Under the pieces are notes generated by a model. It had not been told where the DNA came from. It saw only the letters and a list, made by a program, of their open reading frames with translations, and searched no databases. From sequence record JX128259: a stretch of 64,000 bases of DNA. The stretch is one strand, 5' to 3'. A program made the translations under genes and the position numbers. Origin of the DNA: Escherichia phage ECML-134. This document shows positions 1 through 64,000 of the stretch, one piece after another (the first letter of the stretch is position 1; every line of letters begins with the position of its first letter).

Positions 1-11
1 AATTTTCCTTA

Positions 12-2189
12 TTAGGCCGCAAGGGCCTTCATAGTTTTAGCGATTTGAGAAACTTCATCATCACTTAAAGAGTTGCGATAATCGATGAAGTCGGAAACAA
101 TACGGAATTTCTTGGTAAACTCAGCAACCATTTTATCACTGTTTTTTGAAGCATTATGTGATAATACATCAAAAAGATTAGTTACTGTCCAGATGTCATG
201 ACCGATGGTATCTTTTCCACCATTAAAATATACACCCTGTAATGAACTAACCATATTAGCGAGTCGTGTATATTCTTCAGAAACTTCATCTACACTGAAG
301 TACTTCATCATAAAATCTAACTCAGGATACTTGATAATTTTATCAATATATCGTTTAGCTGAACTTGAATAACCTACATACTTATCATAATCTACATCAT
401 CAAAAGCATCTACATATAAATCACGCAAAGCTTCAAAAATACACTGGCATTGACCAAGCTCTTTTACCTTTTTCTGTAAAAGCGGACGAATAACATAAAA
501 TTCATTAATGCCAATAAGATTAGCCATACGAATCAAAATATTCATAGATGGATGACAAAGAGATGTAGTACCATCCATAGAGAAAATATCAGAACGATGC
601 ATATACGCTACATAACCAGTAATTTCATCTGCTTCTGATGTGAGCGTAAATAATTCCTCTTTTTCCCAGCGCCCGTCTTTAATTTCAAACTTAAATGCTG
701 TAGCAGCTTTAGGACGAGGAGCTTTACTTTTAACTACCTTTGGAATATAGCTTTTAACTAAAGCTTCAATTTCTGACAAATAATGAATGTTAACTTCATC
801 ACTTTCAAACATCGCCATAATGTCAGGAAGTAAATCTATCTGCGATTCTACTTCTGGGTTAATAAACAGAAGGCGTTCGTTATAATGAATATTCAAAGTG
901 TTATTAAATTCACTATCATCTAACGCATGTGCTAATCCACGAACAATATTAACACGATTTTTAATATTATCAATAACAATATTAATTTTTGTTGCATTAA
1001 TACCAAACAGACGATAACTTGATGCAACGGCTGAAGTTTCATGACTTTGCTTAATGCGCTTCAGTCGAGGGTCAAGATTTACTTCATACACAACTCCTGC
1101 ATTGCATAACTTACTGTCAGGTTCAAACATGCTTTGCATCTTTTTATATGACAGATTTTTAGTCGTGAATTTGACTGAATTACTAATCATATAATCTCGA
1201 GCAGAATACCCCATCTTCATCAATTCACGATATGTGTGACGAGGAGATGTAGATTCTTTAAATCGTTTTACATCTTCATTAAATGCTTTCTCACTGAGTT
1301 CTTTAACTCGTTCAATGATATTTTTACGAGTGCGATCATCTAGTGAAAGAGCCTCACGAGATGGAGCAATATCAAGTGAACCCATTGGAAACTTAATGTA
1401 ATTCACTTCATTGCGAATGTTTAGCCAGTTACGGTCTCTAATAACACCATCGATAGGATAAACAATACCGCCGTAGATAGCATATAATCCACCACGATCA
1501 GGCCAGTATCTTTCGGGATTTACACCATAATAATCATCAAAATCCGGAAAATAATCAATTTCGCGGTCAAGACCATTAATGATAGCCAAATCTTTGAACG
1601 GTCGCATGATATAAGAAACTTCATAAGCAAAGTTTCTAAAGTCTTTTTCTTCAACTGGAACTACGATTTCAATACCAGTTTTATCATCTGGACCCATTTC
1701 TTTTACGAATGTAGGTTTAATCTGTGGGCCATCACCATCCATGTAAGCTACATAACCACGAATTTCACCTTTATGGTATGAAGTAATACTAAACGTATCA
1801 GTATAACTAAACGGAGATTTAGAACCTAAACCAAATCCGCCAATGAAATCGTTAGATTCGGCTTTAGATGAACTGAAGTATGAATTATACAGACCAGGAG
1901 AATTATCATCACCCTGAATATCAAAATCACTCATACCCGGACCAAAATCTCGACAAACAAATCGTGGGTCTAAACGTCCTGGAACTTGTATGATAAATTT
2001 TTCAGGATTTCCATTGAGAGCATGGGCATCAATCATGTTAGTAATCAATTCACGAACTACTGCGCGAATCTTGTTTGTATACAAATCAGATGACAGAATT
2101 TTAAATACTTTAGGAGATGCTGTGATGCTAAATGCTTTTGATTTAGAACCATTACCAAGAATTGTTTCTTTTTCAGTGGTGATAATCAT
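12..2189 (-). CDS. rIIA: rIIA rapid-lysis / membrane-associated protein
   Basis: 725-aa ORF at the conventional T4 genome start; size and position match T4 rIIA; stop codon at 12-14. Confidence 0.9.
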
Positions 2190-2199
2190 AATTTCCTCA

Positions 2200-2403
2200 T
2201 TAATTCATATTACGTTTAATAACTTCGGCAACTTCTAGTAGTTCATCTTTAGTTGCGGTGTCAGATTGAATTTTATCTCTAATATCTTTAAAGCGGTTTT
2301 TAAATTCTTCGGCTTCTCCCATATCGAAAAAGCGTTGAATGATTCTATATTCTCGATGAACTGCTTTATCAAAAAGTTCTAAATTTACTTTATATGATTT
2401 CAT
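2200..2403 (-). CDS. small hypothetical protein between topoisomerase and rIIA
   Basis: 67-aa ORF; GAGGA Shine-Dalgarno upstream; lies downstream of the early promoter at 2429-2458. Confidence 0.6.
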
Positions 2404-2428
2404 TTCAATATCCTCATTTGCCCAATTA

Positions 2429-2458
2429 ATTATACCACATCCTTGTGGTAAAGTAAAC
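2429..2458 (-). promoter_or_regulatory. early sigma70-type promoter (-35 GTTTAC, 18 bp spacer, -10 TATAAT)
   Basis: plus-strand gtaaac at 2453-2458 and attata at 2429-2434, read on minus strand; overlaps the gene 39 stop codon. Confidence 0.6.
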
Positions 2459-4278
2459 TACTGGCTCATCCATTCTTTACGAAGGTCAGCATTATCTCCC
2501 ATGAGCATTTCAAAAAGCTCTTTCCAATTCTCAGGAAGTTTAACAACATCATATACTGGATTTTGAATCATCTCACGATATTCAGATTTTTCCAAAGAGC
2601 CAAGTCCCTTAATATAACGGATGCTATGTTTAGGTAGAGCATCTTTAGCACTCTCATATTCGGCGACTGTATAAAACCATTCTTGTTTTTTACCAATCTG
2701 AGCGATGATTACAGGAGTTTTGACAAAGCGAATTCGTCCTTGCTCAAACAATTCTGGCCAATTACTAAAAAATCCAAGCAGAGAAGGATAAATGCTTCCT
2801 AGACCATCATGGTCAGCATCAGTCATAATAGCAATATTATGATAATTCAAGTTTTCAGCTTTTTCACCAAGAACTAATCCAGTGATTGCGCAAATATCAA
2901 ATAGTTCTTTGTTTTTAAGCATATCTGCATAAGACATACCCCAACTGTTGAGAACTTTACCACGCAATGGATAACCACCATGAAGTTCTTTATCGCGAAC
3001 ATCAATAAGATATCCAATAGCAGAATCACCCTCAGTCAAGAAAAGAGTAGTGTCAGCATCTTTACCACAAAGATTCGCTTTGATATGTTTATGAACCTTA
3101 GCTTTAGAAGCCTTTTTAGCTGCTTTAGTTTCTGCTGCTTTTTCTGCCGCCAATTTACGAGCCAAAGCAGCTTCAATAATCGGCATTAGAATAGCTTCAT
3201 TATTTAGAATAGCGCGTGAAATCTTTTTAGCATCAAGCTGAATATGACTACGGATTTCACCAAATGGAGAAGTCAAACGCTCTTTAGTTTGAGAATCAAA
3301 TCGCATGTTTTTCATATCACGAACAAACATAACGATTGTCAAACATTCTTTAACGCGTGCTTTAGTCACATCAATTTTGAACTTACGTTTGATTTGTGGA
3401 ATAAGGTCTTCACAAATATCATCCATAACACAGTCAATGTGATGGCCACCATTCTTAGTGTGAATGTTATTGACGTATGTTAATTGACGAAAACCATCCG
3501 GTGAACGACCAACTGCAATAGAACAATTTTCTTGTTCTTGAACGATAGCATGCTCATCATATTGGCGCGCATATTTCTTAAAATTGCCCTGAACCTTTTT
3601 ACCATTAAAGGTAAATTGAATATCAGGATTAACTACTGCAAGTGTCTGGAGACGATCTAGTGTAATGTCAAGATAAACTTGAGACAGCTCATTAGTTTCA
3701 AATGACATAAAATCAGGAATGAAAGTAACACGAGTTCCTTTCCATTTTCCAGGAATATCTTCCCACGATTTATTTTCCATGCCGTTTGAACAACGAACTA
3801 CAATATTATTTTGACCATCACCAGTTTCACCGACAAACATCACAGAAAAAATGTTTGTCAAACTAGAACCAACGCCATTCATACCGCCGGTGACACGTTC
3901 TTTATCATCACCAAAGTTACCACCTGCTTTTGGAATAGTCCAAGCAGCAACTGGACCAGGAATTTCTTCACCGGTAGGTGTTTTAACCATTGCCTGCGGA
4001 ATACCACGACCGTTATCTTCAACTGTTACTTGATTGTTTTTAATAGTAACATTAATTTTATTTGCGAATTTAAATTTAGTACGAATACCTTCATCTACTG
4101 AGTTATCGATAATTTCATCAATAAGCTTAACAAGACCAGGTACATACTGAACACTTTCCCATTTACCAAACAGAAAGCGCTCATGCATTTCATTAGCTGA
4201 AGAGCCAATGTACATGCCGCTACGCTTTTTGATATGTTCAATATCGCTCAGAATTTTAATTTCATTCTTAATCATCAC
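2458..4278 (-). CDS. 39: DNA topoisomerase II large subunit, gene 39 and gene 60 fused in one frame
   Basis: 606-aa ORF; GyrB-like N-terminus MMIKNEIKILSDIEHIKKRSGMYIGS and GHKL motif VEDNGRGIP; C-terminal 120 aa match recalled T4 gp60. Confidence 0.9.
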   Translation of the reverse strand: MMIKNEIKILSDIEHIKKRSGMYIGSSANEMHERFLFGKWESVQYVPGLVKLIDEIIDNSVDEGIRTKFKFANKINVTIKNNQVTVEDNGRGIPQAMVKTPTGEEIPGPVAAWTIPKAGGNFGDDKERVTGGMNGVGSSLTNIFSVMFVGETGDGQNNIVVRCSNGMENKSWEDIPGKWKGTRVTFIPDFMSFETNELSQVYLDITLDRLQTLAVVNPDIQFTFNGKKVQGNFKKYARQYDEHAIVQEQENCSIAVGRSPDGFRQLTYVNNIHTKNGGHHIDCVMDDICEDLIPQIKRKFKIDVTKARVKECLTIVMFVRDMKNMRFDSQTKERLTSPFGEIRSHIQLDAKKISRAILNNEAILMPIIEAALARKLAAEKAAETKAAKKASKAKVHKHIKANLCGKDADTTLFLTEGDSAIGYLIDVRDKELHGGYPLRGKVLNSWGMSYADMLKNKELFDICAITGLVLGEKAENLNYHNIAIMTDADHDGLGSIYPSLLGFFSNWPELFEQGRIRFVKTPVIIAQIGKKQEWFYTVAEYESAKDALPKHSIRYIKGLGSLEKSEYREMIQNPVYDVVKLPENWKELFEMLMGDNADLRKEWMSQ

Positions 4279-4327
4279 TTATCCTCGTTTGGTTTCGGGA
4301 ATATTATACTCCGGTAGTCATAAAGCT

Positions 4328-4345
4328 AAAGGCCCGAAGGCCTTT
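4328..4345 (-). terminator. intergenic stem-loop, UUCG tetraloop on transcript
   Basis: aaaggcc-cgaa-ggccttt; 7 bp stem; overlaps stop of lipoprotein ORF, upstream of gene 39. Confidence 0.5.
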
Positions 4346-4605
4346 TATTTAAAACGAATAGTTGAATCCTTAAAGAACAGCCCAGAACATACTGTTCCTT
4401 CTACTTTCTGCCCGGTAGGTCCAACAGCACGAAATCCAGTATGCTGGAAATCATTTTCAGAGCAACCGAACCAATTATATCCAGTGATTTCAATATTAGT
4501 AAAACCACTTGAAGACAAAACTTTAGTTGCATTATCAGCATCAGTACATCCTACTAAAGACACTACTAATACTAATGCTGCAATAGAACGATTAATATAT
4601 TTCAT
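4345..4605 (-). CDS. putative lipoprotein
   Basis: 86-aa ORF; signal peptide with lipobox LVGC (MKYINRSIAALVLVVSLVGC). Confidence 0.6.
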   Translation of the reverse strand: MKYINRSIAALVLVVSLVGCTDADNATKVLSSSGFTNIEITGYNWFGCSENDFQHTGFRAVGPTGQKVEGTVCSGLFFKDSTIRFK

Positions 4606-4610
4606 AATTA

Positions 4611-4784
4611 CCCTTTAAGCAAGTCGTAAAATCCACCATTCACATGCTTAGGAGCGGAAACTAACCGAATAGCAATCCGATGACAATCAGGACATACATC
4701 AGTATCCCTTTCAGAAATTTTCTTGATTTTTTCGTATTCTTTTGCACAGTCTTTGGATTGACATTTATAATCATAAAGAGGCAT
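4611..4784 (-). CDS. small zinc-ribbon protein, FmdB-like
   Basis: 58-aa ORF below the ORF-track cutoff, translated by hand: MPLYDYKCQSKDC...CPDCH; two CxxC-type pairs; stop 4608-4610; start 2 nt after upstream stop. Confidence 0.5.
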
Positions 4785-4786
4785 AA

Positions 4787-5185
4787 TTATTCCTTAAAGT
4801 GAGCTTTCAACATCTGATACAAGGACCATGCCTGTTCATTATTTTCAATAGTAACTTTCATGGCTGGGAATTCTGTGAAATCTTCTATTTGTTCTTGCTC
4901 TTTCTCTTCCTGCTCTTGCTCTTCAACTGCCTGATATGGATTTTCCACTTCATCAAAGAACCCAGCTTCGTTAGTAGAAAGCCAGATAAAGTTTTCGTCA
5001 AGGATATCACCATGTGTTGCATATCCAACTGTGCCGGTAGATGTCACAATTTTAGTAGGACGACCAAGATGGTCAACATCTAAAATTTTAAAAGGATGCA
5101 TACCTAAACGGCGTGCATAGATTCCGTTATCAGTATGGTCTTTAATAAAATTTTCTTGAGCTTGTTTATTTTTAATTGATACCAT
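4787..5185 (-). CDS. hypothetical protein with acidic low-complexity stretch
   Basis: 132-aa ORF; [15 protein letters not shown] run; position resembles T4 goF region but identity not established. Confidence 0.5.
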
Positions 5186-5210
5186 TTATTAACTTCAAAT
5201 TTAATAGCCA

Positions 5211-5426
5211 TTAATAAATTTCCTTCCAGTAAGTTGTGCCATCTTCAGTAATTTCACGAAATACACCATAAATTGGCTGTTTATCGCCGACTTTCTCATA
5301 CACATAAACCGAAGTCAAGTGAGTAAACTTGATGGTGTGTTCCTTTTGAACTACTACCAAATCTGGATCAAATAATACATCTTCAAATTCATCATTAGTG
5401 CAGTTCTGAACAATTTTACGTTTCAT
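5211..5426 (-). CDS. small hypothetical protein
   Basis: 71-aa ORF with GAGGA Shine-Dalgarno; size and position resemble T4 cef but not verified. Confidence 0.5.
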   Translation of the reverse strand: MKRKIVQNCTNDEFEDVLFDPDLVVVQKEHTIKFTHLTSVYVYEKVGDKQPIYGVFREITEDGTTYWKEIY

Positions 5427-5524
5427 TATAATTTCCTCATTAATTGAACAGTGGAACGATGCGTTTCAGAAGAGTAGCAGCACCTTTAGCGAATTTTCAT
5501 TTTATTCTCCAAGTTGTTTTCTGT

Positions 5525-5567
5525 ATCAGTAGTTGATATTGATATAGTACCATAATCAACTACTGAT
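5525..5567. repeat. 13 bp perfect inverted repeat with 17 nt spacer in a non-coding gap
   Basis: atcagtagttgat (5525-5537) and atcaactactgat (5555-5567); no ORF longer than 25 codons in the 170 bp gap. Confidence 0.6.
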
Positions 5568-5597
5568 GTATATAGTTTTATGAAAAAATTTTAAACT

Positions 5598-6086
5598 TTA
5601 TGCATAGAGAGCATTGCTATAGTGTTTAATCCAACTTTCAGGAATGACTTTGTATGTTCCTAAAAATACCACGTTGTACAACTTAACGCCATCTTCTACC
5701 CATTGATCGGTAATGTATCCACACATAGCGCGAGTATAAACAGCCTTTCCATCATCTTTGATAAATTTAAATTCACAAGGAGCAATGAACTTGATAGCTT
5801 GACCGAGTTTCCACTTAAAGTCTACACCTACATGCGAAGTATCAATCGTTTCAATTCCTTTAGCAGGAACAGCTTTCAAAAACGCAGGCTCAAGAAATTT
5901 CCATCGAACATAACCAAACTGAGGTTTAGACTTTCCATCTTTAGGAATGATACGCACTTTTACTTCAGAATCTTCATCTTTAACACCATGTTTAAGCTGA
6001 ATGCTTACAATTTCAACCAATTTTCCTGCTGCCTTAGAACGGGATTTATCAGATACACGAGCTAATTCACCAATATTAATAATCAT
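5598..6086 (-). CDS. motB: MotB-like early protein
   Basis: 162-aa ORF, same length as T4 MotB as recalled; shares C-terminal motif with the next ORF. Confidence 0.5.
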   Translation of the reverse strand: MIINIGELARVSDKSRSKAAGKLVEIVSIQLKHGVKDEDSEVKVRIIPKDGKSKPQFGYVRWKFLEPAFLKAVPAKGIETIDTSHVGVDFKWKLGQAIKFIAPCEFKFIKDDGKAVYTRAMCGYITDQWVEDGVKLYNVVFLGTYKVIPESWIKHYSNALYA

Positions 6087-6130
6087 AATTATCTCTCACT
6101 TGTTAAAAAGATTTTATACTCCACGGGACC

Positions 6131-6160
6131 ATTATACTCTGGTCCCAAGAGTTTGTAAAC
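6131..6160 (-). promoter_or_regulatory. early sigma70-type promoter
   Basis: gtaaac at 6155-6160, attata at 6131-6136, 18 bp spacer; 6 bp inverted repeat gggacc/ggtccc flanks the -10. Confidence 0.55.
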
Positions 6161-6162
6161 TA

Positions 6163-6705
6163 TTAATTCAAAATAGCTACCACTGCACTACGAGGTACTA
6201 CGCTAAAATCACCTGCATGAACAACGTTCAGAAGTTCAACACCATCTTCAATCCACTGGTCTGTTACCCAACCACAGACCGAAACAAATGGTGTCTTGAT
6301 AGCTACAGCACGAGTTAGAAGGTCAGTAGGGTCTTGTTCTTCAACTTCTTGGAACAGGATGAACTCATCTTCATAAACCAGGTTTTTCTTTATTTTGTTA
6401 TTATCTAACCGGCGACCGTGGATGACGTAAGATTTGTCAAACCACTCACTTTTGGCAAATTCTTCAACAATAAATTCGCCTTCGCCAAAAACATCAGTCA
6501 GAGTTTTATGACCGGAAATCAAGGCATTAGTTTTAATTTTAGGTTCAACCAGTTTGTAGGTTTTGCCGATTTCAATAGCGGTAGTCATAGTAGGTTCCTT
6601 AATTTCCAGTGGTTTAACAGGGCATACATAAGTGCTTACAACATCAAAATCAATCAGTTTAGCTACCGGATTCGATATGTATTCAGGATTATAATTAAAT
6701 TTCAT
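6163..6705 (-). CDS. hypothetical protein, paralog of motB-like ORF
   Basis: 180-aa ORF; C-terminal CGWVTDQWIEDGVELLNVV matches CGYITDQWVEDGVKLYNVV of 5598-6086. Confidence 0.6.
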   Translation of the reverse strand: MKFNYNPEYISNPVAKLIDFDVVSTYVCPVKPLEIKEPTMTTAIEIGKTYKLVEPKIKTNALISGHKTLTDVFGEGEFIVEEFAKSEWFDKSYVIHGRRLDNNKIKKNLVYEDEFILFQEVEEQDPTDLLTRAVAIKTPFVSVCGWVTDQWIEDGVELLNVVHAGDFSVVPRSAVVAILN

Positions 6706-6707
6706 AA

Positions 6708-7208
6708 TTATCTCATTTCAATAAAATCTACAAGTTCAGCATGGGATTTACGGAACATTACCTGGCGTCCGCCAATGATAACTTCATCTTCAGGAACTTC
6801 ATATACGGCGAGATAAAATCCTTTAGAAGATAATTCTTCCCGCTCTTCTCGTGTGAACCATCTCATCATATCATATTCACTAGCGAAAGCAAAATGATAA
6901 AGAGCTATAAACCATCCTGGAATATGATATTCTACTCCAACATAATCTTTCTTGAACTTAGTATTAATTACTATATTAGCGTTTTTAACTAATAGTTTAT
7001 CTTCGTGTGGTAAAGGAATTCTTTTATTATCATCGCTATGATGCATAAAATTAGGTCTGTCATAACCTACGTGTAATAGCCACTCTTCGCTCCATGAATC
7101 TATTATACTCCTGTACGGCGTTATTTGAACACAAAGATTTCGACGTATTGTTATAGCATCTTCATAATCAAGAATACTAAACGATGATTCAACACGATAA
7201 ATTTTCAT
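6708..7208 (-). CDS. hypothetical protein
   Basis: ORF track gives 6708-7247; start moved to internal Met (MKIYRVESS) because promoter 7236-7265 lies inside the longer ORF and GAGGA precedes the ATG at 7208. Confidence 0.55.
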   Translation of the reverse strand: MKIYRVESSFSILDYEDAITIRRNLCVQITPYRSIIDSWSEEWLLHVGYDRPNFMHHSDDNKRIPLPHEDKLLVKNANIVINTKFKKDYVGVEYHIPGWFIALYHFAFASEYDMMRWFTREEREELSSKGFYLAVYEVPEDEVIIGGRQVMFRKSHAELVDFIEMR

Positions 7209-7235
7209 TTTATTATCCTCAGTAGCTATGGTGTT

Positions 7236-7265
7236 ATAATACCACAACTAACCGAGGAAGTAAAC
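7236..7265 (-). promoter_or_regulatory. early sigma70-type promoter
   Basis: gtaaac at 7260-7265; -10 TATTAT as reverse complement of 7236-7241. Confidence 0.5.
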
Positions 7266-7271
7266 AACTTT

Positions 7272-7955
7272 TTATCGTTTTGTTGGAAGAGACAGAGGAT
7301 CGCATTCTTCCTCTGATGGAGCATCTTCAAGACCCATAGCATATCGCAAAGCATACTTCATCATCAGGATGTCTTTCGCACAGTCATGAATAGAATCATG
7401 TGCAACGAATCCATCTAAAGTTCCCTTTGGAAGAGGACACGTGGTCATATCACGAACAAGCAGAAGTGCTTCAATTCTGGTACGAATATCACGCTGATTC
7501 CAGAATTTACAAGGTTCTAACTTAAACGTATCAAGCTCATTCTCGGAAACGCCGTTAAGACGTTGAATATCGCGAATGAGATCAACTAAAATTGGAAAAT
7601 CAAACGACATTCCACGGCACCAGCCTTGAGATTTCCAAGGATCGATATTATGCGCATTGATGTAATCATTAAATTTTGCAATACCATCGATAGTGCTTAC
7701 ATCTTCATCTGATGGTGCAATATTTTTTCGAGCTTCAGGAGATTGATTTTTCCACCATTCGATAGTGCTTTTAGTAAAAAGACGATGTCCTTTTTGGCTT
7801 TTTAAATCAAATTTGATTTTAATGCCACGTGAAACTAATTCATCAAATGTTTCAACGACTTCTGGATTAGGGTCAAAAGCAATTACAGCCAAATCAATAA
7901 CAGCTGCTTTTTCACCACTTCCCATTGTTTCAAAATCTATAATAAAATCAAACAT
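7272..7955 (-). CDS. dexA: exonuclease A
   Basis: 227-aa ORF, T4 DexA length; DnaQ-like N-terminus FDFIIDFETMG. Confidence 0.85.
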   Translation of the reverse strand: MFDFIIDFETMGSGEKAAVIDLAVIAFDPNPEVVETFDELVSRGIKIKFDLKSQKGHRLFTKSTIEWWKNQSPEARKNIAPSDEDVSTIDGIAKFNDYINAHNIDPWKSQGWCRGMSFDFPILVDLIRDIQRLNGVSENELDTFKLEPCKFWNQRDIRTRIEALLLVRDMTTCPLPKGTLDGFVAHDSIHDCAKDILMMKYALRYAMGLEDAPSEEECDPLSLPTKR

Positions 7956-8212
7956 TAAACTTTCCTCGCTAAATCGCGAATTTGACCTACAGTATAATCT
8001 TGGATATAAACTTTATTAATGGGCTCATCAATAAATTTTGCCATAGATTCAATATCTTTTTGCATCTCTTCAAGACTGTATATTATCTTTAAAGCTTTTT
8101 CGCGAATAGTAATATTTTCAGGACCCTGATTTTCTTCAATGACAGCTTTAACATTTGTCATAAGAGATTTAAATTGGTACCAACTTAATTCAATCATTAA
8201 TAATCGCCTCAT
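7955..8212 (-). CDS. small hypothetical protein, tandem paralog 1
   Basis: 85-aa ORF; LEEMQKDIESMAKF region similar to next ORF; overlaps neighbour by 23 nt. Confidence 0.55.
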   Translation of the reverse strand: MRRLLMIELSWYQFKSLMTNVKAVIEENQGPENITIREKALKIIYSLEEMQKDIESMAKFIDEPINKVYIQDYTVGQIRDLARKV

Positions 8213-8450
8213 AAAGATAGCTAATTTCGCCTAAAACATAATCATTAATTGTAACAGTTTTCACTTCACCGCAAAAGAATTCTAACGCAATTAAATCTCG
8301 TTCAATTTCTTCTAATTGAAGCATCAACTTATTAGATTCAATTTTTACAGTTTCACGATTTTTACCATGAGCAATTTCATAAATTTCGCTAACTTTATCC
8401 TGAAGAAGATAAAACTGATCTTTAGTTATTTCCACGAATAGCTTCCTCAA
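8190..8450 (-). CDS. small hypothetical protein, tandem paralog 2
   Basis: 86-aa ORF; MRKL start and LEEIERDLIALEFF similar to previous ORF. Confidence 0.55.
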   Translation of the reverse strand: MRKLFVEITKDQFYLLQDKVSEIYEIAHGKNRETVKIESNKLMLQLEEIERDLIALEFFCGEVKTVTINDYVLGEISYLYEAIIND

Positions 8451-8682
8451 ATTTAATTAGTAATTTACAGACACTTTCATCTAGTGTAATTACTGTATCT
8501 GTATTACTGTGATATGATTGTTTTTCAATTCGTTTAATTGCTAATATAGTATCACTTATAAGATAAAGCTTATGAAGGAGCTCAGCTCCTGTTACCATAA
8601 CATTAAGATTGTCTTGCTTATTAGTATGCTTCCTTATACTATCTATTAGACGATTTAAATATTTTGAATTGATGTTAATCAT
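8422..8682 (-). CDS. small hypothetical protein
   Basis: 86-aa ORF overlapping neighbour by 29 nt; weaker similarity to the two preceding ORFs. Confidence 0.5.
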   Translation of the reverse strand: MININSKYLNRLIDSIRKHTNKQDNLNVMVTGAELLHKLYLISDTILAIKRIEKQSYHSNTDTVITLDESVCKLLIKFEEAIRGNN

Positions 8683-8688
8683 ATAGCC

Positions 8689-10008
8689 TCACACATAAAA
8701 CACATCATAGCGACCACGGGTGACACCAACATAAAGAAGTTGTTGAGCCAATTCAGCATCTGCATAATGAATACAAGGCGTATAAATGAAAGCACGGTCT
8801 ACAGACATACCCTGAGCTTTATGGAATGTTGATGCAGGAAGTGCTTTCACTTTACTAAACTGTGATTTAGCATCCCAAAAATCACTCCATGGAGCTTTTC
8901 CGCCTTTATTCCAATTTTTATAAGTTTCTGCCGTTTTACCTAAAAATAGGTTAAACTTATACAATTCTTCGTCAGATGAAATTATTTTAATCTTTTCACG
9001 ATAATATTCATCATCGCCATAAGTTTCTACTGTTAAATCCCAATGACGAATTAAGTATTCTCCAGAAACACCACGAGCTTTAACAAAGGTTGATGTATAC
9101 TCTGCTTCTATAATACGAACTAACTGTCCGTTATTAAAAATAATTTCTGACACAGGCTTTCCATCAATTTTATATGTTTTAATTAATGGTTCCTGCATTA
9201 CAATAATTTCACCGACAATAAAATCTTTATCAGTTTCAAAAATCTTTTTACGAATAATGCTATTTAACTTATCAACAGATTTATTCGTAAATGCCATTAC
9301 ACGATTTTCAAACAAATCATCTAGAGATTTGACGATTGAAAAATAATTTACCATAAAATCACGTAAAGCGGTATCACCAGTAAATCCACGTACTCCATGC
9401 CCGTCAACAACTTTATCATAAATCCACTTACCGTTACGAACGTCAGTAGCTACATCAATAATAGGAGCATTACTGCGTTTAACTTCAGTGAGTTCACACT
9501 GATAAAAATCTTTGTGTGTAAAGAATGGACTGATATAAGCAGTATTTTCTCCTGGGTCAACAGGTCTAATTTGCTTATTATCACCTATTCCAATTATAGT
9601 ACACCAAGGTGGGATAGTTGAAAGCAGAATTTTAAATAGCTTTCTATCATACATTGACACTTCATCGCAGATTAATACCCTGCATTTAGCTAAATCTGGT
9701 ACTTCCTTCTGCTCAAAGAGGACATTTTCTTCATATGTTACTGGGTTAATTTTAAGAATACTATGAATAGTACTCGCTTCTTTCCCTGATAGTTTTGAAA
9801 GAATCTTTTTAGCTGCATGAGTAGGAGCTGCTAAAATAATACCAGTTTCACCCGTAGATATTAAAGCTTCAATGATGAACTTAGTAAGAGTAGTCTTACC
9901 GGTACCGGCAGGTCCATTAATAGTTACATGGTGTTTCTTTTCTTTAATAGCCTTCATAACAATGTTAAAGGCATTTTTCTGGCCTTCGGTCAAATCATCA
10001 AATGTCAT
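8689..10008 (-). CDS. dda: Dda DNA helicase
   Basis: 439-aa ORF, T4 Dda length; Walker A GPAGTGKTT. Confidence 0.9.
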   Translation of the reverse strand: MTFDDLTEGQKNAFNIVMKAIKEKKHHVTINGPAGTGKTTLTKFIIEALISTGETGIILAAPTHAAKKILSKLSGKEASTIHSILKINPVTYEENVLFEQKEVPDLAKCRVLICDEVSMYDRKLFKILLSTIPPWCTIIGIGDNKQIRPVDPGENTAYISPFFTHKDFYQCELTEVKRSNAPIIDVATDVRNGKWIYDKVVDGHGVRGFTGDTALRDFMVNYFSIVKSLDDLFENRVMAFTNKSVDKLNSIIRKKIFETDKDFIVGEIIVMQEPLIKTYKIDGKPVSEIIFNNGQLVRIIEAEYTSTFVKARGVSGEYLIRHWDLTVETYGDDEYYREKIKIISSDEELYKFNLFLGKTAETYKNWNKGGKAPWSDFWDAKSQFSKVKALPASTFHKAQGMSVDRAFIYTPCIHYADAELAQQLLYVGVTRGRYDVFYV

Positions 10009-10316
10009 CGTAAATTCCCTGCAATTGGTATACTAACAATACGCCCAGTATCTAAAATTCGCTGATATAATCTTTGCGTGTCTACGTCAGGCTTAACATG
10101 TTTAACTTCTATTTTATTAAACCAAAATTTACGTGGAGTCTCAACTAATCTTGGAATTCCCTTACCTAAAGCTAGTCGATACTGCTCTTTAAGAGTGGTA
10201 AATACTTTATCAGCAATCTTCCATTCAAAAAATACAGCAGGACGATGTTCATCAAGCGGAACTGGCGCCGTAAATCCGTCTTTGTCTCGGTAAACTATCG
10301 CGTATACATAAACCAT
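10005..10316 (-). CDS. hypothetical protein
   Basis: 103-aa ORF overlapping dda start by 4 nt. Confidence 0.6.
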   Translation of the reverse strand: MVYVYAIVYRDKDGFTAPVPLDEHRPAVFFEWKIADKVFTTLKEQYRLALGKGIPRLVETPRKFWFNKIEVKHVKPDVDTQRLYQRILDTGRIVSIPIAGNLR

Positions 10317-10317
10317 A

Positions 10318-11064
10318 TTATCCTCGGATAAGTTTAAAAATTGAACAATTTAGCGGGTATCCTCTTTTCAGTTTAAGTTTATCAATAAAAGACAAATTTT
10401 GATACCGCTCTACACCTTGAATAATTTTATCACACATATCATATTGCATTTCTGCTTCTGACAACTTTTTCACAATTTTCCAATCCGAGCCTTTAAGAAG
10501 AACGTTCAATTTAACAACTTCAGCGCCTTCTGCTATGCGAGAACCATCAATACGAGCTTTAAGTGCTATAATCCTTAGCTTAATGTCAGATGTCTGTTTT
10601 GATTTAGAAAGCTGAGAAATGTGTTCAATTCGGTTTTCACGTTTTTTCTGTATAGCTTTAATTTGATTATAAGTCTTTTTGATTTTAGCCCATTTCTTTT
10701 CATCTAAATTTAGTTTATGAACTTTTTTCGCAGATGAACGACCAATTCGCAAAGCAAACAAATCACGTTTTTCAATTAACTCCTCTAAAGTATAATCAGA
10801 ACGAAATGTATTATACTTTTTCTTTACTGCAATAACATTCCCTTTAATGTATCCAACGTTATTATCAAAACGTTCTAATGATAATTTCTCTCCTTCAATA
10901 CGATTATCAAAAGGTTCTCCCGAGTAAGCGCAAACTTTCTGATCTAAAATGTTCTTAATGTAATTGAAGTCTAAGTTAAAATCTTTAGAACGTCTTTTTG
11001 CAGATGCCTGAGTATGCTCTAGACGACGTTTAATTTTACGAATTTGATTATTAGACAGTTTCAT
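10318..11064 (-). CDS. srd: Srd-like protein
   Basis: 248-aa basic ORF between dda and modA, as in T4; identity by position and size only. Confidence 0.5.
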   Translation of the reverse strand: MKLSNNQIRKIKRRLEHTQASAKRRSKDFNLDFNYIKNILDQKVCAYSGEPFDNRIEGEKLSLERFDNNVGYIKGNVIAVKKKYNTFRSDYTLEELIEKRDLFALRIGRSSAKKVHKLNLDEKKWAKIKKTYNQIKAIQKKRENRIEHISQLSKSKQTSDIKLRIIALKARIDGSRIAEGAEVVKLNVLLKGSDWKIVKKLSEAEMQYDMCDKIIQGVERYQNLSFIDKLKLKRGYPLNCSIFKLIRG

Positions 11065-11098
11065 ATTTTTCTCACATCTTACGGACGGTTGACTACTA

Positions 11099-11129
11099 TA
11101 CTATAACATTTTTACTTTAACTTGTAAAC
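11099..11129 (-). promoter_or_regulatory. early sigma70-type promoter
   Basis: gtaaac at 11124-11129; -10 TATAGT-like 18-19 bp away. Confidence 0.5.
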
Positions 11130-11186
11130 AACTTTATGTAAAAATGCTTTAAAACTTTCATGGTATAATGAATCTAAGTCCTTCCA

Positions 11187-11789
11187 TTATAGATTAAATC
11201 CTTCAAAATCAAGAGTATAGATAGTGTATGTTGAATACTTTTTGTACTCATATCTATCTGCAATTCTAAATACACTTCCAGCTGGTATCATTACTTCTTG
11301 TTCATCTGAAACTAATTCCATATTACGATAACGATGGCTATCCGAAAACTTAAAGTTTGGATTGTATTCTTTACAGCGTAGAGCTTTTATAGCATACTCC
11401 TGGAAATTGAATACCATAGGAGCTTTGAATTCAAAAATAACTTGTGTGTTATACTCTAAACCGGAAGCAAAATGCAGAGCTATATTTTTATCATATGAAG
11501 CTGATACTACTTTATCAAATGTAATAACATCAATTCCTTGATTTAATACTTGCTTAGTCTCAGCTGGAACACCTCTCCAAAGAGGTTTATCGTTTGGAAC
11601 CAAACGAGATTTGATTATTTCATTTAACCAAGTATGGTCATCTGGCTTATTAGTAATACAATGAATTAAAAGTTCAATTTCAGATAAATTAAACCCTTCA
11701 GAAAGTAATTCTTCACGAATAGAAGCACGCACCGATGCATCCATTGATTTTATTTTAAAATCTTTTAGTTGCATTACTGAGTATTTCAT
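11187..11789 (-). CDS. modA: ADP-ribosyltransferase ModA
   Basis: 200-aa ORF, T4 ModA length; R, S-x-S and E elements of an ART fold visible (LWRGV, VVSASY, EQEVMIP). Confidence 0.7.
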   Translation of the reverse strand: MKYSVMQLKDFKIKSMDASVRASIREELLSEGFNLSEIELLIHCITNKPDDHTWLNEIIKSRLVPNDKPLWRGVPAETKQVLNQGIDVITFDKVVSASYDKNIALHFASGLEYNTQVIFEFKAPMVFNFQEYAIKALRCKEYNPNFKFSDSHRYRNMELVSDEQEVMIPAGSVFRIADRYEYKKYSTYTIYTLDFEGFNL

Positions 11790-12364
11790 TCAACTACCTC
11801 AATATCATAAACTTTAAATGTTCCAAATGAATCGTGTAATTTTTCTTTTGAAATAGAAGTTATTCTATACTTTCCAATTGGAATCATCCATTCTTGTTCA
11901 CGCACGATCATCATTAAGTTATCAGTACGCTCTGAATCTAGCCCATCAGTATCTTCATACGTGTACTTAAACTCAGTATTAGGAGAAGAAAGTATAATAT
12001 CGCTGATATGGTCAGAATAATTAAAAGCTTTATCAGTTTTTAAGCGAAATATTATTTCAGTGAAATACTCAACATAAGAAAAACCACATGCTGTGTGCAA
12101 ACTAGTAGTAAATGAATCTACTCTGTTCGTTGAAAACACTTCTCCAACTTGTAAATCTTTAATAAGTTCTTTTGTCGATTTTGATATACCACGATATAAC
12201 TGATATGGTGATTTAGTTAAATGCTTTTTAACGATTTTATTCAACTGCCGACTGCCGATGAAGAGCTTCATTCTTTTTGGCTTCCATACATTGCCAAAGA
12301 ATTGACTGCTCAAAGTCAGTAAATTTTTCACAGACCTTTTTATACATATCATATTGAAAATCAA
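11786..12364 (-). CDS. modB: ADP-ribosyltransferase ModB
   Basis: 192-aa ORF adjacent to modA; LYRGIS and STT motifs; 4 nt overlap with modA start. Confidence 0.65.
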   Translation of the reverse strand: MIFNMICIKRSVKNLLTLSSQFFGNVWKPKRMKLFIGSRQLNKIVKKHLTKSPYQLYRGISKSTKELIKDLQVGEVFSTNRVDSFTTSLHTACGFSYVEYFTEIIFRLKTDKAFNYSDHISDIILSSPNTEFKYTYEDTDGLDSERTDNLMMIVREQEWMIPIGKYRITSISKEKLHDSFGTFKVYDIEVVE

Positions 12365-12442
12365 CGCTTTCAGCTTTTATAGATAACTGTTCAACATCTG
12401 CAAGATTAATAATCATGATAGCCTCCGTATACTTCAGAAGCT

Positions 12443-12472
12443 ATCATATCATCATTAGAAAGGAAAGTAAAC
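12443..12472 (-). promoter_or_regulatory. early sigma70-type promoter
   Basis: gtaaac at 12467-12472; -10 TATGAT from 12443-12448; 18 bp spacer. Confidence 0.5.
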
Positions 12473-12483
12473 AACTTTTTGAA

Positions 12484-12666
12484 TTATTTTGCCCAGGGAG
12501 CCCAAGGCGGAGGGTCAAGATGGTATGAAGCTAGTTCTTCTAGAAGAGCATCTGGGGCTTCAATTCCATAATTCTGTAATACTATACGGTATTCTTTCTT
12601 ATAATCACTAGAATCATTCTGGTTATTCGTAGAATGATTATCTTCTAACATCTCAAATAAATCCAT
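12484..12666 (-). CDS. small hypothetical protein
   Basis: 60-aa ORF in operon context. Confidence 0.5.
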   Translation of the reverse strand: MDLFEMLEDNHSTNNQNDSSDYKKEYRIVLQNYGIEAPDALLEELASYHLDPPPWAPWAK

Positions 12667-12674
12667 ATTAATTC

Positions 12675-13145
12675 CTAGCGATAAAAACCAAAGTGACGAT
12701 TAGCTTCAGCAATCTTTCTTTCTTCTTCGGACATTCTCCAGCGTAGTCCAACATCAAAATGAGCCCAGACCATCCTAACAAATGCATTTATATCCTTAAT
12801 ATCTTCAATAATGAATGTTTTACTTTTAGAAGGTTGACTCGCTAATTTAACTTTATCGTCTTCAAACAGGTCAAAAAGACCATATTCATGAGCTCTTTTA
12901 TAGCCTTTAATAGTTAAAGCTTCAGAAGAAGAAAACGGTGAATCAGTATTCTGCAAAATATCTTCAGTATGCTTTATAATTAGAATAACATTTTCTGGAT
13001 ATTTTCTTTCTTTTATATCTTTAATTAAAATATCCGGATTTTCTGCTAAAGGAATAATTAATGAGCAATTTTTATCAAGCGTATTTACTGATTTACCTTC
13101 TTTAGACATAAATTCTATTGAATAATGTTTTGCTACTTCAATCAT
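12675..13145 (-). CDS. hypothetical protein
   Basis: 156-aa ORF; start overlaps stop of upstream small ORF. Confidence 0.6.
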
Positions 13146-13302
13146 GTGATTTCCTTTTGCCTACTAATGGACCATCGGGAATTTTGTTTTCCTGGATATA
13201 TTTCTCATTTTCTTCCATCATTTTACTACCGATTTTAAGAAGCAAATCCAATGCTTCATTTGCTTTAGCTTTAGCCTCTTCTAACGTCATATCTTTGTTC
13301 AT
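13141..13302 (-). CDS. small hypothetical protein
   Basis: 54-aa ORF translated by hand ([23 protein letters not shown]...); ATGA start/stop overlaps at both ends. Confidence 0.4.
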
Positions 13303-13502
13303 GATTTATCACCATAGATGTCTCTCATTAATTTAAGCGCTGAGCGTTCTAATTTCTTTTCTTTCTCGGAATTAATCATTGATTTCATCCATTCTTCTGA
13401 TTCGTTCTGCATTTCTTTATTTGCCTGTTCAACCCAACCATCATCAATATACATTGAGTTTGGTCTATTGAACCATTCAAGAATCTTCTTCAGAACTTTC
13501 AT
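13299..13502 (-). CDS. small hypothetical protein
   Basis: 67-aa ORF in operon context. Confidence 0.55.
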
Positions 13503-13974
13503 TTGTTTTACCTAAAACAATAGTAGGAGCATCGTCAAATTCATGAATTTTTAGCAATTTTGGATTTAAATTATTCCATACATAATAAATGAAGTATGAT
13601 AAAGCATCTTCACTCGCAATTATAAATTTATTTCCTTTATCTATTTTCCAGTCATATACTGAATCGTACGAATAAAAAGATAAAGGATTACCATTATATT
13701 GTTCTGCGCTAACATTAATGTATTCAGATTTAGTAAATGCTTCAATTGCTCTAAACGGACTATTTGGCACAGTTTCAATAATTCCGATCTTTTTAAGTTT
13801 TATTTCAACATCTTCTGGAACTGGCATTGAAACGAAATTTTCTACGAGATACATAGGGTTACAATAACCCTTATCAATCACTACGGCTACAGTAATTGGA
13901 ACATCTTTAGCAAACGACATGCTATTACTGCTAATATACATTTCAAACAAAATTGCTTCCATAATTTTCCTCAA
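13477..13974 (-). CDS. hypothetical protein
   Basis: 165-aa ORF starting immediately after the stop of the upstream ORF. Confidence 0.6.
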
Positions 13975-14312
13975 TCACAAGATGTAGATGAACAGCTAGA
14001 ATCACAAGAACTTCCGCATGAATCGCCCGTCCATACATGAACAGGAACATTAGTATCATATGAATCAGAACTAGACTGTGTATTCTGCGTATTAGATGAT
14101 GTAGTAGGTACTGACCAGCGCCAAGGATTTTTATAATATTCTTGGGCTTCTTCATAAGTCATAGTAACTGCTTCTACTGTTCCATCTCCTATATAAACAT
14201 ATTCAACTACAGTTAAAGGGAGATAGTCATTTGAAATAGGAACTACACCTTCCCCAGGAGTCGTAGAGAAAAAATCCGTAAAGAAACTTTTAAACCAATT
14301 AAAGATAAACAT
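13971..14312 (-). CDS. hypothetical protein with Cys/Ser-rich C-terminal tail
   Basis: 113-aa ORF ending [18 protein letters not shown]. Confidence 0.55.
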
Positions 14313-14518
14313 TACAAAAAGCCTCTTTTGAATTCAACTTGCTTTTCACCATAATCATATCGAATCTCTGCATTAAATTCAACAGAACCATCTGCGTACA
14401 TCATAAATGAATGCACAACAACTTCTGTAGACCATGGTTGCAATTCATATTTCTTCATTACATGCCGTGAAATGATAATATCTAAATCTTCATTTGGTTT
14501 AATCCAGCGATTTAACAT
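14312..14518 (-). CDS. small hypothetical protein
   Basis: 68-aa ORF downstream of promoter 14545-14574. Confidence 0.55.
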   Translation of the reverse strand: MLNRWIKPNEDLDIIISRHVMKKYELQPWSTEVVVHSFMMYADGSVEFNAEIRYDYGEKQVEFKRGFL

Positions 14519-14544
14519 AGTGCTCTCCTCTATAAGATAATTCT

Positions 14545-14574
14545 ATTATACCATACTCATTTTGGAAAGTAAAC
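14545..14574 (-). promoter_or_regulatory. early sigma70-type promoter
   Basis: gtaaac at 14569-14574; -10 TATAAT from 14545-14550; 15 nt from the stem-loop at 14589-14610. Confidence 0.55.
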
Positions 14575-14588
14575 TGCAAAAACGAAAA

Positions 14589-14610
14589 AAGGAACCCCGA
14601 AGGATTCCTT
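14589..14610 (-). terminator. stem-loop downstream of soc, UUCG tetraloop on transcript
   Basis: aaggaaccc-cgaa-gggattcctt with one mismatch; 6 nt after soc stop. Confidence 0.5.
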
Positions 14611-14615
14611 AAATT

Positions 14616-14873
14616 TTAACCACCAATACCTGGAGTTGGCGTAACAGTCCAAAGACCTTCATTTGCAGTAATCCAATCAGCACGCTGATTTTCTTCATAT
14701 ACTGTTGAATATGCTGCTTTTTCTGAAGGAAATGTCTGATAATGAGCCCCAGAAATTTTGTGAACATCAGAATAAAGAGGGAAAGCTACAGAAATTTCTT
14801 TACCCTGAATTGTACCACCGTCAACTGCTTGGTCAAATGTTTTAATATTAACATAACCGCGAGTACTAGCCAT
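14616..14873 (-). CDS. soc: small outer capsid protein Soc
   Basis: 85-aa ORF MASTRGYVNIKTF...EISVAFPLYSDVHKISGAHYQTFPSEKAAYSTVYEENQR, near-identical to recalled T4 Soc. Confidence 0.9.
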   Translation of the reverse strand: MASTRGYVNIKTFDQAVDGGTIQGKEISVAFPLYSDVHKISGAHYQTFPSEKAAYSTVYEENQRADWITANEGLWTVTPTPGIGG

Positions 14874-14889
14874 GTAATTCTCCTTTTAT

Positions 14890-15099
14890 TTAAATTACAT
14901 GACTATTTATAATAAATTCTCGCGGAACGTTAAAATACCCAATTTTAGTTAATATAACAACATCACCATTAATAATTACCGGAGAATAATCTTCTGGAGC
15001 ATTAAATTTCCAATGGGCTCTAATATTATATCCATCAGAACCAAATGCTCGACTAGCCGGTCTCCCGGCTTTTTGCCATGCATAAAAATCAAATTTCAT
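14890..15099 (-). CDS. small hypothetical protein
   Basis: 69-aa ORF between 56 and soc. Confidence 0.55.
   Translation of the reverse strand: MKFDFYAWQKAGRPASRAFGSDGYNIRAHWKFNAPEDYSPVIINGDVVILTKIGYFNVPREFIINSHVI
14904..14911 (-). promoter_or_regulatory. late promoter core TATAAATA upstream of soc
   Basis: plus-strand tatttata, about 30 nt upstream of soc ATG; AAGGAG Shine-Dalgarno follows. Confidence 0.55.
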
Positions 15100-15290
15100 T
15101 TTGAATGCTCTATAATTAATTTTAAAGCTTCTTCACTGACAAAAATTTCGTCAGGACCTTCTATAATTTCAACCATACGAAGTTGATTAGTTAAGAGCTC
15201 ACACACGAGCTCTTTGTTATAATCTTTAAATAGCTGGTCAATACGTTTCTTATGGGCTTTCTTGAGCTGACGCTTATTTAAACGAGCCAT
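15096..15290 (-). CDS. small hypothetical protein
   Basis: 64-aa ORF; 4 nt overlap with downstream ORF. Confidence 0.55.
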   Translation of the reverse strand: MARLNKRQLKKAHKKRIDQLFKDYNKELVCELLTNQLRMVEIIEGPDEIFVSEEALKLIIEHSK

Positions 15291-15808
15291 TAATAACCTC
15301 GGTCTTGACGAGCGAAGTTTTCAGCATTTTTCAGGTAATAAAGTTTAAAGATTTCTTCAGCTGACATTCCAAGAGCAATAAATTTATTCATGAAAAAGTG
15401 AAATTGGTCAATCAGTTCAAATTTAATTTCAAGCTGATCTTCAGGAGATAAATCTTGAATTTTCTTGGATTGCATTTCAGAATAACGTTTCTTCCAAGGT
15501 TTCCATACAGCAGAAGCTTCTTTTTCACCATTACTCATACCACCAAGAGAAGTATATAGCTCGCGAGTTTCATCTGCGATATAATCGTCTTGGTTTCGCA
15601 ACCAAGCAAGAACTTCTCCTGCAGTTTCAAGTGAATCAGGATGACGATTTGTTTCTGGTTTATCATTAGCCAAACGAATCTGTAAATGCCGCTGCATGTC
15701 AAGCATAACCTGCAGTGGGTCAATATTGTGCATAATATTCTCAGCATATGCACGATTTGCTTTATCAACACCTTCGATCAAATGAGCGCATTCATTAAAG
15801 TAAGCCAT
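15290..15808 (-). CDS. 56: dCTP pyrophosphatase
   Basis: 172-aa ORF, T4 gp56 length; MazG-like; AAGGA Shine-Dalgarno. Confidence 0.85.
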   Translation of the reverse strand: MAYFNECAHLIEGVDKANRAYAENIMHNIDPLQVMLDMQRHLQIRLANDKPETNRHPDSLETAGEVLAWLRNQDDYIADETRELYTSLGGMSNGEKEASAVWKPWKKRYSEMQSKKIQDLSPEDQLEIKFELIDQFHFFMNKFIALGMSAEEIFKLYYLKNAENFARQDRGY

Positions 15809-15881
15809 TATTTTTTTCCTTTCAATTCATGGGTTAGTAGATTAATTATACAATAAATATATAAAGCAATAAGGAGGACAT

Positions 15882-16082
15882 ATGGTACAAAAATTAATGG
15901 CACTTGTTAATGCCATAAAAGGTAATAAAAAACGTATAGCTTTTACTATTTCTGCTATGGTAGGAATTTTACTCTGGAACTTTATTTTATCACCAATTGC
16001 AATTGCGCATGGTGTTAATATTCCAGTAGTTACTCTTGATGCATTCGTAGATCTAGCATTTGCTTTAGTTGGGTTAATTTAA
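15882..16082 (+). CDS. small hydrophobic protein on plus strand
   Basis: 66-aa ORF, two hydrophobic segments; aaggagg 5 nt before ATG; only plus-strand candidate gene in the window; convergent with gene 61. Confidence 0.45.
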   Translation: MVQKLMALVNAIKGNKKRIAFTISAMVGILLWNFILSPIAIAHGVNIPVVTLDAFVDLAFALVGLI

Positions 16083-17107
16083 ATCTTGGCATATTTAGAT
16101 AGCCGCATTTTAGCCATCAACCCCTGGGCAATATTATTTTTCATATATTCCATAATTTGTTCAGGGGTTGCACCTTCCTTTCTAATCATATCATTAACAT
16201 CTTTTGATTTCCAGGGAGATTTATCCCAAAACATAACCCTTTCTCCTGCATCAACTAATTTAGTCATTCGCTTAATAGTGTCAGGATGACGAGGTTCATT
16301 ATCTAAAACCCACACTCGTCTATCTTTAAATGGAACAATTTCTAGGTCTAATTGACCACCCGTAATAGCTATACCATTTTCAATAAAAAGTGAATCTATA
16401 GGTCCTTCTAGAACATATACATCACCATCTTTAACTCGTTCGACTCCATAGATTTTTGTTGCCTCAGGATAAGCTTTGATGGTGATATATTTTTGAGGAG
16501 CATCTTTCTTTAATGCACGTCCTTGAAAAGACTCAGCTTTTCCATTAGCATTATAAATTGGAATAACAAGACGAGGCTCAGGTATTTCCTTTTTATATGT
16601 TCCTGGTGCTATGCTATTAACTAATTTAGGCCATTCAGTTGTAAACCAAAGATATTTCCATTTATCCTTTGGAATACAACGAGCTTTTACGTATTTTATA
16701 ATTGGATGGTCTTCCGTCAGTTTATCTAATCTAACACATGACGGAAGAGATTTAATTATTTTCTTCTCAGGTTGTTTAGGAAGTTCTTTAGGTTTTTCTA
16801 CTGGACGACTTTTACCTTTTTCTTTTCTTATTTCAAAGATATACTCACGATATAAATCAGGTTCAAACTCCTTTAAATATATTCCGATTGGTGCATGATA
16901 GTTACAGTTATAACAATGAATATTTCCTTCATTATTATCACCATAATACCATCCACGGGCTTTATTTTGGTCGGTTTTTGAATCTCCACACACTGGGCAT
17001 CTAAACCGCAATTTAAAAGTTGAACTATTATTTACTTGTGTGAATTTAGGTAAATGAGCTAATGCACGGTATGCAAACTCATTATCAATCCAAGGTATTG
17101 ATGACAT
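16079..17107 (-). CDS. 61: DNA primase
   Basis: 342-aa ORF, T4 gp61 length; zinc-ribbon CPVCGDS...CYNC. Confidence 0.9.
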   Translation of the reverse strand: MSSIPWIDNEFAYRALAHLPKFTQVNNSSTFKLRFRCPVCGDSKTDQNKARGWYYGDNNEGNIHCYNCNYHAPIGIYLKEFEPDLYREYIFEIRKEKGKSRPVEKPKELPKQPEKKIIKSLPSCVRLDKLTEDHPIIKYVKARCIPKDKWKYLWFTTEWPKLVNSIAPGTYKKEIPEPRLVIPIYNANGKAESFQGRALKKDAPQKYITIKAYPEATKIYGVERVKDGDVYVLEGPIDSLFIENGIAITGGQLDLEIVPFKDRRVWVLDNEPRHPDTIKRMTKLVDAGERVMFWDKSPWKSKDVNDMIRKEGATPEQIMEYMKNNIAQGLMAKMRLSKYAKI

Positions 17108-17111
17108 TTTT

Positions 17112-17273
17112 ACTCTTCTTTTTCTTTAGATTCCTCTTTTTTCTTTTTAGGAATCTGTTCAGGACCTTTATTTACTACAGCGCCTGATGTTGTTCCAGTA
17201 GAGATATTTTCAGGATTACCACCTGAATCTCCAGCGACCATATCTTCTTTAATAAATTCTTTATATGTTTTCA
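17112..17273 (-). CDS. small protein with internal-protein-like N-terminus
   Basis: 54-aa ORF translated by hand: MKTYKEFIKEDMVAGDSGGNPENISTGTTSGAVVNKGPEQIPKKKKEESKEKEE; stop 1 nt before gene 61 ATG. Confidence 0.5.
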
Positions 17274-17275
17274 TA

Positions 17276-17902
17276 TTAACCTCTATTCATAAAAGCATTA
17301 AAAATTTGGTCATCAATAGAAACATTTACTTTAGACTGTTTTTCAGATGGCAATTCATATCCACATATTACAATTTTATGATCAATATCAAAATACACAG
17401 AAGCAATATGATTAATGATATTTTCAGTGAAGTCTAAATCAACATCAATATCTTTTTGACCAAAGCCCAAAGGATAAATAATGCGAGTAATTCGATTATC
17501 TTTAACAAAGATTCCACCGACATACTCTGTGCTGCGTTTAAAGTCTACACGCCGATGAAATGAAAAATATTCAGGCTCTTTATGAGCTCGGCTCATAGGG
17601 CACAACGAATAACTAGAATAAGAGATGTCAAATCCTACACCTTCAATATGAACTAAATTGTCATGATTAAACCAATTATAATCATATGCCAAGTCCATTA
17701 GATTGTCATATGTGAAAGGCACCGGATTAACATCATTGGTCACAAGCATATAATTAGCAACTGCTATAATTTCATTATTTTTAACGAATACAAACCGTGA
17801 TTGATGCGAATGACCTGGACCTGCGTTTTCACGATTAATGATATAACACTGGGCACCTTTATATTTGTACGTGTCTTTACACTTGTGCATTTGATAAAGC
17901 AT
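17276..17902 (-). CDS. hypothetical protein
   Basis: 208-aa ORF between primase and sp. Confidence 0.65.
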   Translation of the reverse strand: MLYQMHKCKDTYKYKGAQCYIINRENAGPGHSHQSRFVFVKNNEIIAVANYMLVTNDVNPVPFTYDNLMDLAYDYNWFNHDNLVHIEGVGFDISYSSYSLCPMSRAHKEPEYFSFHRRVDFKRSTEYVGGIFVKDNRITRIIYPLGFGQKDIDVDLDFTENIINHIASVYFDIDHKIVICGYELPSEKQSKVNVSIDDQIFNAFMNRG

Positions 17903-18195
17903 TATTCACCTACTACTTCAGCGATGATATTTTTATTATTGAAGTTTTTATCGCAATACAGAACATAATTATACTGCATTACACCACCAGACTTAAGTTG
18001 TTTTTGCACTTCAGCTTTCATTTCAGGACGATCACGCTCAACTATATTCATAATATCTGCTTCAATTTGAGTTTCAACCTCAGTCTGATCCGCAGTCATA
18101 GACCATTCGCATAAATCTTTATCATAACCTGCCATAGCAGGCTGAGCAGCACAAGAAGCTAAAGCAAAAACTGTAGCAAAGATAAATTTTTTCAT
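17902..18195 (-). CDS. sp: spackle periplasmic protein
   Basis: 97-aa ORF with cleavable signal peptide MKKFIFATVFALASCAAQPAMA; size and position match T4 sp. Confidence 0.7.
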   Translation of the reverse strand: MKKFIFATVFALASCAAQPAMAGYDKDLCEWSMTADQTEVETQIEADIMNIVERDRPEMKAEVQKQLKSGGVMQYNYVLYCDKNFNNKNIIAEVVGE

Positions 18196-18223
18196 GATAA
18201 TCTCCTCAGTAGTTTATGTTTAT

Positions 18224-18254
18224 ATAGTATCTCAATTTCCAATAAAAGTAAACA
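18224..18254 (-). promoter_or_regulatory. early sigma70-type promoter
   Basis: gtaaac at 18249-18254; -10 TACTAT-like. Confidence 0.5.
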
Positions 18255-18255
18255 G

Positions 18256-18555
18256 TTATTTTAAAACTTTTGCATAATCACATGTTACAAACTGTTTCTC
18301 TAACTTGACGATCTTACGAAAATACCTTTTACACTGACGAATCTGCCTCTTCGTAGGACGTACAGCAAACTTAATAAATTCCACTCGACCAAATGGAGGA
18401 CTTTCTTCTGCTGGAATATCTAACACCAATTCCCACGTATCTGCAATAAGTGCTTTGAATTGCGTATTTTTCCTGACGTTATACGGAGTAGGTTTAAATA
18501 AAACAATATGCATATTATCCTCGGCAATCCACTTCACATACTTTCTTGTCATCAA
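18256..18555 (-). CDS. hypothetical protein
   Basis: 99-aa basic ORF; overlaps dmd 3' end by 41 nt, so start may be internal. Confidence 0.55.
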   Translation of the reverse strand: MMTRKYVKWIAEDNMHIVLFKPTPYNVRKNTQFKALIADTWELVLDIPAEESPPFGRVEFIKFAVRPTKRQIRQCKRYFRKIVKLEKQFVTCDYAKVLK

Positions 18556-18697
18556 TGAAAGCTTTAACTAATGCTTTATTAACTTCAGCATATTGAGTAG
18601 TAGCCCATTGAACGTCATCTTTCATCATTGTGATTTCTTTAGTAAACATGCTTTCATTCTTAAACCACCCCATAAAAACTACCTTTACCAATTCCAT
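18515..18697 (-). CDS. dmd: Dmd antitoxin
   Basis: 60-aa ORF MELVKVVFMGWFKNESMFTKEI... matching recalled T4 Dmd; sits next to gene 41. Confidence 0.75.
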   Translation of the reverse strand: MELVKVVFMGWFKNESMFTKEITMMKDDVQWATTQYAEVNKALVKAFIDDKKVCEVDCRG

Positions 18698-18726
18698 AAC
18701 AATCTCCTCATTTAACCAACAAGACT

Positions 18727-18756
18727 ACTATACCATAGTCTTGTCAGCTTGTAAAC
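18727..18756 (-). promoter_or_regulatory. early sigma70-type promoter
   Basis: gtaaac at 18751-18756; -10 TATAGT from 18727-18732; 18 bp spacer. Confidence 0.55.
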
Positions 18757-20183
18757 TAAAATTTTAATTCATTCGCCAAAGCATCTAACTGAGCTCGAGT
18801 GGATTCATTTCTTTGATAGCGATTCTGCTCAGCCTGAATCTGTTGTGAACCTGCTACTTCGTTCACTTCAGTTGGAGTAGAATCTTGTTCAATTTCTACC
18901 CATTTCTGATTTCCTTTTTGAACACCCATCAAAAACTTATTCCACTTATTCTTATCACCATATCGTGATTTGATTTGCTTAATGAGTTGTTGTTCAGCAG
19001 CTGCTAGCTCCTCGGTTTCAATGACCGCAAGCATAAAATCGGCTGTTGCTGGAAGACCGGCAGATTCTGCAATATCGCTCATGTTAACATCGGAAGAGTC
19101 CCAAGCTTGTTTACCAACCTGTGCTGCAGTCCAAAGAACAGTTTCGGTTTCAACAGCCAAAGCACGCAATTCCTCTGCAATAGCTTTAACAGTTGTGTAA
19201 CTATTTTCTGAATAAACTCTGATGCGGCAAGATTTACAAATACCTAGATAGTCGACAATAATGATTGTTGGAACAAAATTCTTTTTGAGCTTCAATTCGT
19301 TTAAAAGTGATCGAAATGTATTAGCATCTGCTCCGCCAGTAGGATACTGTTTAACGATTAAACGACCGAGAGTAGATTTCTCACGCCATTTTTCCATTTT
19401 TCCTTTATACTCAGCGTAAGAAATATGCCCATCATCAATGTCATCAAGAGAAACATCAAGCATATTAGCATCAATACGTTTAGCACAGACTTCTTCTGCC
19501 ATTTCCATGGAAATGTAAAGAACATTATGTCCGAGCTGCAAATAATCTGCTGCCAATGAACACAATCCTAATGACTTACCAACGTTAACGCCAGCCATTA
19601 AAACGTTCAGTGTTCCAGTCTCAGCTCCGCCTTTAGTAATTTTGTTTAGAATTCTGAGTTTAAATGGAACCTTACGAGCTTTATTCATATAAGATAGCCA
19701 ACGTGCTTCGTAGTCATCCATCCAATCATGACCAACGTAGCTATCAAATGAAATAGATAATGCTTGGCGCATGATGTCAGGAATAGCACCAACGTCCGGC
19801 ATTTTCTTATTTCGTTTTTCCGGAGGAAGCTCAGCATTAGTTTGAATTTCGATTATTTTAGACGTAGCATTAAACATCGCCCTTTGCTGAACATATTTTT
19901 CTGTTTCTTTTATTAACCAACTGTGGTCTTCTGGAGAATCAGCTAGTTTTGAAATAAGTGTTTTTACACCAGAATATTCTGTTTCAGTAAATGAACTATT
20001 TTCTAATGCAACATTTAACGCATTAATAGATGGAACGCTATGATACTCATTAACATGAGATTTAATTAATTTGAATGTATTTTTAGCTGGACCACTTTCA
20101 AAATATTCTGAATCCATATATGGCCAAACTTTTGAAAAATAAGCTTGATCAAATATGAGATGAGAAAGAATAATTTCTACCAC
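18756..20183 (-). CDS. 41: replicative DNA helicase
   Basis: 475-aa ORF, T4 gp41 length; DnaB-family P-loop GVNVGKS. Confidence 0.9.
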   Translation of the reverse strand: MVEIILSHLIFDQAYFSKVWPYMDSEYFESGPAKNTFKLIKSHVNEYHSVPSINALNVALENSSFTETEYSGVKTLISKLADSPEDHSWLIKETEKYVQQRAMFNATSKIIEIQTNAELPPEKRNKKMPDVGAIPDIMRQALSISFDSYVGHDWMDDYEARWLSYMNKARKVPFKLRILNKITKGGAETGTLNVLMAGVNVGKSLGLCSLAADYLQLGHNVLYISMEMAEEVCAKRIDANMLDVSLDDIDDGHISYAEYKGKMEKWREKSTLGRLIVKQYPTGGADANTFRSLLNELKLKKNFVPTIIIVDYLGICKSCRIRVYSENSYTTVKAIAEELRALAVETETVLWTAAQVGKQAWDSSDVNMSDIAESAGLPATADFMLAVIETEELAAAEQQLIKQIKSRYGDKNKWNKFLMGVQKGNQKWVEIEQDSTPTEVNEVAGSQQIQAEQNRYQRNESTRAQLDALANELKF

Positions 20184-20192
20184 ACTTACTCC

Positions 20193-20555
20193 TTAAAAGA
20201 ATTTAAATTTTTTCTTTGACCTTTTATTAAATGCATCTTGTAGTTGCATTGTAATACATTTTTCTACATGAGGAGCTAACTCAGCTTTTCTTTCTTGGTC
20301 AAGAACAGCAAAGTCCATTACGACTTTTCCATCAACCCAATCTAATTTTGTCACATACACAATGTGTGTAGAACCATCTTCTAGTTTAATGACAATCTCC
20401 TGGATAACATTTTCCATGGCAGATTTAATTATCTTAAGAGACTCATTAAAAAGACGTTCTTTTCTTTCTTCTTCCCCCTCCGAAGAGGGGGATTCATCGA
20501 TAATTTCTAGATCTAAATCTAAATCATCTTTATTCATTAAATTCTTCCATATCAC
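20193..20555 (-). CDS. 40: gp40-like head assembly protein
   Basis: 120-aa ORF between uvsX and 41, as in T4. Confidence 0.6.
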   Translation of the reverse strand: MIWKNLMNKDDLDLDLEIIDESPSSEGEEERKERLFNESLKIIKSAMENVIQEIVIKLEDGSTHIVYVTKLDWVDGKVVMDFAVLDQERKAELAPHVEKCITMQLQDAFNKRSKKKFKFF

Positions 20556-21711
20556 TTAACTGTTCGAGGTCAGTTTCTAAATCAGCAGCTGATTTACTTT
20601 TACTTTCTGGAGATTTAAATTTTTCAACCTTTGAGTTAATCAATTCATCGACTTCAGCCTCAACAATTTCATTACTATCAATAGCACCTAACTGATAAGC
20701 ACGTTTAATAGCATCTCGGAATGGTTGATGCTTAAATAAAGGACCCCAGAATGTAGTGCAGTTTGTATCTTTTGCACGCCAAGATTTTTCTTCGCGAATC
20801 ATCTCGCCGGTTTCTTCGTCAAGAAATTCACGAGCATACCAACCATTCTTAGGTTTTACTACAAATCCTAATTCTAGAGCCATATCTAACAATCCAGAAT
20901 AAGGATCGATACCACCGTCAAATTTAACATCAATAAAGAATTTACTTTTTTCTTTAACGGTACGAGATTTTTCTACATTTAGAACAAATTGATACCCCTG
21001 AAGATCAGAACCATCTTTAATCTGACGCTTACCGATAATGAATACTGTATCAGCCGAATACATTACGCCTGTACCACCTGTCATCACGGTTTTACTAAAC
21101 ATTTCAATGGTTTCAATTGTATGGTTAACCGCAACACATGGAATATTTTTAATGCTAAAATAAGGAGTAACAATACGGAATAATGACTTCAGTGATTTAG
21201 CACGAGTCATATCTGCCACAGATTTTTCATTCAAGGCATCTTCCGTTTCTTTCTTGGAAGCCATATTACCAATTGAGTCGATGAATACAATAACCTTTTC
21301 ACCACGCTCAATAGCTTCAAGCTGATTCACCATATCAATTTTCAGCTGTTCAACTGACTGGATTGGCGTATGAATTACTCGTTCCGGGTCAACTCCCATG
21401 GATCGCAAATAAGCTGGAGTAATACCAAATTCGCTATCATAGAATAGACAAACTGCGTCAGGATATTTGTTCAAATATGCCGCAACCATAGTCAAAGACA
21501 TATTTGATTTAAAGTGTTTAGAAGGCCCTGCGAAAATAGTTAAACCAGACTGCATACCGCCATCAATCGCACCAGAAATAGCAATATTAAGCATTGGGAT
21601 TTTTGTACGGATTACATCCTTTTCATTAAAGAATTTAGATGTAGTCAGTTCAGCAGTCATTTTAGAAGTGGAAGCTTTAATCAAACGGGATTTTAAATCT
21701 GCAATAGACAT
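20530..21711 (-). CDS. uvsX: UvsX recombinase
   Basis: 393-aa RecA-like ORF. Confidence 0.9.
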   Translation of the reverse strand: MSIADLKSRLIKASTSKMTAELTTSKFFNEKDVIRTKIPMLNIAISGAIDGGMQSGLTIFAGPSKHFKSNMSLTMVAAYLNKYPDAVCLFYDSEFGITPAYLRSMGVDPERVIHTPIQSVEQLKIDMVNQLEAIERGEKVIVFIDSIGNMASKKETEDALNEKSVADMTRAKSLKSLFRIVTPYFSIKNIPCVAVNHTIETIEMFSKTVMTGGTGVMYSADTVFIIGKRQIKDGSDLQGYQFVLNVEKSRTVKEKSKFFIDVKFDGGIDPYSGLLDMALELGFVVKPKNGWYAREFLDEETGEMIREEKSWRAKDTNCTTFWGPLFKHQPFRDAIKRAYQLGAIDSNEIVEAEVDELINSKVEKFKSPESKSKSAADLETDLEQLSDMEEFNE

Positions 21712-21788
21712 TCATTTTTTCCATAGGCATCATTATATTTTCCTCACTGGTTAAAGATAGAGTAATTATAACACAATAAATTTAGGCA

Positions 21789-22637
21789 TTAATCAACTGC
21801 TATTGGATGAATAGCATTAAACTTATGAAATGCTTCTGATTTTTCTTTACGCGAAACACACATGCGAAGAACCTTTAATGGTTCATCTTCTTCACCCAAC
21901 GATTTTCGTTTTTCAATATTCGATGTTTTCCAACGAGCTTGCTCTGGAAACTCTCTATTGATTTGCTCAAGCGCTCTATTATGTTTAGAATTACTGCGAA
22001 TTGAACTACATCCGCCAGGAGCTTGTGCTTTTCCAGATACAACCAGATATTTGAACAAGGCCAAATGCGGATAACCTTGATTAATTAAATTGAGAAATGC
22101 ATACATATCTTCGCATAAATCAATTTTTCCATACCCAATTTGTTCTGTCGTAAGTTTTCCGAGGTCATACCATGTATTCGTGAATCCATATGAATTTTCA
22201 CGATAATTACCCCAAGATGAAGTAATTTTAAAAATAGGTAGACGAGCATGGCCATGATAATACCCGCAATCCATGGCATCCTCAACATATTGAATCAATT
22301 CATAGAACTGTTCACGGGTCAATTGATTGACTTTATCCACACAACGGCGATCATCTCTTTTTCGCATTGAACTCATACGAATAGTAGTATCATCGTCAAT
22401 CATCCAGATTCGTTGACCTGCATACATATCAGTAATTGCTTTACGAGTACCGGCAATTCCGTTTACATCATCAGGAATAGTTATAATTTTAGCTCTAGAC
22501 CCATAGGCATCATAATAAGCTTTTTCTTCATGTTCACGCACTACAATATGCGGTTCATAATCAGTCGGAAACATATCAAGGGCAGAAACTGCCCCGACAC
22601 GCTGATAACTTGGAATTACGAATTGAATCATTTCCAC
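21789..22637 (-). CDS. glycosyltransferase, GT-A-like, at the beta-gt position
   Basis: 282-aa ORF; N-terminal VIPSYQR and IWMIDDD (DxD-like) motifs; does not resemble recalled 351-aa T4 beta-gt. Confidence 0.6.
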   Translation of the reverse strand: MEMIQFVIPSYQRVGAVSALDMFPTDYEPHIVVREHEEKAYYDAYGSRAKIITIPDDVNGIAGTRKAITDMYAGQRIWMIDDDTTIRMSSMRKRDDRRCVDKVNQLTREQFYELIQYVEDAMDCGYYHGHARLPIFKITSSWGNYRENSYGFTNTWYDLGKLTTEQIGYGKIDLCEDMYAFLNLINQGYPHLALFKYLVVSGKAQAPGGCSSIRSNSKHNRALEQINREFPEQARWKTSNIEKRKSLGEEDEPLKVLRMCVSRKEKSEAFHKFNAIHPIAVD

Positions 22638-23368
22638 TCACCGTTATAATCTTTTTTCACAATATGAGTTTCGCCAGTATTCCACCAATGATCAACCAAG
22701 TAAAAATGACGAGAATATACATGAAGACTTCCAACATTCCATATAATAGAACCTGCTTTATACTGACGAGTTGAATCACCTGCATTCAAATCAGATACTA
22801 ATTTATCTAATACGTATTTTTGCCATGCATAATCATTACGGAATCCGAAGACCACGTCATTTGAGCGCATGCTTACTACTGCATTGACTTTCTTATCACG
22901 AATCAGGTACTGTACTGTATTAGTACACATGAAATCTGACATACCATCTTTATTGTAGTCAAATTGCATGGATGGACGAGTATAAATCATGATACCACGT
23001 CGAGAATCAGGATTTTGACCAAGTTCAGCTAAACACATATCATACTGAGCATAGTTATCTTCTGACCAGATAGCCCAACCATAATTCGAGTTAATTTCGC
23101 CTTTAGAAGATGCTACTTGTTGCCAAATCTTTGGTGTTTCACCTGGAATATCTTTAACAAACAAGCTTTTAGATTTATACCATTCAAGTTCACGCTGAAT
23201 GTATTCATCATTAAGAGCGCCAAAAATAAACGGTTCATCTGCTACAAATGATGCGCCAATAATTTCAATAGTTTTAACACCAGTTTTATCAACTACGAAA
23301 TCTTTTTCTTTTAATGCAAGCCCCAAACGAAGACGGATTTCTTCAACTGTCATAGAGTCACTAATCAT
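22628..23368 (-). CDS. 42: dCMP hydroxymethylase
   Basis: 246-aa ORF, T4 gp42 length; thymidylate-synthase-like. Confidence 0.9.
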   Translation of the reverse strand: MISDSMTVEEIRLRLGLALKEKDFVVDKTGVKTIEIIGASFVADEPFIFGALNDEYIQRELEWYKSKSLFVKDIPGETPKIWQQVASSKGEINSNYGWAIWSEDNYAQYDMCLAELGQNPDSRRGIMIYTRPSMQFDYNKDGMSDFMCTNTVQYLIRDKKVNAVVSMRSNDVVFGFRNDYAWQKYVLDKLVSDLNAGDSTRQYKAGSIIWNVGSLHVYSRHFYLVDHWWNTGETHIVKKDYNGEWK

Positions 23369-23521
23369 TTAAACCTCAATTGATACATTCATATTTAACT
23401 TGTAACAGTAATAAACTCCAACCTAAAATAATAGTTGGAATCATAAGAGGAACCGTTACACTATAGTATATACTTATTATAATCATCAAGATTAAAAGCA
23501 ATGCTGCTATAATTTTGCTTT

Positions 23522-23773
23522 TCATTCCTTCTCTCTGATGATAATTACTTGATTTGGTTGTGCAGACTTTTTAGTTTCACCCGCAATTGACCAAATAAAT
23601 GTAATAAACCAACCAATAATTGACCAGTTAAACAGTAAAGATGTGAAAAAGATTCCTACTGTCGATTTTGACCCACGCATCAAGGCGATAAACCATGGAA
23701 GCATGTATATAATAATAGCCAACACACCTGAAACTAAAACCATAAAAATTGAACCTGCTACTAAAGTTTCCAT
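23522..23773 (-). CDS. imm: Imm superinfection immunity membrane protein
   Basis: 83-aa ORF, T4 Imm length; two hydrophobic segments. Confidence 0.8.
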   Translation of the reverse strand: METLVAGSIFMVLVSGVLAIIIYMLPWFIALMRGSKSTVGIFFTSLLFNWSIIGWFITFIWSIAGETKKSAQPNQVIIIREKE

Positions 23774-23780
23774 CTTTTCC

Positions 23781-24173
23781 TCACTTAGTCAAATTTTTTA
23801 CGCATGAATTATAAGAATTCACTACATACTCCATTGGAGCATTTTTACCAGTACGCAACTGGTAATTATTAGCCCAATTTGCCCAAAGCACGGCGCAGTA
23901 ATTTTCAATTTTTTCTTCGCGTGTAATTACATCCGAATTACGATATGCTTGAGCAGATTCATTTGGACGAATAGCTTCGTCAAAATTCGCCTGCATTTGT
24001 TCTACTGTTTGCTTTGGAGCTTCTTTATAACACTTGATATTAGGATTATAAAATTTGCTTGAACAGTTTACAATTTTTCCTGCATCAGACTGATTTACTA
24101 CCGGTCCTTGAGCTACACAACCAGTAAGACCTAATGCAATAACCAAAATAGCGATTTTCATTTGATTCTCCAA
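23781..24173 (-). CDS. putative lipoprotein
   Basis: 130-aa ORF; signal peptide with lipobox LTGC; GGAG Shine-Dalgarno. Confidence 0.6.
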   Translation of the reverse strand: MENQMKIAILVIALGLTGCVAQGPVVNQSDAGKIVNCSSKFYNPNIKCYKEAPKQTVEQMQANFDEAIRPNESAQAYRNSDVITREEKIENYCAVLWANWANNYQLRTGKNAPMEYVVNSYNSCVKNLTK

Positions 24174-24195
24174 ATCCGTATTAGTTGATAGTTGT

Positions 24196-24225
24196 ATAGT
24201 ACCATGGAAGAACAGAGATGTAAAC
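24196..24225 (-). promoter_or_regulatory. early sigma70-type promoter
   Basis: gtaaac at 24220-24225; -10 TACTAT; member of the near-identical promoter family with 49702, 51624, 55213. Confidence 0.55.
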
Positions 24226-24311
24226 AGTTTTGTGAAAAATTTTTAGGGAATTCTAAAGGTCCAGAATCATCTATTTTTCCTAAGAATTGATTTATATTAC
24301 TTGTATGAAAA

Positions 24312-24329
24312 AGGGACCCGGAGGTCCCT
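24312..24329 (-). terminator. stem-loop downstream of gene 43
   Basis: agggacc-cgga-ggtccct; 7 bp stem. Confidence 0.5.
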
Positions 24330-24341
24330 AGATTTATTCTA

Positions 24342-27038
24342 TCAGCCAAACAGGAAGTCTAACGAAGCTTTTTCTTCATAGTCCATACCAGCCGATTCAC
24401 ACATACCCGCAAGCGGTTTAACAAACGATTTTTGGAACAAAGTTGAGTAGTCAATCCAAGACAGTACATCAGAACGAATTTCTTTTGGAAGTTCTGTGCC
24501 CGACGGCCAAGCAATACACTTGTCACCAAATGGATTTCCCTCACGTAATGGAAGAACCATTACCTTATTTCCATCCAAAATTGGAGCTACACCCAGACCA
24601 CTAACAGCTCGACGATAAGTTAGCACCCCACGAATGTGGAACGGGCATTTAAATCCTGGCCAACCTTTATCGTCATATTTCGCTATATCGTTCGCGGTTT
24701 TTACTTCAGCAATAACTTTATAGTCAAGTTGACGATATTCTTTCTCAAAGTTCTTATAGTATTCTTGGACAGACTCTTCGCCTTCCTGAAGAATACGACG
24801 AATACTTTCTTCGAGAGCTTCTTGCACTGCTTTTGGTGTTGAACTCTGTTGAGTTTCCATACCCATGATTTTTAAATGCGGTTCAGCAAATCGCTTATCT
24901 TCCATATCATAAACGTTCAGAGCATAACGTTTTTTCGCTTTCCAAAATCCACCAACACCCTTTGAACCGAGCGGAGGGCAAGAAATAGCTTCACGGTCCA
25001 TATGCATCAGATGCTCGCGGTTATTCATATAATCACATAACTCACGATATGCAACATCAATCATAGGTTCCATCTTTTTCTTACCGAACTGATTCATAAA
25101 TTCAACCAAATCGTTCTGCTCTTTGAATCGGTCAAGACCTACTTTTTCAATAACTTTATCTACGCAAACATATACCGAATCAGTATCACCTGCTGCGATG
25201 AAATCTTCACCATTAGTTCCGCATACTTTATTCAGATATTCATTAATTTTACGAGCAATCCACTGAATACCAACTTGGCCGAAAATTGTGATAGCAGTAG
25301 CATTTCGCAAATCATAGTAACGGAAATGAATATTACCAAGAGCACCATAAAGACTGTTAATGAGAATTTTACGGTTCAGCTGATTTGTATTAGCAAGTGT
25401 AGCCGCTTTTTCACATTCCTCAATCAGACTATTGAGAACAGATTCAGTATAATTCGATAGTTCATTTAAGAAATCATCACTGAACTTAACATATCGTTCA
25501 ACTTCAGGTTTAGTTGAACAAGACCCTGCGCCTTTCATAATAATCTTTTTAATAGCTTCGGCATTCATTTCTTCAGCGAACATTTTCTTTTTCCAATCTT
25601 TACGCTGGAAAAATACTTTAGCGATTTCCTTTGGAATGATACCTTCTTGATGCTTATCATACATCCATCCATTCGGAGAACAAGAATATTCATCACTCGG
25701 TTTAGGAGCTGTTCCTGCAATATATTCATGAATTGGATGAACTTTAAACTGCCCACGAATAGTCTCAGGACTAATGTTAACCTGACGAATAATGCTCGGA
25801 TACAGAGACGTCAAGTCAAAACTCATAATATATCGACGAGCAATTGGTTTAGGTTCAAATACAAATGCACCCGGAAAACTTTGTTTAACGTGCGAACCTT
25901 GTTGAGGAATAACCTTATGTTCACCTTTCAATGAGTTAAAAATAATAGCATCCCAAGTTTTAATAGGACTCATTACACCGGAAAAAGGCATTTTAGCGTA
26001 ATAAGACATACTTAAAACTAGATCGATAAACCCGCGAATTTTATCAATTGCTTGAACTGATTCTACGTCAATGATGTTATAACTAATGTATCGTTGATGA
26101 TTAGTCTCACGAAGTTTATTAATAGGGCCATCATATGGTAATTTACCTTTTTTGGTTTCATGTTGAGCAACTGATTCCAAAGAGAATGACGGCAAATTAG
26201 TAAAAGCGAATTTCTTGTACAAATCTAAATAATCAAGAATAGATACGCCATCAATAGAATAAATTTCTTTGCTACCGTACATATTTTGAATTAGTTTAGA
26301 TTTTACTCGACCGATTGGAGAGAAACGTTTCATACTGCGTTCACCTAGAATCATTTTAACACGATTCATGATATACGGAACGTCAAACCCCTCAATATTC
26401 CAACCAGTAAAAATAGCAGGTCGTTTCTGTTCCCAGAGATTGATATATTCCATGAGCATATCACGCTCATTATCGAATGGCATATAAATTACTCGGTCAA
26501 GAATTTCTTGAGGAACTTCATCACCACCTTCACAGTCAAGCTTAGCAGCTAACTTTGCATCCCATTTTGATACTGAACCGTACATTGAATTCAAAAGGTC
26601 GAAAACATAAAAACGATCATCAATTGAATCGTAATGAGTGATAGCATCAATTTCATATTCAGCTTTCATTGGGTCAGGAAATTTATCACCAGTAACCTCA
26701 ATGTCACAGTTAGCTACACGAACAAATTTTCGGTCATAAACAATTTCTGAACCGTATGTATCACTGATATAAGCGAGTTTAAAATCGTTCATACCGAGAG
26801 CTTCGAGACCGATGTCTTCCATTCGCTTCATCCAATCTCGAGCATCTTTCATTGATGGAAATTTTTGAGGAGCGCAGTTTTTACCATAGATGTCTTTGTA
26901 TTTTGACTCTTCCTTACAATGCCTAAACATAGTTGGAAGATATTCTACTTCACGAGTACGTTCCTTTCCATTTTCATCAATATAACGTTCAACAATGTTA
27001 TTTCCGACTGTTTCAATAGAGATATAAAATTCTTTCAT
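24342..27038 (-). CDS. 43: DNA polymerase
   Basis: 898-aa family B polymerase, T4 gp43 length; exonuclease FDIE and polymerase DTDS motifs. Confidence 0.95.
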   Translation of the reverse strand: MKEFYISIETVGNNIVERYIDENGKERTREVEYLPTMFRHCKEESKYKDIYGKNCAPQKFPSMKDARDWMKRMEDIGLEALGMNDFKLAYISDTYGSEIVYDRKFVRVANCDIEVTGDKFPDPMKAEYEIDAITHYDSIDDRFYVFDLLNSMYGSVSKWDAKLAAKLDCEGGDEVPQEILDRVIYMPFDNERDMLMEYINLWEQKRPAIFTGWNIEGFDVPYIMNRVKMILGERSMKRFSPIGRVKSKLIQNMYGSKEIYSIDGVSILDYLDLYKKFAFTNLPSFSLESVAQHETKKGKLPYDGPINKLRETNHQRYISYNIIDVESVQAIDKIRGFIDLVLSMSYYAKMPFSGVMSPIKTWDAIIFNSLKGEHKVIPQQGSHVKQSFPGAFVFEPKPIARRYIMSFDLTSLYPSIIRQVNISPETIRGQFKVHPIHEYIAGTAPKPSDEYSCSPNGWMYDKHQEGIIPKEIAKVFFQRKDWKKKMFAEEMNAEAIKKIIMKGAGSCSTKPEVERYVKFSDDFLNELSNYTESVLNSLIEECEKAATLANTNQLNRKILINSLYGALGNIHFRYYDLRNATAITIFGQVGIQWIARKINEYLNKVCGTNGEDFIAAGDTDSVYVCVDKVIEKVGLDRFKEQNDLVEFMNQFGKKKMEPMIDVAYRELCDYMNNREHLMHMDREAISCPPLGSKGVGGFWKAKKRYALNVYDMEDKRFAEPHLKIMGMETQQSSTPKAVQEALEESIRRILQEGEESVQEYYKNFEKEYRQLDYKVIAEVKTANDIAKYDDKGWPGFKCPFHIRGVLTYRRAVSGLGVAPILDGNKVMVLPLREGNPFGDKCIAWPSGTELPKEIRSDVLSWIDYSTLFQKSFVKPLAGMCESAGMDYEEKASLDFLFG

Positions 27039-27096
27039 AGATATTCCTTAGTTTATAGCCCGAGTTATTAGGCTCTTGATATATTATACTCCAAAT

Positions 27097-27114
27097 AAGG
27101 GGCCGAAGCCCCTT
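27097..27114 (-). promoter_or_regulatory. stem-loop in gene 43 leader, UUCG tetraloop on transcript
   Basis: aaggggc-cgaa-gcccctt, about 60 nt upstream of gene 43 ATG. Confidence 0.5.
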
Positions 27115-27118
27115 TGCT

Positions 27119-27376
27119 TTAAATTTCTATTGTACGACGCGATATAACGGACTTGCCATCTTTATTTGTGGTTTTGATAATCGCATGAAATGCGAGCTGG
27201 TGCGGGTAAACTAATCGTTGGAATTCTTTTTGGAATTCTATTTGTTTATCTTCCGGGAGGTCAAAAACCAGTTGGGTAGAAGACAGACCATATGTTTGTT
27301 TTAGATTTTCGAATATTAGAAAAGCTTCGGTAAACTGAATCTCTGATTGTGTCATATAATTTGCCTTAATTACCAA
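27119..27376 (-). CDS. hypothetical ORF between regA and 43
   Basis: 85-aa ORF overlapping regA 3' end by 11 nt; no motif recognised. Confidence 0.4.
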   Translation of the reverse strand: MVIKANYMTQSEIQFTEAFLIFENLKQTYGLSSTQLVFDLPEDKQIEFQKEFQRLVYPHQLAFHAIIKTTNKDGKSVISRRTIEI

Positions 27377-27734
27377 TCGTATATTTAGGAACGAGTTTCC
27401 ATTCGTGTTTTTGTTTAAAAGAAATAACTCGGAAGTTATTAGTTAAATCTTTCATAAAAGTTCTTTGGCCAGGAACGATTTCAATCAATCCCCAATCTTC
27501 TAATAGCCATGCAATCGAATCACGACGAACTTCATCTTCTTCTGTCATTTCAACCTGACGGCCATCCATACGAAGCATTTCTTTAAAATGAACGATATAG
27601 TATAGTCCTTTTTTCTGAAGAATGTGGCAGGACTGATATAGAACTTTATCTTTATTATTAGCAATTCCCATACGAGTCAAAGTTTCTTTTACTTTCAGAA
27701 AATCTTCAGGTTTTTTAAGAGTAATTTCAATCAT
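27366..27734 (-). CDS. regA: RegA translational repressor
   Basis: 122-aa ORF, T4 RegA length. Confidence 0.8.
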   Translation of the reverse strand: MIEITLKKPEDFLKVKETLTRMGIANNKDKVLYQSCHILQKKGLYYIVHFKEMLRMDGRQVEMTEEDEVRRDSIAWLLEDWGLIEIVPGQRTFMKDLTNNFRVISFKQKHEWKLVPKYTIGN

Positions 27735-27735
27735 T

Positions 27736-28320
27736 TTACCATTCCAATGCTAGTTTTTTGAGTTGTTTCTGTTCTTTTACGTTCTTAGTCACTTCTTTCA
27801 AAAAATCATCCGTGACTAAACCTTTTAGTTCTTTTAATACTAAAGGAAGTTTTCCATTTTTAGTAAGAATTGATTTATAGTTAATTGCATCATTTGTATT
27901 AACTTGATACCGCTTAGCAAGTAACTTAATAATCAATACTTCGGTGGAATCTTCGACCAGTTTTGCCCATTTACCATATCTTTTACCACGAGGAACTGCA
28001 GCCATTAGATAATTAAAATGAGCTTCATCGCTTAAGCCTGATCCAATTAAATTCATAGCATATACAGCTGGCATGCACTCTGGAAATTGTGATAATGCAT
28101 TTTCGACCATGAATTTTGAATAATCTTTTTGAGCAATAGAGCATTTAGTTTTATTATTAATAGCTCCAATTATTTCAAAAAATTCATTTTCGGCTTTTTC
28201 TTTAAAAGAATCAGCAGCGGATTGGACAGCTGTCCAATCCTTTGAATACCAAGCAACTTGATGCTCGTTTAATTGAATATCATCTTCAAATAAGCTCATA
28301 TCACTTCCACTGCATTTCAC
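27736..28320 (-). CDS. 62: clamp loader small subunit
   Basis: 194-aa ORF immediately downstream of gene 44. Confidence 0.8.
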
Positions 28321-29275
28321 ATGCTAATTGAATGAAAAGATAAGCTAGATGCAATTCAGTGTTAGCTGCAATTCCATGATACTGATTATTTTCACCAACA
28401 ATTTCGTACATACGAATAATACTTTGTGGAGTTACGCGTGAATAGATTTCTTCGGCAAGTTTACCCACGAACCACGAATAATCAGCCGCATATTTTGGTG
28501 CTAAAGCTCTGAGTTGTTTAACATCTTTATTTTTGAGAGACTCAAGAACATCATCAATAGCACCACGATCGTTAGTAACCAGTGATAAAATACCAGCATC
28601 CAAAACACCTTTAGATGAATAACTATCGAGCTCGCCAATAGTTTTACGAAAATCAGGAAAATTCTTTTTAACCAAAGCTGCTACAACTTTCATATCAGCT
28701 ATAGCAATTCCTTCATACTTACAGATTTCAGTCAATCGACGAATCATCTGCTTCATCATTTCAATTTTATCTTCATCGGTCGGTTGACCGAATGTAATAA
28801 CTCGACAGCGTGACTGAAGTGGTTTAATAATACCATCAATATTGTTAGCAGTAATAATAATACTACAGTTTGAACTATAAGCTTCCATAAAGGAACGAAG
28901 ATGTCGCTGAGACTCTGCTAGCCCTGAACGGTCAAATTCATCAATAACAATTACTTTTTGACGACCATCAAATGAAGCGGCGCTGGCAAAATTAGTCAAA
29001 GGACCACGAACGAAATCAATTTTACAATCTGATCCATTCACAAACATCATATCAGCATTTACATCATGACACAATGCTTTTGCTACAGTTGTTTTACCTG
29101 TTCCTGGAGAAGGAGAATGAAGAATAATATGTGGAATCTTACCTTTACTTGTAATAGATTTAAAGGTTTCTTTATCAAAGGCGGGAAGAATACATTCATC
29201 GATAGTAGATGGACGATATTTCTGTTCAAGAATGTGTTCTTTTTCATTTACGGTAATCATAATTTCCTCATTCAA
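28301..29275 (-). CDS. 44: clamp loader ATPase subunit
   Basis: 324-aa ORF; Walker [11 protein letters not shown]. Confidence 0.9.
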
Positions 29276-29294
29276 GTTTTAGTGTAAATTATAA

Positions 29295-29308
29295 AGGGCC
29301 GAAGCCCT
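29295..29308 (-). terminator. stem-loop between 45 and 44, UUCG tetraloop on transcript
   Basis: agggc-cgaa-gccct. Confidence 0.45.
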
Positions 29309-29311
29309 CTA

Positions 29312-29998
29312 TTAAAAATCGTGGGTAGAATCAGCTTCAAGAGCTACTACATAATTTGCGTGTTCACCTTCAAATTTAGCAGCACCTTGTTTACCTTTTG
29401 CCCAGAGCAGAAGTTTATAATTTCCTGGTTGCATTTTCATATTTGCCATATTGATAATGAAATTAAATGTATTTTCACCATCATAATCACCAAGAGTCAA
29501 AGAATATTTAACACGAGTCAAAGCAGAATCTTCTACTTTATTAAAACCGTTAATTACGATTTTACCTTCTTTTACCGTGATAGCAATTGTATCAATCTGC
29601 AGACCACGAGATACACGCAACAGTTGTTGAAGGTCTTCAGCTTTAATTTCAGTAACAACAGATGCTACCGGGAATGGAATTGGTTTATTAGGAGCAACTA
29701 CTGTACTCGGATCGGCTGCTGGCCAAAAAATTGTTGAGCGGGCATCAGCAATTTTAATATTTCCATCTTCTGACTGGGAAATTTCTGCATCATCATTAAC
29801 TAAAGACAGAATACCGAGAAAACCGTTCAAATCGTAAATTGCTACATCAAAATCAATAACGTCAGAAATATTTGCTTCCGCATAAGTTGTACCATTAACT
29901 GCGCGAGTCATAATAAATTGACCAGATTTAAGCATAATACCGGAGTTAATAGTAGCGAAATTTTTAAGCAGAGCAGTAGTATCTTTAGACAGTTTCAT
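29312..29998 (-). CDS. 45: sliding clamp
   Basis: 228-aa ORF, T4 gp45 length. Confidence 0.85.
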   Translation of the reverse strand: MKLSKDTTALLKNFATINSGIMLKSGQFIMTRAVNGTTYAEANISDVIDFDVAIYDLNGFLGILSLVNDDAEISQSEDGNIKIADARSTIFWPAADPSTVVAPNKPIPFPVASVVTEIKAEDLQQLLRVSRGLQIDTIAITVKEGKIVINGFNKVEDSALTRVKYSLTLGDYDGENTFNFIINMANMKMQPGNYKLLLWAKGKQGAAKFEGEHANYVVALEADSTHDF

Positions 29999-30053
29999 GT
30001 AATTTCCTTCAATTCAAATGAGATTTAATTTTATAACTAATTTAATAAAGCAA

Positions 30054-30443
30054 TTAACGATTAAAATCAGCAGCAATTGTTTCCGCAACAATTTGAGCAG
30101 CAACAATTAGACGTTCATCTGCATTACCGCAATAATCATCTTCAAGTCGTTCACCACATGAAGTCATAATAAATTTAGCACCAGCGTTTAGGGATTCTGT
30201 AGTATGTTTGCGCATTAGTTCAATCCATTTATTACTTACTTCACGATCGATAGCTTCATAATACGCATGACGAGCAGGTGCAGATTTAATTTTGTTCTGA
30301 ATAACTTCCATTGCGTTATCAGAAAGAGACAAAACCCATGCTCGACGAATTTTATTTTGGTTTTGTGGATTTGATTCAGAACGCACGTGTTTTGGCTGAA
30401 TATCTTTTACATCAACAGTATAATTCACAGTAATTTTAGTCAT
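30054..30443 (-). CDS. rpbA: RNA polymerase binding protein RpbA-like
   Basis: 129-aa ORF between 46 and 45, T4 RpbA length. Confidence 0.6.
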
Positions 30444-30452
30444 AATACACCT

Positions 30453-30641
30453 TTAGTCATAATAATCAGTAACAGTCCAAGCTTCATTTCTATTGGACAT
30501 TATTTTTGTATATTCTGCTTTAAATGCATTCCTAAGCATAGATTCAGTAACTATATGCTCTTCATTAGAAAAATTATTTCTCAGAATATATCGTTTTATT
30601 TCAGGAATAGTTAATAGATGCTGTCCAGTTGAATATTCCAT
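30453..30641 (-). CDS. small hypothetical protein
   Basis: 62-aa ORF. Confidence 0.5.
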   Translation of the reverse strand: MEYSTGQHLLTIPEIKRYILRNNFSNEEHIVTESMLRNAFKAEYTKIMSNRNEAWTVTDYYD

Positions 30642-30696
30642 GTTTTTCCTCCATAGAGATTATACTCTAATAAATTAAAGCATAATCTCTTATAAA

Positions 30697-32379
30697 TTAA
30701 ACCATTACAGTAAATCGACCAACTTTCTTCATTTGAAGATGCTGACCATATTCTTGCGGGTCATGGTCTTTATGCGAAATTATAAAGACATTAGTGTTTT
30801 TCATTGAATTTATAATATTAGCTACACCTTTAATACCTTCGGCATCAAATGACCCATCAAACACTTCATCGAGTATTAATGTACTAATACTAACACCAGA
30901 TACAATAGAAGCAATATCACGCCAAGTAAATAAAAGAGCAATATCAATTCTTGCTTTTTCACCTTCACTAAATGAAGCATAACTAAAATCTTCACGACCA
31001 CGGGATTTAATTGTCTCATTAAATTCTTCATCTAATGTAAACACATAATCCGCTTCCATTATTTTAAGATAATGGTTAATCTGCTTATTAAATAATGGAA
31101 TGTACTTTTTAATAATAGCACCTTTAATACCAGAATCTTTGAGCATATCAGTCAAAATTCCTCGGTGGTATTTTTCCATTACTAAATTAGTTTTTGTCTT
31201 AACAATTTTATCAAGTTCTTCTTGAAGCAGTGCTATTTCATCAGCATGGTCAATAAACTCAGAAGATGCTTTTTCTATAGCCGCTTTAACTTTTTTAGCT
31301 TTATCTACCGTTGTGATTAGAGATTGCTTTTTATTGCGAATATCATTTGCCAACGACTGTTGGGTTTTAATATTATCTCGGTATTCATCAACAAGAACTT
31401 TTAAATTATCACGATGTGTTGAAAGCTGTTCAAACGAATGCGTGCATTCAGAAACTTTATCTTTAATTTTAGAAACAACTTTATCACCGGAACTTAATTG
31501 TGACAAGCAGGTTGGGCATAATCCACCTTCGTGATACATATTAATGACTTTATTATACGAGTCAATTTTTGATTTAATTAAAACTGCTTCTTGACCGATT
31601 TTATTAAATGCATCAGTCGGGTCTTCATCTAAAACAATATTAACTAATCTTTCGTTAGCTTCTTCTATTTCCGATTTTAGCGTTCTAGCTTCTTTTGCCA
31701 AATCATCATACATATTTTGTAGACGAGTAAGGTTGTCACCTGTTAATTTTTTCTGGCGTTCAACGTTATCATTATATATTTTAATTTGTTGGATAATACT
31801 ATCTTTTTTAACATCAAGCACTTGGTTCTGCGAATTTAATTCACGTATTAGTGCTTTATTAAGCTTATCCATTTCAGCTAATGTTCCTACCTCAAGCAGG
31901 TCTTCCACAAGCTTTCTTCGCGCAGGGGTCGACAAACCCATGAAAGGGGTATACCCTGCTGTACCAAGGACAACAATCTGCTTGAAACTGGCATATGACA
32001 TTCCGATAAGCTGTTCAAATTCTGCTTGGAAATCTTTACTGCTGGCAGATTCATTAAGACGTGTACCGTTAACGGTGATTTCAAAAACGTTCGGTTTTTG
32101 TCCTCTTTTGATATAGTACTTTTTCTCATCATATTCCATCCACAGTTCAACTAAAAGTTCTTTCTTATTTGTGCTGTTTATTAATTGGCCTTTCTTTACA
32201 TCACGAAATGGCTTGCCAAAAAGCCCAAATGTGATGGCTTCTAACATAGTAGACTTACCACCGCCATTTCGTCCAGTAATAAGAGTTTTTTGAACCTTAT
32301 CTAATTGAATGTCAACTCCATTTTGACCAACTGACATTATATTTTTATATTTTACTCTATTAAGTTTAAATGATTTCAT
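30697..32379 (-). CDS. 46: recombination nuclease subunit, Rad50/SbcC-like
   Basis: 560-aa ORF, T4 gp46 length; Walker A GRNGGGKST. Confidence 0.9.
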   Translation of the reverse strand: MKSFKLNRVKYKNIMSVGQNGVDIQLDKVQKTLITGRNGGGKSTMLEAITFGLFGKPFRDVKKGQLINSTNKKELLVELWMEYDEKKYYIKRGQKPNVFEITVNGTRLNESASSKDFQAEFEQLIGMSYASFKQIVVLGTAGYTPFMGLSTPARRKLVEDLLEVGTLAEMDKLNKALIRELNSQNQVLDVKKDSIIQQIKIYNDNVERQKKLTGDNLTRLQNMYDDLAKEARTLKSEIEEANERLVNIVLDEDPTDAFNKIGQEAVLIKSKIDSYNKVINMYHEGGLCPTCLSQLSSGDKVVSKIKDKVSECTHSFEQLSTHRDNLKVLVDEYRDNIKTQQSLANDIRNKKQSLITTVDKAKKVKAAIEKASSEFIDHADEIALLQEELDKIVKTKTNLVMEKYHRGILTDMLKDSGIKGAIIKKYIPLFNKQINHYLKIMEADYVFTLDEEFNETIKSRGREDFSYASFSEGEKARIDIALLFTWRDIASIVSGVSISTLILDEVFDGSFDAEGIKGVANIINSMKNTNVFIISHKDHDPQEYGQHLQMKKVGRFTVMV

Positions 32380-32394
32380 TTTGTATCCAATTGT

Positions 32395-33249
32395 TCACAA
32401 TGAAGAAAATTCTTTAACTAAAGCCTGTAATGAAGCCTCTATTGGATATCCATTCTTAACTAACATTTTCCTAAACATCACATGTTTAGGACGATTATAT
32501 GATATCCACAATTCATACAATTTATCTTTATTATCCCAATGATAGCCTTTTCGTCTAGATGCTATATGAGCTTTTCTAATCTCCGGATTTTTCCAACTAG
32601 CAGCTACTGAATTTGATATAGCTATTTTATATTCAGGTTTTGATAAAGCAGCACGAACAGCCTTTTGGTGTTTAATTTTATTTTCTTCGTTATTAAACCA
32701 TTCCCTTGAAGCCATTGAAATTTTTTGTTTTGTTTTAAAATTATTTAATCTTTCTTTGTTATCTTTCCTATTTTTTGCTACTGAAAAATATTTTAATGCC
32801 CTTTCTCTAGCAGCATTTCTATTTTGCGGATTTGAATAATACTGTTGAAGCCTTTTTGATATTGTGTCACTTACATCTCGTTTTATAAAACTATATTCAG
32901 CAGCTATTAAATCAACTTCGGCTAAAGATAAATTTTTATATGTTTTTCCTGACATCATTCTATTTAAAGCATTTAGCATTTTTCCATTTTTACCTTTTGC
33001 TAATAAGAAGTGTGCTTTAAAATGATTAAAATGACTTAAATTAACTAAATTCCATGTAGATTTTAAATATTCAGGAAATATTGATTTAGGAAGCACGTGG
33101 TGTGCTTCCGTTTTACCTGGAGTTTTAACAGTTGAATTCATAGAAATAAAATTAATGTAAGACTTGGCGTCTTCTTCACTCAACGCTAATTTTTCAACTA
33201 ATTCCTTTATTAAAAATTCATCATTAATGTCAAGTTTAAAATTCTTCAC
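32395..33249 (-). CDS. free-standing HNH homing endonuclease
   Basis: 284-aa ORF; HNH motif EAHHVLPKS...NLVNLSH...H; begins with GTG; first ~12 codons copy the start of the preceding ORF. Confidence 0.7.
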   Translation of the reverse strand: MKNFKLDINDEFLIKELVEKLALSEEDAKSYINFISMNSTVKTPGKTEAHHVLPKSIFPEYLKSTWNLVNLSHFNHFKAHFLLAKGKNGKMLNALNRMMSGKTYKNLSLAEVDLIAAEYSFIKRDVSDTISKRLQQYYSNPQNRNAARERALKYFSVAKNRKDNKERLNNFKTKQKISMASREWFNNEENKIKHQKAVRAALSKPEYKIAISNSVAASWKNPEIRKAHIASRRKGYHWDNKDKLYELWISYNRPKHVMFRKMLVKNGYPIEASLQALVKEFSSL

Positions 33250-33461
33250 AAAAGATTCCTTTTAATGTATCTTTTAGACCATTCTATCATATCATCATAA
33301 TCTAAAAAGTATTCATCAAATTCAGCCATGCAAACAACACCTTGTGCTGTTTTTGATGTAATATAAATTATTCCAACATATCTAGAATCTTCTTCGGTAT
33401 AATCAATGTTTGCTATGAATTCATCATTAATGTCAAATGTCGAAAACTTCACAGTATGCAT
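33246..33461 (-). CDS. small hypothetical protein
   Basis: ORF track gives 33246-33509; start set to internal Met, a GTG start at 33452 is also possible; stop overlaps HNH GTG start (GTGA). Confidence 0.5.
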   Translation of the reverse strand: MHTVKFSTFDINDEFIANIDYTEEDSRYVGIIYITSKTAQGVVCMAEFDEYFLDYDDMIEWSKRYIKRNLL

Positions 33462-33696
33462 CCTTAATACAAGATACAGCCATATCTCGTAATGATTTAG
33501 GTGTGTCATTATCTAAAATGTTGAAGTTAAAAGATATAGCCCAGTCAGTGCAAACTGTAACCTTTTTAATATAATTATCTTCAACTTCTAGTGGTTCAAA
33601 CCAGTATTCAATAATTTCTTTATGACCAATATCATCTTTTACTTCGCATTCAAAATGCTGACTCATCATAACATTTTTAAATTCATCAAAAGTCAT
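33433..33696 (-). CDS. small hypothetical protein
   Basis: 87-aa ORF; 4 nt overlap with gene 47 stop. Confidence 0.55.
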   Translation of the reverse strand: MTFDEFKNVMMSQHFECEVKDDIGHKEIIEYWFEPLEVEDNYIKKVTVCTDWAISFNFNILDNDTPKSLRDMAVSCIKDAYCEVFDI

Positions 33697-34712
33697 TGTG
33701 TTGCCTCTACATATAGCTGATTTGCATATTGAATAAGTGCTTCACGGTCAGAATCAGTGATGTCTGGAATTGCATTAATGTATTCTTCCATCAATGTCTG
33801 AAGCGATTGAACTTCAACCTCTTCGCTGTCATCTGACTCGACAGAGTTATCAATCTTTGACACAACTCGTAATGAATGCACAACTTTCTCTAGTTCAGAT
33901 TCGAACTTCGTCAGATTTTTGTCTACTTCAGTTACTATAACACGTACTGATAGATTTGTAAAATCTTTATAGTCAATTTTTCCTTTAAATGGATAATGAA
34001 TTCTACGATGCCAGGTAGTGTTGTTTGGAATAAATTCCATTCGTTCTGTTTCTGTATCAAACATCCAGAACCCACGAGGGTCATTCTCGTCACCTGCAGT
34101 TAGTGTCCATGGTGTCCCAATATATCTGACGTTAGCAGCCTCAGAGATAGTATGGAAGTGACCAGACCACACCTCTTTATAAGTCTTAAGGAAATCAGGT
34201 TCAAGACCGTGAGATTTCATTCCTTTATAAAAATAAAATCCATTCAGTTCCCAGTGACCAACACAAAAAGAAGCAGATGAAGTTTTGATGTGCTCAAGAA
34301 TTTCACCAGTATTTTCTTCACACATCCAAGGAATTAAATCAATCAAACATCCGTCAAAATCTACTGTAGTAGGCTTATCATATACTTTAACATTAGGATA
34401 TTTAGCCAAAAGCTCAGTAGAAGCATTTGGAGTTAAAGTATTTTTAAAGTGCATATCATGGTTTCCTACAACAGTATGCAGGGTAATACCAGCATCATCA
34501 AGCATTTGAACTATTTCACGAGCAAACTCCATAGTTTTATGCGTGATTGCTTTTCGCACATCAAAAATATCGCCGTATTGAATCCAGGTAGTAATTCCAT
34601 TTTTCTTAGAATATTCTATCGCTTGCTTAATTCCATCCAACTGAATGGATTGAACCCACTCATCATCGGCTTTAACGCCTAGATGCCAATCACCTAAATT
34701 TAAAATTTTCAT
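33693..34712 (-). CDS. 47: recombination nuclease subunit, Mre11/SbcD-like
   Basis: 339-aa ORF, T4 gp47 length; phosphoesterase motifs GDWH and GNHD. Confidence 0.9.
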   Translation of the reverse strand: MKILNLGDWHLGVKADDEWVQSIQLDGIKQAIEYSKKNGITTWIQYGDIFDVRKAITHKTMEFAREIVQMLDDAGITLHTVVGNHDMHFKNTLTPNASTELLAKYPNVKVYDKPTTVDFDGCLIDLIPWMCEENTGEILEHIKTSSASFCVGHWELNGFYFYKGMKSHGLEPDFLKTYKEVWSGHFHTISEAANVRYIGTPWTLTAGDENDPRGFWMFDTETERMEFIPNNTTWHRRIHYPFKGKIDYKDFTNLSVRVIVTEVDKNLTKFESELEKVVHSLRVVSKIDNSVESDDSEEVEVQSLQTLMEEYINAIPDITDSDREALIQYANQLYVEATQ

Positions 34713-34849
34713 ATATCAAGAACCGTCATTGAAATGCAAAATAAAATTATTGAAATAAATCCATCTGGAGTGCTAAAGAACCCAATCCAACATGCTCTAG
34801 TGAATAGATAAAATGCAAGAAAAAGTATCACATATCCAAGAAATATCAT
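34712..34849 (-). CDS. small hydrophobic peptide
   Basis: 46-aa ORF translated by hand (MIFLGYVILFLAFYLFTRACWIGFF...); stop overlaps gene 47 ATG (ATATGA); GGAG Shine-Dalgarno. Confidence 0.45.
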
Positions 34850-34872
34850 TATATCAAACTCCGTATAAAGCT

Positions 34873-34890
34873 AAAGGGCCGAAGCCCTTT
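34873..34890 (-). terminator. stem-loop at alpha-gt 3' end, UUCG tetraloop on transcript
   Basis: aaagggc-cgaa-gcccttt; overlaps alpha-gt stop codon. Confidence 0.5.
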
Positions 34891-36091
34891 ATTTTGTAAT
34901 AATGTCAAACTGTTCTTTAAAGCAGAAGCTTGAATCTTGATGCTGATACAAAAATTCATATGCTTTTTCTCGCTCACGGTCATAAAGAGCTCGGTCAGAT
35001 GACAGTTCTTTAATACGCTCGAATGTTGATTCCATGTCATTTTCATCAAACCAAATGATACCGCTATCATGCGAGGTCAAAGGAGTATTATCAACACGGA
35101 ATTTTAAATTTTCGCCAGTAGATTTCCAAAATACCGGAATTGTTCCACAAGCACCAAGCTCGAGATGAGTATATTCTAAAGAACGTTGTAGATATTTTTT
35201 GTCCAACTTACTCAACTGATAACCAAATCCGGATTTACTCATGCGTTCAAGCATTTCGCTATTTACATAACGGTCAAGAATTTGCGTTGGCAAATTAGGA
35301 GCAATTTTAATTTGGTCTACTTGATGAAGACGATAATACTCATATGGAATTCCTTTTTCTTTAATAGGAATGAACGCTGGAGAACGTTCCAGACCTTCCA
35401 TAATAGTACTTAGTCCTGCAGGTTTAAGATGTTTTTCGTGAAAATCAAACATCTGATAAAAGCCTTTCCATGTAGTAGTACGACCAATCCAACGGTTGAT
35501 ATTCATGTTAATTTCAGAAACATCTTTCCAGTAGGTTGATCTAACCTTCGCAATATCCATAGGAGGCTGAAAGTTATATACTGTCGGCGCTTCTTCAATA
35601 TCATCAAACAAAGAAACTGTTTCAGGATACCATTCTTTCATCAGAACTTTATTAAAATCGCCATTATCAGAATGACTAAAAATAACATCAGCTCGACGAA
35701 CAGTTTCTTCTAATCCCAAATTTCGACGCAAAGAAAGAGAAGAATGGTCATGTTGATAAACTACAACACGAACCGAAGGTTTAATGTTATCAATAATTTT
35801 TTTATAGTTATTAATAGTGTCTTCTTCAACTGAAGTAGCAGGAACTGAATTGATAATTAGAATATCACAATCATTTACCAGCTTAAGTGTTTTATCGTAT
35901 TCTTTTGCCAATAAAACCGGAATTGAAAATGATTTATAATCATGCGCACAGTTACGAGTAAATGATTTATCTTTAGCATAAACCAAAGTTACTTCATGAC
36001 CATTTTTAATAAACCAATCACGCTGCTCAAGAGAAAATTTAGTTACACCGCAACCTTCAAGACCTCGAGCCATAAAAATACATACTTTCAT
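34889..36091 (-). CDS. a-gt: DNA alpha-glucosyltransferase
   Basis: 400-aa ORF MKVCIFMARGLEGCGVTKFSLEQRDWFIKNGHEV..., closely matching recalled T4 alpha-gt. Confidence 0.85.
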   Translation of the reverse strand: MKVCIFMARGLEGCGVTKFSLEQRDWFIKNGHEVTLVYAKDKSFTRNCAHDYKSFSIPVLLAKEYDKTLKLVNDCDILIINSVPATSVEEDTINNYKKIIDNIKPSVRVVVYQHDHSSLSLRRNLGLEETVRRADVIFSHSDNGDFNKVLMKEWYPETVSLFDDIEEAPTVYNFQPPMDIAKVRSTYWKDVSEINMNINRWIGRTTTWKGFYQMFDFHEKHLKPAGLSTIMEGLERSPAFIPIKEKGIPYEYYRLHQVDQIKIAPNLPTQILDRYVNSEMLERMSKSGFGYQLSKLDKKYLQRSLEYTHLELGACGTIPVFWKSTGENLKFRVDNTPLTSHDSGIIWFDENDMESTFERIKELSSDRALYDREREKAYEFLYQHQDSSFCFKEQFDIITK

Positions 36092-36142
36092 TTAATATCC
36101 TCATTGTTTTGGTTTATTTTACCAAAAATTTATAAAGCAATA

Positions 36143-36160
36143 TAGGAGCCGAAGCTCCTA
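36143..36160 (-). terminator. stem-loop, UUCG tetraloop on transcript
   Basis: taggagc-cgaa-gctccta; 7 bp stem. Confidence 0.5.
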
Positions 36161-36331
36161 TCCGCATAATACGCCATACAAAGGCTCGTTAGAGCTTCTA
36201 AATTTTATACACTTATATGTTATAGTTCCTTCTGCTTTAGCTTTATCATGAGACTCTTTAAAGCGTCTCATCATTTCCTCTTTAGAGGAACGAATTTTAT
36301 TATAATCTATTTCAGAAGTCTGGGTGTTCAT
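36161..36331 (-). CDS. small hypothetical protein
   Basis: 57-aa ORF translated by hand (MNTQTSEIDYNKIRSSKEEMMRRFKESHDK...); ends at the stem-loop. Confidence 0.4.
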
Positions 36332-36334
36332 CTT

Positions 36335-36541
36335 TCACAGTTGCCACCATTTTTTGACTTGGTAAGAATCAACCCACACTTTCATATTAGGGTCTGCTCT
36401 TACAATAGGAGGATTAACTTCTTTAATTGAACTATCGTGGTATTCTTTTTCAGAAATTTTCACACAAAGATGACCATTCAAAGATTCAGTAAATCCTGCA
36501 TTAATTTTAAGACGCTTGAATTTTACGTGTGTAAGCATCAA
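36335..36541 (-). CDS. small hypothetical protein
   Basis: 68-aa ORF. Confidence 0.5.
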   Translation of the reverse strand: MMLTHVKFKRLKINAGFTESLNGHLCVKISEKEYHDSSIKEVNPPIVRADPNMKVWVDSYQVKKWWQL

Positions 36542-36824
36542 TCATATCCTCAATCTGCGATCTAGTAGTCTTCCAAAGAATACTGATGAGTTCATCGTTA
36601 TATGGCTGTTTTAGAATATCCCGACTTTTCTTGATAGCATATTCGTATTGAGCAAAATTATTGTTTTCAGCTGCAATCTGAGCGTGCTTATAAAGACGAT
36701 TCAGTTCGCGTTTGTTTTTAGACAATAACTTATTTGCTTTTCTTTCTGCTTCAAGACGGTTCTTTTCTTCAATAGAAGAAATAAGCTTTTCCACTTCATC
36801 ATTAATTTCGGGTTTATCAGTCAT
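36507..36824 (-). CDS. hypothetical protein
   Basis: 105-aa ORF. Confidence 0.55.
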   Translation of the reverse strand: MTDKPEINDEVEKLISSIEEKNRLEAERKANKLLSKNKRELNRLYKHAQIAAENNNFAQYEYAIKKSRDILKQPYNDELISILWKTTRSQIEDMIDAYTRKIQAS

Positions 36825-36825
36825 A

Positions 36826-37044
36826 TTATTTCTCTAATATAAAATAAAAATCATCATCTGTTAAATGATACCGATAGTTTAATTCTACACCATTAGATTT
36901 AAAAGCGGTATCATACGGATTTTCTGGATCAATATCAATGTCAAGAGCTAAAACTTCCCTGAGATACATTTTAAGTAAATAGGGAATAGCTTCAACTTCA
37001 GGTATTTCTTCCAAGAATCCGGAGAGGTTAATCGTTAGCCTCAT
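36826..37044 (-). CDS. small hypothetical protein
   Basis: 72-aa ORF overlapping gene 55 3' end. Confidence 0.5.
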
Positions 37045-37591
37045 ATAAAAAATCCAAACTAGGAGAATCGTCTACAACACTTTTCTTTTCAGCCCCCGGT
37101 GTTCTATAGGTTGATTCTTCGTAATGCGTCATTTTATCGTAGATGTCTTGAATAAAAGTTTCATCTACTAACGCAACCATATCGTCGTCACGGCTGTCAT
37201 AGACATTGTGAACGAAGTAACTATATTTCTTTGCAACTTCCTTACGTTCTTTTTTAATACGTTGGACGAATGCATTAAAACAAGCTTGAGTTATATACGC
37301 ATGTGGGTTTTTATATTTCGTTTCATCAAAATTGTGAAGCCCCTTAATAGAAGCTTCTATACCATCTGCAATCATTTCTTGTTTCCAAGACTGGGTGTAT
37401 CCTGAAAAGTTGAAACGTTTAGATAAGCCTTCTGCAATAAGCATAATGGCTAATCCGATAGTATCATTCTGACGAACTACTTTATTTGGGTCTTTATTAT
37501 TTGCTAATTCTGTTTTCCAATCAATAATAGCTTGTAAAAGCTCTTTATTGTTTACGTAATTATATTTAGGCTTAGTTTCTGACATTTTCAC
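37028..37591 (-). CDS. 55: late sigma factor gp55
   Basis: 187-aa ORF upstream of alpha-gt; size and position match T4 gp55. Confidence 0.8.
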
Positions 37592-37663
37592 CTCTTAGCT
37601 CAATTCATAGATCTATTATATCATAATATTTGAAGATCTATCTTAAAGCATAGAGGATATCAG

Positions 37664-37933
37664 TTATCTAAGTAAGCAGTATGCTTGGAATACTTTCTCC
37701 ATCATCTTTTTAAATTCATGAATATCTATATAATGACTAGTTAGATCAGCATGATATAAAAAGTCTAAAAACTTTTCATGTGTGCTAACATATTCGCTTT
37801 CATTTAATTCAGAAACATGACTTTCCCAATATCCAACACCAGTCTTATTTGGGAAAAATGAAATTTTCATGCATTGATCAACATAGAAAATGCCATAATT
37901 TTCAATAGTAATAGAAATATTAATAAATTTCAT
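37664..37933 (-). CDS. small hypothetical protein
   Basis: 89-aa ORF. Confidence 0.55.
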   Translation of the reverse strand: MKFINISITIENYGIFYVDQCMKISFFPNKTGVGYWESHVSELNESEYVSTHEKFLDFLYHADLTSHYIDIHEFKKMMEKVFQAYCLLR

Positions 37934-38145
37934 ACATTCATCAACTTAGCCGCTTCAAGAGCTGCATCTAGTGAATCAAATTGGTCAACATATTCAATCA
38001 ATTCGCCGTAATTGGCATATAACCACCATTGGCTAAATTCATACTCAAGGATGAATCCATTTCCTTCAATTTGAGTTAAACCAATGCCATTTGTATTTAC
38101 TTCATATCCAGCAAGACGCAAATCGTTAATAAGAGCTTCGTTCAT
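37930..38145 (-). CDS. small hypothetical protein
   Basis: 71-aa ORF; 4 nt overlap. Confidence 0.55.
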   Translation of the reverse strand: MNEALINDLRLAGYEVNTNGIGLTQIEGNGFILEYEFSQWWLYANYGELIEYVDQFDSLDAALEAAKLMNV

Positions 38146-38147
38146 AA

Positions 38148-38474
38148 TTATACCTTAGCAATTTTCAGGTCTGCAAATTTTTTCTTGCGTTGATTTTTCA
38201 TGCGACGAATAGTCTTATCGGAAATTTCATGCTTTTGATAAGCTTTAGATTCTACACCAAAAGCTTTAACATCAAATTCTGACAAGATATATTGAACCAG
38301 CAATTCACGGACAGTATTGCGTCCAATCTTCTGATCATTCTGTTTCATCGTCTGATGAAGCTCTTTTTCCCATTTATCCAAAATTTGAGGAGTTACAATA
38401 TCGCCTTTTTCTAGCAAAGAAACTACTTTATCATATGCGTAAGAATTAATGACGTTTTTAATTTGAATAGTCAT
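38148..38474 (-). CDS. hypothetical protein
   Basis: 108-aa ORF. Confidence 0.55.
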   Translation of the reverse strand: MTIQIKNVINSYAYDKVVSLLEKGDIVTPQILDKWEKELHQTMKQNDQKIGRNTVRELLVQYILSEFDVKAFGVESKAYQKHEISDKTIRRMKNQRKKKFADLKIAKV

Positions 38475-38512
38475 ACATTATCCTCAATTACGTTAAAATT
38501 TTATTATCCAAA

Positions 38513-38528
38513 AAGGGCCGAAGCCCTT
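38513..38528 (-). terminator. stem-loop with U-tract, UUCG tetraloop on transcript
   Basis: aagggc-cgaa-gccctt followed on the transcript by UUUU. Confidence 0.55.
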
Positions 38529-38727
38529 AGCTAAACTTTTTGGCACCCTTCCAGCCTTCGTACATCATTGCGACTGACAATGACAAAGCTCCTTCACATG
38601 CTGCATACTTATTATTCCAGAACCAATTTAGAAAAACTTCATCCTCAATACCATTGTGTTTCATGTTCTGGAAAAATTTGGCGCGTTCTTCAGCAATTCG
38701 CTGCGATAATTTAGATTCAGGATTCAT
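38527..38727 (-). CDS. small hypothetical protein
   Basis: 66-aa ORF. Confidence 0.5.
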   Translation of the reverse strand: MNPESKLSQRIAEERAKFFQNMKHNGIEDEVFLNWFWNNKYAACEGALSLSVAMMYEGWKGAKKFS

Positions 38728-38943
38728 TTAAATTTCCCAATTACCATTTTCATCAATAAATTTAATCCAGTCATTTACTGACCACTTGGTCGTATCACCT
38801 TTTGGAGTAACATTTAAAGTGTATAGCCCTTGCTTAAAAAGCATTCGTTTGATATTCATATTTTCCTCAGCTGTAACGATAACACTCGTTTGATTTACGT
38901 TTAGCAACTCGTTGAGAAGTATTATAATCAAAATCATCATCAA
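38728..38943 (-). CDS. small hypothetical protein, start uncertain
   Basis: 71-aa ORF overlapping next ORF by 77 nt; true start probably internal. Confidence 0.4.
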   Translation of the reverse strand: MMMILIIILLNELLNVNQTSVIVTAEENMNIKRMLFKQGLYTLNVTPKGDTTKWSVNDWIKFIDENGNWEI

Positions 38944-39205
38944 TGTAAACTGATTTTTTCAACTTTCTTACTTCACTGCGTAATTGGCGATTTAGCTCAT
39001 CTTTAACTTCTGAATCAATGCCTTTCATTCTACGCCATTTATCTGAGCGAAAAATGTTTTCAACCATATCTTTATGACTTACACCATCAGGAGCTTTACG
39101 CTTTCCGAAATAGTCATAATCACGCACTTTCAAGTCTTTACGACGATACGTTTTACCCATGGAGTTTAATTTCCTTAGCAACTGAACTAAATACAGCACG
39201 GTCAC
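38867..39205 (-). CDS. hypothetical basic protein
   Basis: 112-aa ORF. Confidence 0.5.
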   Translation of the reverse strand: MTVLYLVQLLRKLNSMGKTYRRKDLKVRDYDYFGKRKAPDGVSHKDMVENIFRSDKWRRMKGIDSEVKDELNRQLRSEVRKLKKSVYIDDDFDYNTSQRVAKRKSNECYRYS

Positions 39206-39335
39206 AAATCATGTGTTTATGTAACTTAAGTATAAGATAATAAACATCATAACCATTTACGTAAGTAACGCGAACAGCATTACCATTAATAAGATAATAC
39301 TGTCCCTTTTTAATTTCTTTATCAATCATAACCAT
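39153..39335 (-). CDS. small hypothetical protein
   Basis: 60-aa ORF downstream of promoter 39366-39395. Confidence 0.5.
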   Translation of the reverse strand: MVMIDKEIKKGQYYLINGNAVRVTYVNGYDVYYLILKLHKHMICDRAVFSSVAKEIKLHG

Positions 39336-39365
39336 ATCAATTCCTCAAAGGCAATTCATGTGTTA

Positions 39366-39395
39366 ATAATACCACAGTTTGAGCTCGCTGTAAAC
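39366..39395 (-). promoter_or_regulatory. early sigma70-type promoter
   Basis: gtaaac at 39390-39395; -10 TATTAT; 18 bp spacer. Confidence 0.5.
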
Positions 39396-39476
39396 AACTT
39401 TGTGAAAATTATTTTAGGGAATGATAAGAAGGGAACGATAGCTTAGAATGGTAATATACAGAATGTAAGAAAGAAA

Positions 39477-39489
39477 GGCCCAGAGGGCC
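39477..39489 (-). terminator. GC-rich stem-loop downstream of nrdH
   Basis: ggccc-aga-gggcc. Confidence 0.4.
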
Positions 39490-39493
39490 CGTC

Positions 39494-39802
39494 TTAGTCT
39501 TCTATGATATCCCTATCATATCCAAGTGAAATGAGAGTTTCTTTGAAGTGTTTAATGTTCTTTTGTCTAGAATCATTAATGAAAATGACTGGATAACGAA
39601 TGTTAAGAGATGTGAATCCAGCGCGTTTAGCAAGAGATACAATCAGTGGACGATCATACTCAATCTTACCGTTATTTGTAAGAACTTTATAGAAAGTAAA
39701 AGGAGCATTAAGCTCCTTTAGAAGTTTTGTAACTGATTGACATCCAGGACAACGACCTACTTCATCTGGAATTCCATAGACTTCAATCTTATTTTGTTTC
39801 AC
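39494..39802 (-). CDS. nrdH: glutaredoxin-like protein
   Basis: 102-aa ORF with CPGC redox motif. Confidence 0.6.
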   Translation of the reverse strand: MKQNKIEVYGIPDEVGRCPGCQSVTKLLKELNAPFTFYKVLTNNGKIEYDRPLIVSLAKRAGFTSLNIRYPVIFINDSRQKNIKHFKETLISLGYDRDIIED

Positions 39803-39804
39803 AA

Positions 39805-40017
39805 CTATTCCTTACTAAGAGCAGCATTCAGCTTGTTAGTAATTTTATCCAGACGCTCATTAAACTCACTAGAAGATAAGCCCTTTTCTGGAGAAATCAA
39901 ACTAATCACGAAAAATATAGCAATAAAAGGAATAAGGAAAATAGCTCCAACTGCCATAAACAGAAAGAATGTTACAGTTGTAAGAAAATCAGCTAAACCT
40001 TTACGAAATTTATACAT
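39805..40017 (-). CDS. small membrane protein
   Basis: 70-aa ORF with one long hydrophobic segment. Confidence 0.55.
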   Translation of the reverse strand: MYKFRKGLADFLTTVTFFLFMAVGAIFLIPFIAIFFVISLISPEKGLSSSEFNERLDKITNKLNAALSKE

Positions 40018-40135
40018 TTACATTTACCTTTAATTGATTAACCAAGCATTGATAAGCACTAAACTATATTGGGAATAAAATTCTGGACCAAAATGAAAAA
40101 TCATATCATTTATAGTATCCATAATGTAATTCAAT

Positions 40136-40606
40136 TTAATCATGTTTCCACACCCCATCGGTATTTGACCAAAGCCGCTGATTATCTGATCCTCGCCACA
40201 GCTTTTTGGTCGGAAGATTTTTCTCATACTTCCCATCAATAATAACATCAACATATTTAAGCATTTCTAGTTGTTTAATATCTTCAAACTTATATCCTGT
40301 CCACAACCAAATGCTTTTATTGGGATAAAGATTTTTTACTGTTTGAACAATGCAATGAATAACATCTCGGTTATCAGGATAGAGAGGGTCACCTCCAGTT
40401 ATAGTCAATCCTTCTATATAATCATTATTCAAACATTCAATTAATTGTTCTAGTGTTTCACCAGTGAATGGAATACCATTTCTAGCATTCCATGTTGATT
40501 TATTATAACACCCTTCACATTTATGCAAACAACCTGTAACGAAAAGAACGGTCCTGCAGCCAGGACCATTAATAAAATCGCAAGGATAAAATCTATCATA
40601 ATTCAT
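40136..40606 (-). CDS. nrdG: anaerobic ribonucleotide reductase activating protein
   Basis: 156-aa ORF; radical-SAM cysteine cluster CLHKCEGC. Confidence 0.8.
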   Translation of the reverse strand: MNYDRFYPCDFINGPGCRTVLFVTGCLHKCEGCYNKSTWNARNGIPFTGETLEQLIECLNNDYIEGLTITGGDPLYPDNRDVIHCIVQTVKNLYPNKSIWLWTGYKFEDIKQLEMLKYVDVIIDGKYEKNLPTKKLWRGSDNQRLWSNTDGVWKHD

Positions 40607-42420
40607 TGGTGTTTAACCCTATGCATGATTTCTTTATTTTTGCCGAGATTAAATCCGCGTTCGTTCGGATTTCCCAAATAACCACACGTTCTTCTTATTG
40701 TGTTCATCTTTTTAGGATCAGTTTCTCCACAGATAGAACAAACAAATCCGTTTTCAGTAGGAGTCATTTCATGGGTGCTTCCGCATGTAAAACATTTATC
40801 TACTGGCATATTAACACCAAAATAATCTAAATGTTGTGCAGCATAATCCCATACAGCCTCAAGGCCTTTTAGGTTATTTTTCATATCAGGAAGTTCAACA
40901 TAAGAAATGTGACCACCTGTCGCAATGAAATGATATGGCGCTTCACGAGAAATCTTTTCAAACGGAGTAACATTTTCTTCTACTGAAACGTGGAAACTGT
41001 TAGTGTACCAGCCTTTATCGGTAACATCTTTTACGCTTCCATATTTTTCTGTATCAAGTTTACAGAAGCGATAACAAAGGTTTTCAGCAGGAGTCGAATA
41101 TAAACTAAAAGCAAATCCAGTTCTTTCAGTCCACTGTTTAAGATGAGCATTCATTTTAGTTAAAATTTCTCGTCCAATATCACGACCGACAAGAATATTC
41201 AATTCGTGAATACCAATGTATCCTAGGGACACTGAACTTCTACCGTTTTTAAATAACTCAATTATGTCGTCATCAGGTTTAAGACGAACCCCGAATGCAC
41301 CTTCTTGGTAAAGAATAGGAGCAACAGTAGCTTTAACTCCTTTTAAGGAACTAATTCTACACATCAAAGCTTCAAAACACAAATCCATACGTTCATTGAA
41401 TAATTCAACAAATTTCTGTTCGTTAAATTGTGTTCCAATATAAGAATCTAATGCAATGCGAGGAAGATTCAGTGTTACAACACCAAGATTATTACGTCCA
41501 TCAAGAATTTCATTACCAGTCGAATCTTTCCATACGCTCAAGAAACTACGGCAACCCATTGGAGAAACAGGAATAGATGAACCGGTGATAGCTTTATTAT
41601 TCTTAACTGAAATAATATCAGGATACATCCTTTTGCTTGCACACTCTAGAGCAAGCTGCTTAATATCATAGTTCGGATCGTCTTTATAAAGATTAACGCC
41701 TTCTTCAACGAACATAACAAGTTTAGGAAAAATAGGAGTTATCCCATCACGACCAAGACCTTTAATACGATTTTTCAGAATTGCTTTCTGAATCATTCGT
41801 TCAGTCCAGTCAGTTCCCGTACCAAATGTAATTGTTACAAAAGGAGTCTGTCCGTTTGAACTAAAGAGAGTATTTACTTCATATTCATAAGCTTGGAATG
41901 CATCGTATACGTCTTTTTCTGTTTTAGATTGAGCATAATTCAACGCATCAGCGATTTGCCATTTTTCTGCATCCTCAATATGTTTTGCATAGGTGCGTTT
42001 AACATAAGGAGAAAGTACTTTATCTACATTCGCAAAAGTCGTTCCGCCATATTGATGGGAAGCAACCTGTGCAGTAATTTGTGCCATAATTGCAGTAGCA
42101 ACACCGATTGATTTAGGAGTTTCAATCTGTGCATTACCGAGCTTAAATCCGTTCTCAAGCATTCCTTTTAAATCTACTAAACAGCAATTAGTAAATGGAA
42201 GAGCAGGGGAATAATCAATATCGTGCACGTGAATAATTCCGCTTTCATGCGCTTTCATAATAAAAGACGGGACCATATTTTTGGCAATGTGTTTAGACAC
42301 AATACCAGCCATAAGGTCCCGTTGAGTTGGAAAAACACGAGAATCTTTATTAGCATTCTCGTTTAAAAGGTCTTTATTAGTTTTATGAATCAATCCTTCA
42401 ATTTCTTTTTCAATTGTCAT
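40603..42420 (-). CDS. nrdD: anaerobic ribonucleotide reductase, uninterrupted
   Basis: 605-aa continuous ORF; C-terminal glycyl radical motif RTCGY and zinc-ribbon cysteines. Confidence 0.85.
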   Translation of the reverse strand: MTIEKEIEGLIHKTNKDLLNENANKDSRVFPTQRDLMAGIVSKHIAKNMVPSFIMKAHESGIIHVHDIDYSPALPFTNCCLVDLKGMLENGFKLGNAQIETPKSIGVATAIMAQITAQVASHQYGGTTFANVDKVLSPYVKRTYAKHIEDAEKWQIADALNYAQSKTEKDVYDAFQAYEYEVNTLFSSNGQTPFVTITFGTGTDWTERMIQKAILKNRIKGLGRDGITPIFPKLVMFVEEGVNLYKDDPNYDIKQLALECASKRMYPDIISVKNNKAITGSSIPVSPMGCRSFLSVWKDSTGNEILDGRNNLGVVTLNLPRIALDSYIGTQFNEQKFVELFNERMDLCFEALMCRISSLKGVKATVAPILYQEGAFGVRLKPDDDIIELFKNGRSSVSLGYIGIHELNILVGRDIGREILTKMNAHLKQWTERTGFAFSLYSTPAENLCYRFCKLDTEKYGSVKDVTDKGWYTNSFHVSVEENVTPFEKISREAPYHFIATGGHISYVELPDMKNNLKGLEAVWDYAAQHLDYFGVNMPVDKCFTCGSTHEMTPTENGFVCSICGETDPKKMNTIRRTCGYLGNPNERGFNLGKNKEIMHRVKHQ

Positions 42421-42890
42421 TTTAAACTCTTTCTAAGCTGCTTCTTAAATGAAGCTATTAATTGTGTTTTGGTGTCAGATTCATTATATTCAAATCCTCT
42501 TTGAAGCATCTCGGCCATCATTTCCTCTTTTCCTAAACGAGAAAATTCCTTTGATTTATCTCCAACAAAGTTAGGGTGAATATTATTTTGGGTGTAATCG
42601 GATTTTAAATAAGTAAGTAAATTTTCTAACCATTCAAGATAATCAACCCCTTGTCCCTTTAAGCCAGAACGATTAAATTTGTGCTTCATTTGACCTTCTG
42701 CGGCATTGCAAAGATTACAAAGCAATCCACGCACCTTTCCTGCTTTTGGTCCATTTAATTCATGGTCATGGTCGAGGTGATTAGCTTGAACATCAGGATT
42801 TAGTTCTCGTTGGCAAATTAAGCATTTACCATTTTGTGCATCATAAAATTTCTGTTTTTCTTCTTTATATAATTTGCCAGTCAATAACAT
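42417..42890 (-). CDS. 49: endonuclease VII
   Basis: 157-aa ORF; CLICQ...HLDHDH...CNLCN zinc-binding pattern. Confidence 0.8.
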   Translation of the reverse strand: MLLTGKLYKEEKQKFYDAQNGKCLICQRELNPDVQANHLDHDHELNGPKAGKVRGLLCNLCNAAEGQMKHKFNRSGLKGQGVDYLEWLENLLTYLKSDYTQNNIHPNFVGDKSKEFSRLGKEEMMAEMLQRGFEYNESDTKTQLIASFKKQLRKSLK

Positions 42891-42931
42891 AATAAACCCT
42901 TACCTTAAATAGATAAGGGTATTTATTATTT

Positions 42932-43417
42932 TCAAGTATTATAAAACATTTGATGCAATCGCTTATATTGCCGAATCATTTGGTCAGAAAAAGAAATTTG
43001 AGTTTCAAGCCATTCAATGTATTCTGCGGCAGCTTGCATCAGGTTACCTTCATAGCCATCGTTATTTTCTTGTGCAGCTAATTTAGCTAATGCGTATGAA
43101 ATACGTTCACCTTGAAAAGCGGCTTTAGGCTTCTGAACAACTTGATTAGTTCTCTCTACAACTTCTTCAATTTCGCCGTTTTCGACTGATTCAGTATTCC
43201 ACAAACACCAATACGTAATTGGCTTATCATAGATATTAATAATCTTTCCGTCGGAAAGTTCAATTTCAATAATTCCAGTATCAGGTTCTATATCATCTTC
43301 ACATTCTTTTGCAAGTTCACGAACTTTAAAGACAGTACCTGCACTAAGTTCCGGCCAGTAATTACATAGCCCTGTATCAACACGATTAATTCTAAACCAC
43401 TTATCTACTGTAATCAT
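42932..43417 (-). CDS. pin: Pin-like protein
   Basis: ORF track gives 42932-43435; start moved to Met 7 because promoter 43458-43487 would start transcription inside the longer ORF. Confidence 0.5.
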   Translation of the reverse strand: MITVDKWFRINRVDTGLCNYWPELSAGTVFKVRELAKECEDDIEPDTGIIEIELSDGKIINIYDKPITYWCLWNTESVENGEIEEVVERTNQVVQKPKAAFQGERISYALAKLAAQENNDGYEGNLMQAAAEYIEWLETQISFSDQMIRQYKRLHQMFYNT

Positions 43418-43457
43418 GTCCCATCTCCATATCAATTAAGTCATTTATTGTAGGTTC

Positions 43458-43487
43458 ATTATATACTGTTTCTTCATCAGTGTAAAC
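43458..43487 (-). promoter_or_regulatory. early sigma70-type promoter
   Basis: gtaaac at 43482-43487; -10 TATAAT from 43458-43463; 18 bp spacer. Confidence 0.5.
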
Positions 43488-43539
43488 CGGTTCTTCCGGC
43501 TCTGGCTCTACAGTTTCCCATCTAACCGCCCACCAGGGT

Positions 43540-43749
43540 TTAACCCCGAAGCTTATTAAGTTCTTCATAATCAATCCAGGATTCTAATCCTGATGGCAAA
43601 TCAGATTCAATTTCCCAAAGAAGTTCTTCAATTTTATGAAGACGATCTAGTTCTTTAGCAGGAATAGTAACCATTGACGGAGCTCTTGCTACATTAATAT
43701 CGTAAATCATATTTACCCCAGTTTGACCATACAATCGCCGTATTTCCAC
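43540..43749 (-). CDS. small hypothetical protein
   Basis: 69-aa ORF. Confidence 0.5.
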   Translation of the reverse strand: MEIRRLYGQTGVNMIYDINVARAPSMVTIPAKELDRLHKIEELLWEIESDLPSGLESWIDYEELNKLRG

Positions 43750-43928
43750 TTAGAAATAGACTTTTCACCATTAGAATAATAAACTTCAAGTTTAGCACGA
43801 TTATTTTTAATTTGAATAACCTTTGCTGTCATCAAAGTTCCATACCCATAGTAAACTGCAACTTCATCACCTACATATACCGCGCTTCCACGATAATCAT
43901 GGATATAATCAGTTCCTTCGAGCGTCAT
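43713..43928 (-). CDS. small hypothetical protein
   Basis: 71-aa ORF. Confidence 0.5.
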   Translation of the reverse strand: MTLEGTDYIHDYRGSAVYVGDEVAVYYGYGTLMTAKVIQIKNNRAKLEVYYSNGEKSISKWKYGDCMVKLG

Positions 43929-44188
43929 TTAAAGTATTCCCGCAATTGGTCAAATCCACCAATATGACTTCCATCAGGAGCAAATACCTGAGGCATTGTT
44001 AAGCCGATTTGAGTATCACGACCTAGTTTCGTCAGAAGCTCAGCAATTTTCTCATCATCAAAAACACCTTTTTCCGGCATAATGTTGATAAATTCAAACG
44101 GCTGTTTCTTCACGGTCAAAAGACGTTTTGCATTATCGCAGTACACACATTTGTGGATGTTGCTATCATAACCATATACTTTAAACAT
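43925..44188 (-). CDS. nrdC: thioredoxin/glutaredoxin NrdC
   Basis: 87-aa ORF with CVYC active site. Confidence 0.8.
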   Translation of the reverse strand: MFKVYGYDSNIHKCVYCDNAKRLLTVKKQPFEFINIMPEKGVFDDEKIAELLTKLGRDTQIGLTMPQVFAPDGSHIGGFDQLREYFK

Positions 44189-44189
44189 A

Positions 44190-44432
44190 TTATTCCTTAA
44201 TTCCTAGTACTTGTTTAAAAGTCTCGTCGTAATCAAGACTTTGGCCCGTTTGTTCTTTATGTTTGTACATAATATCACTTACTTCTGATAGCATATTTTT
44301 ATATGAACGAGTTAAAGCAGATTTAAGCACGCTGTATCTATCAGGAAATTTACCATGTTCATTATAATAAGCTATTACTAATTCACGGACTGCCTTTTCA
44401 GCAGTCTCCATATATTCTTTACGCTTGGTCAT
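44190..44432 (-). CDS. hypothetical protein
   Basis: ORF track gives 44190-44591; start moved to internal Met to avoid a long overlap with the zinc-ribbon ORF. Confidence 0.45.
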
Positions 44433-44736
44433 TTTCTTCTCGGTCAAATCGGTGTTTACAATGACGACATTTATAACGAAGATTACTAGTCTGCCAATGG
44501 ACCAATTGCACCTGTTCAGTTCCACATTCAGGGCAATTAGGAACGTTTTTAGAAGCCCTTTCACGACGTTCAACCATAACCATAATGGCATCCCAAGCAG
44601 GAGGTTTAAAGTCTAAATCGTCACAACCATGAATCTTTCCACGCATTTCCAAATCGTCTTCTTCACCAGCCATAATAATTTTAATTAGACTAGAATTACT
44701 TGAAGCTGCAATGTCTTCTAATAGACGCTTTTTCAT
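44419..44736 (-). CDS. zinc-ribbon protein
   Basis: 105-aa ORF; CPECG...CRHCKH. Confidence 0.55.
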
Positions 44737-45662
44737 TTCAATACCTCAATAGCATTACGTAAACCATTTGCTTTTGCATTAAGAGCTTTTAACAATTTGG
44801 TGTGTTCTGCAATTTGGGCTTCAACTTCAATCAAACGAGCATTGAGATATTCGCGTTCTTCACTCAGATTATCAACCTTTTCTACTTTAGGCTCTTTTAC
44901 AACTGTCTTATATGTATTAGGGTTCTTCAGTTTAATTAGAATGCGTGAACTGTATAACATTGAACCATTATTTTCGGTTTCGTCATACATTTCTACTACA
45001 TCCATAATTTTTAACATCATGCGGAGTTTATAAGACAACGAACGAATAGTTTTGTTGTGCTTATTAATTTCTTTAGCTGTCATGGTGCCGAGATTACGTG
45101 AGTAATAATAAGGAACCTGGATATTAATTAATACTGATGAACCACCTGGCTTGTGTGTTACTTCATCAGCAATAACCCAGTCCTTAACATGAACTGTATT
45201 TGTACGGTCATCACCCGCGGTAAACAGTTTGCGAGCATGCTTAAAAAGCATATTCACTTGGTCATTGAATTGACAAGCAAATTTATCAGCAAATTTAGTT
45301 TCAGGAATGGTAGATAACCAATCAGCCAAATGAGTCTTTTTAACATCGTTAACAATAGTAAATTCAACCAAATCGGTTATAGATGTCTCAGATTTAATAA
45401 AGCTCGGCTTCATAAAGTTTTTAATGTTATCGTGAGCTACAGTAGAAGATAACATACGAGAACGTTTAAACCATTCAAGCAAATTACCTAACGAATGAGA
45501 ATAAGCGTTTTGAGTATCTTTACAGATATGATTTTCCTGGCCAACATATTGAAGGAAATCACGAAGAATATTATTGATTACTGCTCTGTGTCCGATCTGA
45601 TAATTACGGTGTTTAGTAATAAGACTGTCAAAATAATCAATATAATGTTTACGAGTTTTCAT
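44733..45662 (-). CDS. accessory protein with C-terminal coiled coil, family member 1
   Basis: 309-aa ORF; last ~40 aa heptad-like EEREYLNARLIEVEAQIAEHTKLLKALNAK. Confidence 0.65.
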   Translation of the reverse strand: MKTRKHYIDYFDSLITKHRNYQIGHRAVINNILRDFLQYVGQENHICKDTQNAYSHSLGNLLEWFKRSRMLSSTVAHDNIKNFMKPSFIKSETSITDLVEFTIVNDVKKTHLADWLSTIPETKFADKFACQFNDQVNMLFKHARKLFTAGDDRTNTVHVKDWVIADEVTHKPGGSSVLINIQVPYYYSRNLGTMTAKEINKHNKTIRSLSYKLRMMLKIMDVVEMYDETENNGSMLYSSRILIKLKNPNTYKTVVKEPKVEKVDNLSEEREYLNARLIEVEAQIAEHTKLLKALNAKANGLRNAIEVLK

Positions 45663-45716
45663 GTTCTTCTCACTTGGTTAATGATTTATACTCCGAGCCA
45701 TCCTTGGCTTTAAATT

Positions 45717-46718
45717 TTACTTAATTAACTGTAAAGCTTGTTCAAGACGATCAAGACGATTAACAGATTCTTCCCAAATCTTTTTAGCCTGCTCATATTC
45801 TTTCTGCGCTTTATTAGAAATTTCTAGAACTTCCTTATAAGCTTTTTCTAATGCAATAACTTCTGGACGAATTTCTACCGGTTCAGGTGAATCATCAAGA
45901 TTATCCATTAGTTCCTCAAGGGTAGTTTCTTCTTTAGGAGTATTCACAATTTCATCACATTTTTGTTGGTAAATTTCTTTATCAGTAGGTGAATAAGCAC
46001 ATTTCACTTCACGAAGGCTAATTACGAGTTTATATCCTTCCCAACCGCATATATTCTTAAAAGGATATGTATGAATATTTTCTACTGTTTCCATACAAAG
46101 TAATGCGGTCTCTAATTGACGAGTTATAGTGCTAGCAATTGAGAAAAATTTATTAATATTCTTTTGGTTAGTTTCTGGTGTAAAAAATCCATAATTCACA
46201 AAAATAGATACTTTATTTTTATCAAGTTCATATTCTTTTATGATAATCATATCAGAAGCCAAAGGATGAATTTGACGATAATCGCCATAACATAATTTAG
46301 AAGCTGATTTTAGAATCTGTCCTTTGAAAAGTCTGAAATTACTAATCCAACGACGAGTAAAAATATTCTCAGGGTCTTCTTTGACATTAAGATGATAAGA
46401 ATTAACATCACCGAACCAATTATATCCTACTACATCTTTGGTTCGTTTAATTTCTTTCCCAAAATTACCAAGAATATCCCGATTAACCAAATATGAAAGA
46501 AGACGAGACTCTTTAAAGGTTTTCTTGATAACATCTTTATCTACACGGCTAGAAATTTTACGAATTTCATGAATAAATTTAGTAGAAGAAACAATACTTG
46601 CATCAACACTATTGAGCCATTGATTGATAATAGAAAGAACTATATTTTGGCCAAACATCGGTATAGCTTTATCATCAATAACGCTATTGAATGATTTGAT
46701 ATATTCGTTACGAGTCAT
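45717..46718 (-). CDS. accessory protein with C-terminal coiled coil, family member 2
   Basis: ORF track gives 45717-46748; start moved to Met 11 (GAGGAG Shine-Dalgarno; promoter lies inside the longer ORF). Confidence 0.65.
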   Translation of the reverse strand: MTRNEYIKSFNSVIDDKAIPMFGQNIVLSIINQWLNSVDASIVSSTKFIHEIRKISSRVDKDVIKKTFKESRLLSYLVNRDILGNFGKEIKRTKDVVGYNWFGDVNSYHLNVKEDPENIFTRRWISNFRLFKGQILKSASKLCYGDYRQIHPLASDMIIIKEYELDKNKVSIFVNYGFFTPETNQKNINKFFSIASTITRQLETALLCMETVENIHTYPFKNICGWEGYKLVISLREVKCAYSPTDKEIYQQKCDEIVNTPKEETTLEELMDNLDDSPEPVEIRPEVIALEKAYKEVLEISNKAQKEYEQAKKIWEESVNRLDRLEQALQLIK

Positions 46719-46746
46719 ATTAATCTCCTCAGTAGAAAGTAAGAAC

Positions 46747-46776
46747 ATTATACCACATCCTTGTGGAAAAGTAAAC
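46747..46776 (-). promoter_or_regulatory. early sigma70-type promoter
   Basis: gtaaac at 46771-46776; -10 TATAAT; spacer contains ccacatccttgtgg inverted repeat as at 2436-2449. Confidence 0.55.
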
Positions 46777-47798
46777 TAGTTCAGTGCATTTAGTGCATTG
46801 TTCAGTTTAGAACGTTGCTTCGTAAGATTTTTGACTTTTTCTTGAGCTTTTTCCAGCATCTTTTCAGCTTCTAACACTTCATTAGTTGCTTTAACAAGTT
46901 CATCATCTACTGCCTTGATAGACTTCTCAATCGCATCCGCGTGCCATTTTTCAACAGGTTTAAGACTCGGATTTTCAATAGGAAGAAAATTCACTTTATT
47001 GAATTTCCATGCATCTTTATTACCTGAGCTATACATCCAAAATTTAGGATCGTTTGATGAGCAATTAGATAAATTTAAGTTATCTTGCACTTCCTGCTTT
47101 TTCTCTTGCGGGACTTCATCCTTTCTCAAAAAATCATATTTAAATGAAACGATCATATCAAGTTCATACGTTGTTGTATGTTCCCAATTTCGCTCAAAAT
47201 GAGGTAAAATCTTAGACTGAACTGCAGCAACAACATCCATATACTTAAATGCTTCTGTCAACTGCGATTTAAGGCATTCGCAAATTGAAAGAGAATTTTT
47301 TGTATTAGGTTTAAAGCTAATTCGTGCAGTTCTATTATTTTCTTTTAACGGTCTTACTTCCATCTGAAGAGTATAACCATCAAATTTCAGGTTCTTTAAG
47401 TTAATGTCAGAACCTTTTAATCGACTAGCCGTCGACAAAATTTGCTTTAATTGTTTACGGAATAGAGCAATAAATCTCCATTCAATACGATAATGATTTG
47501 GATTGAAAAATCCAGATGATAAATCGACCTTACTCTGACCAACACCTTGAACAAATAGAGGATTTTTATAATCAATAGTTTTACAGAAATCGGTGAGCTG
47601 CTCACGAGCAGTCATTTGTGTAATATATCCTGCTTCGCTAAAATTACGCACCCATTCGCTGCTGTTCAAATGTTTAAAGGCATGAATTGAACAATTAACT
47701 TTACCAAGGTCTAAATTATTTTCACACAAAAATGTCATAGCATCACGAGTATAGCTGGCATTACGAACCATATCTTCAATTTGAGAACGAGTTTTCAT
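46776..47798 (-). CDS. accessory protein with C-terminal coiled coil, family member 3
   Basis: 340-aa ORF; MKTR start as in member 1; coiled-coil tail. Confidence 0.65.
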   Translation of the reverse strand: MKTRSQIEDMVRNASYTRDAMTFLCENNLDLGKVNCSIHAFKHLNSSEWVRNFSEAGYITQMTAREQLTDFCKTIDYKNPLFVQGVGQSKVDLSSGFFNPNHYRIEWRFIALFRKQLKQILSTASRLKGSDINLKNLKFDGYTLQMEVRPLKENNRTARISFKPNTKNSLSICECLKSQLTEAFKYMDVVAAVQSKILPHFERNWEHTTTYELDMIVSFKYDFLRKDEVPQEKKQEVQDNLNLSNCSSNDPKFWMYSSGNKDAWKFNKVNFLPIENPSLKPVEKWHADAIEKSIKAVDDELVKATNEVLEAEKMLEKAQEKVKNLTKQRSKLNNALNALN

Positions 47799-47806
47799 GG
47801 TGTTCC

Positions 47807-48718
47807 TTAAGATTTAAGTAAATCAACAATTTTAATTAACTTTTCACGCTCAGATTTAGCTTTACTACTCAGTCCAGATAGTCTGAAAATTTCATCGTCA
47901 TATTGTTGAATAGAAATATTCAGCTCTTCAATCTGTTTATTAAAATAATCAATTTGTTCAGAATGTTTTTCGTTACTACGAACTGGTGCAGGTTTTGTAG
48001 GCAATTTAGTTGAACTGGATTTATCCGGGCGATAAATTAAAATGCAATTTGAACCAATCGGGCATTTAGCACCAGATGAATATTCTAACGTTCCAGCTTC
48101 TTTTAAAACTTCAAAAGCTAAACAGAGATGATGCCCCATATTAACATAATCCGTAGAGCGAGCTCTGACGTAATAATCATCTCCACGAGTACTAAATTTA
48201 AAGCATTTAAGGTCTTCTGTATTATTAGTTTTAAAAATCATTTGTTTATCTAGACCTTTAGCTAATCGAGCGCCTAATGCTAATAATCGTCGTTGATTTT
48301 CCCACAAATCCGCAATCATTTGGTCGAATGATAATTTTGGCATTAGTCGGCCATAAAGGTCATATCCTTTATTATAATTACGAAGGATTTCACTCGCGTT
48401 AATACGAGACAACGCTCCAATTTTATTAAGGGCTTTCATGATGCGATTAGATAAACCCATTCCAGACCCGTTTGTTCGTTGTAAATGTTTTTCTAATCCA
48501 AACCCAATATCAACTTTAAACTTATCTAAAATTTCTGCATGAACATCTCTGTCAATAACATTCAAATCCAAAGTTGGGTTAAATCTATGAAAAAATTTAT
48601 CCGGCTCTCCACGACGAAGTACAGTCCATTCATTCAATTTTTTATTAACTAAAGATTTAATTACTGCATTGACATTATTAATTACTACTGACATATTTTC
48701 CTCACTCAATTTTACCAA
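47807..48718 (-). CDS. accessory protein with C-terminal coiled coil, family member 4
   Basis: 303-aa ORF; coiled-coil tail QIDYFNKQIEELNISIQQYDDEIFRL. Confidence 0.65.
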   Translation of the reverse strand: MVKLSEENMSVVINNVNAVIKSLVNKKLNEWTVLRRGEPDKFFHRFNPTLDLNVIDRDVHAEILDKFKVDIGFGLEKHLQRTNGSGMGLSNRIMKALNKIGALSRINASEILRNYNKGYDLYGRLMPKLSFDQMIADLWENQRRLLALGARLAKGLDKQMIFKTNNTEDLKCFKFSTRGDDYYVRARSTDYVNMGHHLCLAFEVLKEAGTLEYSSGAKCPIGSNCILIYRPDKSSSTKLPTKPAPVRSNEKHSEQIDYFNKQIEELNISIQQYDDEIFRLSGLSSKAKSEREKLIKIVDLLKS

Positions 48719-49103
48719 TTACGCGGAATAAGATTGAACAAACTATATAAGTACCACATATAGATTGAACTAATGCCATTCCAAAGAACCAAACAATATT
48801 ATCAAACCATGTCTGTTTTACGTCGAAAGGACGTAAACTTACAGTAATATTATCACCTTTTTCTATTGAAGAATACATCTCTGGTGAAATATATTCGCTA
48901 AATCTATAACCGTCTTTGAGTTCATATACGGCAATAAACGATAAACTAGATCCCTTTCCTTGAGTTCCTGTAAAGGTATTAACTACAGTAACATCATAAT
49001 CTTTATAATGCATATAATCATTAATTGCGTAATAACCATATGCAATTACTATACATAAACAACATATCAATAAATTCAATCTTTTAATTATCAACTGTTT
49101 CAT
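48702..49103 (-). CDS. membrane protein
   Basis: 133-aa ORF; N-terminal and C-terminal hydrophobic segments. Confidence 0.55.
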   Translation of the reverse strand: MKQLIIKRLNLLICCLCIVIAYGYYAINDYMHYKDYDVTVVNTFTGTQGKGSSLSFIAVYELKDGYRFSEYISPEMYSSIEKGDNITVSLRPFDVKQTWFDNIVWFFGMALVQSICGTYIVCSILFRVIGKIE

Positions 49104-49158
49104 AATAATCTCAATTAAAAGGGCTTAGAACCATTATACCATCCTTGGTATAAAGCGG

Positions 49159-49686
49159 TTATGCGAGTACCGTCTTTAACCGTTCTTCAAATTTCCGAAG
49201 AGTATTCTGGCGTTCAGCTCTTTGCTTTTTGTAAGTTTCAATACGCTCTGAAATGAGAGTGTATCGTTCATTTACTGATTCTTTCATAAAATCAGGAATT
49301 TCACGAGAAGCTTTAATCTCATCAAATTTATCAATAACAGCTTGCTCTTCAGCAATTAAGTTATCATACATCAAAATATCTTTCTTGATGAACTCAATAT
49401 CTTCTTGAGTTACACGAGATAACTTAGATGCTTTATCCTTTTTGTACTGTTCGTTAGTATCACGAGACCAGTGTAATGTACGATTTTTATTCGTATTTTT
49501 GTAAATTTCTACAATACCAATCTCATCGATAATAACGATCCAATTCCAACGAGATTTGTAAATTTGCCCTCCGTCAACCGTGATTTCACCTCCGATTGAG
49601 ATGTCATTAAAGAACTTGCTTTGTGCTTCAGATTTAAATTTACCATCGTTGTAATTTACCAGGTTGAAAATATCTTTAGCGTTCAT
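49159..49686 (-). CDS. accessory protein with C-terminal coiled coil, family member 5
   Basis: ORF track gives 49159-49746; start moved to internal Met after GGAGG; N-terminal GTIQLS of the track ORF is translated promoter. Confidence 0.55.
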   Translation of the reverse strand: MNAKDIFNLVNYNDGKFKSEAQSKFFNDISIGGEITVDGGQIYKSRWNWIVIIDEIGIVEIYKNTNKNRTLHWSRDTNEQYKKDKASKLSRVTQEDIEFIKKDILMYDNLIAEEQAVIDKFDEIKASREIPDFMKESVNERYTLISERIETYKKQRAERQNTLRKFEERLKTVLA

Positions 49687-49714
49687 TTTGTGTTCCTCCG
49701 TAGTTGATAGTTGT

Positions 49715-49744
49715 ATAGTACCACAGAGGAACGGTCTTGTAAAC
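49715..49744 (-). promoter_or_regulatory. early sigma70-type promoter
   Basis: gtaaac at 49739-49744; -10 TACTAT; conserved transcribed start ACAACTATCAAC. Confidence 0.55.
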
Positions 49745-49746
49745 AA

Positions 49747-50061
49747 CTAAAAGAAACTTCTTTCACAATTTTTTCCACTGAACCAAGCGCTCACTGCTTT
49801 CTTAGTCTCAGGAGCGGTGTTATCCATAAACCATTCAAAGGCAGCCTTTTTATGATTCTGGAGGGCTTCTCGGGCTTTAATCTGCTCACGGTCTATTAAC
49901 ACTAACATATGAGCCTTTCTTGTCACCATGGGCTTCTTATGATTTTTTGAATATTCCCAATCATTTGTCCAGCGCATCGTTGTTGCGAATTGAAGTACAG
50001 CTTCTTTAATCTTAGTTTCGTAAATTTCACGAGCCTTTGAGTATAACATCATTACCTCCAT
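49747..50061 (-). CDS. hypothetical protein
   Basis: 104-aa ORF. Confidence 0.55.
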   Translation of the reverse strand: MEVMMLYSKAREIYETKIKEAVLQFATTMRWTNDWEYSKNHKKPMVTRKAHMLVLIDREQIKAREALQNHKKAAFEWFMDNTAPETKKAVSAWFSGKNCERSFF

Positions 50062-50150
50062 TTACCAGTTTAATTCTAGTCATCTTTTTAATGGCAGTCC
50101 ATATAATCTATTTCTGAACTGCCTTTTGTCTTAGAAGTCCTCTTATGAAT

Positions 50151-51137
50151 TTATTTCAGAAGAGTAACCGTAGCAATTTCTTCCCAATGATTTTTGTCGG
50201 TCATAATAAAGTCAGCAAGATAAAGAGCAGTACGCAGTGAAACATTGCGTAAACGGTTAACATTGACTTTCATCCATGATAATGCTTTATAAGTTTCTTC
50301 ATCAGAAAGACCGCGCTTTTGCATCATGTCGGTTGAAAGAATAACATCTTCAACCCTGACCATAATTTCTTCATTAGTGTGAACACCCAAATCCAAATAA
50401 ACTGAGCGGGACACTAATGCTTGTAAATGTGGAGCAAGTTTAGTACCACGGTCTAATTCGCGGTCAATATCAACGTTTGTGATAAAAACAATCGTTCCTT
50501 TAAATTCAAACTCACGCTCAATGCCTTTTTCTTCTAAGTAAGAAGATGCGGTGCTCCAGCAGACTTTACGGGTCTCTCCAGTGTCCAGAGCAGCTTTCAG
50601 AAGATTAAGAATGTCCATATCAGAGAAAACATCCACATCATCAATCAAAAGGACAGAATTCTCTTCACGATTATTCCAAAGCTGTTCATAAAGACCGATA
50701 CCAGAGATTTTACCATTAATGCTTTTATACTCAATGTATCCAATATCATTTGCTTTATTTAAAGCTTTATCTAAAGAATACGTTTTACCAATACCCGCCG
50801 CACCAGAGATAATTAATGAACGAATGTTTCCGTTAATAATACCATTCGTCATCATTCCCATAACATTAAATCTTTTATTAATGCGGGTTTTCATATCTTC
50901 ATATGATTCTTTAACTTCTTCAACTTTTACACCATCATATGAAATGTCTGATTTGTAAACCCAAACACCGCGACGCTTACCGTCAATTTCAACAAAAACT
51001 TTACCATCTCCTTGTGCATCTACCGGAGCATTATCTGGGAACCATTCACCTAAGAGCTCAAAAGTTCCAGAGATTTCTTTACCGAAGTAGATACCCTTAT
51101 TGATAGTTACAGTTTTCATTTTATTCTCCAATCTCAC
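50151..51137 (-). CDS. P-loop NTPase
   Basis: 328-aa ORF; Walker A GAAGIGKT and Walker B VLLIDDVD. Confidence 0.65.
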   Translation of the reverse strand: MRLENKMKTVTINKGIYFGKEISGTFELLGEWFPDNAPVDAQGDGKVFVEIDGKRRGVWVYKSDISYDGVKVEEVKESYEDMKTRINKRFNVMGMMTNGIINGNIRSLIISGAAGIGKTYSLDKALNKANDIGYIEYKSINGKISGIGLYEQLWNNREENSVLLIDDVDVFSDMDILNLLKAALDTGETRKVCWSTASSYLEEKGIEREFEFKGTIVFITNVDIDRELDRGTKLAPHLQALVSRSVYLDLGVHTNEEIMVRVEDVILSTDMMQKRGLSDEETYKALSWMKVNVNRLRNVSLRTALYLADFIMTDKNHWEEIATVTLLK

Positions 51138-51155
51138 ATTTGTTTTGATAGGGTA

Positions 51156-51185
51156 ATAGTATCACACTACTACCCTTCTGTAAAC
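51156..51185 (-). promoter_or_regulatory. early sigma70-type promoter
   Basis: gtaaac at 51180-51185; -10 TACTAT. Confidence 0.5.
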
Positions 51186-51188
51186 AAT

Positions 51189-51452
51189 TTATTTTAACGT
51201 TCGCCAAATTTTTACTGCTTCACGGCGAGATACTTCTACAGCTCCAAGTTCTACAGCTTTTTGGCGTCGGCGAGCGTGTAAGTCATAATGTTTAATGCGT
51301 TTATCTTGAAACCAAGAACGTTTCATTCCTATTGCTTCTGCCATTTCATGAAGCTCTTCAATATCTCCATCAGTGAACATATGACAATTTTTAGTTGGAT
51401 GACCGCGAAGTTTCCATCCATGATTCATTAAAACATCTACGTAAACTGTCAT
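51189..51452 (-). CDS. small hypothetical protein
   Basis: 87-aa ORF. Confidence 0.55.
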   Translation of the reverse strand: MTVYVDVLMNHGWKLRGHPTKNCHMFTDGDIEELHEMAEAIGMKRSWFQDKRIKHYDLHARRRQKAVELGAVEVSRREAVKIWRTLK

Positions 51453-51598
51453 TGATTCTTCTCCAAATAAGTTTCGATAATTTTCTGAGCGAGATAAACT
51501 GCATTATCTTCAGTTGCATCTTCTAAGAAACTTTCAAAACACTCTGAAATTTCTTCTGTGTCAATCAACTTTTTTACTTCAATTGGTGTAATTTTCAT
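51449..51598 (-). CDS. small acidic protein
   Basis: ORF track gives 51449-51667; start moved to internal Met because promoter 51636-51665 lies inside the longer ORF. Confidence 0.45.
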   Translation of the reverse strand: MKITPIEVKKLIDTEEISECFESFLEDATEDNAVYLAQKIIETYLEKNQ

Positions 51599-51635
51599 TT
51601 TGTTTTTCCGTTTAAGTGTTTGTTTTGATAGTTGT

Positions 51636-51665
51636 ATAGTACCATAAAGCTTTATGCTTGTAAAC
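51636..51665 (-). promoter_or_regulatory. early sigma70-type promoter
   Basis: gtaaac at 51660-51665; -10 TACTAT; 30 nt from stem-loop 51696-51713. Confidence 0.55.
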
Positions 51666-51695
51666 AATTTTGTGAAAAATTTTTGAAATAAAAAA

Positions 51696-51713
51696 GGGAG
51701 CCCGAAGGCTCCC
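51696..51713 (-). terminator. stem-loop, UUCG tetraloop on transcript
   Basis: gggagcc-cgaa-ggctccc; 7 bp stem; 3 nt after stop of the nucleotidyltransferase-fold ORF. Confidence 0.55.
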
Positions 51714-51715
51714 TA

Positions 51716-52729
51716 TCATTTATAATAACTTCGGTGGTTTTCAAGATAAACCCTCTCAAGGAAGTCATCCCAGAAACCCATGTCTACTTTTTGCTGCATA
51801 CCGTTCTTAGAAGCTTCAGTAGATGCTGCTTCTACTTGATCGACCACATCTTCCAAAAACTCTTGAACTGTTTTAAATGGATGTTTACCCAACTTCACGT
51901 CGAGAATAAATGGAGCATCTTGAAGTGGATAAACCAAGTCACCAGTTTTGTAAATTTCCAATAGTTGGAGTCCACCACGGCAAGCATGACTCAAAGCTTT
52001 CCAGTCAATACCTTCATTGGCTTCGGCCTTACGAGCGCGTTCACCATATTCAGCATCTAATTTGTTCAGTGACTGCTTAAGCTCAATAAGAGAAAGAGTT
52101 GTCTGATATTTACGACCCAACACAGTGTAGAACGTTTGTGGGCCTGTTTTCTCATGATTATGGAACACCCATTCACAGAATTCGTTTTCTGGAAGACGAT
52201 GCTTAATATCTTCAACTTTAGTACGACGCTGCTTAATGGAACCGTCTTCTTGGTAATCAACCCATTGCTCAGGGATTTGATTAACTACTTTCAATACATC
52301 ACGTAATGCAGCCAAACGAGAACCCTTGACGCCGTATTTAGAAGCTTGCTTGCGGACATATCCTAAATATGATTTCATGTTAGTCGTATAAAAACGAGAA
52401 CGGTTGTCTTGAATAAACTTCCACACATCAGGCAAATCAGATTTAACCACCAGTTCAGGTGGAGTGTGAAGCATATCCAATGCTACAGTTTCACCATCTG
52501 CTGCTAATTTAAAGAAATACTTAAGACTATACAATTCGTGGTCAATATCATCTTTAGTGTTTTTAGATGATGTGTTGTTGGTGTTTTTACTCATGTGCTC
52601 TTTGACATTTCCGATAAGAATATCGCGAGCAGGAGGAACAAAAATTTCTTTAAAATCTACATCAGATTCTGGAGTAGAAGTTCCATAAAGATGACTACCA
52701 AAATAGCTTTTCATTACTGTTTTCATCAT
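51716..52729 (-). CDS. nucleotidyltransferase-fold protein (pol-beta-like signature)
   Basis: 337-aa ORF; N-terminal FGSHLYGTSTPESDVDF fits the G-S-x(10)-D-x-D nucleotidyltransferase pattern. Confidence 0.6.
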   Translation of the reverse strand: MMKTVMKSYFGSHLYGTSTPESDVDFKEIFVPPARDILIGNVKEHMSKNTNNTSSKNTKDDIDHELYSLKYFFKLAADGETVALDMLHTPPELVVKSDLPDVWKFIQDNRSRFYTTNMKSYLGYVRKQASKYGVKGSRLAALRDVLKVVNQIPEQWVDYQEDGSIKQRRTKVEDIKHRLPENEFCEWVFHNHEKTGPQTFYTVLGRKYQTTLSLIELKQSLNKLDAEYGERARKAEANEGIDWKALSHACRGGLQLLEIYKTGDLVYPLQDAPFILDVKLGKHPFKTVQEFLEDVVDQVEAASTEASKNGMQQKVDMGFWDDFLERVYLENHRSYYK

Positions 52730-53187
52730 TCAGCCTTATATTCAATAACAGGACATACTTTAGCTTTACGGGCTTTTAAAAATTCGACGATAATAGATTT
52801 CTTGGGTTGAATAGGAGGTAAACCTTTATACGCCCTATCAATATTTTCTACATGTAAAGCATAATCCTTTTTCCATTTATAATCTTTATATTTTTCATGC
52901 AGTTGTGCAGGAATAACAAATGAACCAATAATAAGTAAAACAAGCAAAATGGCAAATATAAATGCTGATGGAATAAGAGTCCATAAACTACCAAAAATAA
53001 TCCATTTCTGTATGATTTCTGCGCAGATGATAGTTAGACCTGTGAGTATAGTACATCCGAAAAAAGAAACGAAAAATGTAGGGATAACAATAGACCAAAA
53101 GTATGCACACAGTGTCTTAGGTCGTTTCCATTCATCATTAAACAGTTTGAATAATTTATAGTGCCAAGAGTTTTCATTAATAATCAT
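52726..53187 (-). CDS. multi-pass membrane protein
   Basis: 153-aa ORF; three to four hydrophobic segments; 4 nt overlap with the nucleotidyltransferase-fold ORF start. Confidence 0.6.
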   Translation of the reverse strand: MIINENSWHYKLFKLFNDEWKRPKTLCAYFWSIVIPTFFVSFFGCTILTGLTIICAEIIQKWIIFGSLWTLIPSAFIFAILLVLLIIGSFVIPAQLHEKYKDYKWKKDYALHVENIDRAYKGLPPIQPKKSIIVEFLKARKAKVCPVIEYKAE

Positions 53188-53189
53188 AA

Positions 53190-53711
53190 TTATCCTTTCA
53201 TTGAAGGTGTAACAGTTGTTAAATACTTAATCATAGCTTCAGCTTCTGATTTTGATAATGAAATTTCTCCATTGTTTTGACGAATAGAAATAAAATCCGG
53301 ATGACGGTCACCACCAGCTTTTAAAACACACATATAAGTATCAGTTTCATCTTCAATATCTGAAATGATTGAAGCAGTTCCACATGAATGTGGTTTTTGA
53401 TAAATCAATACAGCTTTTCTTCCACCGTTTGACTGTTCATAAACTTTTAACACATCAAACAAATCGCTTCTTTTATCAATAGCTAAGATGTTGTTTTCAT
53501 CTTCAATATTAAATCCTTCGGATACTTCATAAAGTGTCACCCATAAATCACCTATATCGATAGTAGCATTTCCTTTTCCACGACTTTCAAGAATATGACA
53601 AATTTTCTTGATTTCGTCATAACTCATTTTAATAATATCATCTCCTTGAATAAGGAAGATGTCATTTTTAAATTCAACATGAATTAAACCACTTCCACTT
53701 GAAATAAACAT
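53190..53711 (-). CDS. hypothetical protein, paralog pair member
   Basis: 173-aa ORF; C-terminus SKSEAEAMIKYLTTVTPSM similar to next ORF. Confidence 0.6.
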   Translation of the reverse strand: MFISSGSGLIHVEFKNDIFLIQGDDIIKMSYDEIKKICHILESRGKGNATIDIGDLWVTLYEVSEGFNIEDENNILAIDKRSDLFDVLKVYEQSNGGRKAVLIYQKPHSCGTASIISDIEDETDTYMCVLKAGGDRHPDFISIRQNNGEISLSKSEAEAMIKYLTTVTPSMKG

Positions 53712-53717
53712 ATTTCC

Positions 53718-54275
53718 TCACTTTGAAATCATAGTTGGAATGACAGAATCAAGATAAGTCTTTAGCGCAATAGCTTCGTCTTTGGTAAATGTGACAATAT
53801 GCGATCGAAAATCATCAATTTGACGAATAGTTAAGACATCACCATCTTCATAGCATTTTGATACGTTTAAAACAGTTTCATCATTTTGATTGCAAGCGTT
53901 AGTAATAATAGCATTGCAATTTTTGAGCCATTTTAAACTATGTTTTCTTTCATTAGAATAATAAAAATATTTAATCTTATCTATAAAACTATCCCAATGG
54001 ATAACTGATAAACACATTGACTCACTTTTAATATTAAATCCTGGGCATGAAGAATAAAAATGAATTTTGTGCTCATCATTGATGCTTACTATTTTATCAG
54101 TATAAGGATATTCAATTTGGGTTAAATGAATGATTTCGCTAGGAGTAAAATATAGCATATCGTCTTCTTGTGTCAAACGATACATATTATTTACTTTTTC
54201 TATAGCTAATTCACCAAAAAGCGGACTAACTTCTAATACTAATCGTTTCATATTGATTCTCTTCGACTCACTCAC
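53718..54275 (-). CDS. hypothetical protein, paralog pair member
   Basis: 185-aa ORF; C-terminus TKDEAIALKTYLDSVIPTM. Confidence 0.6.
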   Translation of the reverse strand: MSESKRINMKRLVLEVSPLFGELAIEKVNNMYRLTQEDDMLYFTPSEIIHLTQIEYPYTDKIVSINDEHKIHFYSSCPGFNIKSESMCLSVIHWDSFIDKIKYFYYSNERKHSLKWLKNCNAIITNACNQNDETVLNVSKCYEDGDVLTIRQIDDFRSHIVTFTKDEAIALKTYLDSVIPTMISK

Positions 54276-54410
54276 AATTACATACTCCTTTGAATAATAT
54301 CAATAATGTTGTTCACCAGATTATAAGTAAACATTGGATAATTATATTGAATCATCACATACACAACAAACAAAACTTTCATTCTCTTCTCCTTGGCAGT
54401 TGACAAGATT

Positions 54411-54440
54411 ACTATATCATAACCTTGCCAACTTGTAAAC
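54411..54440 (-). promoter_or_regulatory. early sigma70-type promoter
   Basis: gtaaac at 54435-54440; -10 TATAGT. Confidence 0.5.
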
Positions 54441-54445
54441 CATTA

Positions 54446-54616
54446 AATGACGTTTTCAATAAAATTCTGAAGCTTTGGGTGAGCATCAACCATGATTTTC
54501 ATTTCTTCCTTTGCGAAAGCTGTACCTCTTTCCCTAGCAGAATACTCATAGTCAGAAACTGCATTAGCATATTCTTCAATTAGCTTCATTAAAAACATCT
54601 GCTTTTCAGTTTTCAT
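54446..54616 (-). CDS. small hypothetical protein
   Basis: 57-aa ORF translated by hand (MKTEKQMFLMKLIEEYANAVSDYEYSARERG...); start overlaps upstream stop. Confidence 0.4.
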
Positions 54617-54800
54617 TATTCCACCTAATCATTTCAAGATATTGAACTAACTTAGCTTTGGATTTATCCAAATCCTTTTTAGCTGCTTCTATACCATCGT
54701 ATGAGTATCCTTCACAATGCTCAACTGCTAATTGGTATGAATCTATTTCAATATCACGTGCTAATTTAATGATTTTTTCAAACTGTTCACTTGTCAGCAT
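54606..54800 (-). CDS. small hypothetical protein
   Basis: 64-aa ORF. Confidence 0.5.
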   Translation of the reverse strand: MLTSEQFEKIIKLARDIEIDSYQLAVEHCEGYSYDGIEAAKKDLDKSKAKLVQYLEMIRWNNEN

Positions 54801-54802
54801 AC

Positions 54803-55042
54803 TTAAACTCTCGTATTATGATCGATAATTTCATCAAGAAACATATCTAAAGCTTCTACAGCATTATCAACTTTAGCTTCAAGTTCTTCAGCGCCTTTAT
54901 TTGCAATGCCTGCCGAAAACCAAGCAAAGTCACTAAGTTCCTCATCTGCTTTGCGAATTAAAGCTACCAATTCTTTAATTTTATCTGCTTGTTCAATGCT
55001 AGTCATTATTCCACCACATATGAAAGAGAGAATATTGCACAC
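54803..55042 (-). CDS. small acidic protein
   Basis: 79-aa ORF. Confidence 0.5.
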
Positions 55043-55194
55043 GCCATATGAGTTGCAGCTTCATCACACATATCATAACTTTCCTTAAGAAGTTCTACAA
55101 GTTCTTCACTAGTAACTTCATCCATGTCGACGAAAAAATCACCATTAATGATGACGTAGATATTTCCTTCTTGATTAAGTGCTTCAATTTTCAT
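55006..55194 (-). CDS. small acidic protein
   Basis: ORF track gives 55006-55239; start moved to Met 16 after AGGAG; promoter lies inside the longer ORF. Confidence 0.45.
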
Positions 55195-55222
55195 GATGTT
55201 CTCCTCTTTATCCGATAGTTGT

Positions 55223-55252
55223 ATAGTATCACAGCTCAAATGGAAAGTAAAC
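55223..55252 (-). promoter_or_regulatory. early sigma70-type promoter
   Basis: gtaaac at 55247-55252; -10 TACTAT; 15 nt from stem-loop 55268-55285. Confidence 0.55.
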
Positions 55253-55267
55253 CGGTAAAATGAAAAA

Positions 55268-55285
55268 AGTCTCCCGAAGGAGACT
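55268..55285 (-). terminator. stem-loop, UUCG tetraloop on transcript
   Basis: agtctcc-cgaa-ggagact; 7 bp stem. Confidence 0.55.
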
Positions 55286-55289
55286 AATG

Positions 55290-55676
55290 TTATTCGAGGG
55301 AAAGAAGATATTTACTCTGGTAAAACATCCCAGTAATATCATCTATCGTGCTTTGAATGGCTGGAGGCATTTCTTTATAAATGCTGTTAGATTGGTCTAG
55401 TATGCGATCAATCATTTTAATTGTGTCGGTAGGAAGTTTACTGGCATCTGGAATAGAAGGCGTGTATTTTCTACCAGAATACCCCAAATATTGCTCACCA
55501 AATTTATCAATCAAATCTGGCAACTCAGAGAAAATAAAATCGTATGCTTTGTGTCTAGCATAACTTTTAGTTTCAAAATGCGCAGAATGAAAATAAGCTT
55601 GTGCAGCCATTAATAAACCTAAGTATTCATCTGCCTTTGAAGGTTTTCCACTTTGTGAAAAGTCGCTGAATTTCAT
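55290..55676 (-). CDS. hypothetical protein upstream of rI
   Basis: 128-aa ORF; 4 nt overlap with rI. Confidence 0.55.
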
Positions 55677-55966
55677 TCAGTCTCCAATTTAATGTTCATA
55701 ATTCTAGCGTATGATTGTGCCATCTCCGCGCCTCGCTCTATACATTCAAAATCGGAAGAGCACGGGTCATTTTTATAAGTCGTTCGCATAAAACTATAGA
55801 ACTGTTCAGATGATTCTACGCTTTTATTTTCAAAAAGCATATAAACGTGTCTAATACCAGATTCCATAAATTTATCAAAATGAGGATCGACATTCGCTTC
55901 AATTGGTGGAGATAAAGCAAACGCTAATCCTAGCATGGCAAATAGTGCCGTTGCTTTTAAGGCCAT
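55673..55966 (-). CDS. rI: lysis inhibition regulator RI
   Basis: 97-aa ORF MALKATALFAMLGLAFALSPPIEANVDPHF..., near-identical to recalled T4 RI. Confidence 0.8.
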   Translation of the reverse strand: MALKATALFAMLGLAFALSPPIEANVDPHFDKFMESGIRHVYMLFENKSVESSEQFYSFMRTTYKNDPCSSDFECIERGAEMAQSYARIMNIKLETE

Positions 55967-55978
55967 AAAGGCCTCCTA

Positions 55979-56191
55979 TCATTTTTGTCCTGTATTTACT
56001 TTATGCCGATGCACGGCCTTAACTTTATCAAGGTATTTTTCAAAATTTCGCAATCTAGTATAGTCTGCCGGAGATTGGTTGAGTGATACTTCTCGACGCA
56101 AAGCTGAAATGATATTTCCAACTTCCCTACGAATTTCATCTAATTGAAGAACAGTAAGATTGCGAAGTTGCTTTTCAGTTAATTGTAGCAT
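55979..56191 (-). CDS. small hypothetical protein
   Basis: 70-aa basic ORF. Confidence 0.5.
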
Positions 56192-56233
56192 ATATACCCC
56201 TTTAGTTAGATAAACCTATTTATAACTTTTGCA

Positions 56234-56815
56234 CTAACCGAGCTTTTTAGTTAATTCATTCCAATGTTTTCTACACAAAGAAACATAAATTTCATCACCA
56301 ATACAGATTTGATTACCTTCTTTAACTGGTGTTCCATCTTCCATTAATCGAGCTGTCATAATCGCTTTTTTGCCACAATGACAAACTGCTTTTAGTTCAA
56401 TAAGTTTATCTGCAATCGCCAAAAGTTCTTTAGAACCTTCAAATAATTTTCCAGCGAAATCAGTCCTTAGTCCATAAGCCATAACAGGAACATTATATGT
56501 ATCAACAATTCGGCTTAATTGATGCACCTGTTTAGTTTTTAAAAACTGGGCTTCATCTACAAATACACAATGAATATCTTTTTGTGCTTCAGCCCATTTA
56601 TAGAACTCAAAAATATCCATATCATCCGTAATAATATTCGCTTCCTGCTTAATTCCAATGCGAGAAACGACTTCACAGACAGAATCACGAGTATCAATAG
56701 CAGGCTTAAGAACTAATACACCCATTCCGCGTTCTTTATAATTATGTGCAGCAGTCAAAAGAGAAGCAGATTTTCCAGCATTCATTGCTGCGTAAGTAAA
56801 AATTAAACTCGCCAT
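56234..56815 (-). CDS. tk: thymidine kinase
   Basis: 193-aa ORF; P-loop AAMNAGKS; C-terminal zinc cysteines. Confidence 0.85.
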   Translation of the reverse strand: MASLIFTYAAMNAGKSASLLTAAHNYKERGMGVLVLKPAIDTRDSVCEVVSRIGIKQEANIITDDMDIFEFYKWAEAQKDIHCVFVDEAQFLKTKQVHQLSRIVDTYNVPVMAYGLRTDFAGKLFEGSKELLAIADKLIELKAVCHCGKKAIMTARLMEDGTPVKEGNQICIGDEIYVSLCRKHWNELTKKLG

Positions 56816-56824
56816 ATCACCTTC

Positions 56825-57010
56825 TTAAAGCGTATTCACATAAGCTATTAATTCGTTTTCTTTCTTATCAAACCGATCAGCAAATTCTTCTTGCTGATCG
56901 GGAGATAGCGGGCCATATTCATCATAAAAGGTGTTTGCTTCTGTATGCTCATCTAGAAGTTCATGGATAAGCTCAAACAATTTATCTTTTTGTTCTTTAC
57001 TCAGACTCAT
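56825..57010 (-). CDS. small acidic protein
   Basis: 61-aa ORF; start overlaps upstream stop. Confidence 0.5.
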   Translation of the reverse strand: MSLSKEQKDKLFELIHELLDEHTEANTFYDEYGPLSPDQQEEFADRFDKKENELIAYVNTL

Positions 57011-57180
57011 ATATTAATTTCCAGGAGTTTTAAAATAATTCTCTTTTGCTTAAATATTTCCATAGTTAAATGATCAGTATCTTTTTGACCAATTCCAATA
57101 GCAAAACCTTTATTAGCAGCGAGTTCAATTAAATTATCAAGTTCACGTGACACTTCATATTGTAACTCAGAACTATTCAT
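57010..57180 (-). CDS. small hypothetical protein
   Basis: 57-aa ORF translated by hand (MNSSELQYEVSRELDNLIELAANKGF...); ATGA overlap at both ends. Confidence 0.4.
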
Positions 57181-57404
57181 TTCGGTTTACCTTCTTTAAC
57201 GAAATCTGGATAAGGATAAAATCCCGAATAAAATCCTTCACCTTTATGATTGATGCATCCTTTATTAGAACAATAGCACCAATAATCGAAATCACAAGCC
57301 ATTTCATCATTACATAAAGCAAAAACAACCGGCCATTTACACTTTTCACAATGGGCATTTTTAAGAATACTAGTTTGGCTCATAACCATGTAACCTTTAA
57401 ACAA
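57177..57404 (-). CDS. small Cys-rich protein
   Basis: 75-aa ORF with 9 cysteines. Confidence 0.5.
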   Translation of the reverse strand: MFKGYMVMSQTSILKNAHCEKCKWPVVFALCNDEMACDFDYWCYCSNKGCINHKGEGFYSGFYPYPDFVKEGKPK

Positions 57405-57607
57405 TATTCTTCTACATGTTGTTTACGACCTTTCTTATCAATAAAGGTATATTCAACGAATGTTCCAATATAGTCTTTATCTACATCATGTGGACTATTA
57501 ATTGGACATTTAGTACGGCAAATGCGTTCCCATTGACGAATAATTTCCACTTTGTTTTTAGGATCAAACGGATGCGGGTAATGTATATTCATAATAACGG
57601 TTCCCAA
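57380..57607 (-). CDS. small hypothetical protein
   Basis: 75-aa ORF. Confidence 0.5.
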   Translation of the reverse strand: MGTVIMNIHYPHPFDPKNKVEIIRQWERICRTKCPINSPHDVDKDYIGTFVEYTFIDKKGRKQHVEEYCLKVTWL

Positions 57608-58056
57608 TCAACAATCACAATTTCTAATTTAGAGGAATATGTATCTAAAATATCTTTAATAATATCCCAGTTCCCTTTACCTATGCCTGCACCAATCCTA
57701 GGCATATAGATTGTAGGTTTAATCAGTTTATTTTCGCCAAACTCATTTAATTCTAACATACAATTCATTAAAGCGGAATACTCAAAATTTGGCCCTGGTT
57801 GAAATTGAGTATAAAGATTAAAGCAGTAAGCTTTATGAGTCCTAAAGTACTTTTCATAGACTGAGTAAGAACCGAGTTTAGTTACATCACCCCATTCAGT
57901 CTGTAATTTATCAACTTCTAGAATTTTAGGGAAAGCTTTAGTTAATTGACCTGCGACTCCAGCTTTCATCGCGTGAAAACAATTGCATCCATGCGCAATA
58001 TTTTTACCTTCAGCGAAAAGGGCGACAATATCGCCCTTGATATATTTTACAATCAT
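57589..58056 (-). CDS. macro-like domain protein (putative ADP-ribose binding/processing)
   Basis: 155-aa ORF; IAHGCNCFHAMKAGVAGQL and PRIGAGIGKG resemble macro-domain nucleotide and phosphate loops; by eye only. Confidence 0.5.
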   Translation of the reverse strand: MIVKYIKGDIVALFAEGKNIAHGCNCFHAMKAGVAGQLTKAFPKILEVDKLQTEWGDVTKLGSYSVYEKYFRTHKAYCFNLYTQFQPGPNFEYSALMNCMLELNEFGENKLIKPTIYMPRIGAGIGKGNWDIIKDILDTYSSKLEIVIVDWEPLL

Positions 58057-58400
58057 CTAGTACTCAATCCTCGATTATAAGAATCTACCAAACGGTCAAC
58101 CATTGAATGACAAGCGGCTTTATCTTTCTCCTCCGCAACTGAACATTCTAAGGTATTCCACTTTTTAGCATATCGTTTTAATAATGTATCGTTTTTGTAT
58201 CTGCTTGATTTATCTCTTTCTCCGTCTTTATATGCATATATTAATTTCTGTGCAAATTCAGCTTGGCATGCTTTATTTTTCCCACAATAATCTGCCGCAG
58301 TGCGGTTTACATATTCTCTAATTTCAGTATATGATGTATCTGCTGACGCAGAAGCAGAAAATGAAATTAATCCTATACATAAAACCAAAATTTTAGTCAT
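58053..58400 (-). CDS. vs: Vs-like periplasmic protein
   Basis: 115-aa ORF with signal peptide; T4 vs length; position after tk. Confidence 0.55.
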   Translation of the reverse strand: MTKILVLCIGLISFSASASADTSYTEIREYVNRTAADYCGKNKACQAEFAQKLIYAYKDGERDKSSRYKNDTLLKRYAKKWNTLECSVAEEKDKAACHSMVDRLVDSYNRGLSTR

Positions 58401-58938
58401 TTACTATTTCCAAAAGTTTATTATTTTTAAGGTAATTAGCCTTTTCTAGGACTTCAGAAGCATATTTAGAACCAGCTTTAACATTCCATCCCGAATTATA
58501 AGAGGATATTGCTTTTCTTATATCGCCCTTATGTATATTTAACCAATAAGAAAGTTCAATGTACGCCCAGGAAGCTGAATTGGATCGTTTATTCAACATT
58601 CTTTTTATTTCAGCATCGGTCATATTATAACCAAGTTCCTTAACTCTTGCTCGCATAGTAGGCAAATAATTTTGGAACATTCCGTAGGCGTGATGCTTTG
58701 GTTTAGATTTTAAATTAACTCCGCCAGAGCTTTCTTGCCATAAAATAGCAGCCATTATATGACCTAATCCGCTCTTGTGGATATTTTTGTGTGTTTTATA
58801 TTTTCCATCCTTAGAAAATTGTTCCCCGAATTGATACGCGTAACGCATGTTATCGAGTTGGACATTACTGAAAGTATGCTCGGAGCTATGTGCCATCATT
58901 GAAATGGCCAATAGACCAGCGAGTAGTGCTTTTCTCAT
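58393..58938 (-). CDS. periplasmic lytic transglycosylase-like protein
   Basis: 181-aa ORF; signal peptide; AILWQESSGGVN resembles the catalytic ES motif of lytic transglycosylases. Confidence 0.55.
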   Translation of the reverse strand: MRKALLAGLLAISMMAHSSEHTFSNVQLDNMRYAYQFGEQFSKDGKYKTHKNIHKSGLGHIMAAILWQESSGGVNLKSKPKHHAYGMFQNYLPTMRARVKELGYNMTDAEIKRMLNKRSNSASWAYIELSYWLNIHKGDIRKAISSYNSGWNVKAGSKYASEVLEKANYLKNNKLLEIVND

Positions 58939-58945
58939 GCTTACC

Positions 58946-59407
58946 TCATTGAGTTTTAATTACTGCTTTAGAAGCCTTTCCTGGTAAACGACGACTGTTA
59001 ATAATTGCCATCCTACATTGGAGTGACGGGTCTTTGAACTTCTCATTAGGTTTACAAACTGTAAATCCAAGCCAAAGATTTCCATCTGTGATTTCTAAAC
59101 GTCCAGGACGATATTCAATCCCATCAATAAAATCCTCATCGATATCAGGACGCGGAGGCATACTCAGGAATTCATTAACTTCTAAAACATGGTCTTTTAT
59201 TTTATGGAATAATTCAAAAACATATGTCTCATCAATCTCCCGTTGAATTGCGCGATCAAGAAGATGCTGAGAATATTTTAGATGAAACGATGAGACTCCT
59301 GCTGCTTTTGATGCCTCACGAATCTCATTGTTAATTTGACGAAACTCCGACTCAAAGTGACGACGAAGCTTATTTCGACGGATAAAAACTTCTGTATTGA
59401 TAGTCAT
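58946..59407 (-). CDS. regB: RegB site-specific RNA endonuclease
   Basis: 153-aa ORF, T4 RegB length; sequence recalled as similar. Confidence 0.75.
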   Translation of the reverse strand: MTINTEVFIRRNKLRRHFESEFRQINNEIREASKAAGVSSFHLKYSQHLLDRAIQREIDETYVFELFHKIKDHVLEVNEFLSMPPRPDIDEDFIDGIEYRPGRLEITDGNLWLGFTVCKPNEKFKDPSLQCRMAIINSRRLPGKASKAVIKTQ

Positions 59408-59434
59408 GTTATTCTCCTCTTAACTGATAGAAAA

Positions 59435-59464
59435 ATTATACCACAGTTAAGAGGAAAAGTAAAC
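59435..59464 (-). promoter_or_regulatory. early sigma70-type promoter
   Basis: gtaaac at 59459-59464; -10 TATAAT; 18 bp spacer. Confidence 0.55.
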
Positions 59465-59466
59465 AG

Positions 59467-59787
59467 TTATTCTTTAAATCTAATCAATTTATTCATAGAC
59501 TTTGAAACTTCTGCACGAACCTCATGTAGATTTTTGAGCTGTTCAAGACGCTGCGTATAGTAAGCAATTTCATCTTCTTCGAGACAGTCCTGTGAATCTT
59601 CTTTAAGATAACGTGCATAGTCCTGGAAAGCGTTACGGACTACTTCCTGGAAGTCATCAAGACTTTGAATTTTCTTAGGAGCAACAGATACACGACGAGG
59701 GGCAGTATAATACTCATAACCAAACCCTGCGCTTAATTGAGCCATTAGTATTTTTCCTCTGGTTGGAACACTGCACGACAAGCCCAC
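59467..59787 (-). CDS. hypothetical protein
   Basis: 106-aa ORF. Confidence 0.55.
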
Positions 59788-60047
59788 ATACTGGCTTCTT
59801 TGAGTTTCGTTTTAGCAATAGTTAACTGATCGAGGCTTTCAGCATAATTCTTCGCGAATTCACAGTCTTCACAATTATCTAGTGCTTCCCAGAATTCATC
59901 GTATAAAGCGTCAAAGATAAGTCCTAAACGAATTTCAGCGTCTTTGATAGCATTCACTTTACCGATTTTCTCTTCAGTATGCGGCTTATAACCTTTAATG
60001 TCTTCAATCATATTTGACTTCCTCACCAGTACATAAATCATATTCAA
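59745..60047 (-). CDS. hypothetical protein
   Basis: 100-aa ORF. Confidence 0.55.
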
Positions 60048-60225
60048 CTAAACGAATAGGTTCATGAATGCCATATCCCTGAACAGAAATTTCTGTCGTA
60101 GGATAAATTCCATCAATATCGCCCATATTCCACGCTTCATTAAATTGCTGTTCGCCTGAATTACTAAACCACTCGGCGAAAGCATTTAGCACATCTTCAG
60201 AACCTTCAATAATTATCTTTGCCAT
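60004..60225 (-). CDS. small acidic protein
   Basis: 73-aa ORF. Confidence 0.5.
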   Translation of the reverse strand: MAKIIIEGSEDVLNAFAEWFSNSGEQQFNEAWNMGDIDGIYPTTEISVQGYGIHEPIRLVEYDLCTGEEVKYD

Positions 60226-60587
60226 TACAAACTCTCGGTAAAGGTACGAGCGATAACGTCGCGCTGCTGTTCCGGAGTCAGAGAGTTAAAGCGAACTGCA
60301 TAACCGGATACACGGATGGTCAGCTGCGGATATTTTTCCGGATGCTTAACTGCATCTTCCAGAGTTTCACGACGCAGAACGTTAACGTTCAGGTGTTGAC
60401 CACCTTCAATTTTAACTGTAGGCTGTGGCTCAATTTCAATTTCACGGGCATGCAAACCATAGAAAATTTCTGGGTCTACAAAAGAGTCCTCTTTAAAGGT
60501 TTTAGAGACAATAATTCGTGCTTGAATACCATCTTCAAAATAAATAGTACCTTTATGTGTGCCTTCAAGAATTTGATATGCTTTCAT
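60225..60587 (-). CDS. autonomous glycyl radical cofactor, GrcA/YfiD-like
   Basis: 120-aa ORF ending [32 protein letters not shown]; glycyl radical motif RVSGY; 3' half visibly more GC-rich than surroundings. Confidence 0.8.
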
Positions 60588-60594
60588 ATAAACC

Positions 60595-60921
60595 TCAATT
60601 AGAAAATAAATTTATCCAAGATTGTTCTTTAATTAAAAACGGCTCAGAATCATATGCCATTAAACTTTGCGTAATTAATCCTTTAAAAGGTCCATCAATA
60701 AATTCCATGGTAAAATATGGAATTTTATTCATTAGCCGTGCATTAGGAGCAGTGCACAAAACTCTGCATCCTTTGAATACGCCTTTTTGTAATTTGTATT
60801 GCTTAGGATAAAATTCGCTCAAAATGTTATTGTTTGCTAAAATTTCAAAATGATTCACCAATTTATTTTTAATAGTTTTTGGCGAAAAATAAAGATATTC
60901 GAAAAGCTGAGTGTCTGTCAT
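60595..60921 (-). CDS. hypothetical protein
   Basis: ORF track gives 60595-60972; start set to Met-Met pair overlapping the upstream stop (TGATG). Confidence 0.5.
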
Positions 60922-61460
60922 CATTGCATTCCGATTACGAAAAACTGCGGACGAGTAATACCACCAATGCAACAGTTAATATTACAGCAGTGGTGTACAG
61001 TGTCAATATGGACACTATAAATCTTATCCATATCAGGAGATTTGACAGGCTCATCAATTATATACAAAATTCGCGAAAGCGATAAACCTCTGAACTTGCT
61101 TCCTTTATTACCAATAAAACTGCGTACAGAATCAGTAAATAAACGAAAACGTATATCATCATTAGAATAACGCGAAAATTCCTTTTTAATGTTATTTGCA
61201 GAAATTTTAGCGTAAGCTGAAGTATTAGAAAGAACAATAACTGTTCCACCGTCATACAACCAATTAGCGGCAAAATTAGTTACTGCAGTTGATTTACCGG
61301 ATTGACGTCCACCATCTAGTCGAAGTGTGCAATACTGCTTAAGTAAGTCTTCAAATGGCGGGATATATTCGTTTTTACAAATTTCTTCTACTCTAGCGTC
61401 AGAATGGTGTGTAAAAGCATTCATCAGGGATAGATAAGGACCAGTTAAAAATGTTCTCAT
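60921..61460 (-). CDS. P-loop ATPase at the position where T4 carries denV
   Basis: ORF track gives 60921-61508; start moved to Met 17 because the first 16 codons overlap the 34 nt intergenic repeat; Walker A GGRQSGKST, Walker B ILYIIDEP. Confidence 0.55.
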   Translation of the reverse strand: MRTFLTGPYLSLMNAFTHHSDARVEEICKNEYIPPFEDLLKQYCTLRLDGGRQSGKSTAVTNFAANWLYDGGTVIVLSNTSAYAKISANNIKKEFSRYSNDDIRFRLFTDSVRSFIGNKGSKFRGLSLSRILYIIDEPVKSPDMDKIYSVHIDTVHHCCNINCCIGGITRPQFFVIGMQ

Positions 61461-61494
61461 TTTATTCTCTCTAAATTTGGGCCATTCCATGGCG

Positions 61495-61528
61495 CATGAA
61501 TTGTCCATTTCTGTATTTACCCATTACC
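61495..61528. repeat. 34 nt intergenic repeat, copy A
   Basis: catgaattgtccatttctgtatttacccattacc; one mismatch to copy at 62143-62176. Confidence 0.7.
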
Positions 61529-61613
61529 GCACTTGGGCTCGACCTTATTACAGGTTGGCGGGAATCCCTCACAGAATCATGAGGTCCAGCTTGTTCCCAT
61601 ATTTCTTATTTGC

Positions 61614-62087
61614 TTATTTGAATGATTTAACGTACTGAATAGAGCCTTTACTATTCACGAAAGCGATTTTACCATTTTTATTATACATGGTAGCAGTACG
61701 CTGATAGCCATAAGTTTGCTTACCAGATTGATAACCAACTAATGCAAAATTATCTTCACCCATTTTATTCTGTTTAGCACGAATACGTTCATGACCATGT
61801 GCCATAAGAACTTTAGCATCACCAGTTGCAATGGATCTACGAGTTTTTTCATCTTCAACTGTATTAACAAAATCGTCAAATGAATCAAATTTAGCATGTG
61901 ATTTATTATACAGTTTTCCATCTACTGCATAATTATATCCTTGTACATCCATCTCAACTTCTGTACCATCATCTAATACAGCAGTAATTTTCTGTCCTTT
62001 TTTAAATTTCAAAAGATCAGTAAAAGATTCAGCAATAATTTGAGAATTAATAGCTGCTTCAGTAATAAATTCTTGATATGTTTTCAT
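61614..62087 (-). CDS. internal head protein, IPII-like
   Basis: 157-aa ORF beginning MKTYQEFITEA, the capsid targeting sequence of T4 internal proteins; body differs in length from recalled T4 IPII. Confidence 0.6.
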   Translation of the reverse strand: MKTYQEFITEAAINSQIIAESFTDLLKFKKGQKITAVLDDGTEVEMDVQGYNYAVDGKLYNKSHAKFDSFDDFVNTVEDEKTRRSIATGDAKVLMAHGHERIRAKQNKMGEDNFALVGYQSGKQTYGYQRTATMYNKNGKIAFVNSKGSIQYVKSFK

Positions 62088-62128
62088 GTATATCCTTTAA
62101 ATGTAAATAGTGTTATTATTTAAGTTTT

Positions 62129-62176
62129 GGACAATTCACACACATGAATTGTCCATTTCTATATTTACCCATTACC
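62129..62176. repeat. 34 nt intergenic repeat copy B with 10 bp perfect inverted repeat
   Basis: ggacaattca-cacaca-tgaattgtcc (62129-62154) overlapping repeat 62143-62176. Confidence 0.7.
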
Positions 62177-62195
62177 AGGTTCGAACTCGGCTTTA

Positions 62196-62777
62196 TTAAG
62201 AATTACCGCGGGCTGCATTAGCAACAGCGTAAGCGTACTGAACATTAGCGTCTTTAAACGTACCTTTAGAGGTATCTAGTTCTGCCTTAAAGCCGCCTTT
62301 AGTCATAACCTCGGCGAATTCTTTACGGAAAGCCATTGCATCAAGGCTTCTCCATGACGATTTGTGCTTGGCGAATTCAAGACCAGCGTAGTTGACAGCC
62401 TTAGCTAATTTATTATCAATAACCCATTTACCAGCTTTAGGCACAAACACCGGGCCTTTCTGTTTAGAGAATAGTTTTAAATTCCAGCGACGAAGGTCAC
62501 CGTCAGCTTTAACAAAAGCTGCGTCCAAGTTACTAGCAACAACATCTTGAATATGGCCAAATTTAAGCCCATCAACTTCAATATTTAAATCTGTACGCCA
62601 GCGAAGTCCTTCCCAAGCGAAAGCTTTAAAGTCAGAAGCTTTTGTAGCTAAGTATCGTTCAATAGGGGCTGTTTTAGGGTCAAAGCCGTTTCCCGATCGG
62701 TAGGTCCACTCATCTTTATTAATGCCTTTGGCCTTTTCCACAGAAGCTTCAGCGATAAATTCTTTATACGTTTTCAT
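62196..62777 (-). CDS. ipIII: internal head protein IPIII
   Basis: 193-aa ORF beginning MKTYKEFIAEA; T4 IPIII length. Confidence 0.7.
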   Translation of the reverse strand: MKTYKEFIAEASVEKAKGINKDEWTYRSGNGFDPKTAPIERYLATKASDFKAFAWEGLRWRTDLNIEVDGLKFGHIQDVVASNLDAAFVKADGDLRRWNLKLFSKQKGPVFVPKAGKWVIDNKLAKAVNYAGLEFAKHKSSWRSLDAMAFRKEFAEVMTKGGFKAELDTSKGTFKDANVQYAYAVANAARGNS

Positions 62778-62814
62778 GTGTTTCCTTTAAATATTTTAAT
62801 TAGTAACTGTGAAT

Positions 62815-62844
62815 ATACTATCACAGTTTTAGGAGAAAGTAAAC
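62815..62844 (-). promoter_or_regulatory. early sigma70-type promoter
   Basis: gtaaac at 62839-62844; -10 TAGTAT. Confidence 0.5.
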
Positions 62845-62848
62845 AACT

Positions 62849-63379
<531 letters not shown>

Positions 63380-63835
63380 TTAAAAGAGGCTGTTCATTAT
63401 TCGGTAAAGTGAAGGACCCATCACATATTGCCACTGAGTACGAGGAATAAGAGCAAAAGCGTCCATCTCTGGAATCATAACGCCATCTTTATTTTCAAAA
63501 TAAGACTTGCAGCGGCAATTTCTAAACATCTCATGCTCTACTGGAATCGTATAATAAAATAACTGTAGGTCTTTATTACTAGAATATTTAAATACACCTA
63601 GGTCTTCTAGAAGGTCTGGATTATAATTGCTAAAACCAGTCTCTTCTAAACATTCTCTTCGTGCTGCATCTAATGCGCTTAAATCAGAATTTTCTACACG
63701 ACCTTTTGGAATATCCCAACGATGTGCCATCGTTCCAGGCTTACGAGAACCAGTAACCCGACCCATAAATAAATCTTTATCTTCTGTCATAAAGATAATA
63801 CCAGCTGATAGTGTTTTCATTTTAATTTCCTGCAT
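63380..63835 (-). CDS. nudE: Nudix hydrolase
   Basis: 151-aa ORF; Nudix box GRVENSDLSALDAARRECLEETG; true start may be Met 6 at 63820 (ATGA overlap with upstream stop). Confidence 0.75.
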   Translation of the reverse strand: MQEIKMKTLSAGIIFMTEDKDLFMGRVTGSRKPGTMAHRWDIPKGRVENSDLSALDAARRECLEETGFSNYNPDLLEDLGVFKYSSNKDLQLFYYTIPVEHEMFRNCRCKSYFENKDGVMIPEMDAFALIPRTQWQYVMGPSLYRIMNSLF

Positions 63836-64000
63836 TCAGTGATAAAGTTATTTAAATTTTGAGCATATTTCTTTTCATCAAAAATCTTTTGCTGTCTGCG
63901 TAAACGCCATGGCATTTCAATGAACATGCGCCATATTCCTGATAATACTGCTGCTGTAAAAATATTAACAAGTATAGTTAAAAGAACCCAATCTCCTATT
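63820..64000 (-). CDS. partial ORF, C-terminal end of a hydrophobic protein continuing past the window
   Basis: open frame read by hand from 64000 down to stop at 63817-63819. Confidence 0.45.

Follow-up and report, generated by a model that had tools for sequence, protein, structure and literature searches.

Intergenic UUCG hairpins of terminator type, mostly followed by early or middle promoters, in a 64-kb stretch of a T4-like coliphage genome

Eleven intergenic stem-loops in the genome of Escherichia phage ECML-134 (JX128259) are very probably factor-independent terminator or attenuator hairpins that act at the RNA level and end prereplicative (early and middle) transcription units. The stretch analysed, hereafter the window, covers the first 64 kb (64,000 nucleotides) of this T4-like coliphage (Tequatrovirus); it is colinear without gaps with phage SCS4, and its minus strand carries nearly all of its genes. 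The common feature of the eleven sites is a terminator-type hairpin at the RNA level, not a mobile cassette.

All eleven stem-loops listed in an earlier note on this DNA were found in place, and RNA folding of 35-42 nt around each gave the hairpin as the minimum-free-energy structure (-10.7 to -17.7 kcal/mol), confirming the observation itself (Table 1). The set comprises nine UUCG hairpins and two loop variants (UCCG at 24312, UCU at 39476). The note had described 5-7 bp GC stems with UUCG in the minus-strand transcript; the loop was as described, and the stems proved slightly longer, at 6-9 bp with a G+C core of 4-7 bp. Its list also missed a hairpin within gene 40 (20492-20473), the tenth C(UUCG)G tetraloop hairpin of the window in the mRNA sense. 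A search for 4-nt loops on stems of 5 bp or more, with 3 or more G-C pairs, gave 58 minus-sense hairpins, including the ten with a UUCG loop, every one closed by a C-G pair; no plus-sense (antisense) UUCG hairpin was found in the window under the same criteria. The non-coding share of the window is about 7.5%, yet nine of the ten UUCG hairpins lie there. Each of the eleven intergenic hairpins starts 0-12 nt from the upstream stop codon, and in ten of them at least five of the 8 nt past the G+C core are U (background probability 0.10). In T4 beyond the window, plus-sense hairpins follow the plus-strand genes 18 and 23 and a minus-sense hairpin follows the minus-strand gene hoc; hairpin sense thus tracks the direction of transcription elsewhere in T4.

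Table 1 Hairpins, promoters and associated features in the window
Feature	Position	Strand	Sequence or remark
C(UUCG)G hairpin at 39.1 homolog stop codon	4328..4345	-	AAAGGCC UUCG GGCCUUU; T4 ortholog 5398-5381
MotA-box middle promoter, T4 P39 equivalent	4301..4330	-	uAGCTTTA, 12 nt, TATAAT
C(UUCG)G hairpin + U6, 3 nt past soc stop codon	14589..14610	-	AAGGAAUCC UUCG GGGUUCCUU, one G-U pair; T4 ortholog 15324-15303
Early promoter past soc hairpin	14545..14574	-	GTTTACT-N17-TATAAT; repeat family D3
UUCG hairpin within gene 40 coding sequence	20473..20492	-	no U tract (0 U); not a unit boundary
C(UCCG)G hairpin + U5, 12 nt past gene 43 stop codon	24312..24329	-	AGGGACC UCCG GGUCCCU
Early promoter upstream of imm.1, 87 nt past 24312 hairpin	24196..24225	-	repeat families D1, D2; A/T-rich element upstream
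C(UUCG)G hairpin, regA / gene 43	27097..27114	-	AAGGGGC UUCG GCCCCUU; T4 ortholog 29969-29952
C(UUCG)G hairpin, gene 45/44 spacer	29291..29312	-	AUAGAGGGC UUCG GCCCUUUAU; no promoter
C(UUCG)G hairpin overlapping a-gt stop codon	34872..34891	-	UAAAGGGC UUCG GCCCUUUA; T4 ortholog 36626-36607
MotA-box middle promoter, T4 P47 equivalent	34848..34875	-	motif
C(UUCG)G hairpin overlapping a-gt.2 stop codon	36142..36161	-	AUAGGAGC UUCG GCUCCUAU; T4 ortholog 38734-38715
MotA-box middle promoter, T4 PmobB/Pa-gt.1 equivalent	36116..36142	-	TTGCTTTA, 11 nt, TAAAAT
C(UUCG)G hairpin + U5, 55.3/55.2 spacer	38513..38528	-	AAGGGC UUCG GCCCUU
G+C hairpin, UCU loop, U-rich tail, 3 nt past nrdH stop codon	39476..39490	-	GGGCCC UCU GGGCCU
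Early promoter upstream of 55.6 homolog, ~80 nt past 39476 hairpin	39366..39395	-	motif
C(UUCG)G hairpin + U6, 1 nt past nrdC.11 stop codon	51695..51714	-	AGGGAGCC UUCG GGCUCCCU; T4 ortholog 55433-55414
Early promoter (PeSL-type cassette) past 51695 hairpin	51636..51665	-	repeat families D1, D2
Two small ORFs absent from T4, T6, RB3	51189..51598	-	cassette between two early promoters
Second early promoter before nrdC.10 ('half PeSL')	51156..51185	-	no terminator hairpin; repeat family D4
C(UUCG)G hairpin + U6, 4 nt past rI.-1 stop codon	55268..55285	-	AGUCUCC UUCG GGAGACU; T4 ortholog 58814-58797
Early promoter (PeSL-type cassette) past 55268 hairpin, upstream of mobD.5 homolog	55223..55252	-	motif

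T4 orthologs exist for every hairpin in the window, that of the soc hairpin differing by a compensatory change (C-G to A-U). In more distant T4-like phages the tetraloop persists and the stems are altered by compensatory substitutions. The hairpin between genes 45 and 44 is retained in position across T4-like genera with covarying stems: among 11 distinct T4-like phages (gp45 identity 53-100%) it is 96% paired, with double changes in 6 of 7 pairs, and the nrdC.11 hairpin is 98% paired among phages with 76-100% protein identity, with double changes in 5 of 8 pairs and an invariant C(UUCG)G, both pairing percentages being inflated by alignments anchored on hairpins picked by eye or script. The loops of the 45/44 hairpin among the 11 phages are UUCG, UACG, GAAA or UUUG.

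A promoter follows nine of the eleven intergenic hairpins, early at five and MotA-dependent middle at four. The early promoter lies directly after three hairpins and 85-95 nt further on at two more. For those three, the earlier note had given a spacing of 15-30 nt, borne out by distances of 14, 29 and 15 nt between the 3' end of the hairpin and the -35 hexamer (GTTTAC) at soc, nrdC.11 and rI.-1, respectively. Its recurring module of early promoter plus stem-loop holds at these 3 of 11 sites; four others have middle promoters, and a motif search together with mapped T4 sites gave no promoter at two (the 45/44 and 55.3/55.2 spacers, the latter with no recognisable promoter motif around the 38513 hairpin). 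Conversely, of the roughly 18 early promoters in intergenic spacers, only 3 are directly preceded by such a hairpin.

The four middle promoters are the equivalents of T4 P39, P43, P47 and PmobB/Pa-gt.1, whose start sites at 5349, 29933, 36576 and 38682 (PMC2988021, Table 1; T4-to-window liftover offset of 1053 at P39) are located 19-33 nt beyond the hairpins in T4. The four hairpins each have a MotA box and -10 element immediately after them, at mapped T4 start-site equivalents, resembling the PmSL (promoter-middle stem-loop), a term that PMC4122927 applies only to Vibrio phage nt-1. The MotA box in the window overlaps the U-rich terminator tail (P39, P47 and PmobB equivalents, at the 4328, 34872 and 36142 hairpins) or, for P43, is expected in the upper part (5' arm/loop) of the 27097 hairpin; no statement of such an overlap was found in the literature cited here.

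The arrangement suggests a pathway in which RNA polymerase would continue past the upstream gene's stop codon, and the G+C stem with its extra-stable C(UUCG)G cap would fold as polymerase reaches the U-rich tail, so that part or all of transcription would stop at the hairpin. A promoter 0-95 nt beyond it, sigma-70 early at five sites and MotA/AsiA-dependent middle at four, would then restart the next unit. We infer the occurrence of termination and its efficiency at each site; the hairpins are probably partial terminators (attenuators). An independent scanner reported six intergenic hairpins as terminator-like on the minus strand. Those at 4328, 27097, 29291, 34872 and 36142 may be poor terminators, since their U tails are interrupted and in the minus sense the scanner gave them a weak flag or none. 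UUCG hairpins have been described in T4 mRNA and also as rho-independent terminators (Tuerk, Gauss, Gold et al., PNAS 1988, cited in PMC3972237); the window hairpins share the loop, C-G closing pair, intercistronic location and lineage of that set, and differ in a few stem substitutions, as at soc, and in nothing of substance. They likewise resemble E. coli and phage rho-independent terminators in their G+C-rich stem and short, stable loop, in a U-rich tail on the 3' side, in a 5' flank that is often A-rich and in lying just past the stop codon in the direction of transcription, and differ from them in U tracts interrupted in about half and in a promoter that follows almost immediately. Stem-loops of this kind in RB49 have been tested as terminators (PMC2839356).

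It is possible, although on balance doubtful, that the hairpins serve mainly in RNA stability, processing or translation and do not release polymerase; they would then stop 3'-to-5' exonucleases once an endonuclease has cut the RNA, or fix how strongly neighbouring cistrons are expressed relative to each other, for example clamp (45) against clamp loader (44/62). The 45/44 hairpin persists at 53-58% gp45 identity, its distant orthologs often lacking the U tract and its loops being assigned only to extra-stable classes (UNCG, GNRA), and T4 delayed-early RNA is thought to require nuclease protection (PMC2988021). The gene 40 hairpin is perfectly conserved without a U tract, and the UUCG motif therefore also has some non-terminator RNA role. 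The interrupted tails of several hairpins point in the same direction. However, the uninterrupted U5-U7 tracts at five sites are typical of strong intrinsic terminators, and a restart promoter at 9 of 11 hairpins is easiest to understand if transcription from upstream drops at these points. The two roles are compatible, and the same terminator hairpins probably also protect mRNA 3' ends.

The earlier note had also linked the modules to PeSL elements, described in T4-type phages as boundaries of plastic regions. This background is accurate: the PeSL (promoter-early stem-loop), so named by Krisch and colleagues, was defined in RB49/phi1 (Arbiol et al. 2010, PMC2839356), and in T4/PST it consists of a stem-loop directly upstream of TTTACW-N17-TAYWAT (Comeau et al. 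2014, PMC4122927). Three window cassettes (14545-14610, upstream of the mrh.2 homolog, 51636-51714 and 55223-55285) match the PST/T4 layout, continuing with a Shine-Dalgarno sequence and ATG; they lie amid small ORFs of unknown function, and one brackets a variable cassette. They differ from the RB49 PeSL, in which a GGGG/CCCC-rich stem-loop lies between or over the promoter hexamers (PMC2839356), and the type covers only 3 of 11 window hairpins (5 of 11 with the distance relaxed).

We consider it unlikely that the modules are primarily DNA-level recombination cassettes marking such boundaries, in which exchange between homologous copies would add, remove or replace the ORFs that they flank; this model was published for RB49 on the evidence of mini-circles (PMC2839356) and later applied to T4/PST (PMC4122927). 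The nrdC.11/nrdC.10 junction fits it, holding no inserted ORFs in T4, T6 and RB3, two in the window and SCS4, and three in ACG-C40, where the extra ModB-like ORF is flanked by two copies of hairpin, U-run and 'ATTTCAAAAATTTTTCACAAAATTGTTTAC'; two IMG/VR contigs (L005 and L006) carry further alleles. In addition, T6 lacks 3.4 kb (59465-62831), with the junction within the -35 element of two early promoters, and no dispersed repeat families in the window are larger than those formed by early promoters. Nevertheless, nrdC.11/nrdC.10 is the only clear hotspot. In a small sample of comparators (four full genomes and four partial), hairpin junctions as a class were not richer in indels than other intergenic spacers of at least 30 nt (5/11 versus 11/28 in the four full genomes, Fisher p = 0.73); no enrichment of breakpoints at the hairpins was found. 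Two of the three early-promoter cassettes showed no adjacent gene gain or loss: the sole event at 14589 is divergence within soc in one genome, and at 55268 no indel occurred among the eight comparators. Other events comprise an ORF inserted in ACG-C40 directly downstream of the imm.1 early promoter, mobB inserted in T4 directly downstream of the PmobB equivalent, and one extra ORF in this phage at the regA side of the 27097 hairpin, with a breakpoint relative to T4, T6 and RB3 located 5 nt upstream of the hairpin. Crossovers that could be located, including those at nrdC.11/nrdC.10, lie in promoter repeats or leader sequence, not in hairpins. The hairpins give no homology for exchange, since their stems differ from site to site, and a DNA-level role would not need their strictly mRNA-sense loop orientation. 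Any part that the modules have in gene shuffling appears to lie with their promoter halves, which are dispersed and resemble one another, rather than with the hairpins. The earlier interpretation is partly supported.

That the stem-loops are chance G+C-rich palindromes within an A+T-rich genome has practically no probability: short palindromes are frequent in general (26.8 qualifying tetraloop hairpins with any loop per shuffled sequence), but 200 dinucleotide-preserving shuffles of the window gave a mean of 0.10 and a maximum of 2 UUCG hairpins against the ten observed, which refutes a chance origin; their single orientation, intergenic position next to stop codons, conservation and covariation also speak against it.

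Hairpins of the UUCG terminator type, usually followed by a restart promoter, have long been known in T4-like phages, and the present finding is correct but ordinary. Restart after termination at these hairpins would leave adjacent transcription units insulated from each other and separately timed.

All 11 intergenic stem-loops that the earlier note had listed, with short G+C stems and a UUCG loop on the minus-strand transcript, were found in the window as described. With a minimum stem of 5 bp (G-U allowed), three or more G-C pairs and a 4-nt loop as the definition, 58 hairpins were counted on the minus strand, of which 10 carry a UUCG loop, closed in 10/10 cases by a C-G pair in the mRNA sense. 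In 200 dinucleotide-preserving shuffles the mean number of UUCG hairpins was 0.10 and the maximum 2, and a chance origin was rejected; no plus-sense UUCG hairpin occurs in the window. Nine of the ten are intergenic, while the tenth, overlooked in the note, lies inside gene 40. The stems comprise 6–9 bp with 4–7 G-C core pairs. Of the two sites noted as variants, 24312 is C(UCCG)G, a member of the UNCG class, and 39476 has a UCU loop and falls outside the C(UUCG)G class. RNA folding returned the hairpin as the minimum-free-energy structure of its local context at all sites, with energies of -10.7 to -17.7 kcal/mol. A search of the whole window against Rfam at the gathering threshold matched no family; elements of this size fall below that of curated families.

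In the mRNA sense, each of the 11 intergenic hairpins starts 0–12 nt from the upstream stop codon or overlaps it. At 10 of the 11 sites, at least five of the 8 nt that follow the G+C core are U (background P = 0.10 in intergenic windows). Uninterrupted U5–U7 runs occur at 14589, 24312, 39476, 51695 and 55268, and the tails are interrupted at 4328, 27097, 29291, 34872 and 36142. A generic scanner independently flagged six of the intergenic hairpins as terminator-like on the minus strand. The sites present the hallmarks of intrinsic (rho-independent) terminators, namely a stable G+C hairpin, a U-rich 3' tract and a position after a CDS in the direction of transcription. The gene 40 hairpin (UCCCCCUC UUCG GAGGGGGA, minus strand, -16.7 kcal/mol), located ~40 nt past the uvsX stop codon, lacks a U tract and is unlike a terminator in appearance; it is identical in T4, T6, RB3, ACG-C40 and SCS4.

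The window has a G+C content of 35%, and no tRNA genes were found in its 64 kb. A 6-kb sample shared 99.3% identity with Escherichia phage vB_EcoM_SCS4 and 90–97% with hundreds of Tequatrovirus (T4-like) genomes. SCS4 positions 1–64000 are colinear with the window, gapless and with 868 mismatches, and 121/121 minus-strand CDS of SCS4 are intact in the window, ~92.5% of which is coding. In SCS4, the closest GenBank record, nearly all genes are labelled hypothetical, and motB (162 aa, 5598–6086) and the small gene 47.1 (within 34713–34888), both intact in the window, are unannotated. The deposited SCS4 sequence also carries N bases exactly inside two UUCG hairpins (equivalents of 34872–34891 and 36142–36161), which may reflect base-calling trouble at very stable structures.

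In T4, the window corresponds to the prereplicative gene region from rIIA through nudE, with minus-strand transcription, and every hairpin of the window has a positional ortholog there. The UUCG loop is oriented in the mRNA sense in 10/10 window cases. In the 75–125 kb region of T4, where genes lie on both strands, hairpin orientation tracks the gene strand: genes 18 and 23, on the plus strand, are followed by plus-sense hairpins, that of gene 23 being AGGGAACC UUCG GGUUCCCU with U5 after it, and hoc, on the minus strand, is followed by a minus-sense one. A role of the hairpins as DNA-level cruciforms or recombination sites was set aside, since the loop orientation is always that of the mRNA and stems are not shared between sites. 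The hairpin after T4 gene 18 (100532–100549) leads directly into TATAAATA, the late-promoter motif of gene 19, a terminator-then-promoter design as in the window, but with a late promoter.

Across relatives, the hairpins persist while their stems change. After nrdC.11, in phages of 76–100% protein identity, the stem is AGGGAGCC, AAAAGGCC, AAGGAACC, AAGGACCC or AAGGGCC, and C(UUCG)G is present throughout the set, along with a U tract and an early-type promoter. Pairing was 98% in this set, with changes on both sides in 5/8 pairs, and 96% among 11 distinct orthologs of the hairpin between genes 45 and 44 (gp45 identity 53–100%), with double changes in 6/7 pairs, the percentages being inflated by alignments anchored on the hairpins themselves. 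The loops of the 45/44 orthologs are UUCG, UACG, GAAA or UUUG. Despite the anchoring, it is still informative that a stable tetraloop hairpin keeps recurring at one junction on stems that are unrelated. Among members of the genus the hairpins hardly vary; the hairpin after soc shows one compensatory change, C-G to A-U. IMG/VR returned few Tequatrovirus contigs (4–6 per query) and was used for cross-genus covariation rather than within-genus synteny.

Promoters adjoining the hairpins are of two main kinds, early and MotA-dependent middle promoters. Middle promoters were identified by a MotA box, (a/t)(a/t)(a/t)TGCTTtA, with the -10 element TAnnnT following after 12 ± 1 bp. The mapped T4 middle-promoter start sites P39 (5349), P43 (29933), P47 (36576) and PmobB/Pa-gt.1 (38682) (Hinton's table, PMC2988021) lie 19–33 nt beyond the matching T4 hairpins and fit the motifs in the window, placing four hairpins directly before MotA-dependent promoters that were identified by experiment. 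The U-rich tail and the MotA box (xGCTTTA) overlap at three of these four. No recognisable promoter was found after 29291 or 38513. The three early promoters directly after hairpins are each followed by GAGG/GGAG and ATG. The distances from these hairpins to the GTTTAC -35 hexamer were measured as 14, 29 and 15 nt, in line with the 15–30 nt proposed in the note. Such adjacency involves only 3 of the ~18 intergenic early promoters and only 3 of the 11 hairpins.

Hairpins of the window, their T4 counterparts and the promoters that follow them (all on the minus strand)
Hairpin in window	T4 hairpin	Location	Promoter after hairpin	Promoter coordinates	Sequence or T4 correspondence
4328	5398-5381	39.1/39	MotA-box middle, abutting	4330-4301	lifts over to T4 P39 start site
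14589	15324-15303	soc/mrh.2	early, directly after	14574-14545	GTTTACT-N17-TATAAT
20492-20473	22348-22329	within gene 40
24329-24312			early, ~80-87 nt past	24225-24196
27097	29969-29952	regA/43	-10 element and gp43 operator hairpin		P43 start site maps there; weak MotA box match (GGCTTCG)
29291	31914-31899	45/44
34872	36626-36607	a-gt/47.1	MotA-box middle, abutting	34875-34848	lifts over to T4 P47 start site
36142	38734-38715	a-gt.2/mobB	MotA-box middle, abutting	36142-36116	lifts over to T4 PmobB start site
38513	40838-40823	55.3/55.2
39490-39476			early, ~80-87 nt past	39395-39366
51695	55433-55414	nrdC.11/nrdC.10	early, directly after	51665-51636	GTTTACA-N17-TACTAT
55268	58814-58797	rI.-1/mobD.5	early, directly after	55252-55223	GTTTACT-N17-TACTAT

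Searches of the accessible literature gave no usable genome-wide 3'-end or TSS map of T4 and no 3'-end data for T4-like phages. The hairpin structures, their statistical excess, their placement and U-rich tails, their conservation and the nearby promoters are shown directly; from these we infer that they are probably intrinsic terminator or attenuator hairpins, which would end early and middle transcription units, and that the restart promoter after most of them would leave the units insulated and separately timed. Termination followed by restart agrees with the two-route expression of T4 middle genes, by extension of early transcripts and by MotA-dependent initiation (PMC2988021). Because the distant 45/44 orthologs and the gene 40 hairpin lack a U tract, part of the class may have a stability, processing or translational role. 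A further reading, which we regard as improbable, holds that not every UUCG hairpin is a terminator: the U-tract-free subset, comprising the 45/44 hairpin, conserved across genera with loops only of the UNCG or GNRA class, and the invariant gene 40 hairpin, would form an RNA element of its own, such as a protein or nuclease recognition site or a ribosome-pausing signal setting cistron stoichiometry, and the overlap of tail or hairpin with the MotA box at four sites would be dual-use sequence, the same bases ending early transcripts as RNA and recruiting MotA as DNA. If true, such dual use would couple read-through shut-off to middle-promoter activation.

Promoter-early stem-loop (PeSL) cassettes were defined in RB49/phi1 as an early promoter with a stem-loop, and their promoter and terminator activity and mini-circles were shown by inverse PCR and lacZ fusions (PMC2839356). 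The concept was later extended to PST/T4, with the stem-loop a short way before TTTACW-N17-TAYWAT (PMC4122927). The note had linked three hairpin-promoter cassettes of the window (14545–14610, 51636–51714 and 55223–55285) to PeSL elements, and it did so correctly, since all three match the published T4/PST layout, an intergenic composite with an A/T-rich region and a stem-loop shortly before the early promoter, then Shine-Dalgarno and start codon. Elsewhere on the minus strand, inverted repeats with 8–15 bp stems span the -10 of early promoters, with the -10 hexamer in the loop, at 12414–12448, 18714–18749, 54398–54433 and 51150–51176, where the stems are longest, and at 6124–6147 and 62805–62828. 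These resemble the layout of RB49-type PeSLs ('stem-loop over the -10'), and the whole hairpin would be present in read-through transcripts only. A further minus-strand hairpin, at 63344–63373, has late-promoter sequence (TAAATACT/TATAAATA) in its loop and its 3' arm over the Shine-Dalgarno of gene e, an arrangement already known to prevent early transcripts from being translated into lysozyme (PMC3014915).

The proposal that these modules mark the boundaries of plastic regions found support at one hotspot, and no enrichment was seen for the class as a whole among the genomes compared. The window was chained against the four full genomes of T4, T6, RB3 and ACG-C40 and against four Tequatrovirus contigs from IMG/VR. 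An indel or replacement edge was present at 5/11 hairpin junctions, 11/28 other spacers of at least 30 nt and 17/81 short junctions, counts that are slightly off through the absence of motB and 47.1 from the SCS4-derived CDS list, with the result unchanged. Hairpin junctions were not enriched over other long spacers (Fisher p = 0.73, four full genomes), and long spacers differed from short ones (p = 0.03); indels therefore favour long spacers generally, not hairpin spacers. Single ORFs of the window at 8422–8682, 27119–27355, 32395–33249 and 37664–37933 are missing from T4 and, in a variable pattern, from T6, RB3 and ACG-C40; that at 27119–27355 sits 5 nt from the hairpin, as an insertion between regA and the hairpin/P43 region.

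The one clear hotspot is nrdC.11/nrdC.10, with no ORF in T4, T6 and RB3 and two in the window, bounded by the hairpin-promoter at 51714–51636 and a second early promoter at 51185–51156. ACG-C40 has a third, ModB-like ORF here, between two repeats of hairpin, U run, upstream element and -35; its colinear chain across 51698–54277 is a chaining artefact, and the region was judged by eye. Two IMG/VR contigs carry further alleles. At the other two cassettes, 55268 showed no change in eight comparators, and the sole event at 14589 was divergence within soc in one genome.

T6 lacks 3.4 kb (59465–62831); the breakpoint sits in the -35 hexamer of two early promoters, neither of which has a terminator-type G+C/UUCG hairpin. 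The promoters flanking the gap lie at 59435–59466 and 62815–62844, and the T6 junction at ~60995–61008, in their shared GTTTACTTT -35 region. The difference is a promoter-to-promoter deletion or insertion in which hairpins of the terminator type (G+C/UUCG) take no part. Early-promoter halves form the largest dispersed repeat families of the window (26–48 nt, 62–97% identity), and the stems differ between sites. Stretches of ~100 nt around the early promoters at 5487–5595 and 24155–24244 match other T4 intergenic regions (27001–27099, 55314–55403 and 70621–70718) at 78–85%, a dispersed early-promoter repeat family exceeding the core promoter length. On our reading, the promoter halves would supply the homology for exchange, and the hairpins are RNA-level elements that stand beside some of them by happenstance.

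The hairpins are real and were correctly recognised in the note, but they are already known. Intercistronic C(UUCG)G hairpins of T4 have been textbook knowledge since 1988. Their occurrence in T4 mRNA and as terminators is credited to Tuerk et al. 1988, as cited in PMC3972237, and terminator-promoter composites (PeSLs) were published for the T4/PST pair in 2014 (PMC4122927). The present analysis accordingly carries little weight as a discovery; its small additions are four hairpins forming 'promoter-middle' composites in a Tequatrovirus, the lack of breakpoint enrichment at hairpins in the genomes compared, and some conserved hairpins without a U tract. For annotation, it provides a map of 11 likely transcription-unit ends and nine restart promoters in a poorly annotated isolate. 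For the PeSL model it advises caution, as the recombination substrate here appears to be the dispersed early-promoter repeats, with the hairpins behaving as RNA-level elements.

Follow-up and report, generated by a model that had tools for sequence, protein, structure and literature searches.

A conserved gene for a predicted small membrane protein converges on the primase gene of T4-like phages and is preceded by a late-promoter-like motif

The window, by which we mean the whole 64,000-nucleotide stretch of DNA that was analysed, belongs to a T4-type phage (Tequatrovirus), of whose genome it forms the left end, and the 1501 bases around the ORF described here were 99.4% identical to those of Escherichia phage vB_EcoM_SCS4 (ON506924) at equal coordinates. 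This ORF lies on the plus strand between genes 56 and 61 (Table 1). Its stop codon (16080–16082) and that of the primase gene (16079–16081, other strand) share a single palindrome, TTAA (16079–16082), and the two genes are therefore convergent with a 3-nt overlap. The initial annotation had proposed a plus-strand gene for a small hydrophobic protein converging on primase and had described it as the only plus-strand candidate in the window. The first proposal was borne out by ORF calls and by the comparative coding signal given below. On the second, the annotation of ON506924, in which this ORF is the sole plus-strand CDS across positions 1–64000, agreed with our own scan of the window, in which any Shine-Dalgarno (SD)-like 4-mer accompanied four of the plus-strand ATG ORFs with a length of 40 aa or more, and this ORF alone reached 60 aa. 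The aaggagg SD sequence reported ahead of the ATG was likewise present, with a spacer of 4 nt rather than the 5 nt first given, and comparison of sequences revealed GGAG or GGAGG upstream of the ORF in all orthologues. In the SCS4 record the primase is annotated from an internal start (16079–16993); the full 342-aa ORF extends to 17107, like that of T4.

Table 1. Coordinates of genes and sequence elements at the locus, numbered from the first base of the window.
Feature	Position	Strand	Remarks
Gene 56 (dCTPase), divergent upstream neighbour	15290–15808	−	
Putative middle-promoter-like element of gene 56	15845–15869	−	MotA-box-like TTGCTTTA 15869→15862, 11-nt spacer, TATAAT 15850→15845
Late-promoter-like motif AATAAATA	15852–15859	+	T4 gp55 consensus TATAAATA with A at −13
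Shine-Dalgarno AAGGAGG	15871–15877	+	Sequence reading; followed by 4-nt spacer ACAT before ATG
Predicted small membrane protein CDS, 66 aa	15882–16082	+	ATG start, TAA stop; phrog_2024 member
Intrinsic-terminator-like hairpin and U-tract, downstream of gene 61	15887–15916 (hairpin 15897–15916)	−	Within ORF codons 6–12
Predicted transmembrane helix, codons 19–42	15936–16007	+	Carries W32, N33, P38 and A40; G44 and P48 just after
Gene 61 (DNA primase), convergent neighbour	16079–17107	−	Stop overlaps ORF stop

In T4 (NC_000866, AF158101), dam (16846–17625) sits between genes 56 and 61. The initial annotation had tentatively placed dam in this interval of T4 and noted its absence here; the T4 records and a tblastn search of the window agreed on both points, as no Dam homologue was found in the window (best E = 0.3). 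T4 has both dam and the small ORF, the latter at 17738–17938 of NC_000866, inside the 309-bp "gap" between dam and gene 61. The protein encoded by the T4 ORF was 95–97% identical to that of the window, and the T4 copy had its own AAGGAGG. This orthologue is unannotated in the T4 reference records AF158101 and NC_000866, and also in some other T4 and T2 records, and newer phage records mostly name the ORF "hypothetical protein". At the matching position in T2 (LC348380, 16642–16839) only the primase gene is annotated, and the orthologue in Edwardsiella phage PEi20 (L021 1420–1605) carries no annotation. RB69ORF029w was handled as an ORF without a T4 counterpart (Nolan et al. 2006); our comparison identified RB69ORF029w, RB32ORF030w and the unannotated T4 ORF as orthologues of the window ORF. 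Public records list the product as a hypothetical protein (phrog_2024), but the gene has no characterised role and the T4 reference annotation lacks it. Both segF and dam, which are mobile or optional T4 genes of this area, were missing from the window (14890–15290 and 15809–15881), and the segF position was occupied by two small ORFs (14890–15099 and 15096–15290) resembling the soc.1 and soc.2 ORFs of the Shf125875 record. With respect to the dam-less layout, each of the best 40 records listed aligned as a single piece, but pieces up to 1250 bp apart were joined, and these alignments hence give no frequency for it.

A tblastn search detected the ORF in 691 phage records, with coverage of at least 80% in 685 of them; amino-acid identity was at least 80% in 501 records and below 60% in the other 190. 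To find more distant orthologues, a weaker tblastn search was run and the neighbourhoods of its matches were inspected. In total, a plus-strand ORF converging on primase was found at the same position in eight further genera (nine including that of the window), seven of which are Mosigvirus, Gaprivervirus, Dhakavirus, Gelderlandvirus, Kanagawavirus, Jiaodavirus and Marfavirus. Orthologues of ~61–69 aa were represented by Dhakavirus QL01, Gelderlandvirus STP4-a, Kanagawavirus PEi20, Jiaodavirus PKO111 and Marfavirus PWKp18. Tight stop-to-stop linkage with gene 61 was retained in most genera; in Jiaodavirus and at the first Gaprivervirus copy the ORF is not adjacent to primase. The initial annotation had named non-conservation in relatives as an observation that would count against the gene; instead, the ORF was kept at the same position in nine genera. 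The small ORF was absent from genomes in which a same-strand gene directly follows primase (Biquartavirus, Bragavirus, Pseudotevenvirus, an Acinetobacter phage and Klebsiella phage Roth23), and no small convergent ORF was present in Krischvirus, where an unannotated same-strand ORF occupies the gap after primase. In Krischvirus KFS-EC this unannotated ORF encodes 187 aa on the primase strand, between primase and dUTPase (L027 1944–2507).

The pattern of substitution was that of a protein-coding sequence. Comparisons among Tequatrovirus, Mosigvirus (RB69ORF029w type) and Gaprivervirus gave an amino-acid identity of ~50% and dN/dS of 0.15–0.26, with synonymous sites near saturation (pS 0.65–0.73; pN 0.31–0.36). 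Differences were enriched at third codon positions (for example, 32/12/39 for positions one, two and three), and among nine Tequatrovirus copies 12 codons varied only synonymously, cf. 8 that altered the amino acid. The frame was open in nine genera despite only 18–54% amino-acid identity to the window protein. In the family alignment W32, N33, P38, G44, P48 and G64 were invariant, and A40 nearly so, giving an invariant signature W-N-x4-P-x5-G-x3-P. The window protein matched the phrog_2024 HMM with E = 6.2e-31 (residues 2–66 against profile positions 1–65 of 65), and all ten of the divergent orthologues that were compared with this profile also matched it. Taken together, the comparative data indicate that the ORF is a genuine protein-coding gene conserved across enterobacterial T4-like phages and, as judged from the aligned sequences, that purifying selection has kept its frame open in hundreds of genomes.

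Gaprivervirus genomes carried two divergent copies in tandem, type A followed by type B, with type B adjoining primase (L013 2495–2901, L014, L006 1995–2399 and L005). One of these copies was of the Tequatrovirus type and the other of the Dhakavirus/Marfavirus type. The type-B copy was intact in L013 and L014; in VR20 it had a stop at codon 2 and a 2-nt deletion, and in TH40 it was largely deleted.

Upstream of the ORF, the plus strand carries a candidate late promoter. In T4, late promoters carry the box TATAAATA at −13 to −6, of which A(−13) is the commonest natural variant (9 of 50 T4 sites; PMC2988020), and the first T of the box is weakly conserved among related phages (PMC1524935). In the window, AATAAATA was located 22 nt from the ATG and was followed directly by TATAAAG, with a predicted start site at ~15865. 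A TATAAATA-type box, AT-rich sequence downstream of it and no −35 element, which are the features of late promoters, were all found upstream of the ORF. The core ATAAATA occurred in only nine copies on both strands of the window, compared to 41.4 ± 7.0 expected from dinucleotide-preserving shuffles (a ~4.5-fold depletion), and was the rarest among the 21 permutations of A5T2. Each of the five minus-strand copies preceded a start codon by 13–30 nt, namely that of soc, gene 49, rI.-1/rI or lysozyme e (two copies), all of them genes with established late promoters, and the gene 49 copy likewise reads AATAAATA. Among the four plus-strand copies, only the one described here was followed by an SD sequence and an ORF. 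The other three (17474, 60540 and 63765) were antisense inside minus-strand genes without an ORF behind them, and are possible antisense late starts or chance occurrences. Since such ORF-less copies exist, the ATAAATA motif alone is not proof of a promoter.

Comparison between genera provided further information on this motif. The sequence xATAAATA was present 15–23 nt upstream of the ATG in eight of the nine genera. The Marfavirus motif was a perfect TATAAATA, that of Gelderlandvirus had two mismatches, and in Tequatrovirus, Mosigvirus and Gaprivervirus the motif was never a perfect TATAAATA, its first base being A, G or C. In those T4-type genomes that carry a dam insertion, the stretch resembling the window began at the late motif. 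The conserved motif supports plus-strand transcription of the ORF, the lack of which the initial annotation had listed as a finding that would count against the gene.

On the opposite strand, TTGCTTTA was read as the MotA-box-like part of a gene 56 promoter by comparison with the T4 MotA-box consensus. The plus-strand late motif falls inside the 11-nt spacer of this middle-promoter-like element, and the two predicted promoters are therefore divergent and overlapping. This overlap lends itself to an alternative in which the gene is real but has early, middle or low constitutive expression without a gp55 late promoter, ATAAATA being incidental to an AT-rich divergent promoter region. However, analogous middle-promoter elements were found at other relative positions in Mosigvirus and Gaprivervirus, such that the distance from motif to ATG was stable between genera while the position of the motif relative to the minus-strand promoter elements shifted. 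Non-late expression would also accommodate the deviation from consensus at −13 in most lineages and the three motif copies in the window that lack an ORF, but the strong depletion of the motif elsewhere in the window speaks against an incidental occurrence, and no sigma-70-like plus-strand promoter was found upstream of the ORF. An HMM-based list of 31 RB69 late promoters included none before RB69ORF029w (Nolan et al. 2006), which favours the alternative, whereas T4 early and middle transcripts are all counter-clockwise (PMC2988020) and the ORF is oriented clockwise, which does not. Overall, we consider non-late expression quite unlikely, and late, gp55-dependent transcription is probably the best reading of the expression signal of the ORF, judging from the motifs and their arrangement.

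The 66-residue product is strongly hydrophobic (GRAVY 1.29). An AlphaFold2 model built from an 11-sequence alignment (mean pLDDT 81) contained helices at residues 2–12, 16–42 and 52–63. The N-terminus (residues 2–12) was amphipathic with a net charge of +5, and the C-terminal tail had a net charge of −2, no basic residues and a hydrophobic end, ...FVDLAFALVGLI (...ALVGLI). Of the two hydrophobic segments described in the initial annotation, both could be located (approximately residues 19–42 and 47–66), but the second contains two Asp residues and gave a poor score for membrane spanning. In the family as a whole, simple insertion-energy sums were +5 to +12 for the second stretch, cf. −2.4 to +3.6 for the first. 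One transmembrane segment (residues 21–41) was predicted for RB69ORF029w by TMHMM-type analysis (Nolan 2006 supplement). The charge distribution and the insertion-energy sums credibly favour a single span at residues ~19–42, and it is unlikely that the second hydrophobic stretch crosses the membrane. Given a single span and this distribution of charge (positive-inside rule), the protein probably adopts an N-in/C-out topology, with a predicted periplasmic tail of ~24 residues.

Exhaustive and profile searches covering billions of proteins returned only proteins of 56–73 aa, on T4-like contigs; matches to long proteins by phmmer (P0032 and similar) were translated tandem repeats and were dismissed as spurious. 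Sequence searches of Pfam, NCBIfam and the PDB gave no meaningful match, and a Foldseek search of BFVD returned family members and one likely distant relative (Enterobacter phage CIP9), the remainder being noise. A six-frame profile search of the window recovered the ORF alone and hence no paralogue. Among the homologues, the functional labels were 'Holin' (phage OE5505, in UniRef and BFVD) and 'DNA packaging ATPase', the latter an evident mislabel of one homologue, and all others were 'hypothetical' or 'uncharacterized'. Literature searches, which included CRISPRi-ART, HIDEN-SEQ, a T4 omics study and a T4 dRNA-seq/NAD-cap study, found no paper on the ORF.

The label on the OE5505 homologue raises the question of whether the product is a holin, a pinholin or another hole-forming lysis protein. 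Class II holins/pinholins of the phage 21 S21 type are proteins of ~65–70 aa with two hydrophobic stretches, and the ORF product, for which late expression is predicted, is alike in being small and hydrophobic and in having two such stretches. A small protein with a predicted transmembrane domain, as in holins, is at hand, but the second hydrophobic stretch was poor as a membrane span throughout the family and the charged hydrophilic C-terminal tail of holins is missing, as the product ends in hydrophobic residues. The gene also lies ~47 kb from the lysozyme gene e (62849–63343), with dCTPase and primase genes rather than a lysis cassette as its neighbours, no holin-family match was obtained in Pfam, NCBIfam or the PDB, and T4-type phages already possess the T holin. 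The 'Holin' label looks automatic when set against the labels of the other homologues, and we regard a hole-forming role as improbable.

The minus-strand elements that overlap the ORF bear on whether its RNA, rather than its protein, might be the main product. The hairpin downstream of gene 61 had a predicted stability of −8.9 kcal/mol (z = −2.7) and matches the position of a terminator annotated in fPS-65. It was confined to Tequatrovirus and not conserved in Mosigvirus or Gaprivervirus; as a cause of ORF conservation it was rejected, because the protein is conserved far more widely than the hairpin. Transcripts of gene 61 are predicted to continue, antisense to the small ORF, as far as this hairpin, and their 3′ UTR would be complementary to the small-gene mRNA over ~180 nt. 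Such complementarity could, we infer, sharpen the timing of the small gene or aid primase shut-off.

A late plus-strand transcript that shuts off primase by acting antisense to gene 61 or its 3′ UTR, with the peptide being secondary, would suit the convergent and overlapping transcription units, the ~180 nt over which gene 61 transcripts are expected to be antisense to the ORF, and the stop-to-stop linkage kept in most genera, and no plus-strand terminator was found after the ORF that would end such a transcript. It is also in keeping with the observation that at certain T4 sites each strand is transcribed, but not at the same time (PMC2988020). An RNA-only role, however, leaves purifying selection on amino acids in the presence of saturated synonymous change inexplicable, as well as sitting poorly with the retention of a strong SD everywhere, with the Jiaodavirus ORF and first Gaprivervirus copy that are not next to primase, and with a terminator hairpin that is specific to Tequatrovirus. 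We give little credence to RNA as the main product; RNA and protein roles could coexist. The remaining alternative, that the ORF is a chance, untranslated frame located between genes 61 and 56 amid 3′ UTR, terminator and promoter sequences, draws on its shortness, its AT-richness, its lack of annotation in the T4 reference and the functional minus-strand elements that overlap it, but is very improbable and effectively refuted by the comparative sequence data (the dN/dS values, a frame intact in nine genera at low amino-acid identity, the invariant residue signature, intact paralogous copies and a conserved SD).

We consider it moderately likely that this is a genuine, late, gp55-transcribed gene whose single-span inner-membrane product modulates an envelope process through helix–helix contact. 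Under this preferred reading, gp55–RNA polymerase would transcribe the ORF clockwise, and only late in infection, from AATAAATA, giving a short leader (~17 nt) that contains a strong ribosome-binding site. The protein of 66 residues would then enter the cytoplasmic membrane with its basic amphipathic N-terminus on the cytoplasmic side, cross the membrane once by the helix at ~19–42, and place a short acidic amphipathic tail (~45–66) at the periplasmic face. The helix bearing the W-N-x4-P-x5-G-x3-P signature may contact a specific membrane partner, of either phage or host origin. A specific helix–helix contact is proposed in preference to generic membrane damage because invariant polar and helix-shaping residues lie in, and just after, the span, and a partner-specific contact of this kind leads us to suggest that the small product modulates an envelope process late in infection. 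The foremost candidates for this process would be the timing or inhibition of lysis, and protection in superinfection or of the envelope. Helix-mediated membrane interaction late in infection is our preferred mechanism; the assignment to any particular process is made with low confidence.

Several known systems offer points of comparison. The ORF differs in nothing from phrog_2024, which includes RB69ORF029w, RB32ORF030w and hundreds of 'hypothetical protein' entries of the same length, strand, 56–61 position and W-N...P...G...P signature, and is thus a member of that family, which has no assigned function. The T4 holin T and antiholin RI resemble the predicted ORF product in that each is a small or bitopic protein of the inner membrane, with an N-terminus that lies in the cytoplasm or forms a SAR-type anchor and a C-terminal part in the periplasm, and both are expressed late from TATAAATA-type promoters, one of which, that of rI.-1/rI, is in the window. 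In contrast to T and RI, to which a six-frame profile search of the window revealed no sequence similarity, the predicted periplasmic part of the ORF product (~24 residues) cannot form a globular domain, and the gene is unlinked to t, rI and e. The T4 proteins Imm and Sp are small membrane or periplasmic superinfection-exclusion proteins that act on the envelope and are encoded by early, counter-clockwise genes. The ORF had no sequence similarity to either in the window profile search, and sp is ~2 kb away (17902–18195). Type I toxin-like peptides are small, hydrophobic and controlled by antisense RNA that overlaps their mRNA. In this regard, antisense overlap of the ORF by the gene 61 3′ UTR is predicted as far as the hairpin, which is found in Tequatrovirus only.

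A more elaborate and more speculative version is that this overlooked late gene of T4 and its near relatives encodes a single-pass membrane protein whose W-N...P...G...P helix binds a specific inner-membrane protein of phage or host and thereby adjusts an envelope decision late in infection, such as the timing of lysis, its inhibition or exclusion, with its expression time-gated by convergent antisense with the primase 3′ UTR. We offer this version tentatively, and it is doubtful that all of it would hold.

T4 is the reference organism of its group, yet a gene that is present in at least nine genera and has a late-type promoter motif is missing from its reference annotation. Libraries and databases designed from annotated CDSs miss it; the CRISPRi-ART library, for example, took only annotated CDSs as targets. 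Over the first 64 kb of the genome the ORF appears to be the sole clockwise gene, and it can be deleted or tagged cheaply as a clearly defined target. The depletion of ATAAATA outside genuine late-gene leaders is also of practical use as a filter when late promoters are called in genomes of the T4 type. What has been found is a solid orphan gene in a model phage, and not a new kind of system; if the envelope-tuning reading is true, lysis and envelope control in T4, which rank among the most thoroughly studied of any phage, would gain a further component.

Follow-up and report, generated by a model that had tools for sequence, protein, structure and literature searches.

T4 gene 61.1 encodes an apparent paralogue of the gp23 maturation junction and a candidate substrate of the prohead protease

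The internal peptides known from phage T4 are strongly acidic scaffold fragments. The capsid protein of the same phage is processed as well: the prohead protease gp21 removes a propeptide of 65 residues from gp23 at LTE65↓A66 (the arrow marks the cut throughout; PMC9546572). The residues following the cut, gp23 66-105, are located inside the unexpanded head, where they probably touch the gp22 scaffold core, and the segment relocates to the outside upon expansion (PMC9546572); in the expanded head these residues form the N-arm and the N-fist (PMC9546572, PMC9958956, PMC7136217). The N-fist, which comprises gp23 residues 66-91 (PMC7136217), is an unusual N-terminal structure of about 25 residues that touches four subunits and helps to build the Soc site (PMC9958956). 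The internal proteins (IPs) carry a short leader, the capsid targeting sequence (CTS). As summarized in a review, the first 10 residues of IPIII are enough for packaging (Mullaney and Black 1996, via PMC9026906), and within the CTS residues 4 and 7 are mainly assigned to targeting, residues 8 and 10 to processing (PMC9026906).

The DNA analyzed here is a stretch of 64,000 nucleotides from Escherichia phage ECML-134 (JX128259), referred to as the window in the following. A preliminary description of this DNA had pointed to a small ORF next to the primase gene as a missed gene with an IP-like N-terminus. The ORF itself was found as described, with coordinates that had to be moved by 1-2 nt, from 17112-17273 to 17110..17274 including the stop codon. 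It starts with ATG and encodes 54 amino acids (codons 17274..17113, stop codon 17112..17110, minus strand) with the translation MKTYKEFIKEDMVAGDSGGNPENISTGTTSGAVVNKGPEQIPKKKKEESKEKEE. The features of the locus and of the two IP genes used as comparators are:

17110..17274, minus strand: coding sequence of gene 61.1, 54 codons plus TAA stop (17110-17112), from the ORF list and the sequence.
17280..17283, minus strand: Shine-Dalgarno sequence GAGG, 5 nt 5' of the 61.1 ATG and overlapping the last codons of 61.2, read from the sequence.
17245..17274, minus strand: leader, codons 1-10, MKTYKEFIKE, of CTS type, ending in a predicted gp21-type site I-K-E↓D.
17161..17244, minus strand: codons 11-38, DMVAGDSGGNPENISTGTTSGAVVNKGP, apparent paralogue of mature gp23 66-93 (N-fist, 66-91, followed by Gly-Pro).
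17113..17160, minus strand: codons 39-54, EQIPKKKKEESKEKEE, Lys-rich tail of mixed charge, from alignments and charge calculation.
17276..17902, minus strand: 61.2 = adfA (anti-DarT factor), 208 aa, 5' neighbor of 61.1.
16079..17107, minus strand: gene 61 (DNA primase), 342 aa, 3' neighbor of 61.1.
62196..62777, minus strand: internal-protein gene, comparator, 193 aa, MKTYKEFIAE↓A, phrog_5341 internal virion protein (E=1.6e-117).
61614..62087, minus strand: internal-protein gene, comparator, 157 aa, MKTYQEFITE↓A, phrog_3155 (internal virion protein), Pfam DUF7412.

The window belongs to a Tequatrovirus; 601 nt around the ORF share 99.2% identity with T6 and 98.7% with T4. T4 records list the ORF as gene 61.1 ("hypothetical protein"), with 61.2, sp, 61.4, dmd and 41 as neighbors to one side and 61 to the other. 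Its product matches phrog_1823 over the full length of the protein (residues 1-54 of 54, E=7e-34). The 54-aa ORF is a real gene, but not a new one: it is the known, uncharacterized T4 gene 61.1. The ORF of 61.2, which corresponds to T4 adfA (PMC11257639), ends 1 nt before the 61.1 ATG, and the primase ATG (17107) follows 2 nt past the 61.1 stop codon, not 1 nt as given before. Neither a terminator between the genes 61.2-61.1-61 nor a convincing promoter directly 5' of 61.1 was found, and 61.1 appears to be co-transcribed with both neighbors. The late promoter consensus TATAAATA was absent from both strands within 15-21 kb. Scans of gp61.1 and of one long homolog (see below) against Pfam, NCBIfam and PADLOC gave nothing informative; in Pfam, gp61.1 had no match at E<=1, the Gp23 model (PF07068) included. 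Some annotation pipelines label 61.1 homologs "major capsid domain-containing protein" or "putative head morphogenesis protein".

Pairwise and profile comparisons relate gp61.1 to gp23. Residues 2-38 align without gaps to residues 57-93 of T4 gp23 with 16 of 37 positions identical (BLASTP, E=1e-8). When all PDB sequences were searched, gp23 was the best match of the single 61.1 sequence (phmmer, E=0.0085) and again ranked first with the family profile (E=1.2e-6, gp23 58-101). In the alignment IKE10↓D11 is placed on LTE65↓A66 and residues 11-36 on residues 66-91 of mature gp23, the cleavage site and the GD motif being equally far apart in both proteins. Seven invariant residues of the 61.1 family (G15, D16, G18, I24, G27, T29, and G31) and the nearly invariant P38 are identical in gp23; two further invariant residues, M12 and G19, are not. 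The preliminary description had regarded everything behind the leader merely as Gly/Ser/Thr-rich with a charged tail. The Lys-rich tail stands, while these alignments identify the remainder (residues 11-38) as a paralogue, conserved in the family, of the junction and N-fist of gp23 and not as mere low-complexity sequence. Three substitutions in gp23, A66D, A94V, and G97S, alter head length (PMC9546572), and positions 94 and 97 are located just past the stretch copied in 61.1.

The predicted gp21 site is the only [LIM]xE site in gp61.1. Among 106 family members the position four before xGD is occupied by Glu in 93 and by Asp in seven, and P3, two residues before P1, is Leu, Ile or Met in 96. 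The register is that of gp23 (FLTE↓AEIGGD), and the pattern (L/I)-x-E↓ is the one of the T4-type prohead protease. On these grounds gp61.1 is likely to be a substrate of the head protease; a cut after Glu10 would leave a peptide of 44 residues with a computed mass of 4.6 kDa and a pI of about 5. Since the IPs are cleaved without a gp23-like P' sequence, cleavage alone does not explain why a copy of the N-fist has been conserved.

The leader resembles the two IP N-termini in the window as closely as first noticed. In the six-frame translation MKTY occurs at three places only, namely in 61.1 and in the two IP genes (62777..62196 and 62087..61614). The window contains 851 ATG-started ORF candidates of at least 30 aa; when each was scored over its first 10 residues against the T4 CTS MKTYQEFIAE, the IP genes reached 47 each and 61.1 reached 42, with 20 for the next best candidate (mean -1.8, sd 6.9). 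Eight of the 10 leader residues are identical to this CTS, and 27-28 of the first 33 nt are identical to those of the IP genes, the DNA 5' of them being dissimilar. At all four CTS determinants (Y4, F7, I8, and E10) 61.1 has the same residue as IPIII, and one natural IP of phage JS10 has a leader ending in ...FIKE↓S as in 61.1, so that targeting and cleavage are plausible for 61.1 in this phage. For IPIII, an E10D exchange stops processing while targeting is retained. The earlier proposal of a targeting signal is supported at these positions, but not by the family at large. In JS10 four IP genes retain MKTYxEFIxE and 61.1 starts with MKSFKEVMNE, which shows that the 61.1 leader does not track the CTS. 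The leader of RB49 61.1 reads MIGFKQFVEENKLKE, and in many phages a domain of 110 aa replaces the leader altogether. A search of RB49 (1-125 kb) for other ORFs with its 61.1 leader returned none, UvsW.1 alone being vaguely similar. In gp23 the positions of the CTS determinants are taken by F59, F62, L63, and E65, and RB49 gp23 reads FIAE at this site. Judging by these residues, the gp23 pro-junction may fall into one motif class with the CTS and the 61.1 leader.

gp61.1 was compared with the described systems. With IPI, IPII, and IPIII it has in common the 10-residue MKTY.EFI.E leader, identical at positions 4, 7, 8, and 10, the (I/L)xE↓ site, nearly identical first 24-33 nt, early-class RNA and dispensability in the laboratory. 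It differs in that its predicted mature part has 44 residues and is mildly acidic, whereas the IPs are basic proteins of 8-20 kDa. In addition 61.1 is fixed beside the primase gene, 44 kb away from the IP genes of the window, a separation that the preliminary description had correctly recorded, whereas IPs occupy variable loci (near e, 57B). Gene 61.1 is conserved (1431 records), whereas IPs are diversifying with rapid turnover between related phages, and its leader drifts from the CTS consensus in a phage whose IPs hold to it (JS10). With gp23 (PF07068) it shares the cleavage Glu and the N-fist pattern xGD..G.N..I..G.T.G....GP, but it has neither the HK97-fold body nor the propeptide residues 1-55, and a Lys-rich tail closes it at the point where gp23 runs on into the N-arm and the Gol region. 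Small size and a predicted gp21 site, cleavage at which would yield a short internal peptide, are what it has in common with gp67, gp68 and the gp22 fragments. It has no sequence similarity to them, however, its gene is not part of the head gene cluster, and a late promoter is lacking. gp61.1 thus resembles a gp21 substrate with a CTS-type leader, and may be one, whereas it lacks several of the features that define an IP and is not a capsid protein either.

The preliminary description had called for a check of conservation, and relatives of 61.1 were indeed detected by tblastn in 1431 phage records, with Escherichia, Klebsiella, Aeromonas, Acinetobacter, Vibrio, Proteus and others as hosts; the ORF in the window is also preceded by the GAGG listed above. 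Two architectures can be distinguished. The short proteins of 51-63 aa are of T4 type and RB49 type, whereas the long proteins (phrog_2086), found in KP15, KVP40-like phages and many others, have about 160 aa and combine an N-terminal domain of about 110 aa with the same module. Long forms such as KP15_24 and the 159-aa protein of KVP40/VH7D have a hydrophobic-x-E↓ site, the N-fist copy, a K/R tail and a position 5' of the primase gene in common with gp61.1, and differ by the extra domain, in place of which T4-type proteins have only the 10-residue leader. In the alignments the T4-type leader (MKTYKEFIKE↓DMVAGD) falls on the final helix of the long form (…LPELKEVLSE↓EMVAGD). An AlphaFold2 model of a long form shows a confident helical N-domain (pLDDT above 90 for residues 10-70) and a helix up to the cleavage site, with the motif region past this site disordered, as would be expected of a segment that becomes ordered only inside a lattice. 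The N-domain is widespread (1213 cluster representatives at E<1e-3); Foldseek found no PDB match for it and in BFVD only uncharacterized phage proteins. No similarity was found between this domain and 61.2 or RB49 Dc1, each of which had been considered as its detached version. At the position of the tail, alignments show a K/R run throughout the family. In T4-type phages the Lys run is followed by acidic residues, and elsewhere the tail is more basic.

The 61.1 family was compared with gp23 across near and distant phages. Within T4, RB49, and KP15 the gp23 and 61.1 segments are identical at 14-18 of 33 positions under any pairing, and 61.1 proteins among each other at 19-20. Equal identity under any pairing indicates that the duplication is old and that both copies fix the same positions; as there is no excess within a phage, any co-variation is confined to differences between deep lineages. 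Such lineages exist among the far-T4 phages. The gp23 proteins of Stenotrophomonas phage DLP6, Sinorhizobium phage phiM12 and Methylophilales phage Melnitz and one metagenomic protein are devoid of the N-fist and start with E↓AAPTN.TG..(I/V)..(F/Y/W)DP(V/I)LISLVRR. Three metagenomic members of the 61.1/N-domain group read (M/L/I)xE↓EPTNVIGDxGxNDNIxT(F/Y)DPxxK…RRKKK instead of the enteric motif, and metagenomic 61.1-like proteins match far-T4-type gp23 with E=4e-5 and E=1e-5, although they derive from different contigs than that gp23. The contigs of the marine 61.1 homologs are too short to hold a capsid gene; a neighbor gene on one of them is nearest to Melnitz and phiM-type phages. Smith-Waterman comparison of 61.1 with gp23 gave scores of 75-108 when both were enteric and of 39-62 when both (61.1-like protein and gp23) were marine, compared to 18-27 across lineages; the enteric and marine 61.1 groups scored 22-35 against each other.

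The sole same-genome pair outside the Straboviridae was found in Melnitz. Here an N-domain gene is followed by an ORF with …GIKTE↓DAPANASGSAV…KKKEKK, the phage's own gp23 reads …AFLSE↓AAPTNSTGSAV…, and the element GSAV is peculiar to this pair. The match is in register but short and reaches only E=0.009. The primase gene is found 3 kb downstream of the 61.1-like ORF. The 40-aa marine motif, used as a tblastn query, gave no match, probably because it is so short. At the level of deep lineages the 61.1 module thus seems to follow the mature N-terminus of its cognate capsid protein, which could be due to repeated conversion or to adaptation to a shared partner. A literature search revealed no paper that discusses the resemblance of 61.1 and gp23, and to all appearances neither the mimicry of the junction nor its co-variation with the capsid protein has been described before.

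From these findings we derive, with somewhat less than even confidence, the reading that gp61.1 is a substrate of the prohead protease and a separately encoded replica of the maturation junction of gp23. By sequence comparison the replica has three parts: a CTS-type leader ending in IKE↓D, approximately the first 28 residues of mature gp23, and the Lys-rich tail. From the location of gp23 66-105 and from the head-length mutations (PMC9546572) we infer recruitment to the prohead core, and further cleavage by gp21 and any role in the virion. According to this model gp61.1 would be translated from the early 61.2-61.1-61 transcript and persist. It would then enter the core of the assembling prohead via the contacts that hold the gp23 pro-junction and the leaders of the IPs (the CTS in T-even phages). 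Activated gp21 would cut it after Glu10 and release the 44-residue peptide, whose N-terminus would imitate that of mature gp23; the predicted semi-tryptic product starting at Asp11 is DMVAGDSGGNPENISTGTTSGAVVNK, and the uncut form would give MKTYKEFIKEDMVAGD.... The peptide might remain with the DNA by virtue of its Lys run, target capsid or scaffold sites which normally bind the N-terminal region of gp23, or exit via the capsomer pores together with scaffold fragments.

Among the alternatives, a regulator that acts in trans and is not cargo survives best, though we consider it unlikely. Such a protein would compete for gp21, gp22 or N-fist docking and tune the timing of cleavage, head length or expansion. 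It would account for the choice of the copied gp23 segment, a probable contact of the scaffold core and the site of the head-length substitution A66D (PMC9546572), for a cleavage site kept in register and for the co-variation with the capsid N-terminus; the neutral outcome of a 61.1 knockdown (see below) speaks against it. This alternative overlaps with the junction replica that we favor, and the two differ only in the role of the cleaved peptide. A more far-reaching version, which we regard as quite improbable, extends to the whole family: 61.1 proteins would be co-evolving junction replicas that act in trans in head maturation, via docking sites or scaffold competition. The cut peptide would then fill N-fist or N-arm sites which lack a donor subunit, e.g., next to gp24 pentons or the portal, or alternatively it would compete for those scaffold contacts that set head length.

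A counter-defense decoy is less probable than a trans regulator, yet its case has several elements. According to this idea gp61.1 would be an early mimic of the capsid N-terminal region that blunts or misleads a host capsid sensor and plays no part in the head. The genes immediately 5' (dmd, sp, and 61.2 = adfA) are counter-defense or exclusion genes, and the motif tracks the capsid N-terminus between lineages. T4 61.1 RNA is of the early class, but the same is true of the IP genes, which combine early-class RNA with late-class protein (PMC9697503 supplement), so that early transcription is no argument against recruitment to the prohead. Knockdown of T4 61.1 by CRISPRi-ART was scored "Not Fit", i.e., without effect on fitness (PMC11879866 supplement), and dispensability in the laboratory host is typical of counter-defense genes. 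On the other hand, the family occurs in about 1400 genomes with fixed synteny and extends beyond the Straboviridae, whereas known counter-defense genes (e.g., the IPs) are patchy. A protease site in exact register is not needed for a decoy, and PADLOC returned no match for gp61.1 and only a chance-level one for the long form (E=0.044). No sensor is known to us that recognizes gp23 residues 57-93, and the Lit/Gol determinant presumably begins just past this segment.

The gene order would also be compatible with a replication accessory, a small partner of the primase-helicase whose likeness to gp23 is a leftover without present significance; this we judge to be very doubtful. Gene 61.1 is located on the same strand between the helicase gene 41 and the primase gene 61 in the window as well as in T4T, T6, RB49, KP15, and VH7D, a position kept in all Straboviridae examined, and it is near the primase gene in Melnitz. 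The family usually adjoins the primase gene and lies 5' of it in RB49, KP15 and Vibrio phage VH7D. The stop codon only 2 nt from the primase ATG, the early transcription and a Lys-rich tail that could bind nucleic acid would fit as well. However, in RB49 and KP15 two other ORFs intervene between 61.1 and gene 61, so that this coupling is not conserved, and the head-assembly gene 40 is part of the same early cluster in T4-type genomes, which makes position weak evidence. Moreover, the most strongly constrained residues are exactly those common to 61.1 and gp23, the motif changes along with the capsid protein in distant lineages, which a replication partner does not predict, and gp61.1 resembles no replication protein in sequence.

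In the T4 time-course proteome gp61.1 was not detected (PMC9697503 supplement). We found no record of gp61.1 in virion mass spectrometry, a T4 head mass-spectrometry study and reviews being without mention of it, and no functional data in the literature on gp61.1, the KP15 and KP27 proteomes included. Among 30 core codons compared between the window, RB49, and KP15, 9-14 show synonymous changes only at a nucleotide identity of 62-66%, and by this measure the 61.1 protein is under purifying selection. A chance ORF or a decaying gene 23 fragment without function, for which the very small size, the partly low-complexity sequence, the lacking detection in proteomics and the dispensability of the gene might be cited, is extremely improbable in view of conservation across genera with many synonymous-only codon changes, a good Shine-Dalgarno sequence, the invariant residues and the conservation of both cleavage motif and tail.

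T4 head assembly is among the best-studied pathways, and yet 61.1, present in about 1400 genomes, has no assigned function. Reading gp61.1 as a junction replica makes it testable through the predicted cleavage after Glu10 and the 44-residue product. Its possible role would lie at the sites for the N-terminal region of gp23, a region linked to the control of head length, to expansion and to Soc binding. The motif class also suggests that the CTS used in T4 packaging vectors is equivalent to the final ten propeptide residues of the capsid protein in another setting. If the peptide is packaged, it would be an extra component of the T4 virion; if it is not, 61.1 would be a remarkable instance of an early protein that mimics the capsid and is encoded beside known counter-defense genes.

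The stretch directly upstream of 61.1 in the window (17276-18697, minus strand) carries homologues of 61.2, sp (spackle), 61.4 and dmd. Gene 61.2, known as adfA, encodes an anti-DarT factor; the stretch as a whole forms a series of genes for counter-defence and exclusion, located between the helicase and primase genes. Automated annotations of the 61.1 region are unreliable. Homologues of 61.1 are variously labelled as "major capsid protein" or "methyltransferase", 61.4 appears as "DNA primase/helicase", and the name "putative head morphogenesis protein" was given to both the dam.1 homologue and 61.1 (L001 498-683 in phage T6, AP018814, and several other records). The length of 61.1 varies as well: in T6-type records (T6, L001 1686-1874; proteins P0002 and P0004) an A-run within the gene is one nucleotide shorter, which leads to a 62-aa variant with the tail KKKKRNLKKKKSKNVINTLD that overlaps the primase start. 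The window encodes the 54-aa protein with the T4-type tail, although its DNA is nearest to that of T6.

The N-terminal domain of about 110 aa which precedes the 61.1 module in the long form (phrog_2086) occurs widely (1213 cluster representatives matched at E<1e-3) and is also present in proteins of 250-900 aa. It has one subdomain in common with phrog_18642. AlphaFold2 predicted a confident fold for the domain, which neither belongs to a Pfam family nor has a relative of solved structure. Examples of the long form, also represented by proteins P0078-P0226, are:

L004 1144-1632, KP15_24 of phage KP15
L006 1183-1662, long form of phage VH7D

In Methylophilales phage Melnitz the 61.1 family seems to be split over two genes, with the primase gene 3 kb downstream of the pair:

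L020 2340-2951, gene encoding the N-terminal domain
L020 2948-3466, overlapping next ORF, encoding the predicted cleavage site, a copy of the N-terminus of the phage's own gp23, and a run of Lys residues

The final ten residues of the gp23 propeptide are AQAFGSFLTE in T4 (residues 56-65; L003 925-2490), VEAFGGFIAE in RB49 (L009 8278-9864) and VESFGGFLAE in KP15 (L011 1690-3258). All three ends carry an aromatic residue, Phe, Leu/Ile and Glu at positions 4, 7, 8 and 10, respectively. Because these are the four positions that define the capsid targeting sequence (CTS) of the internal protein IPIII, the CTS looks, at the level of sequence, like the pro-junction of a capsid protein. In the expanded T4 head, cryo-EM revealed unassigned helical densities beneath the gp24* P domains, which the authors suggested to be either the decapeptide cleaved from gp24 or a portion of some other core protein that had been digested (PMC9546572).

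The N-termini of UvsW.1, MLLEFKQFLYEA in T4 (L003 10223-10453) and MISFKRFLVEA in RB49 (L009 17832-18068), resemble the CTS and also the RB49 61.1 leader MIGFKQFVEE. This warns that CTS-like short amphipathic N-termini occur in proteins without a known link to the head as well.

Within the e-to-57B region of phage JS10, four ORFs start with MKTY[QKN]EFI[TAK]E (L014 2845, 3759, 4397 and 15787; minus strand). Only one is annotated as internal protein (ipIII); two are designated merely "hypothetical protein", and for the ORF at 15787 the record lists no CDS. Marine contigs from distant T4-like phages carry, near the 61.1-like gene, ORFs that start with MKTYQDFMTE, MMKTYQDFITE, MKTFKQFTE and MKTFRQIVEE, and a further ORF that contains MKTFEDFLNE internally:

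L015 5557-6024, CTS-type start
L015 6031-6198, CTS-type start
L012 671-826, CTS-type start
L012 3777-4124, CTS-type start
L015 1075-1404, internal MKTFEDFLNE

Judged by their residues, these marine leaders are of the CTS type, far beyond the T-even group.

Follow-up and report, generated by a model that had tools for sequence, protein, structure and literature searches.

The stretch of DNA that was analysed (64 kb, referred to here as the window) carries, between uvsX and gene 42, an uninterrupted minus-strand ORF that runs from a GTG at 22637 to a stop at 21789, and which counts 282 amino acids in the ORF listing of the window. An earlier reading, made from the sequence only, had placed a 282-aa ORF at this position; the location and the intact frame hold, but probably not the length. 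An ATG at 22631, two codons inside the GTG ORF, shares the sequence ATGA with the stop codon of gene 42 (as in T2), a Shine-Dalgarno-like GGTGA lies 6 nt upstream of it, and the homologous ATG is the annotated start in the records of T2 and of phage Solly. Because of this overlap, spacing and annotation, translation likely starts at the ATG, which gives a product of 280 amino acids (Table 1). The gene is referred to below as ba-gt (beta-glucosyl-HMC-alpha-glucosyltransferase), and residues are numbered from the ATG.

Table 1 Coordinates of the features in and around ba-gt (window positions)
Feature	Position	Strand	Remarks
uvsX (flanking landmark)	20530..21711	-	Pfam T4_UVSX_C, E 5e-39, and RecA
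Segment without T4 homology	21700..22645		946 bp; T4 counterpart 1,941 bp (segA + beta-gt)
ba-gt / TAGT (beta-glucosyl-HMC-alpha-glucosyltransferase)	21789..22631	-	280 aa; ATG overlaps gene 42 stop
E174-D175 codons ('ED' motif)	22107..22112	-	D175 in 89/89, E174 in 73/89 members
D79-D80-D81 codons (DxD motif)	22389..22397	-	Aligns with AvpGT LDDDD
Arg11 codon	22599..22601	-	89/89 members; loop after strand beta-1 (I-P-S-Y-Q-R)
Gene 42, dCMP hydroxymethylase	22628..23368	-	Pfam Thymidylat_synt, E 1e-15
alpha-gt, DNA alpha-glucosyltransferase	34889..36091	-	Pfam AGT PF11440, E 1.8e-237

The order uvsX / ba-gt / gene 42 is the same as in T2 and T6. Gene 42 is 96.5% identical to T4 gene 42 at the DNA level, and the T2 and T6 records annotate it as dCMP hydroxymethylase. 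The alpha-gt that had been named earlier is confirmed by its Pfam match, and its protein is 100% identical to that of Solly, with 2 differences from T2 and 33 from T6. Within the 64-kb window, alpha-gt and gene 42 are present and a beta-gt is absent. Antisense ORFs inside ba-gt (e.g. 22413..22649 and 21862..22074, both on the plus strand) were rejected, being mechanical ORFs of an AT-rich coding region that have no support.

A few smaller features surround the gene. Just past its stop and upstream of uvsX lies TGCCTAAATTTATTGTGTTATAAT (21765-21788, minus strand), with a MotA-box-like TGCyTAA and a TATAAT about 12 nt further on, which we take to resemble the layout of a T4 middle promoter. Inside codons 13-21 of ba-gt there is a hairpin rich in G+C with a T-rich tail behind it (GGGGCAGTTTCTGCCCT TGATATGTTT, 22579-22595, minus strand), which both T2 and T6 have conserved. 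The numbers of promoters and terminators found by scanning around ba-gt did not exceed the shuffled expectation (14 vs 11.5 and 2 vs 1.0, respectively). Between gene 42 and imm, a strongly hydrophobic ORF of 49 amino acids (MKSKIIAALLLILMIIISIYY..., 23376-23525, minus strand) overlaps the start of imm; it is 100% identical in T4 (6228-6377, minus strand, of the T4 segment taken from NC_000866 20000-27000), and is called 'Phage protein' in Solly and EL while being unannotated in the T4, T2 and T6 records.

Relationship to the T2/T6 enzymes and the TAGT family

In a profile search, residues 1-275 of the protein match PHROG 842 ('beta-glucosyl-HMC-alpha-glucosyltransferase') with an E-value of 6.4e-89. 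The match to the Pfam family PF20691 (TAGT, TET-associated glycosyltransferase) covers positions 2-205 of the 205 in the profile and, at 38.9 bits (E 1.2e-9), lies above the cut-off of 27.5. An NCBIfam scan of the protein matched no family. It is identical to the T2 enzyme at 278 of 280 positions (Arg11 and Pro251 here, His11 and Ser251 in T2), and to the T6 enzyme at 277 of 280 when lesions specific to the individual T6 records are set aside, with Tyr40, Asp55 and Arg106 here being Asn, Gly and His in T6 (i.e. Y40N, D55G and R106H). The earlier suggestion of a T2/T6-type, second-glucose-adding enzyme is borne out by these matches. As in T2 and T6, the product has 280 amino acids, the gene occupies the slot between gene 42 and uvsX, and its partner is an alpha-gt. 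The T2 and T6 genes were reportedly cloned by Winkler and Rueger, in a 1993 paper in Nucleic Acids Res. The T2 protein, with its 280 aa, was listed together with homologues from twelve RB phages by Thomas et al. 2018 (PMC6024577), who also give UniProt Q06717 and Q06718 as the T2 and T6 ba-gt (or ggt).

Identical copies of the protein occur in Solly and in many other phages. At the DNA level, Escherichia phage vB_EcoM_SCS4 matches the region with 99.7% identity, at coordinates that are also the same, and hundreds of Tequatrovirus genomes match it with 98-99%; in many of these the gene is annotated as a beta-glucosyl-HMC-alpha-glucosyltransferase. By tblastn, a homologue of ba-gt was found in 687 phage records (about 470 of them at an identity of at least 95%), and a T4-type b-gt in just 126, of which 29 reach an identity of at least 90%. 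This agrees with Ramirez-Chamorro et al. (NAR 2026, PMC13216743), according to whom the vast majority of phages that encode glucosyltransferases pair an alpha-GT or a beta-GT with a TAGT, T4 being the exception. The combination of alpha-GT and TAGT is thus not unusual, but rather what most T4-like phages have. Neither the gene nor its product or role is new, and the copy described here is an ordinary, intact one in its usual place.

The annotation of these genes is confused. The TAGT gene is called 'b-gt' in several records (e.g. RB3 KM606994, RB5 KM606995, AR1 AP011113 and T2 LC348380) and is a hypothetical gene in many others, a genuine T4-type b-gt is labelled 'beta-glucosyl-HMC-alpha-glucosyl-transferase' in RB55 (KM607002), and gene 42 is often named thymidylate synthase.

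The TAGT family owes its name to members whose genes adjoin those of TET/JBP enzymes, and a kinship with the glucosyltransferase of kinetoplastid base J is likely. The protein shares with PF20691 the signature [IV]-P-[ST]-x-x-R ... R ... D-D-D ... E-D ... G-G-C-S-x-x-R. It differs in its context, however, as the hydroxymethyl group here comes from gp42, which acts at the nucleotide level and belongs to the thymidylate-synthase family, rather than from a TET/JBP dioxygenase, and as the acceptor here is a sugar that is already on the base.

A different arrangement was observed in CC31 (NC_014662 22120-24020) and similar phages of Salmonella, Citrobacter, Enterobacter and Klebsiella, where a T4-like b-gt (about 49% identity) lies beside a TAGT homologue (about 65% identity) and where there is no alpha-gt. 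The TAGT of these phages presumably acts on beta-glucosyl-hmC. This pairing has been described before (PMC6024577, PMC13216743).

The same slot in T4

In T4 (NC_000866 20000-27000 was used for comparison), segA and a b-gt of 351 amino acids lie between uvsX and gene 42. A blastn comparison of window positions 20000-24500 with this region shows that T4 homology stops at 21699 and restarts at 22646, i.e. a clean cassette difference. The claim that the ORF does not resemble T4 beta-gt stands, since the best BLASTP segment between the two proteins spans 8 residues (E 2.2), which leaves no full-length alignment. T4 b-gt matches PF09198 with an E-value of 9.4e-98, and no match to this family was found for the ba-gt protein. 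When the 64-kb window was searched by tblastn with T4 beta-gt and SegA, no remnant of either was found anywhere in it, the best E-value for beta-gt being 1.5. The possibility of a divergent T4 beta-gt is ruled out by the BLASTP result, by the different Pfam family and by the fold, which is GT-A and not GT-B (see below).

What the two enzymes have in common is the slot between gene 42 and uvsX, the use of UDP-glucose, the formation of a beta bond (i.e. inversion) and the action on phage hmC DNA. They differ in fold, T4 beta-gt having the two-domain GT-B architecture (PDB 1JG7, per PMC13216743), and in acceptor, which is the hydroxymethyl group of hmC in T4 and the glucose of alpha-glucosyl-hmC here. 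The slot in T4 moreover holds the homing endonuclease gene segA.

Past the stop codon of b-gt and ahead of segA, the 3' end of a TAGT gene, stop codon included, survives in T4 as a relic of 25 nt (NC_000866 24238-24262), which is identical to window positions 21787-21811 at 24 of 25 nucleotides (E 3.9e-7). The retention of this relic suggests that the arrangement in T4 derives from a TAGT-bearing, T2/T6-like ancestor, in which b-gt replaced the body of the TAGT gene, and it thereby indicates in which direction this arrangement evolved.

Predicted fold and active site

A PDB sequence search with the single protein gave no match, and a search with the family profile gave AvpGT (9jma) as its best match, at an E-value of 0.23 that is not significant on its own; a solved structure of a TAGT family member was not found in these searches. 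The fold was for this reason assessed with a predicted model, which was built from an alignment of ten homologues with the T2 sequence left out. The model (pTM 0.72, mean pLDDT 69.9) is very confident in the N-terminal nucleotide-binding half and falls below a pLDDT of 50 at residues 126-151 and 203-211 and in the C-terminal 20 residues, as a result of which the acceptor-binding part is ill-defined. As predicted, the protein has the GT-A (nucleotide-diphospho-sugar transferase) fold and not the two-domain GT-B fold.

Conservation within the family was derived from an exhaustive HMMER search (336 cluster representatives) and an alignment of 89 full-length, diverse TAGT members with identities of 19-65%. 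Only R11, D80, D175 and G207 are invariant throughout this alignment, while D79 (87/89), D81 (88/89), G206 (87/89), R212 (86/89), R63 and G186 are nearly so. The protein from the window has every one of these residues, as well as the less conserved E174. Position 251, where it has Pro, is not conserved across the wider family. The motifs VIPSYQR and IWMIDDD, which had been noted earlier as GT-A-like, are indeed present (V5-I-P-S-Y-Q-R11 and I75-W-M-I-D-D-D81), and in the (by itself non-significant) profile match IPSYQR and MIDDD align with IPTYNR and LDDDD of AvpGT, which is a GT2 enzyme.

Based on general GT-A enzymology and on the analogy with GT2 enzymes, D79-D81 would constitute the DxD site for the metal and the UDP-diphosphate, and D175, which the predicted model places at the start of helix 174-184, is a candidate for the base that an inverting GT-A enzyme needs in catalysis. 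The reaction would then be a single-displacement inversion, from UDP-alpha-glucose to a beta-linked product. Identity to the inverting GT-A enzymes of GT2 type (AvpGT 9jma, TarP 6h1j, BcsA 9fmv and SpsA 1h7l) is only 10-16%, and ba-gt differs from these in that its acceptor is borne by DNA and in that it is small and soluble, with no membrane or polymerising module.

Predicted DNA chemistry and the T2 allele

Taken together, it is very probable that ba-gt encodes a T2/T6-type glucosyltransferase, i.e. a UDP-glucose-dependent, inverting GT-A enzyme with a DxD motif that adds a second glucose, and that it takes part in a pathway that gives the phage T6-like DNA. In this pathway gp42 would make hydroxymethyl-dCMP, to be incorporated into the phage DNA, after which alpha-GT (a GT-B enzyme) would glucosylate a fraction of the hmC residues in alpha linkage. 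The product of ba-gt would then add a second glucose, through a beta-1,6 bond, onto alpha-glucosyl-hmC, yielding gentiobiosyl-hmC. Its role would be to mask alpha-glucosyl-hmC from host defences that are specific for modified DNA, such as the DNA glycosylase Brig1. In line with this, T6 lacking ba-gt contains alpha-glucosyl-hmC only, and both the phage and its DNA are more sensitive to Brig1 (PMC11078745).

Since the alpha-GT and the ba-gt product are each identical to their Solly counterparts, the composition of the virion DNA can be predicted from that phage, for which HPLC/MS gave about 1/3 5-hmdC, about 2/3 alpha-gentiobiosyl-mdC and a trace of alpha-glucosyl-mdC (PMC13390438). The virion DNA is thus predicted to be T6-like as well, with about 1/3 hmC, about 2/3 alpha-gentiobiosyl-hmC, little mono-alpha-glucosyl-hmC and no beta-glucosyl-hmC. 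The beta-glucosyl form was not detected by HPLC/MS in the Durham phages, which include Solly (PMC13390438), and the earlier expectation of a glucosylation pattern that differs from that of T4 is supported by this. The proportions are to be read with some care, as EL, BGP and Geo show 1:2:2 (PMC13390438); the ratio of mono- to diglucosylation thus differs among close relatives, which means that factors beyond the presence of the gene matter.

It could be argued that ba-gt, which after all sits in the slot of T4 beta-gt, is its functional stand-in and glucosylates bare hmC directly. There are many phages with a solitary TAGT homologue and neither an alpha- nor a beta-GT (PMC13216743), and their existence means that some members of the family may act on targets other than a glucosylated base. 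For the enzyme studied here such a primary role is nevertheless highly improbable: beta-glucosyl-mdC is absent from the phages that have the identical pair of enzymes, where an alpha bond joins the disaccharide to the base (PMC13390438), deletion of ba-gt leaves T6 with alpha-glucosyl-hmC only, and classical T2/T6 enzymology is that of a transfer onto alpha-glucosyl-hmC.

Alternatively, ba-gt could be weakly active or inactive, as it apparently is in T2, in which case the DNA would be T2-like and mostly mono-alpha-glucosylated. The protein is closest to that of T2, the alpha-GT is of the T2 type too (with 2 differences in either case), T2 contains just ~5% gentiobiosyl-hmC (PMC6024577), and lesions in ba-gt do occur in laboratory T6 records. 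However, the ORF is intact with all conserved motifs in place, position 11 is Arg here (as in the entire alignment) and His in T2 alone, and Solly reaches about 2/3 gentiobiosyl-mdC with the identical TAGT and alpha-GT (PMC13390438), so that a poorly active enzyme is very unlikely too. That a sugar or linkage other than beta-1,6-glucose is transferred (these specificities not being readable from sequence, and arabinose being used by the related T4-like phages of Mosigvirus; PMC13390438, PMC6024577) can practically be dismissed, given that the protein is identical to that of Solly, whose disaccharide is gentiobiose (PMC13390438), and has an identity of at least 98.9% with its T2 and T6 counterparts, and that the arabinosylating phages have no homologues of ba-gt (PMC6024577).

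The T6 lesions differ between the two independent T6 genome records of the collection that was searched. In MH550421, codon 10 of ggt is TAG (amber), where the window and AP018814 have CAG and T2 has CAA; because of this stop, the annotated 'ggt' starts at Met20 and counts 261 amino acids, and it would be without the first beta-strand and Arg11. In AP018814 (= RefSeq NC_054907), GATGATGAT is shortened to GATGAT by a deletion of 3 nt in GAT GAT GAT, which leaves a protein of 279 amino acids with DD in place of the near-invariant DDD. Each record therefore holds a different potential lesion, which could be stock mutations (or drift) or sequencing errors. Neither the amber codon nor the Asp deletion is found in ba-gt of the window.

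Compared with Solly (and the window), T2 differs only by R11H and P251S in the TAGT and by two residues in the alpha-GT, while its gentiobiosyl-hmC amounts to ~5% (PMC6024577) vs ~66% in Solly (PMC13390438). Codon 11 of ggt in T2 (MH751506) specifies His, which none of the 89 diverse members has at this position. A tblastn search with the N-terminal 40 residues of T2 found the exact 40-mer, among 680 phage records, only in seven T2 records and in the T2-like SV76; pattern scans of IMG/VR gave 0 matches for His11 vs 5 for Arg11, which is too few to inform. Considering that R11 is invariant in the family and P251 is not, and that T2 is otherwise nearly identical to the gentiobiose-rich Solly, it is plausible that R11H is the single-residue cause of the low diglucosylation in T2. 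This would fit the observation, made in 1965, that hybrids of T2xT6 crosses inherit one of the two parental patterns, that of T2 or that of T6 (PMC2137963). No published statement of this idea was found in a search that was non-exhaustive.

More generally, the Arg11 allele found here (which is also that of Solly) may be the fully active wild type that leads to T6-like, gentiobiose-rich DNA, the classical difference of 5% in T2 vs 72% in T6 being due to a hypomorphic R11H in T2, so that the allele of the TAGT, rather than the type of alpha-GT, would set the ratio of mono- to diglucosylation in T-even phages. The chances of this broader proposal seem evenly balanced; the comparison of alleles with DNA chemistry covered Solly and EL. 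If true, a single residue would explain a quantitative difference between T2 and T6 DNA that has been known for 60 years.

As a discovery, the gene carries little weight, since knowledge of the gene, its product and its role goes back to the 1960s and the enzymology of T2 and T6, and all three were recently confirmed genetically (deletion of ba-gt in T6), structurally (the GT-A model) and chemically (the Durham phages). Its value is rather predictive: the phage should carry gentiobiosyl-hmC DNA, a modification that affects attack by restriction enzymes, CRISPR systems, type IV nucleases (GmrSD/BrxU) and DNA glycosylases (Brig1), as well as the behaviour of the DNA in sequencing and cloning.
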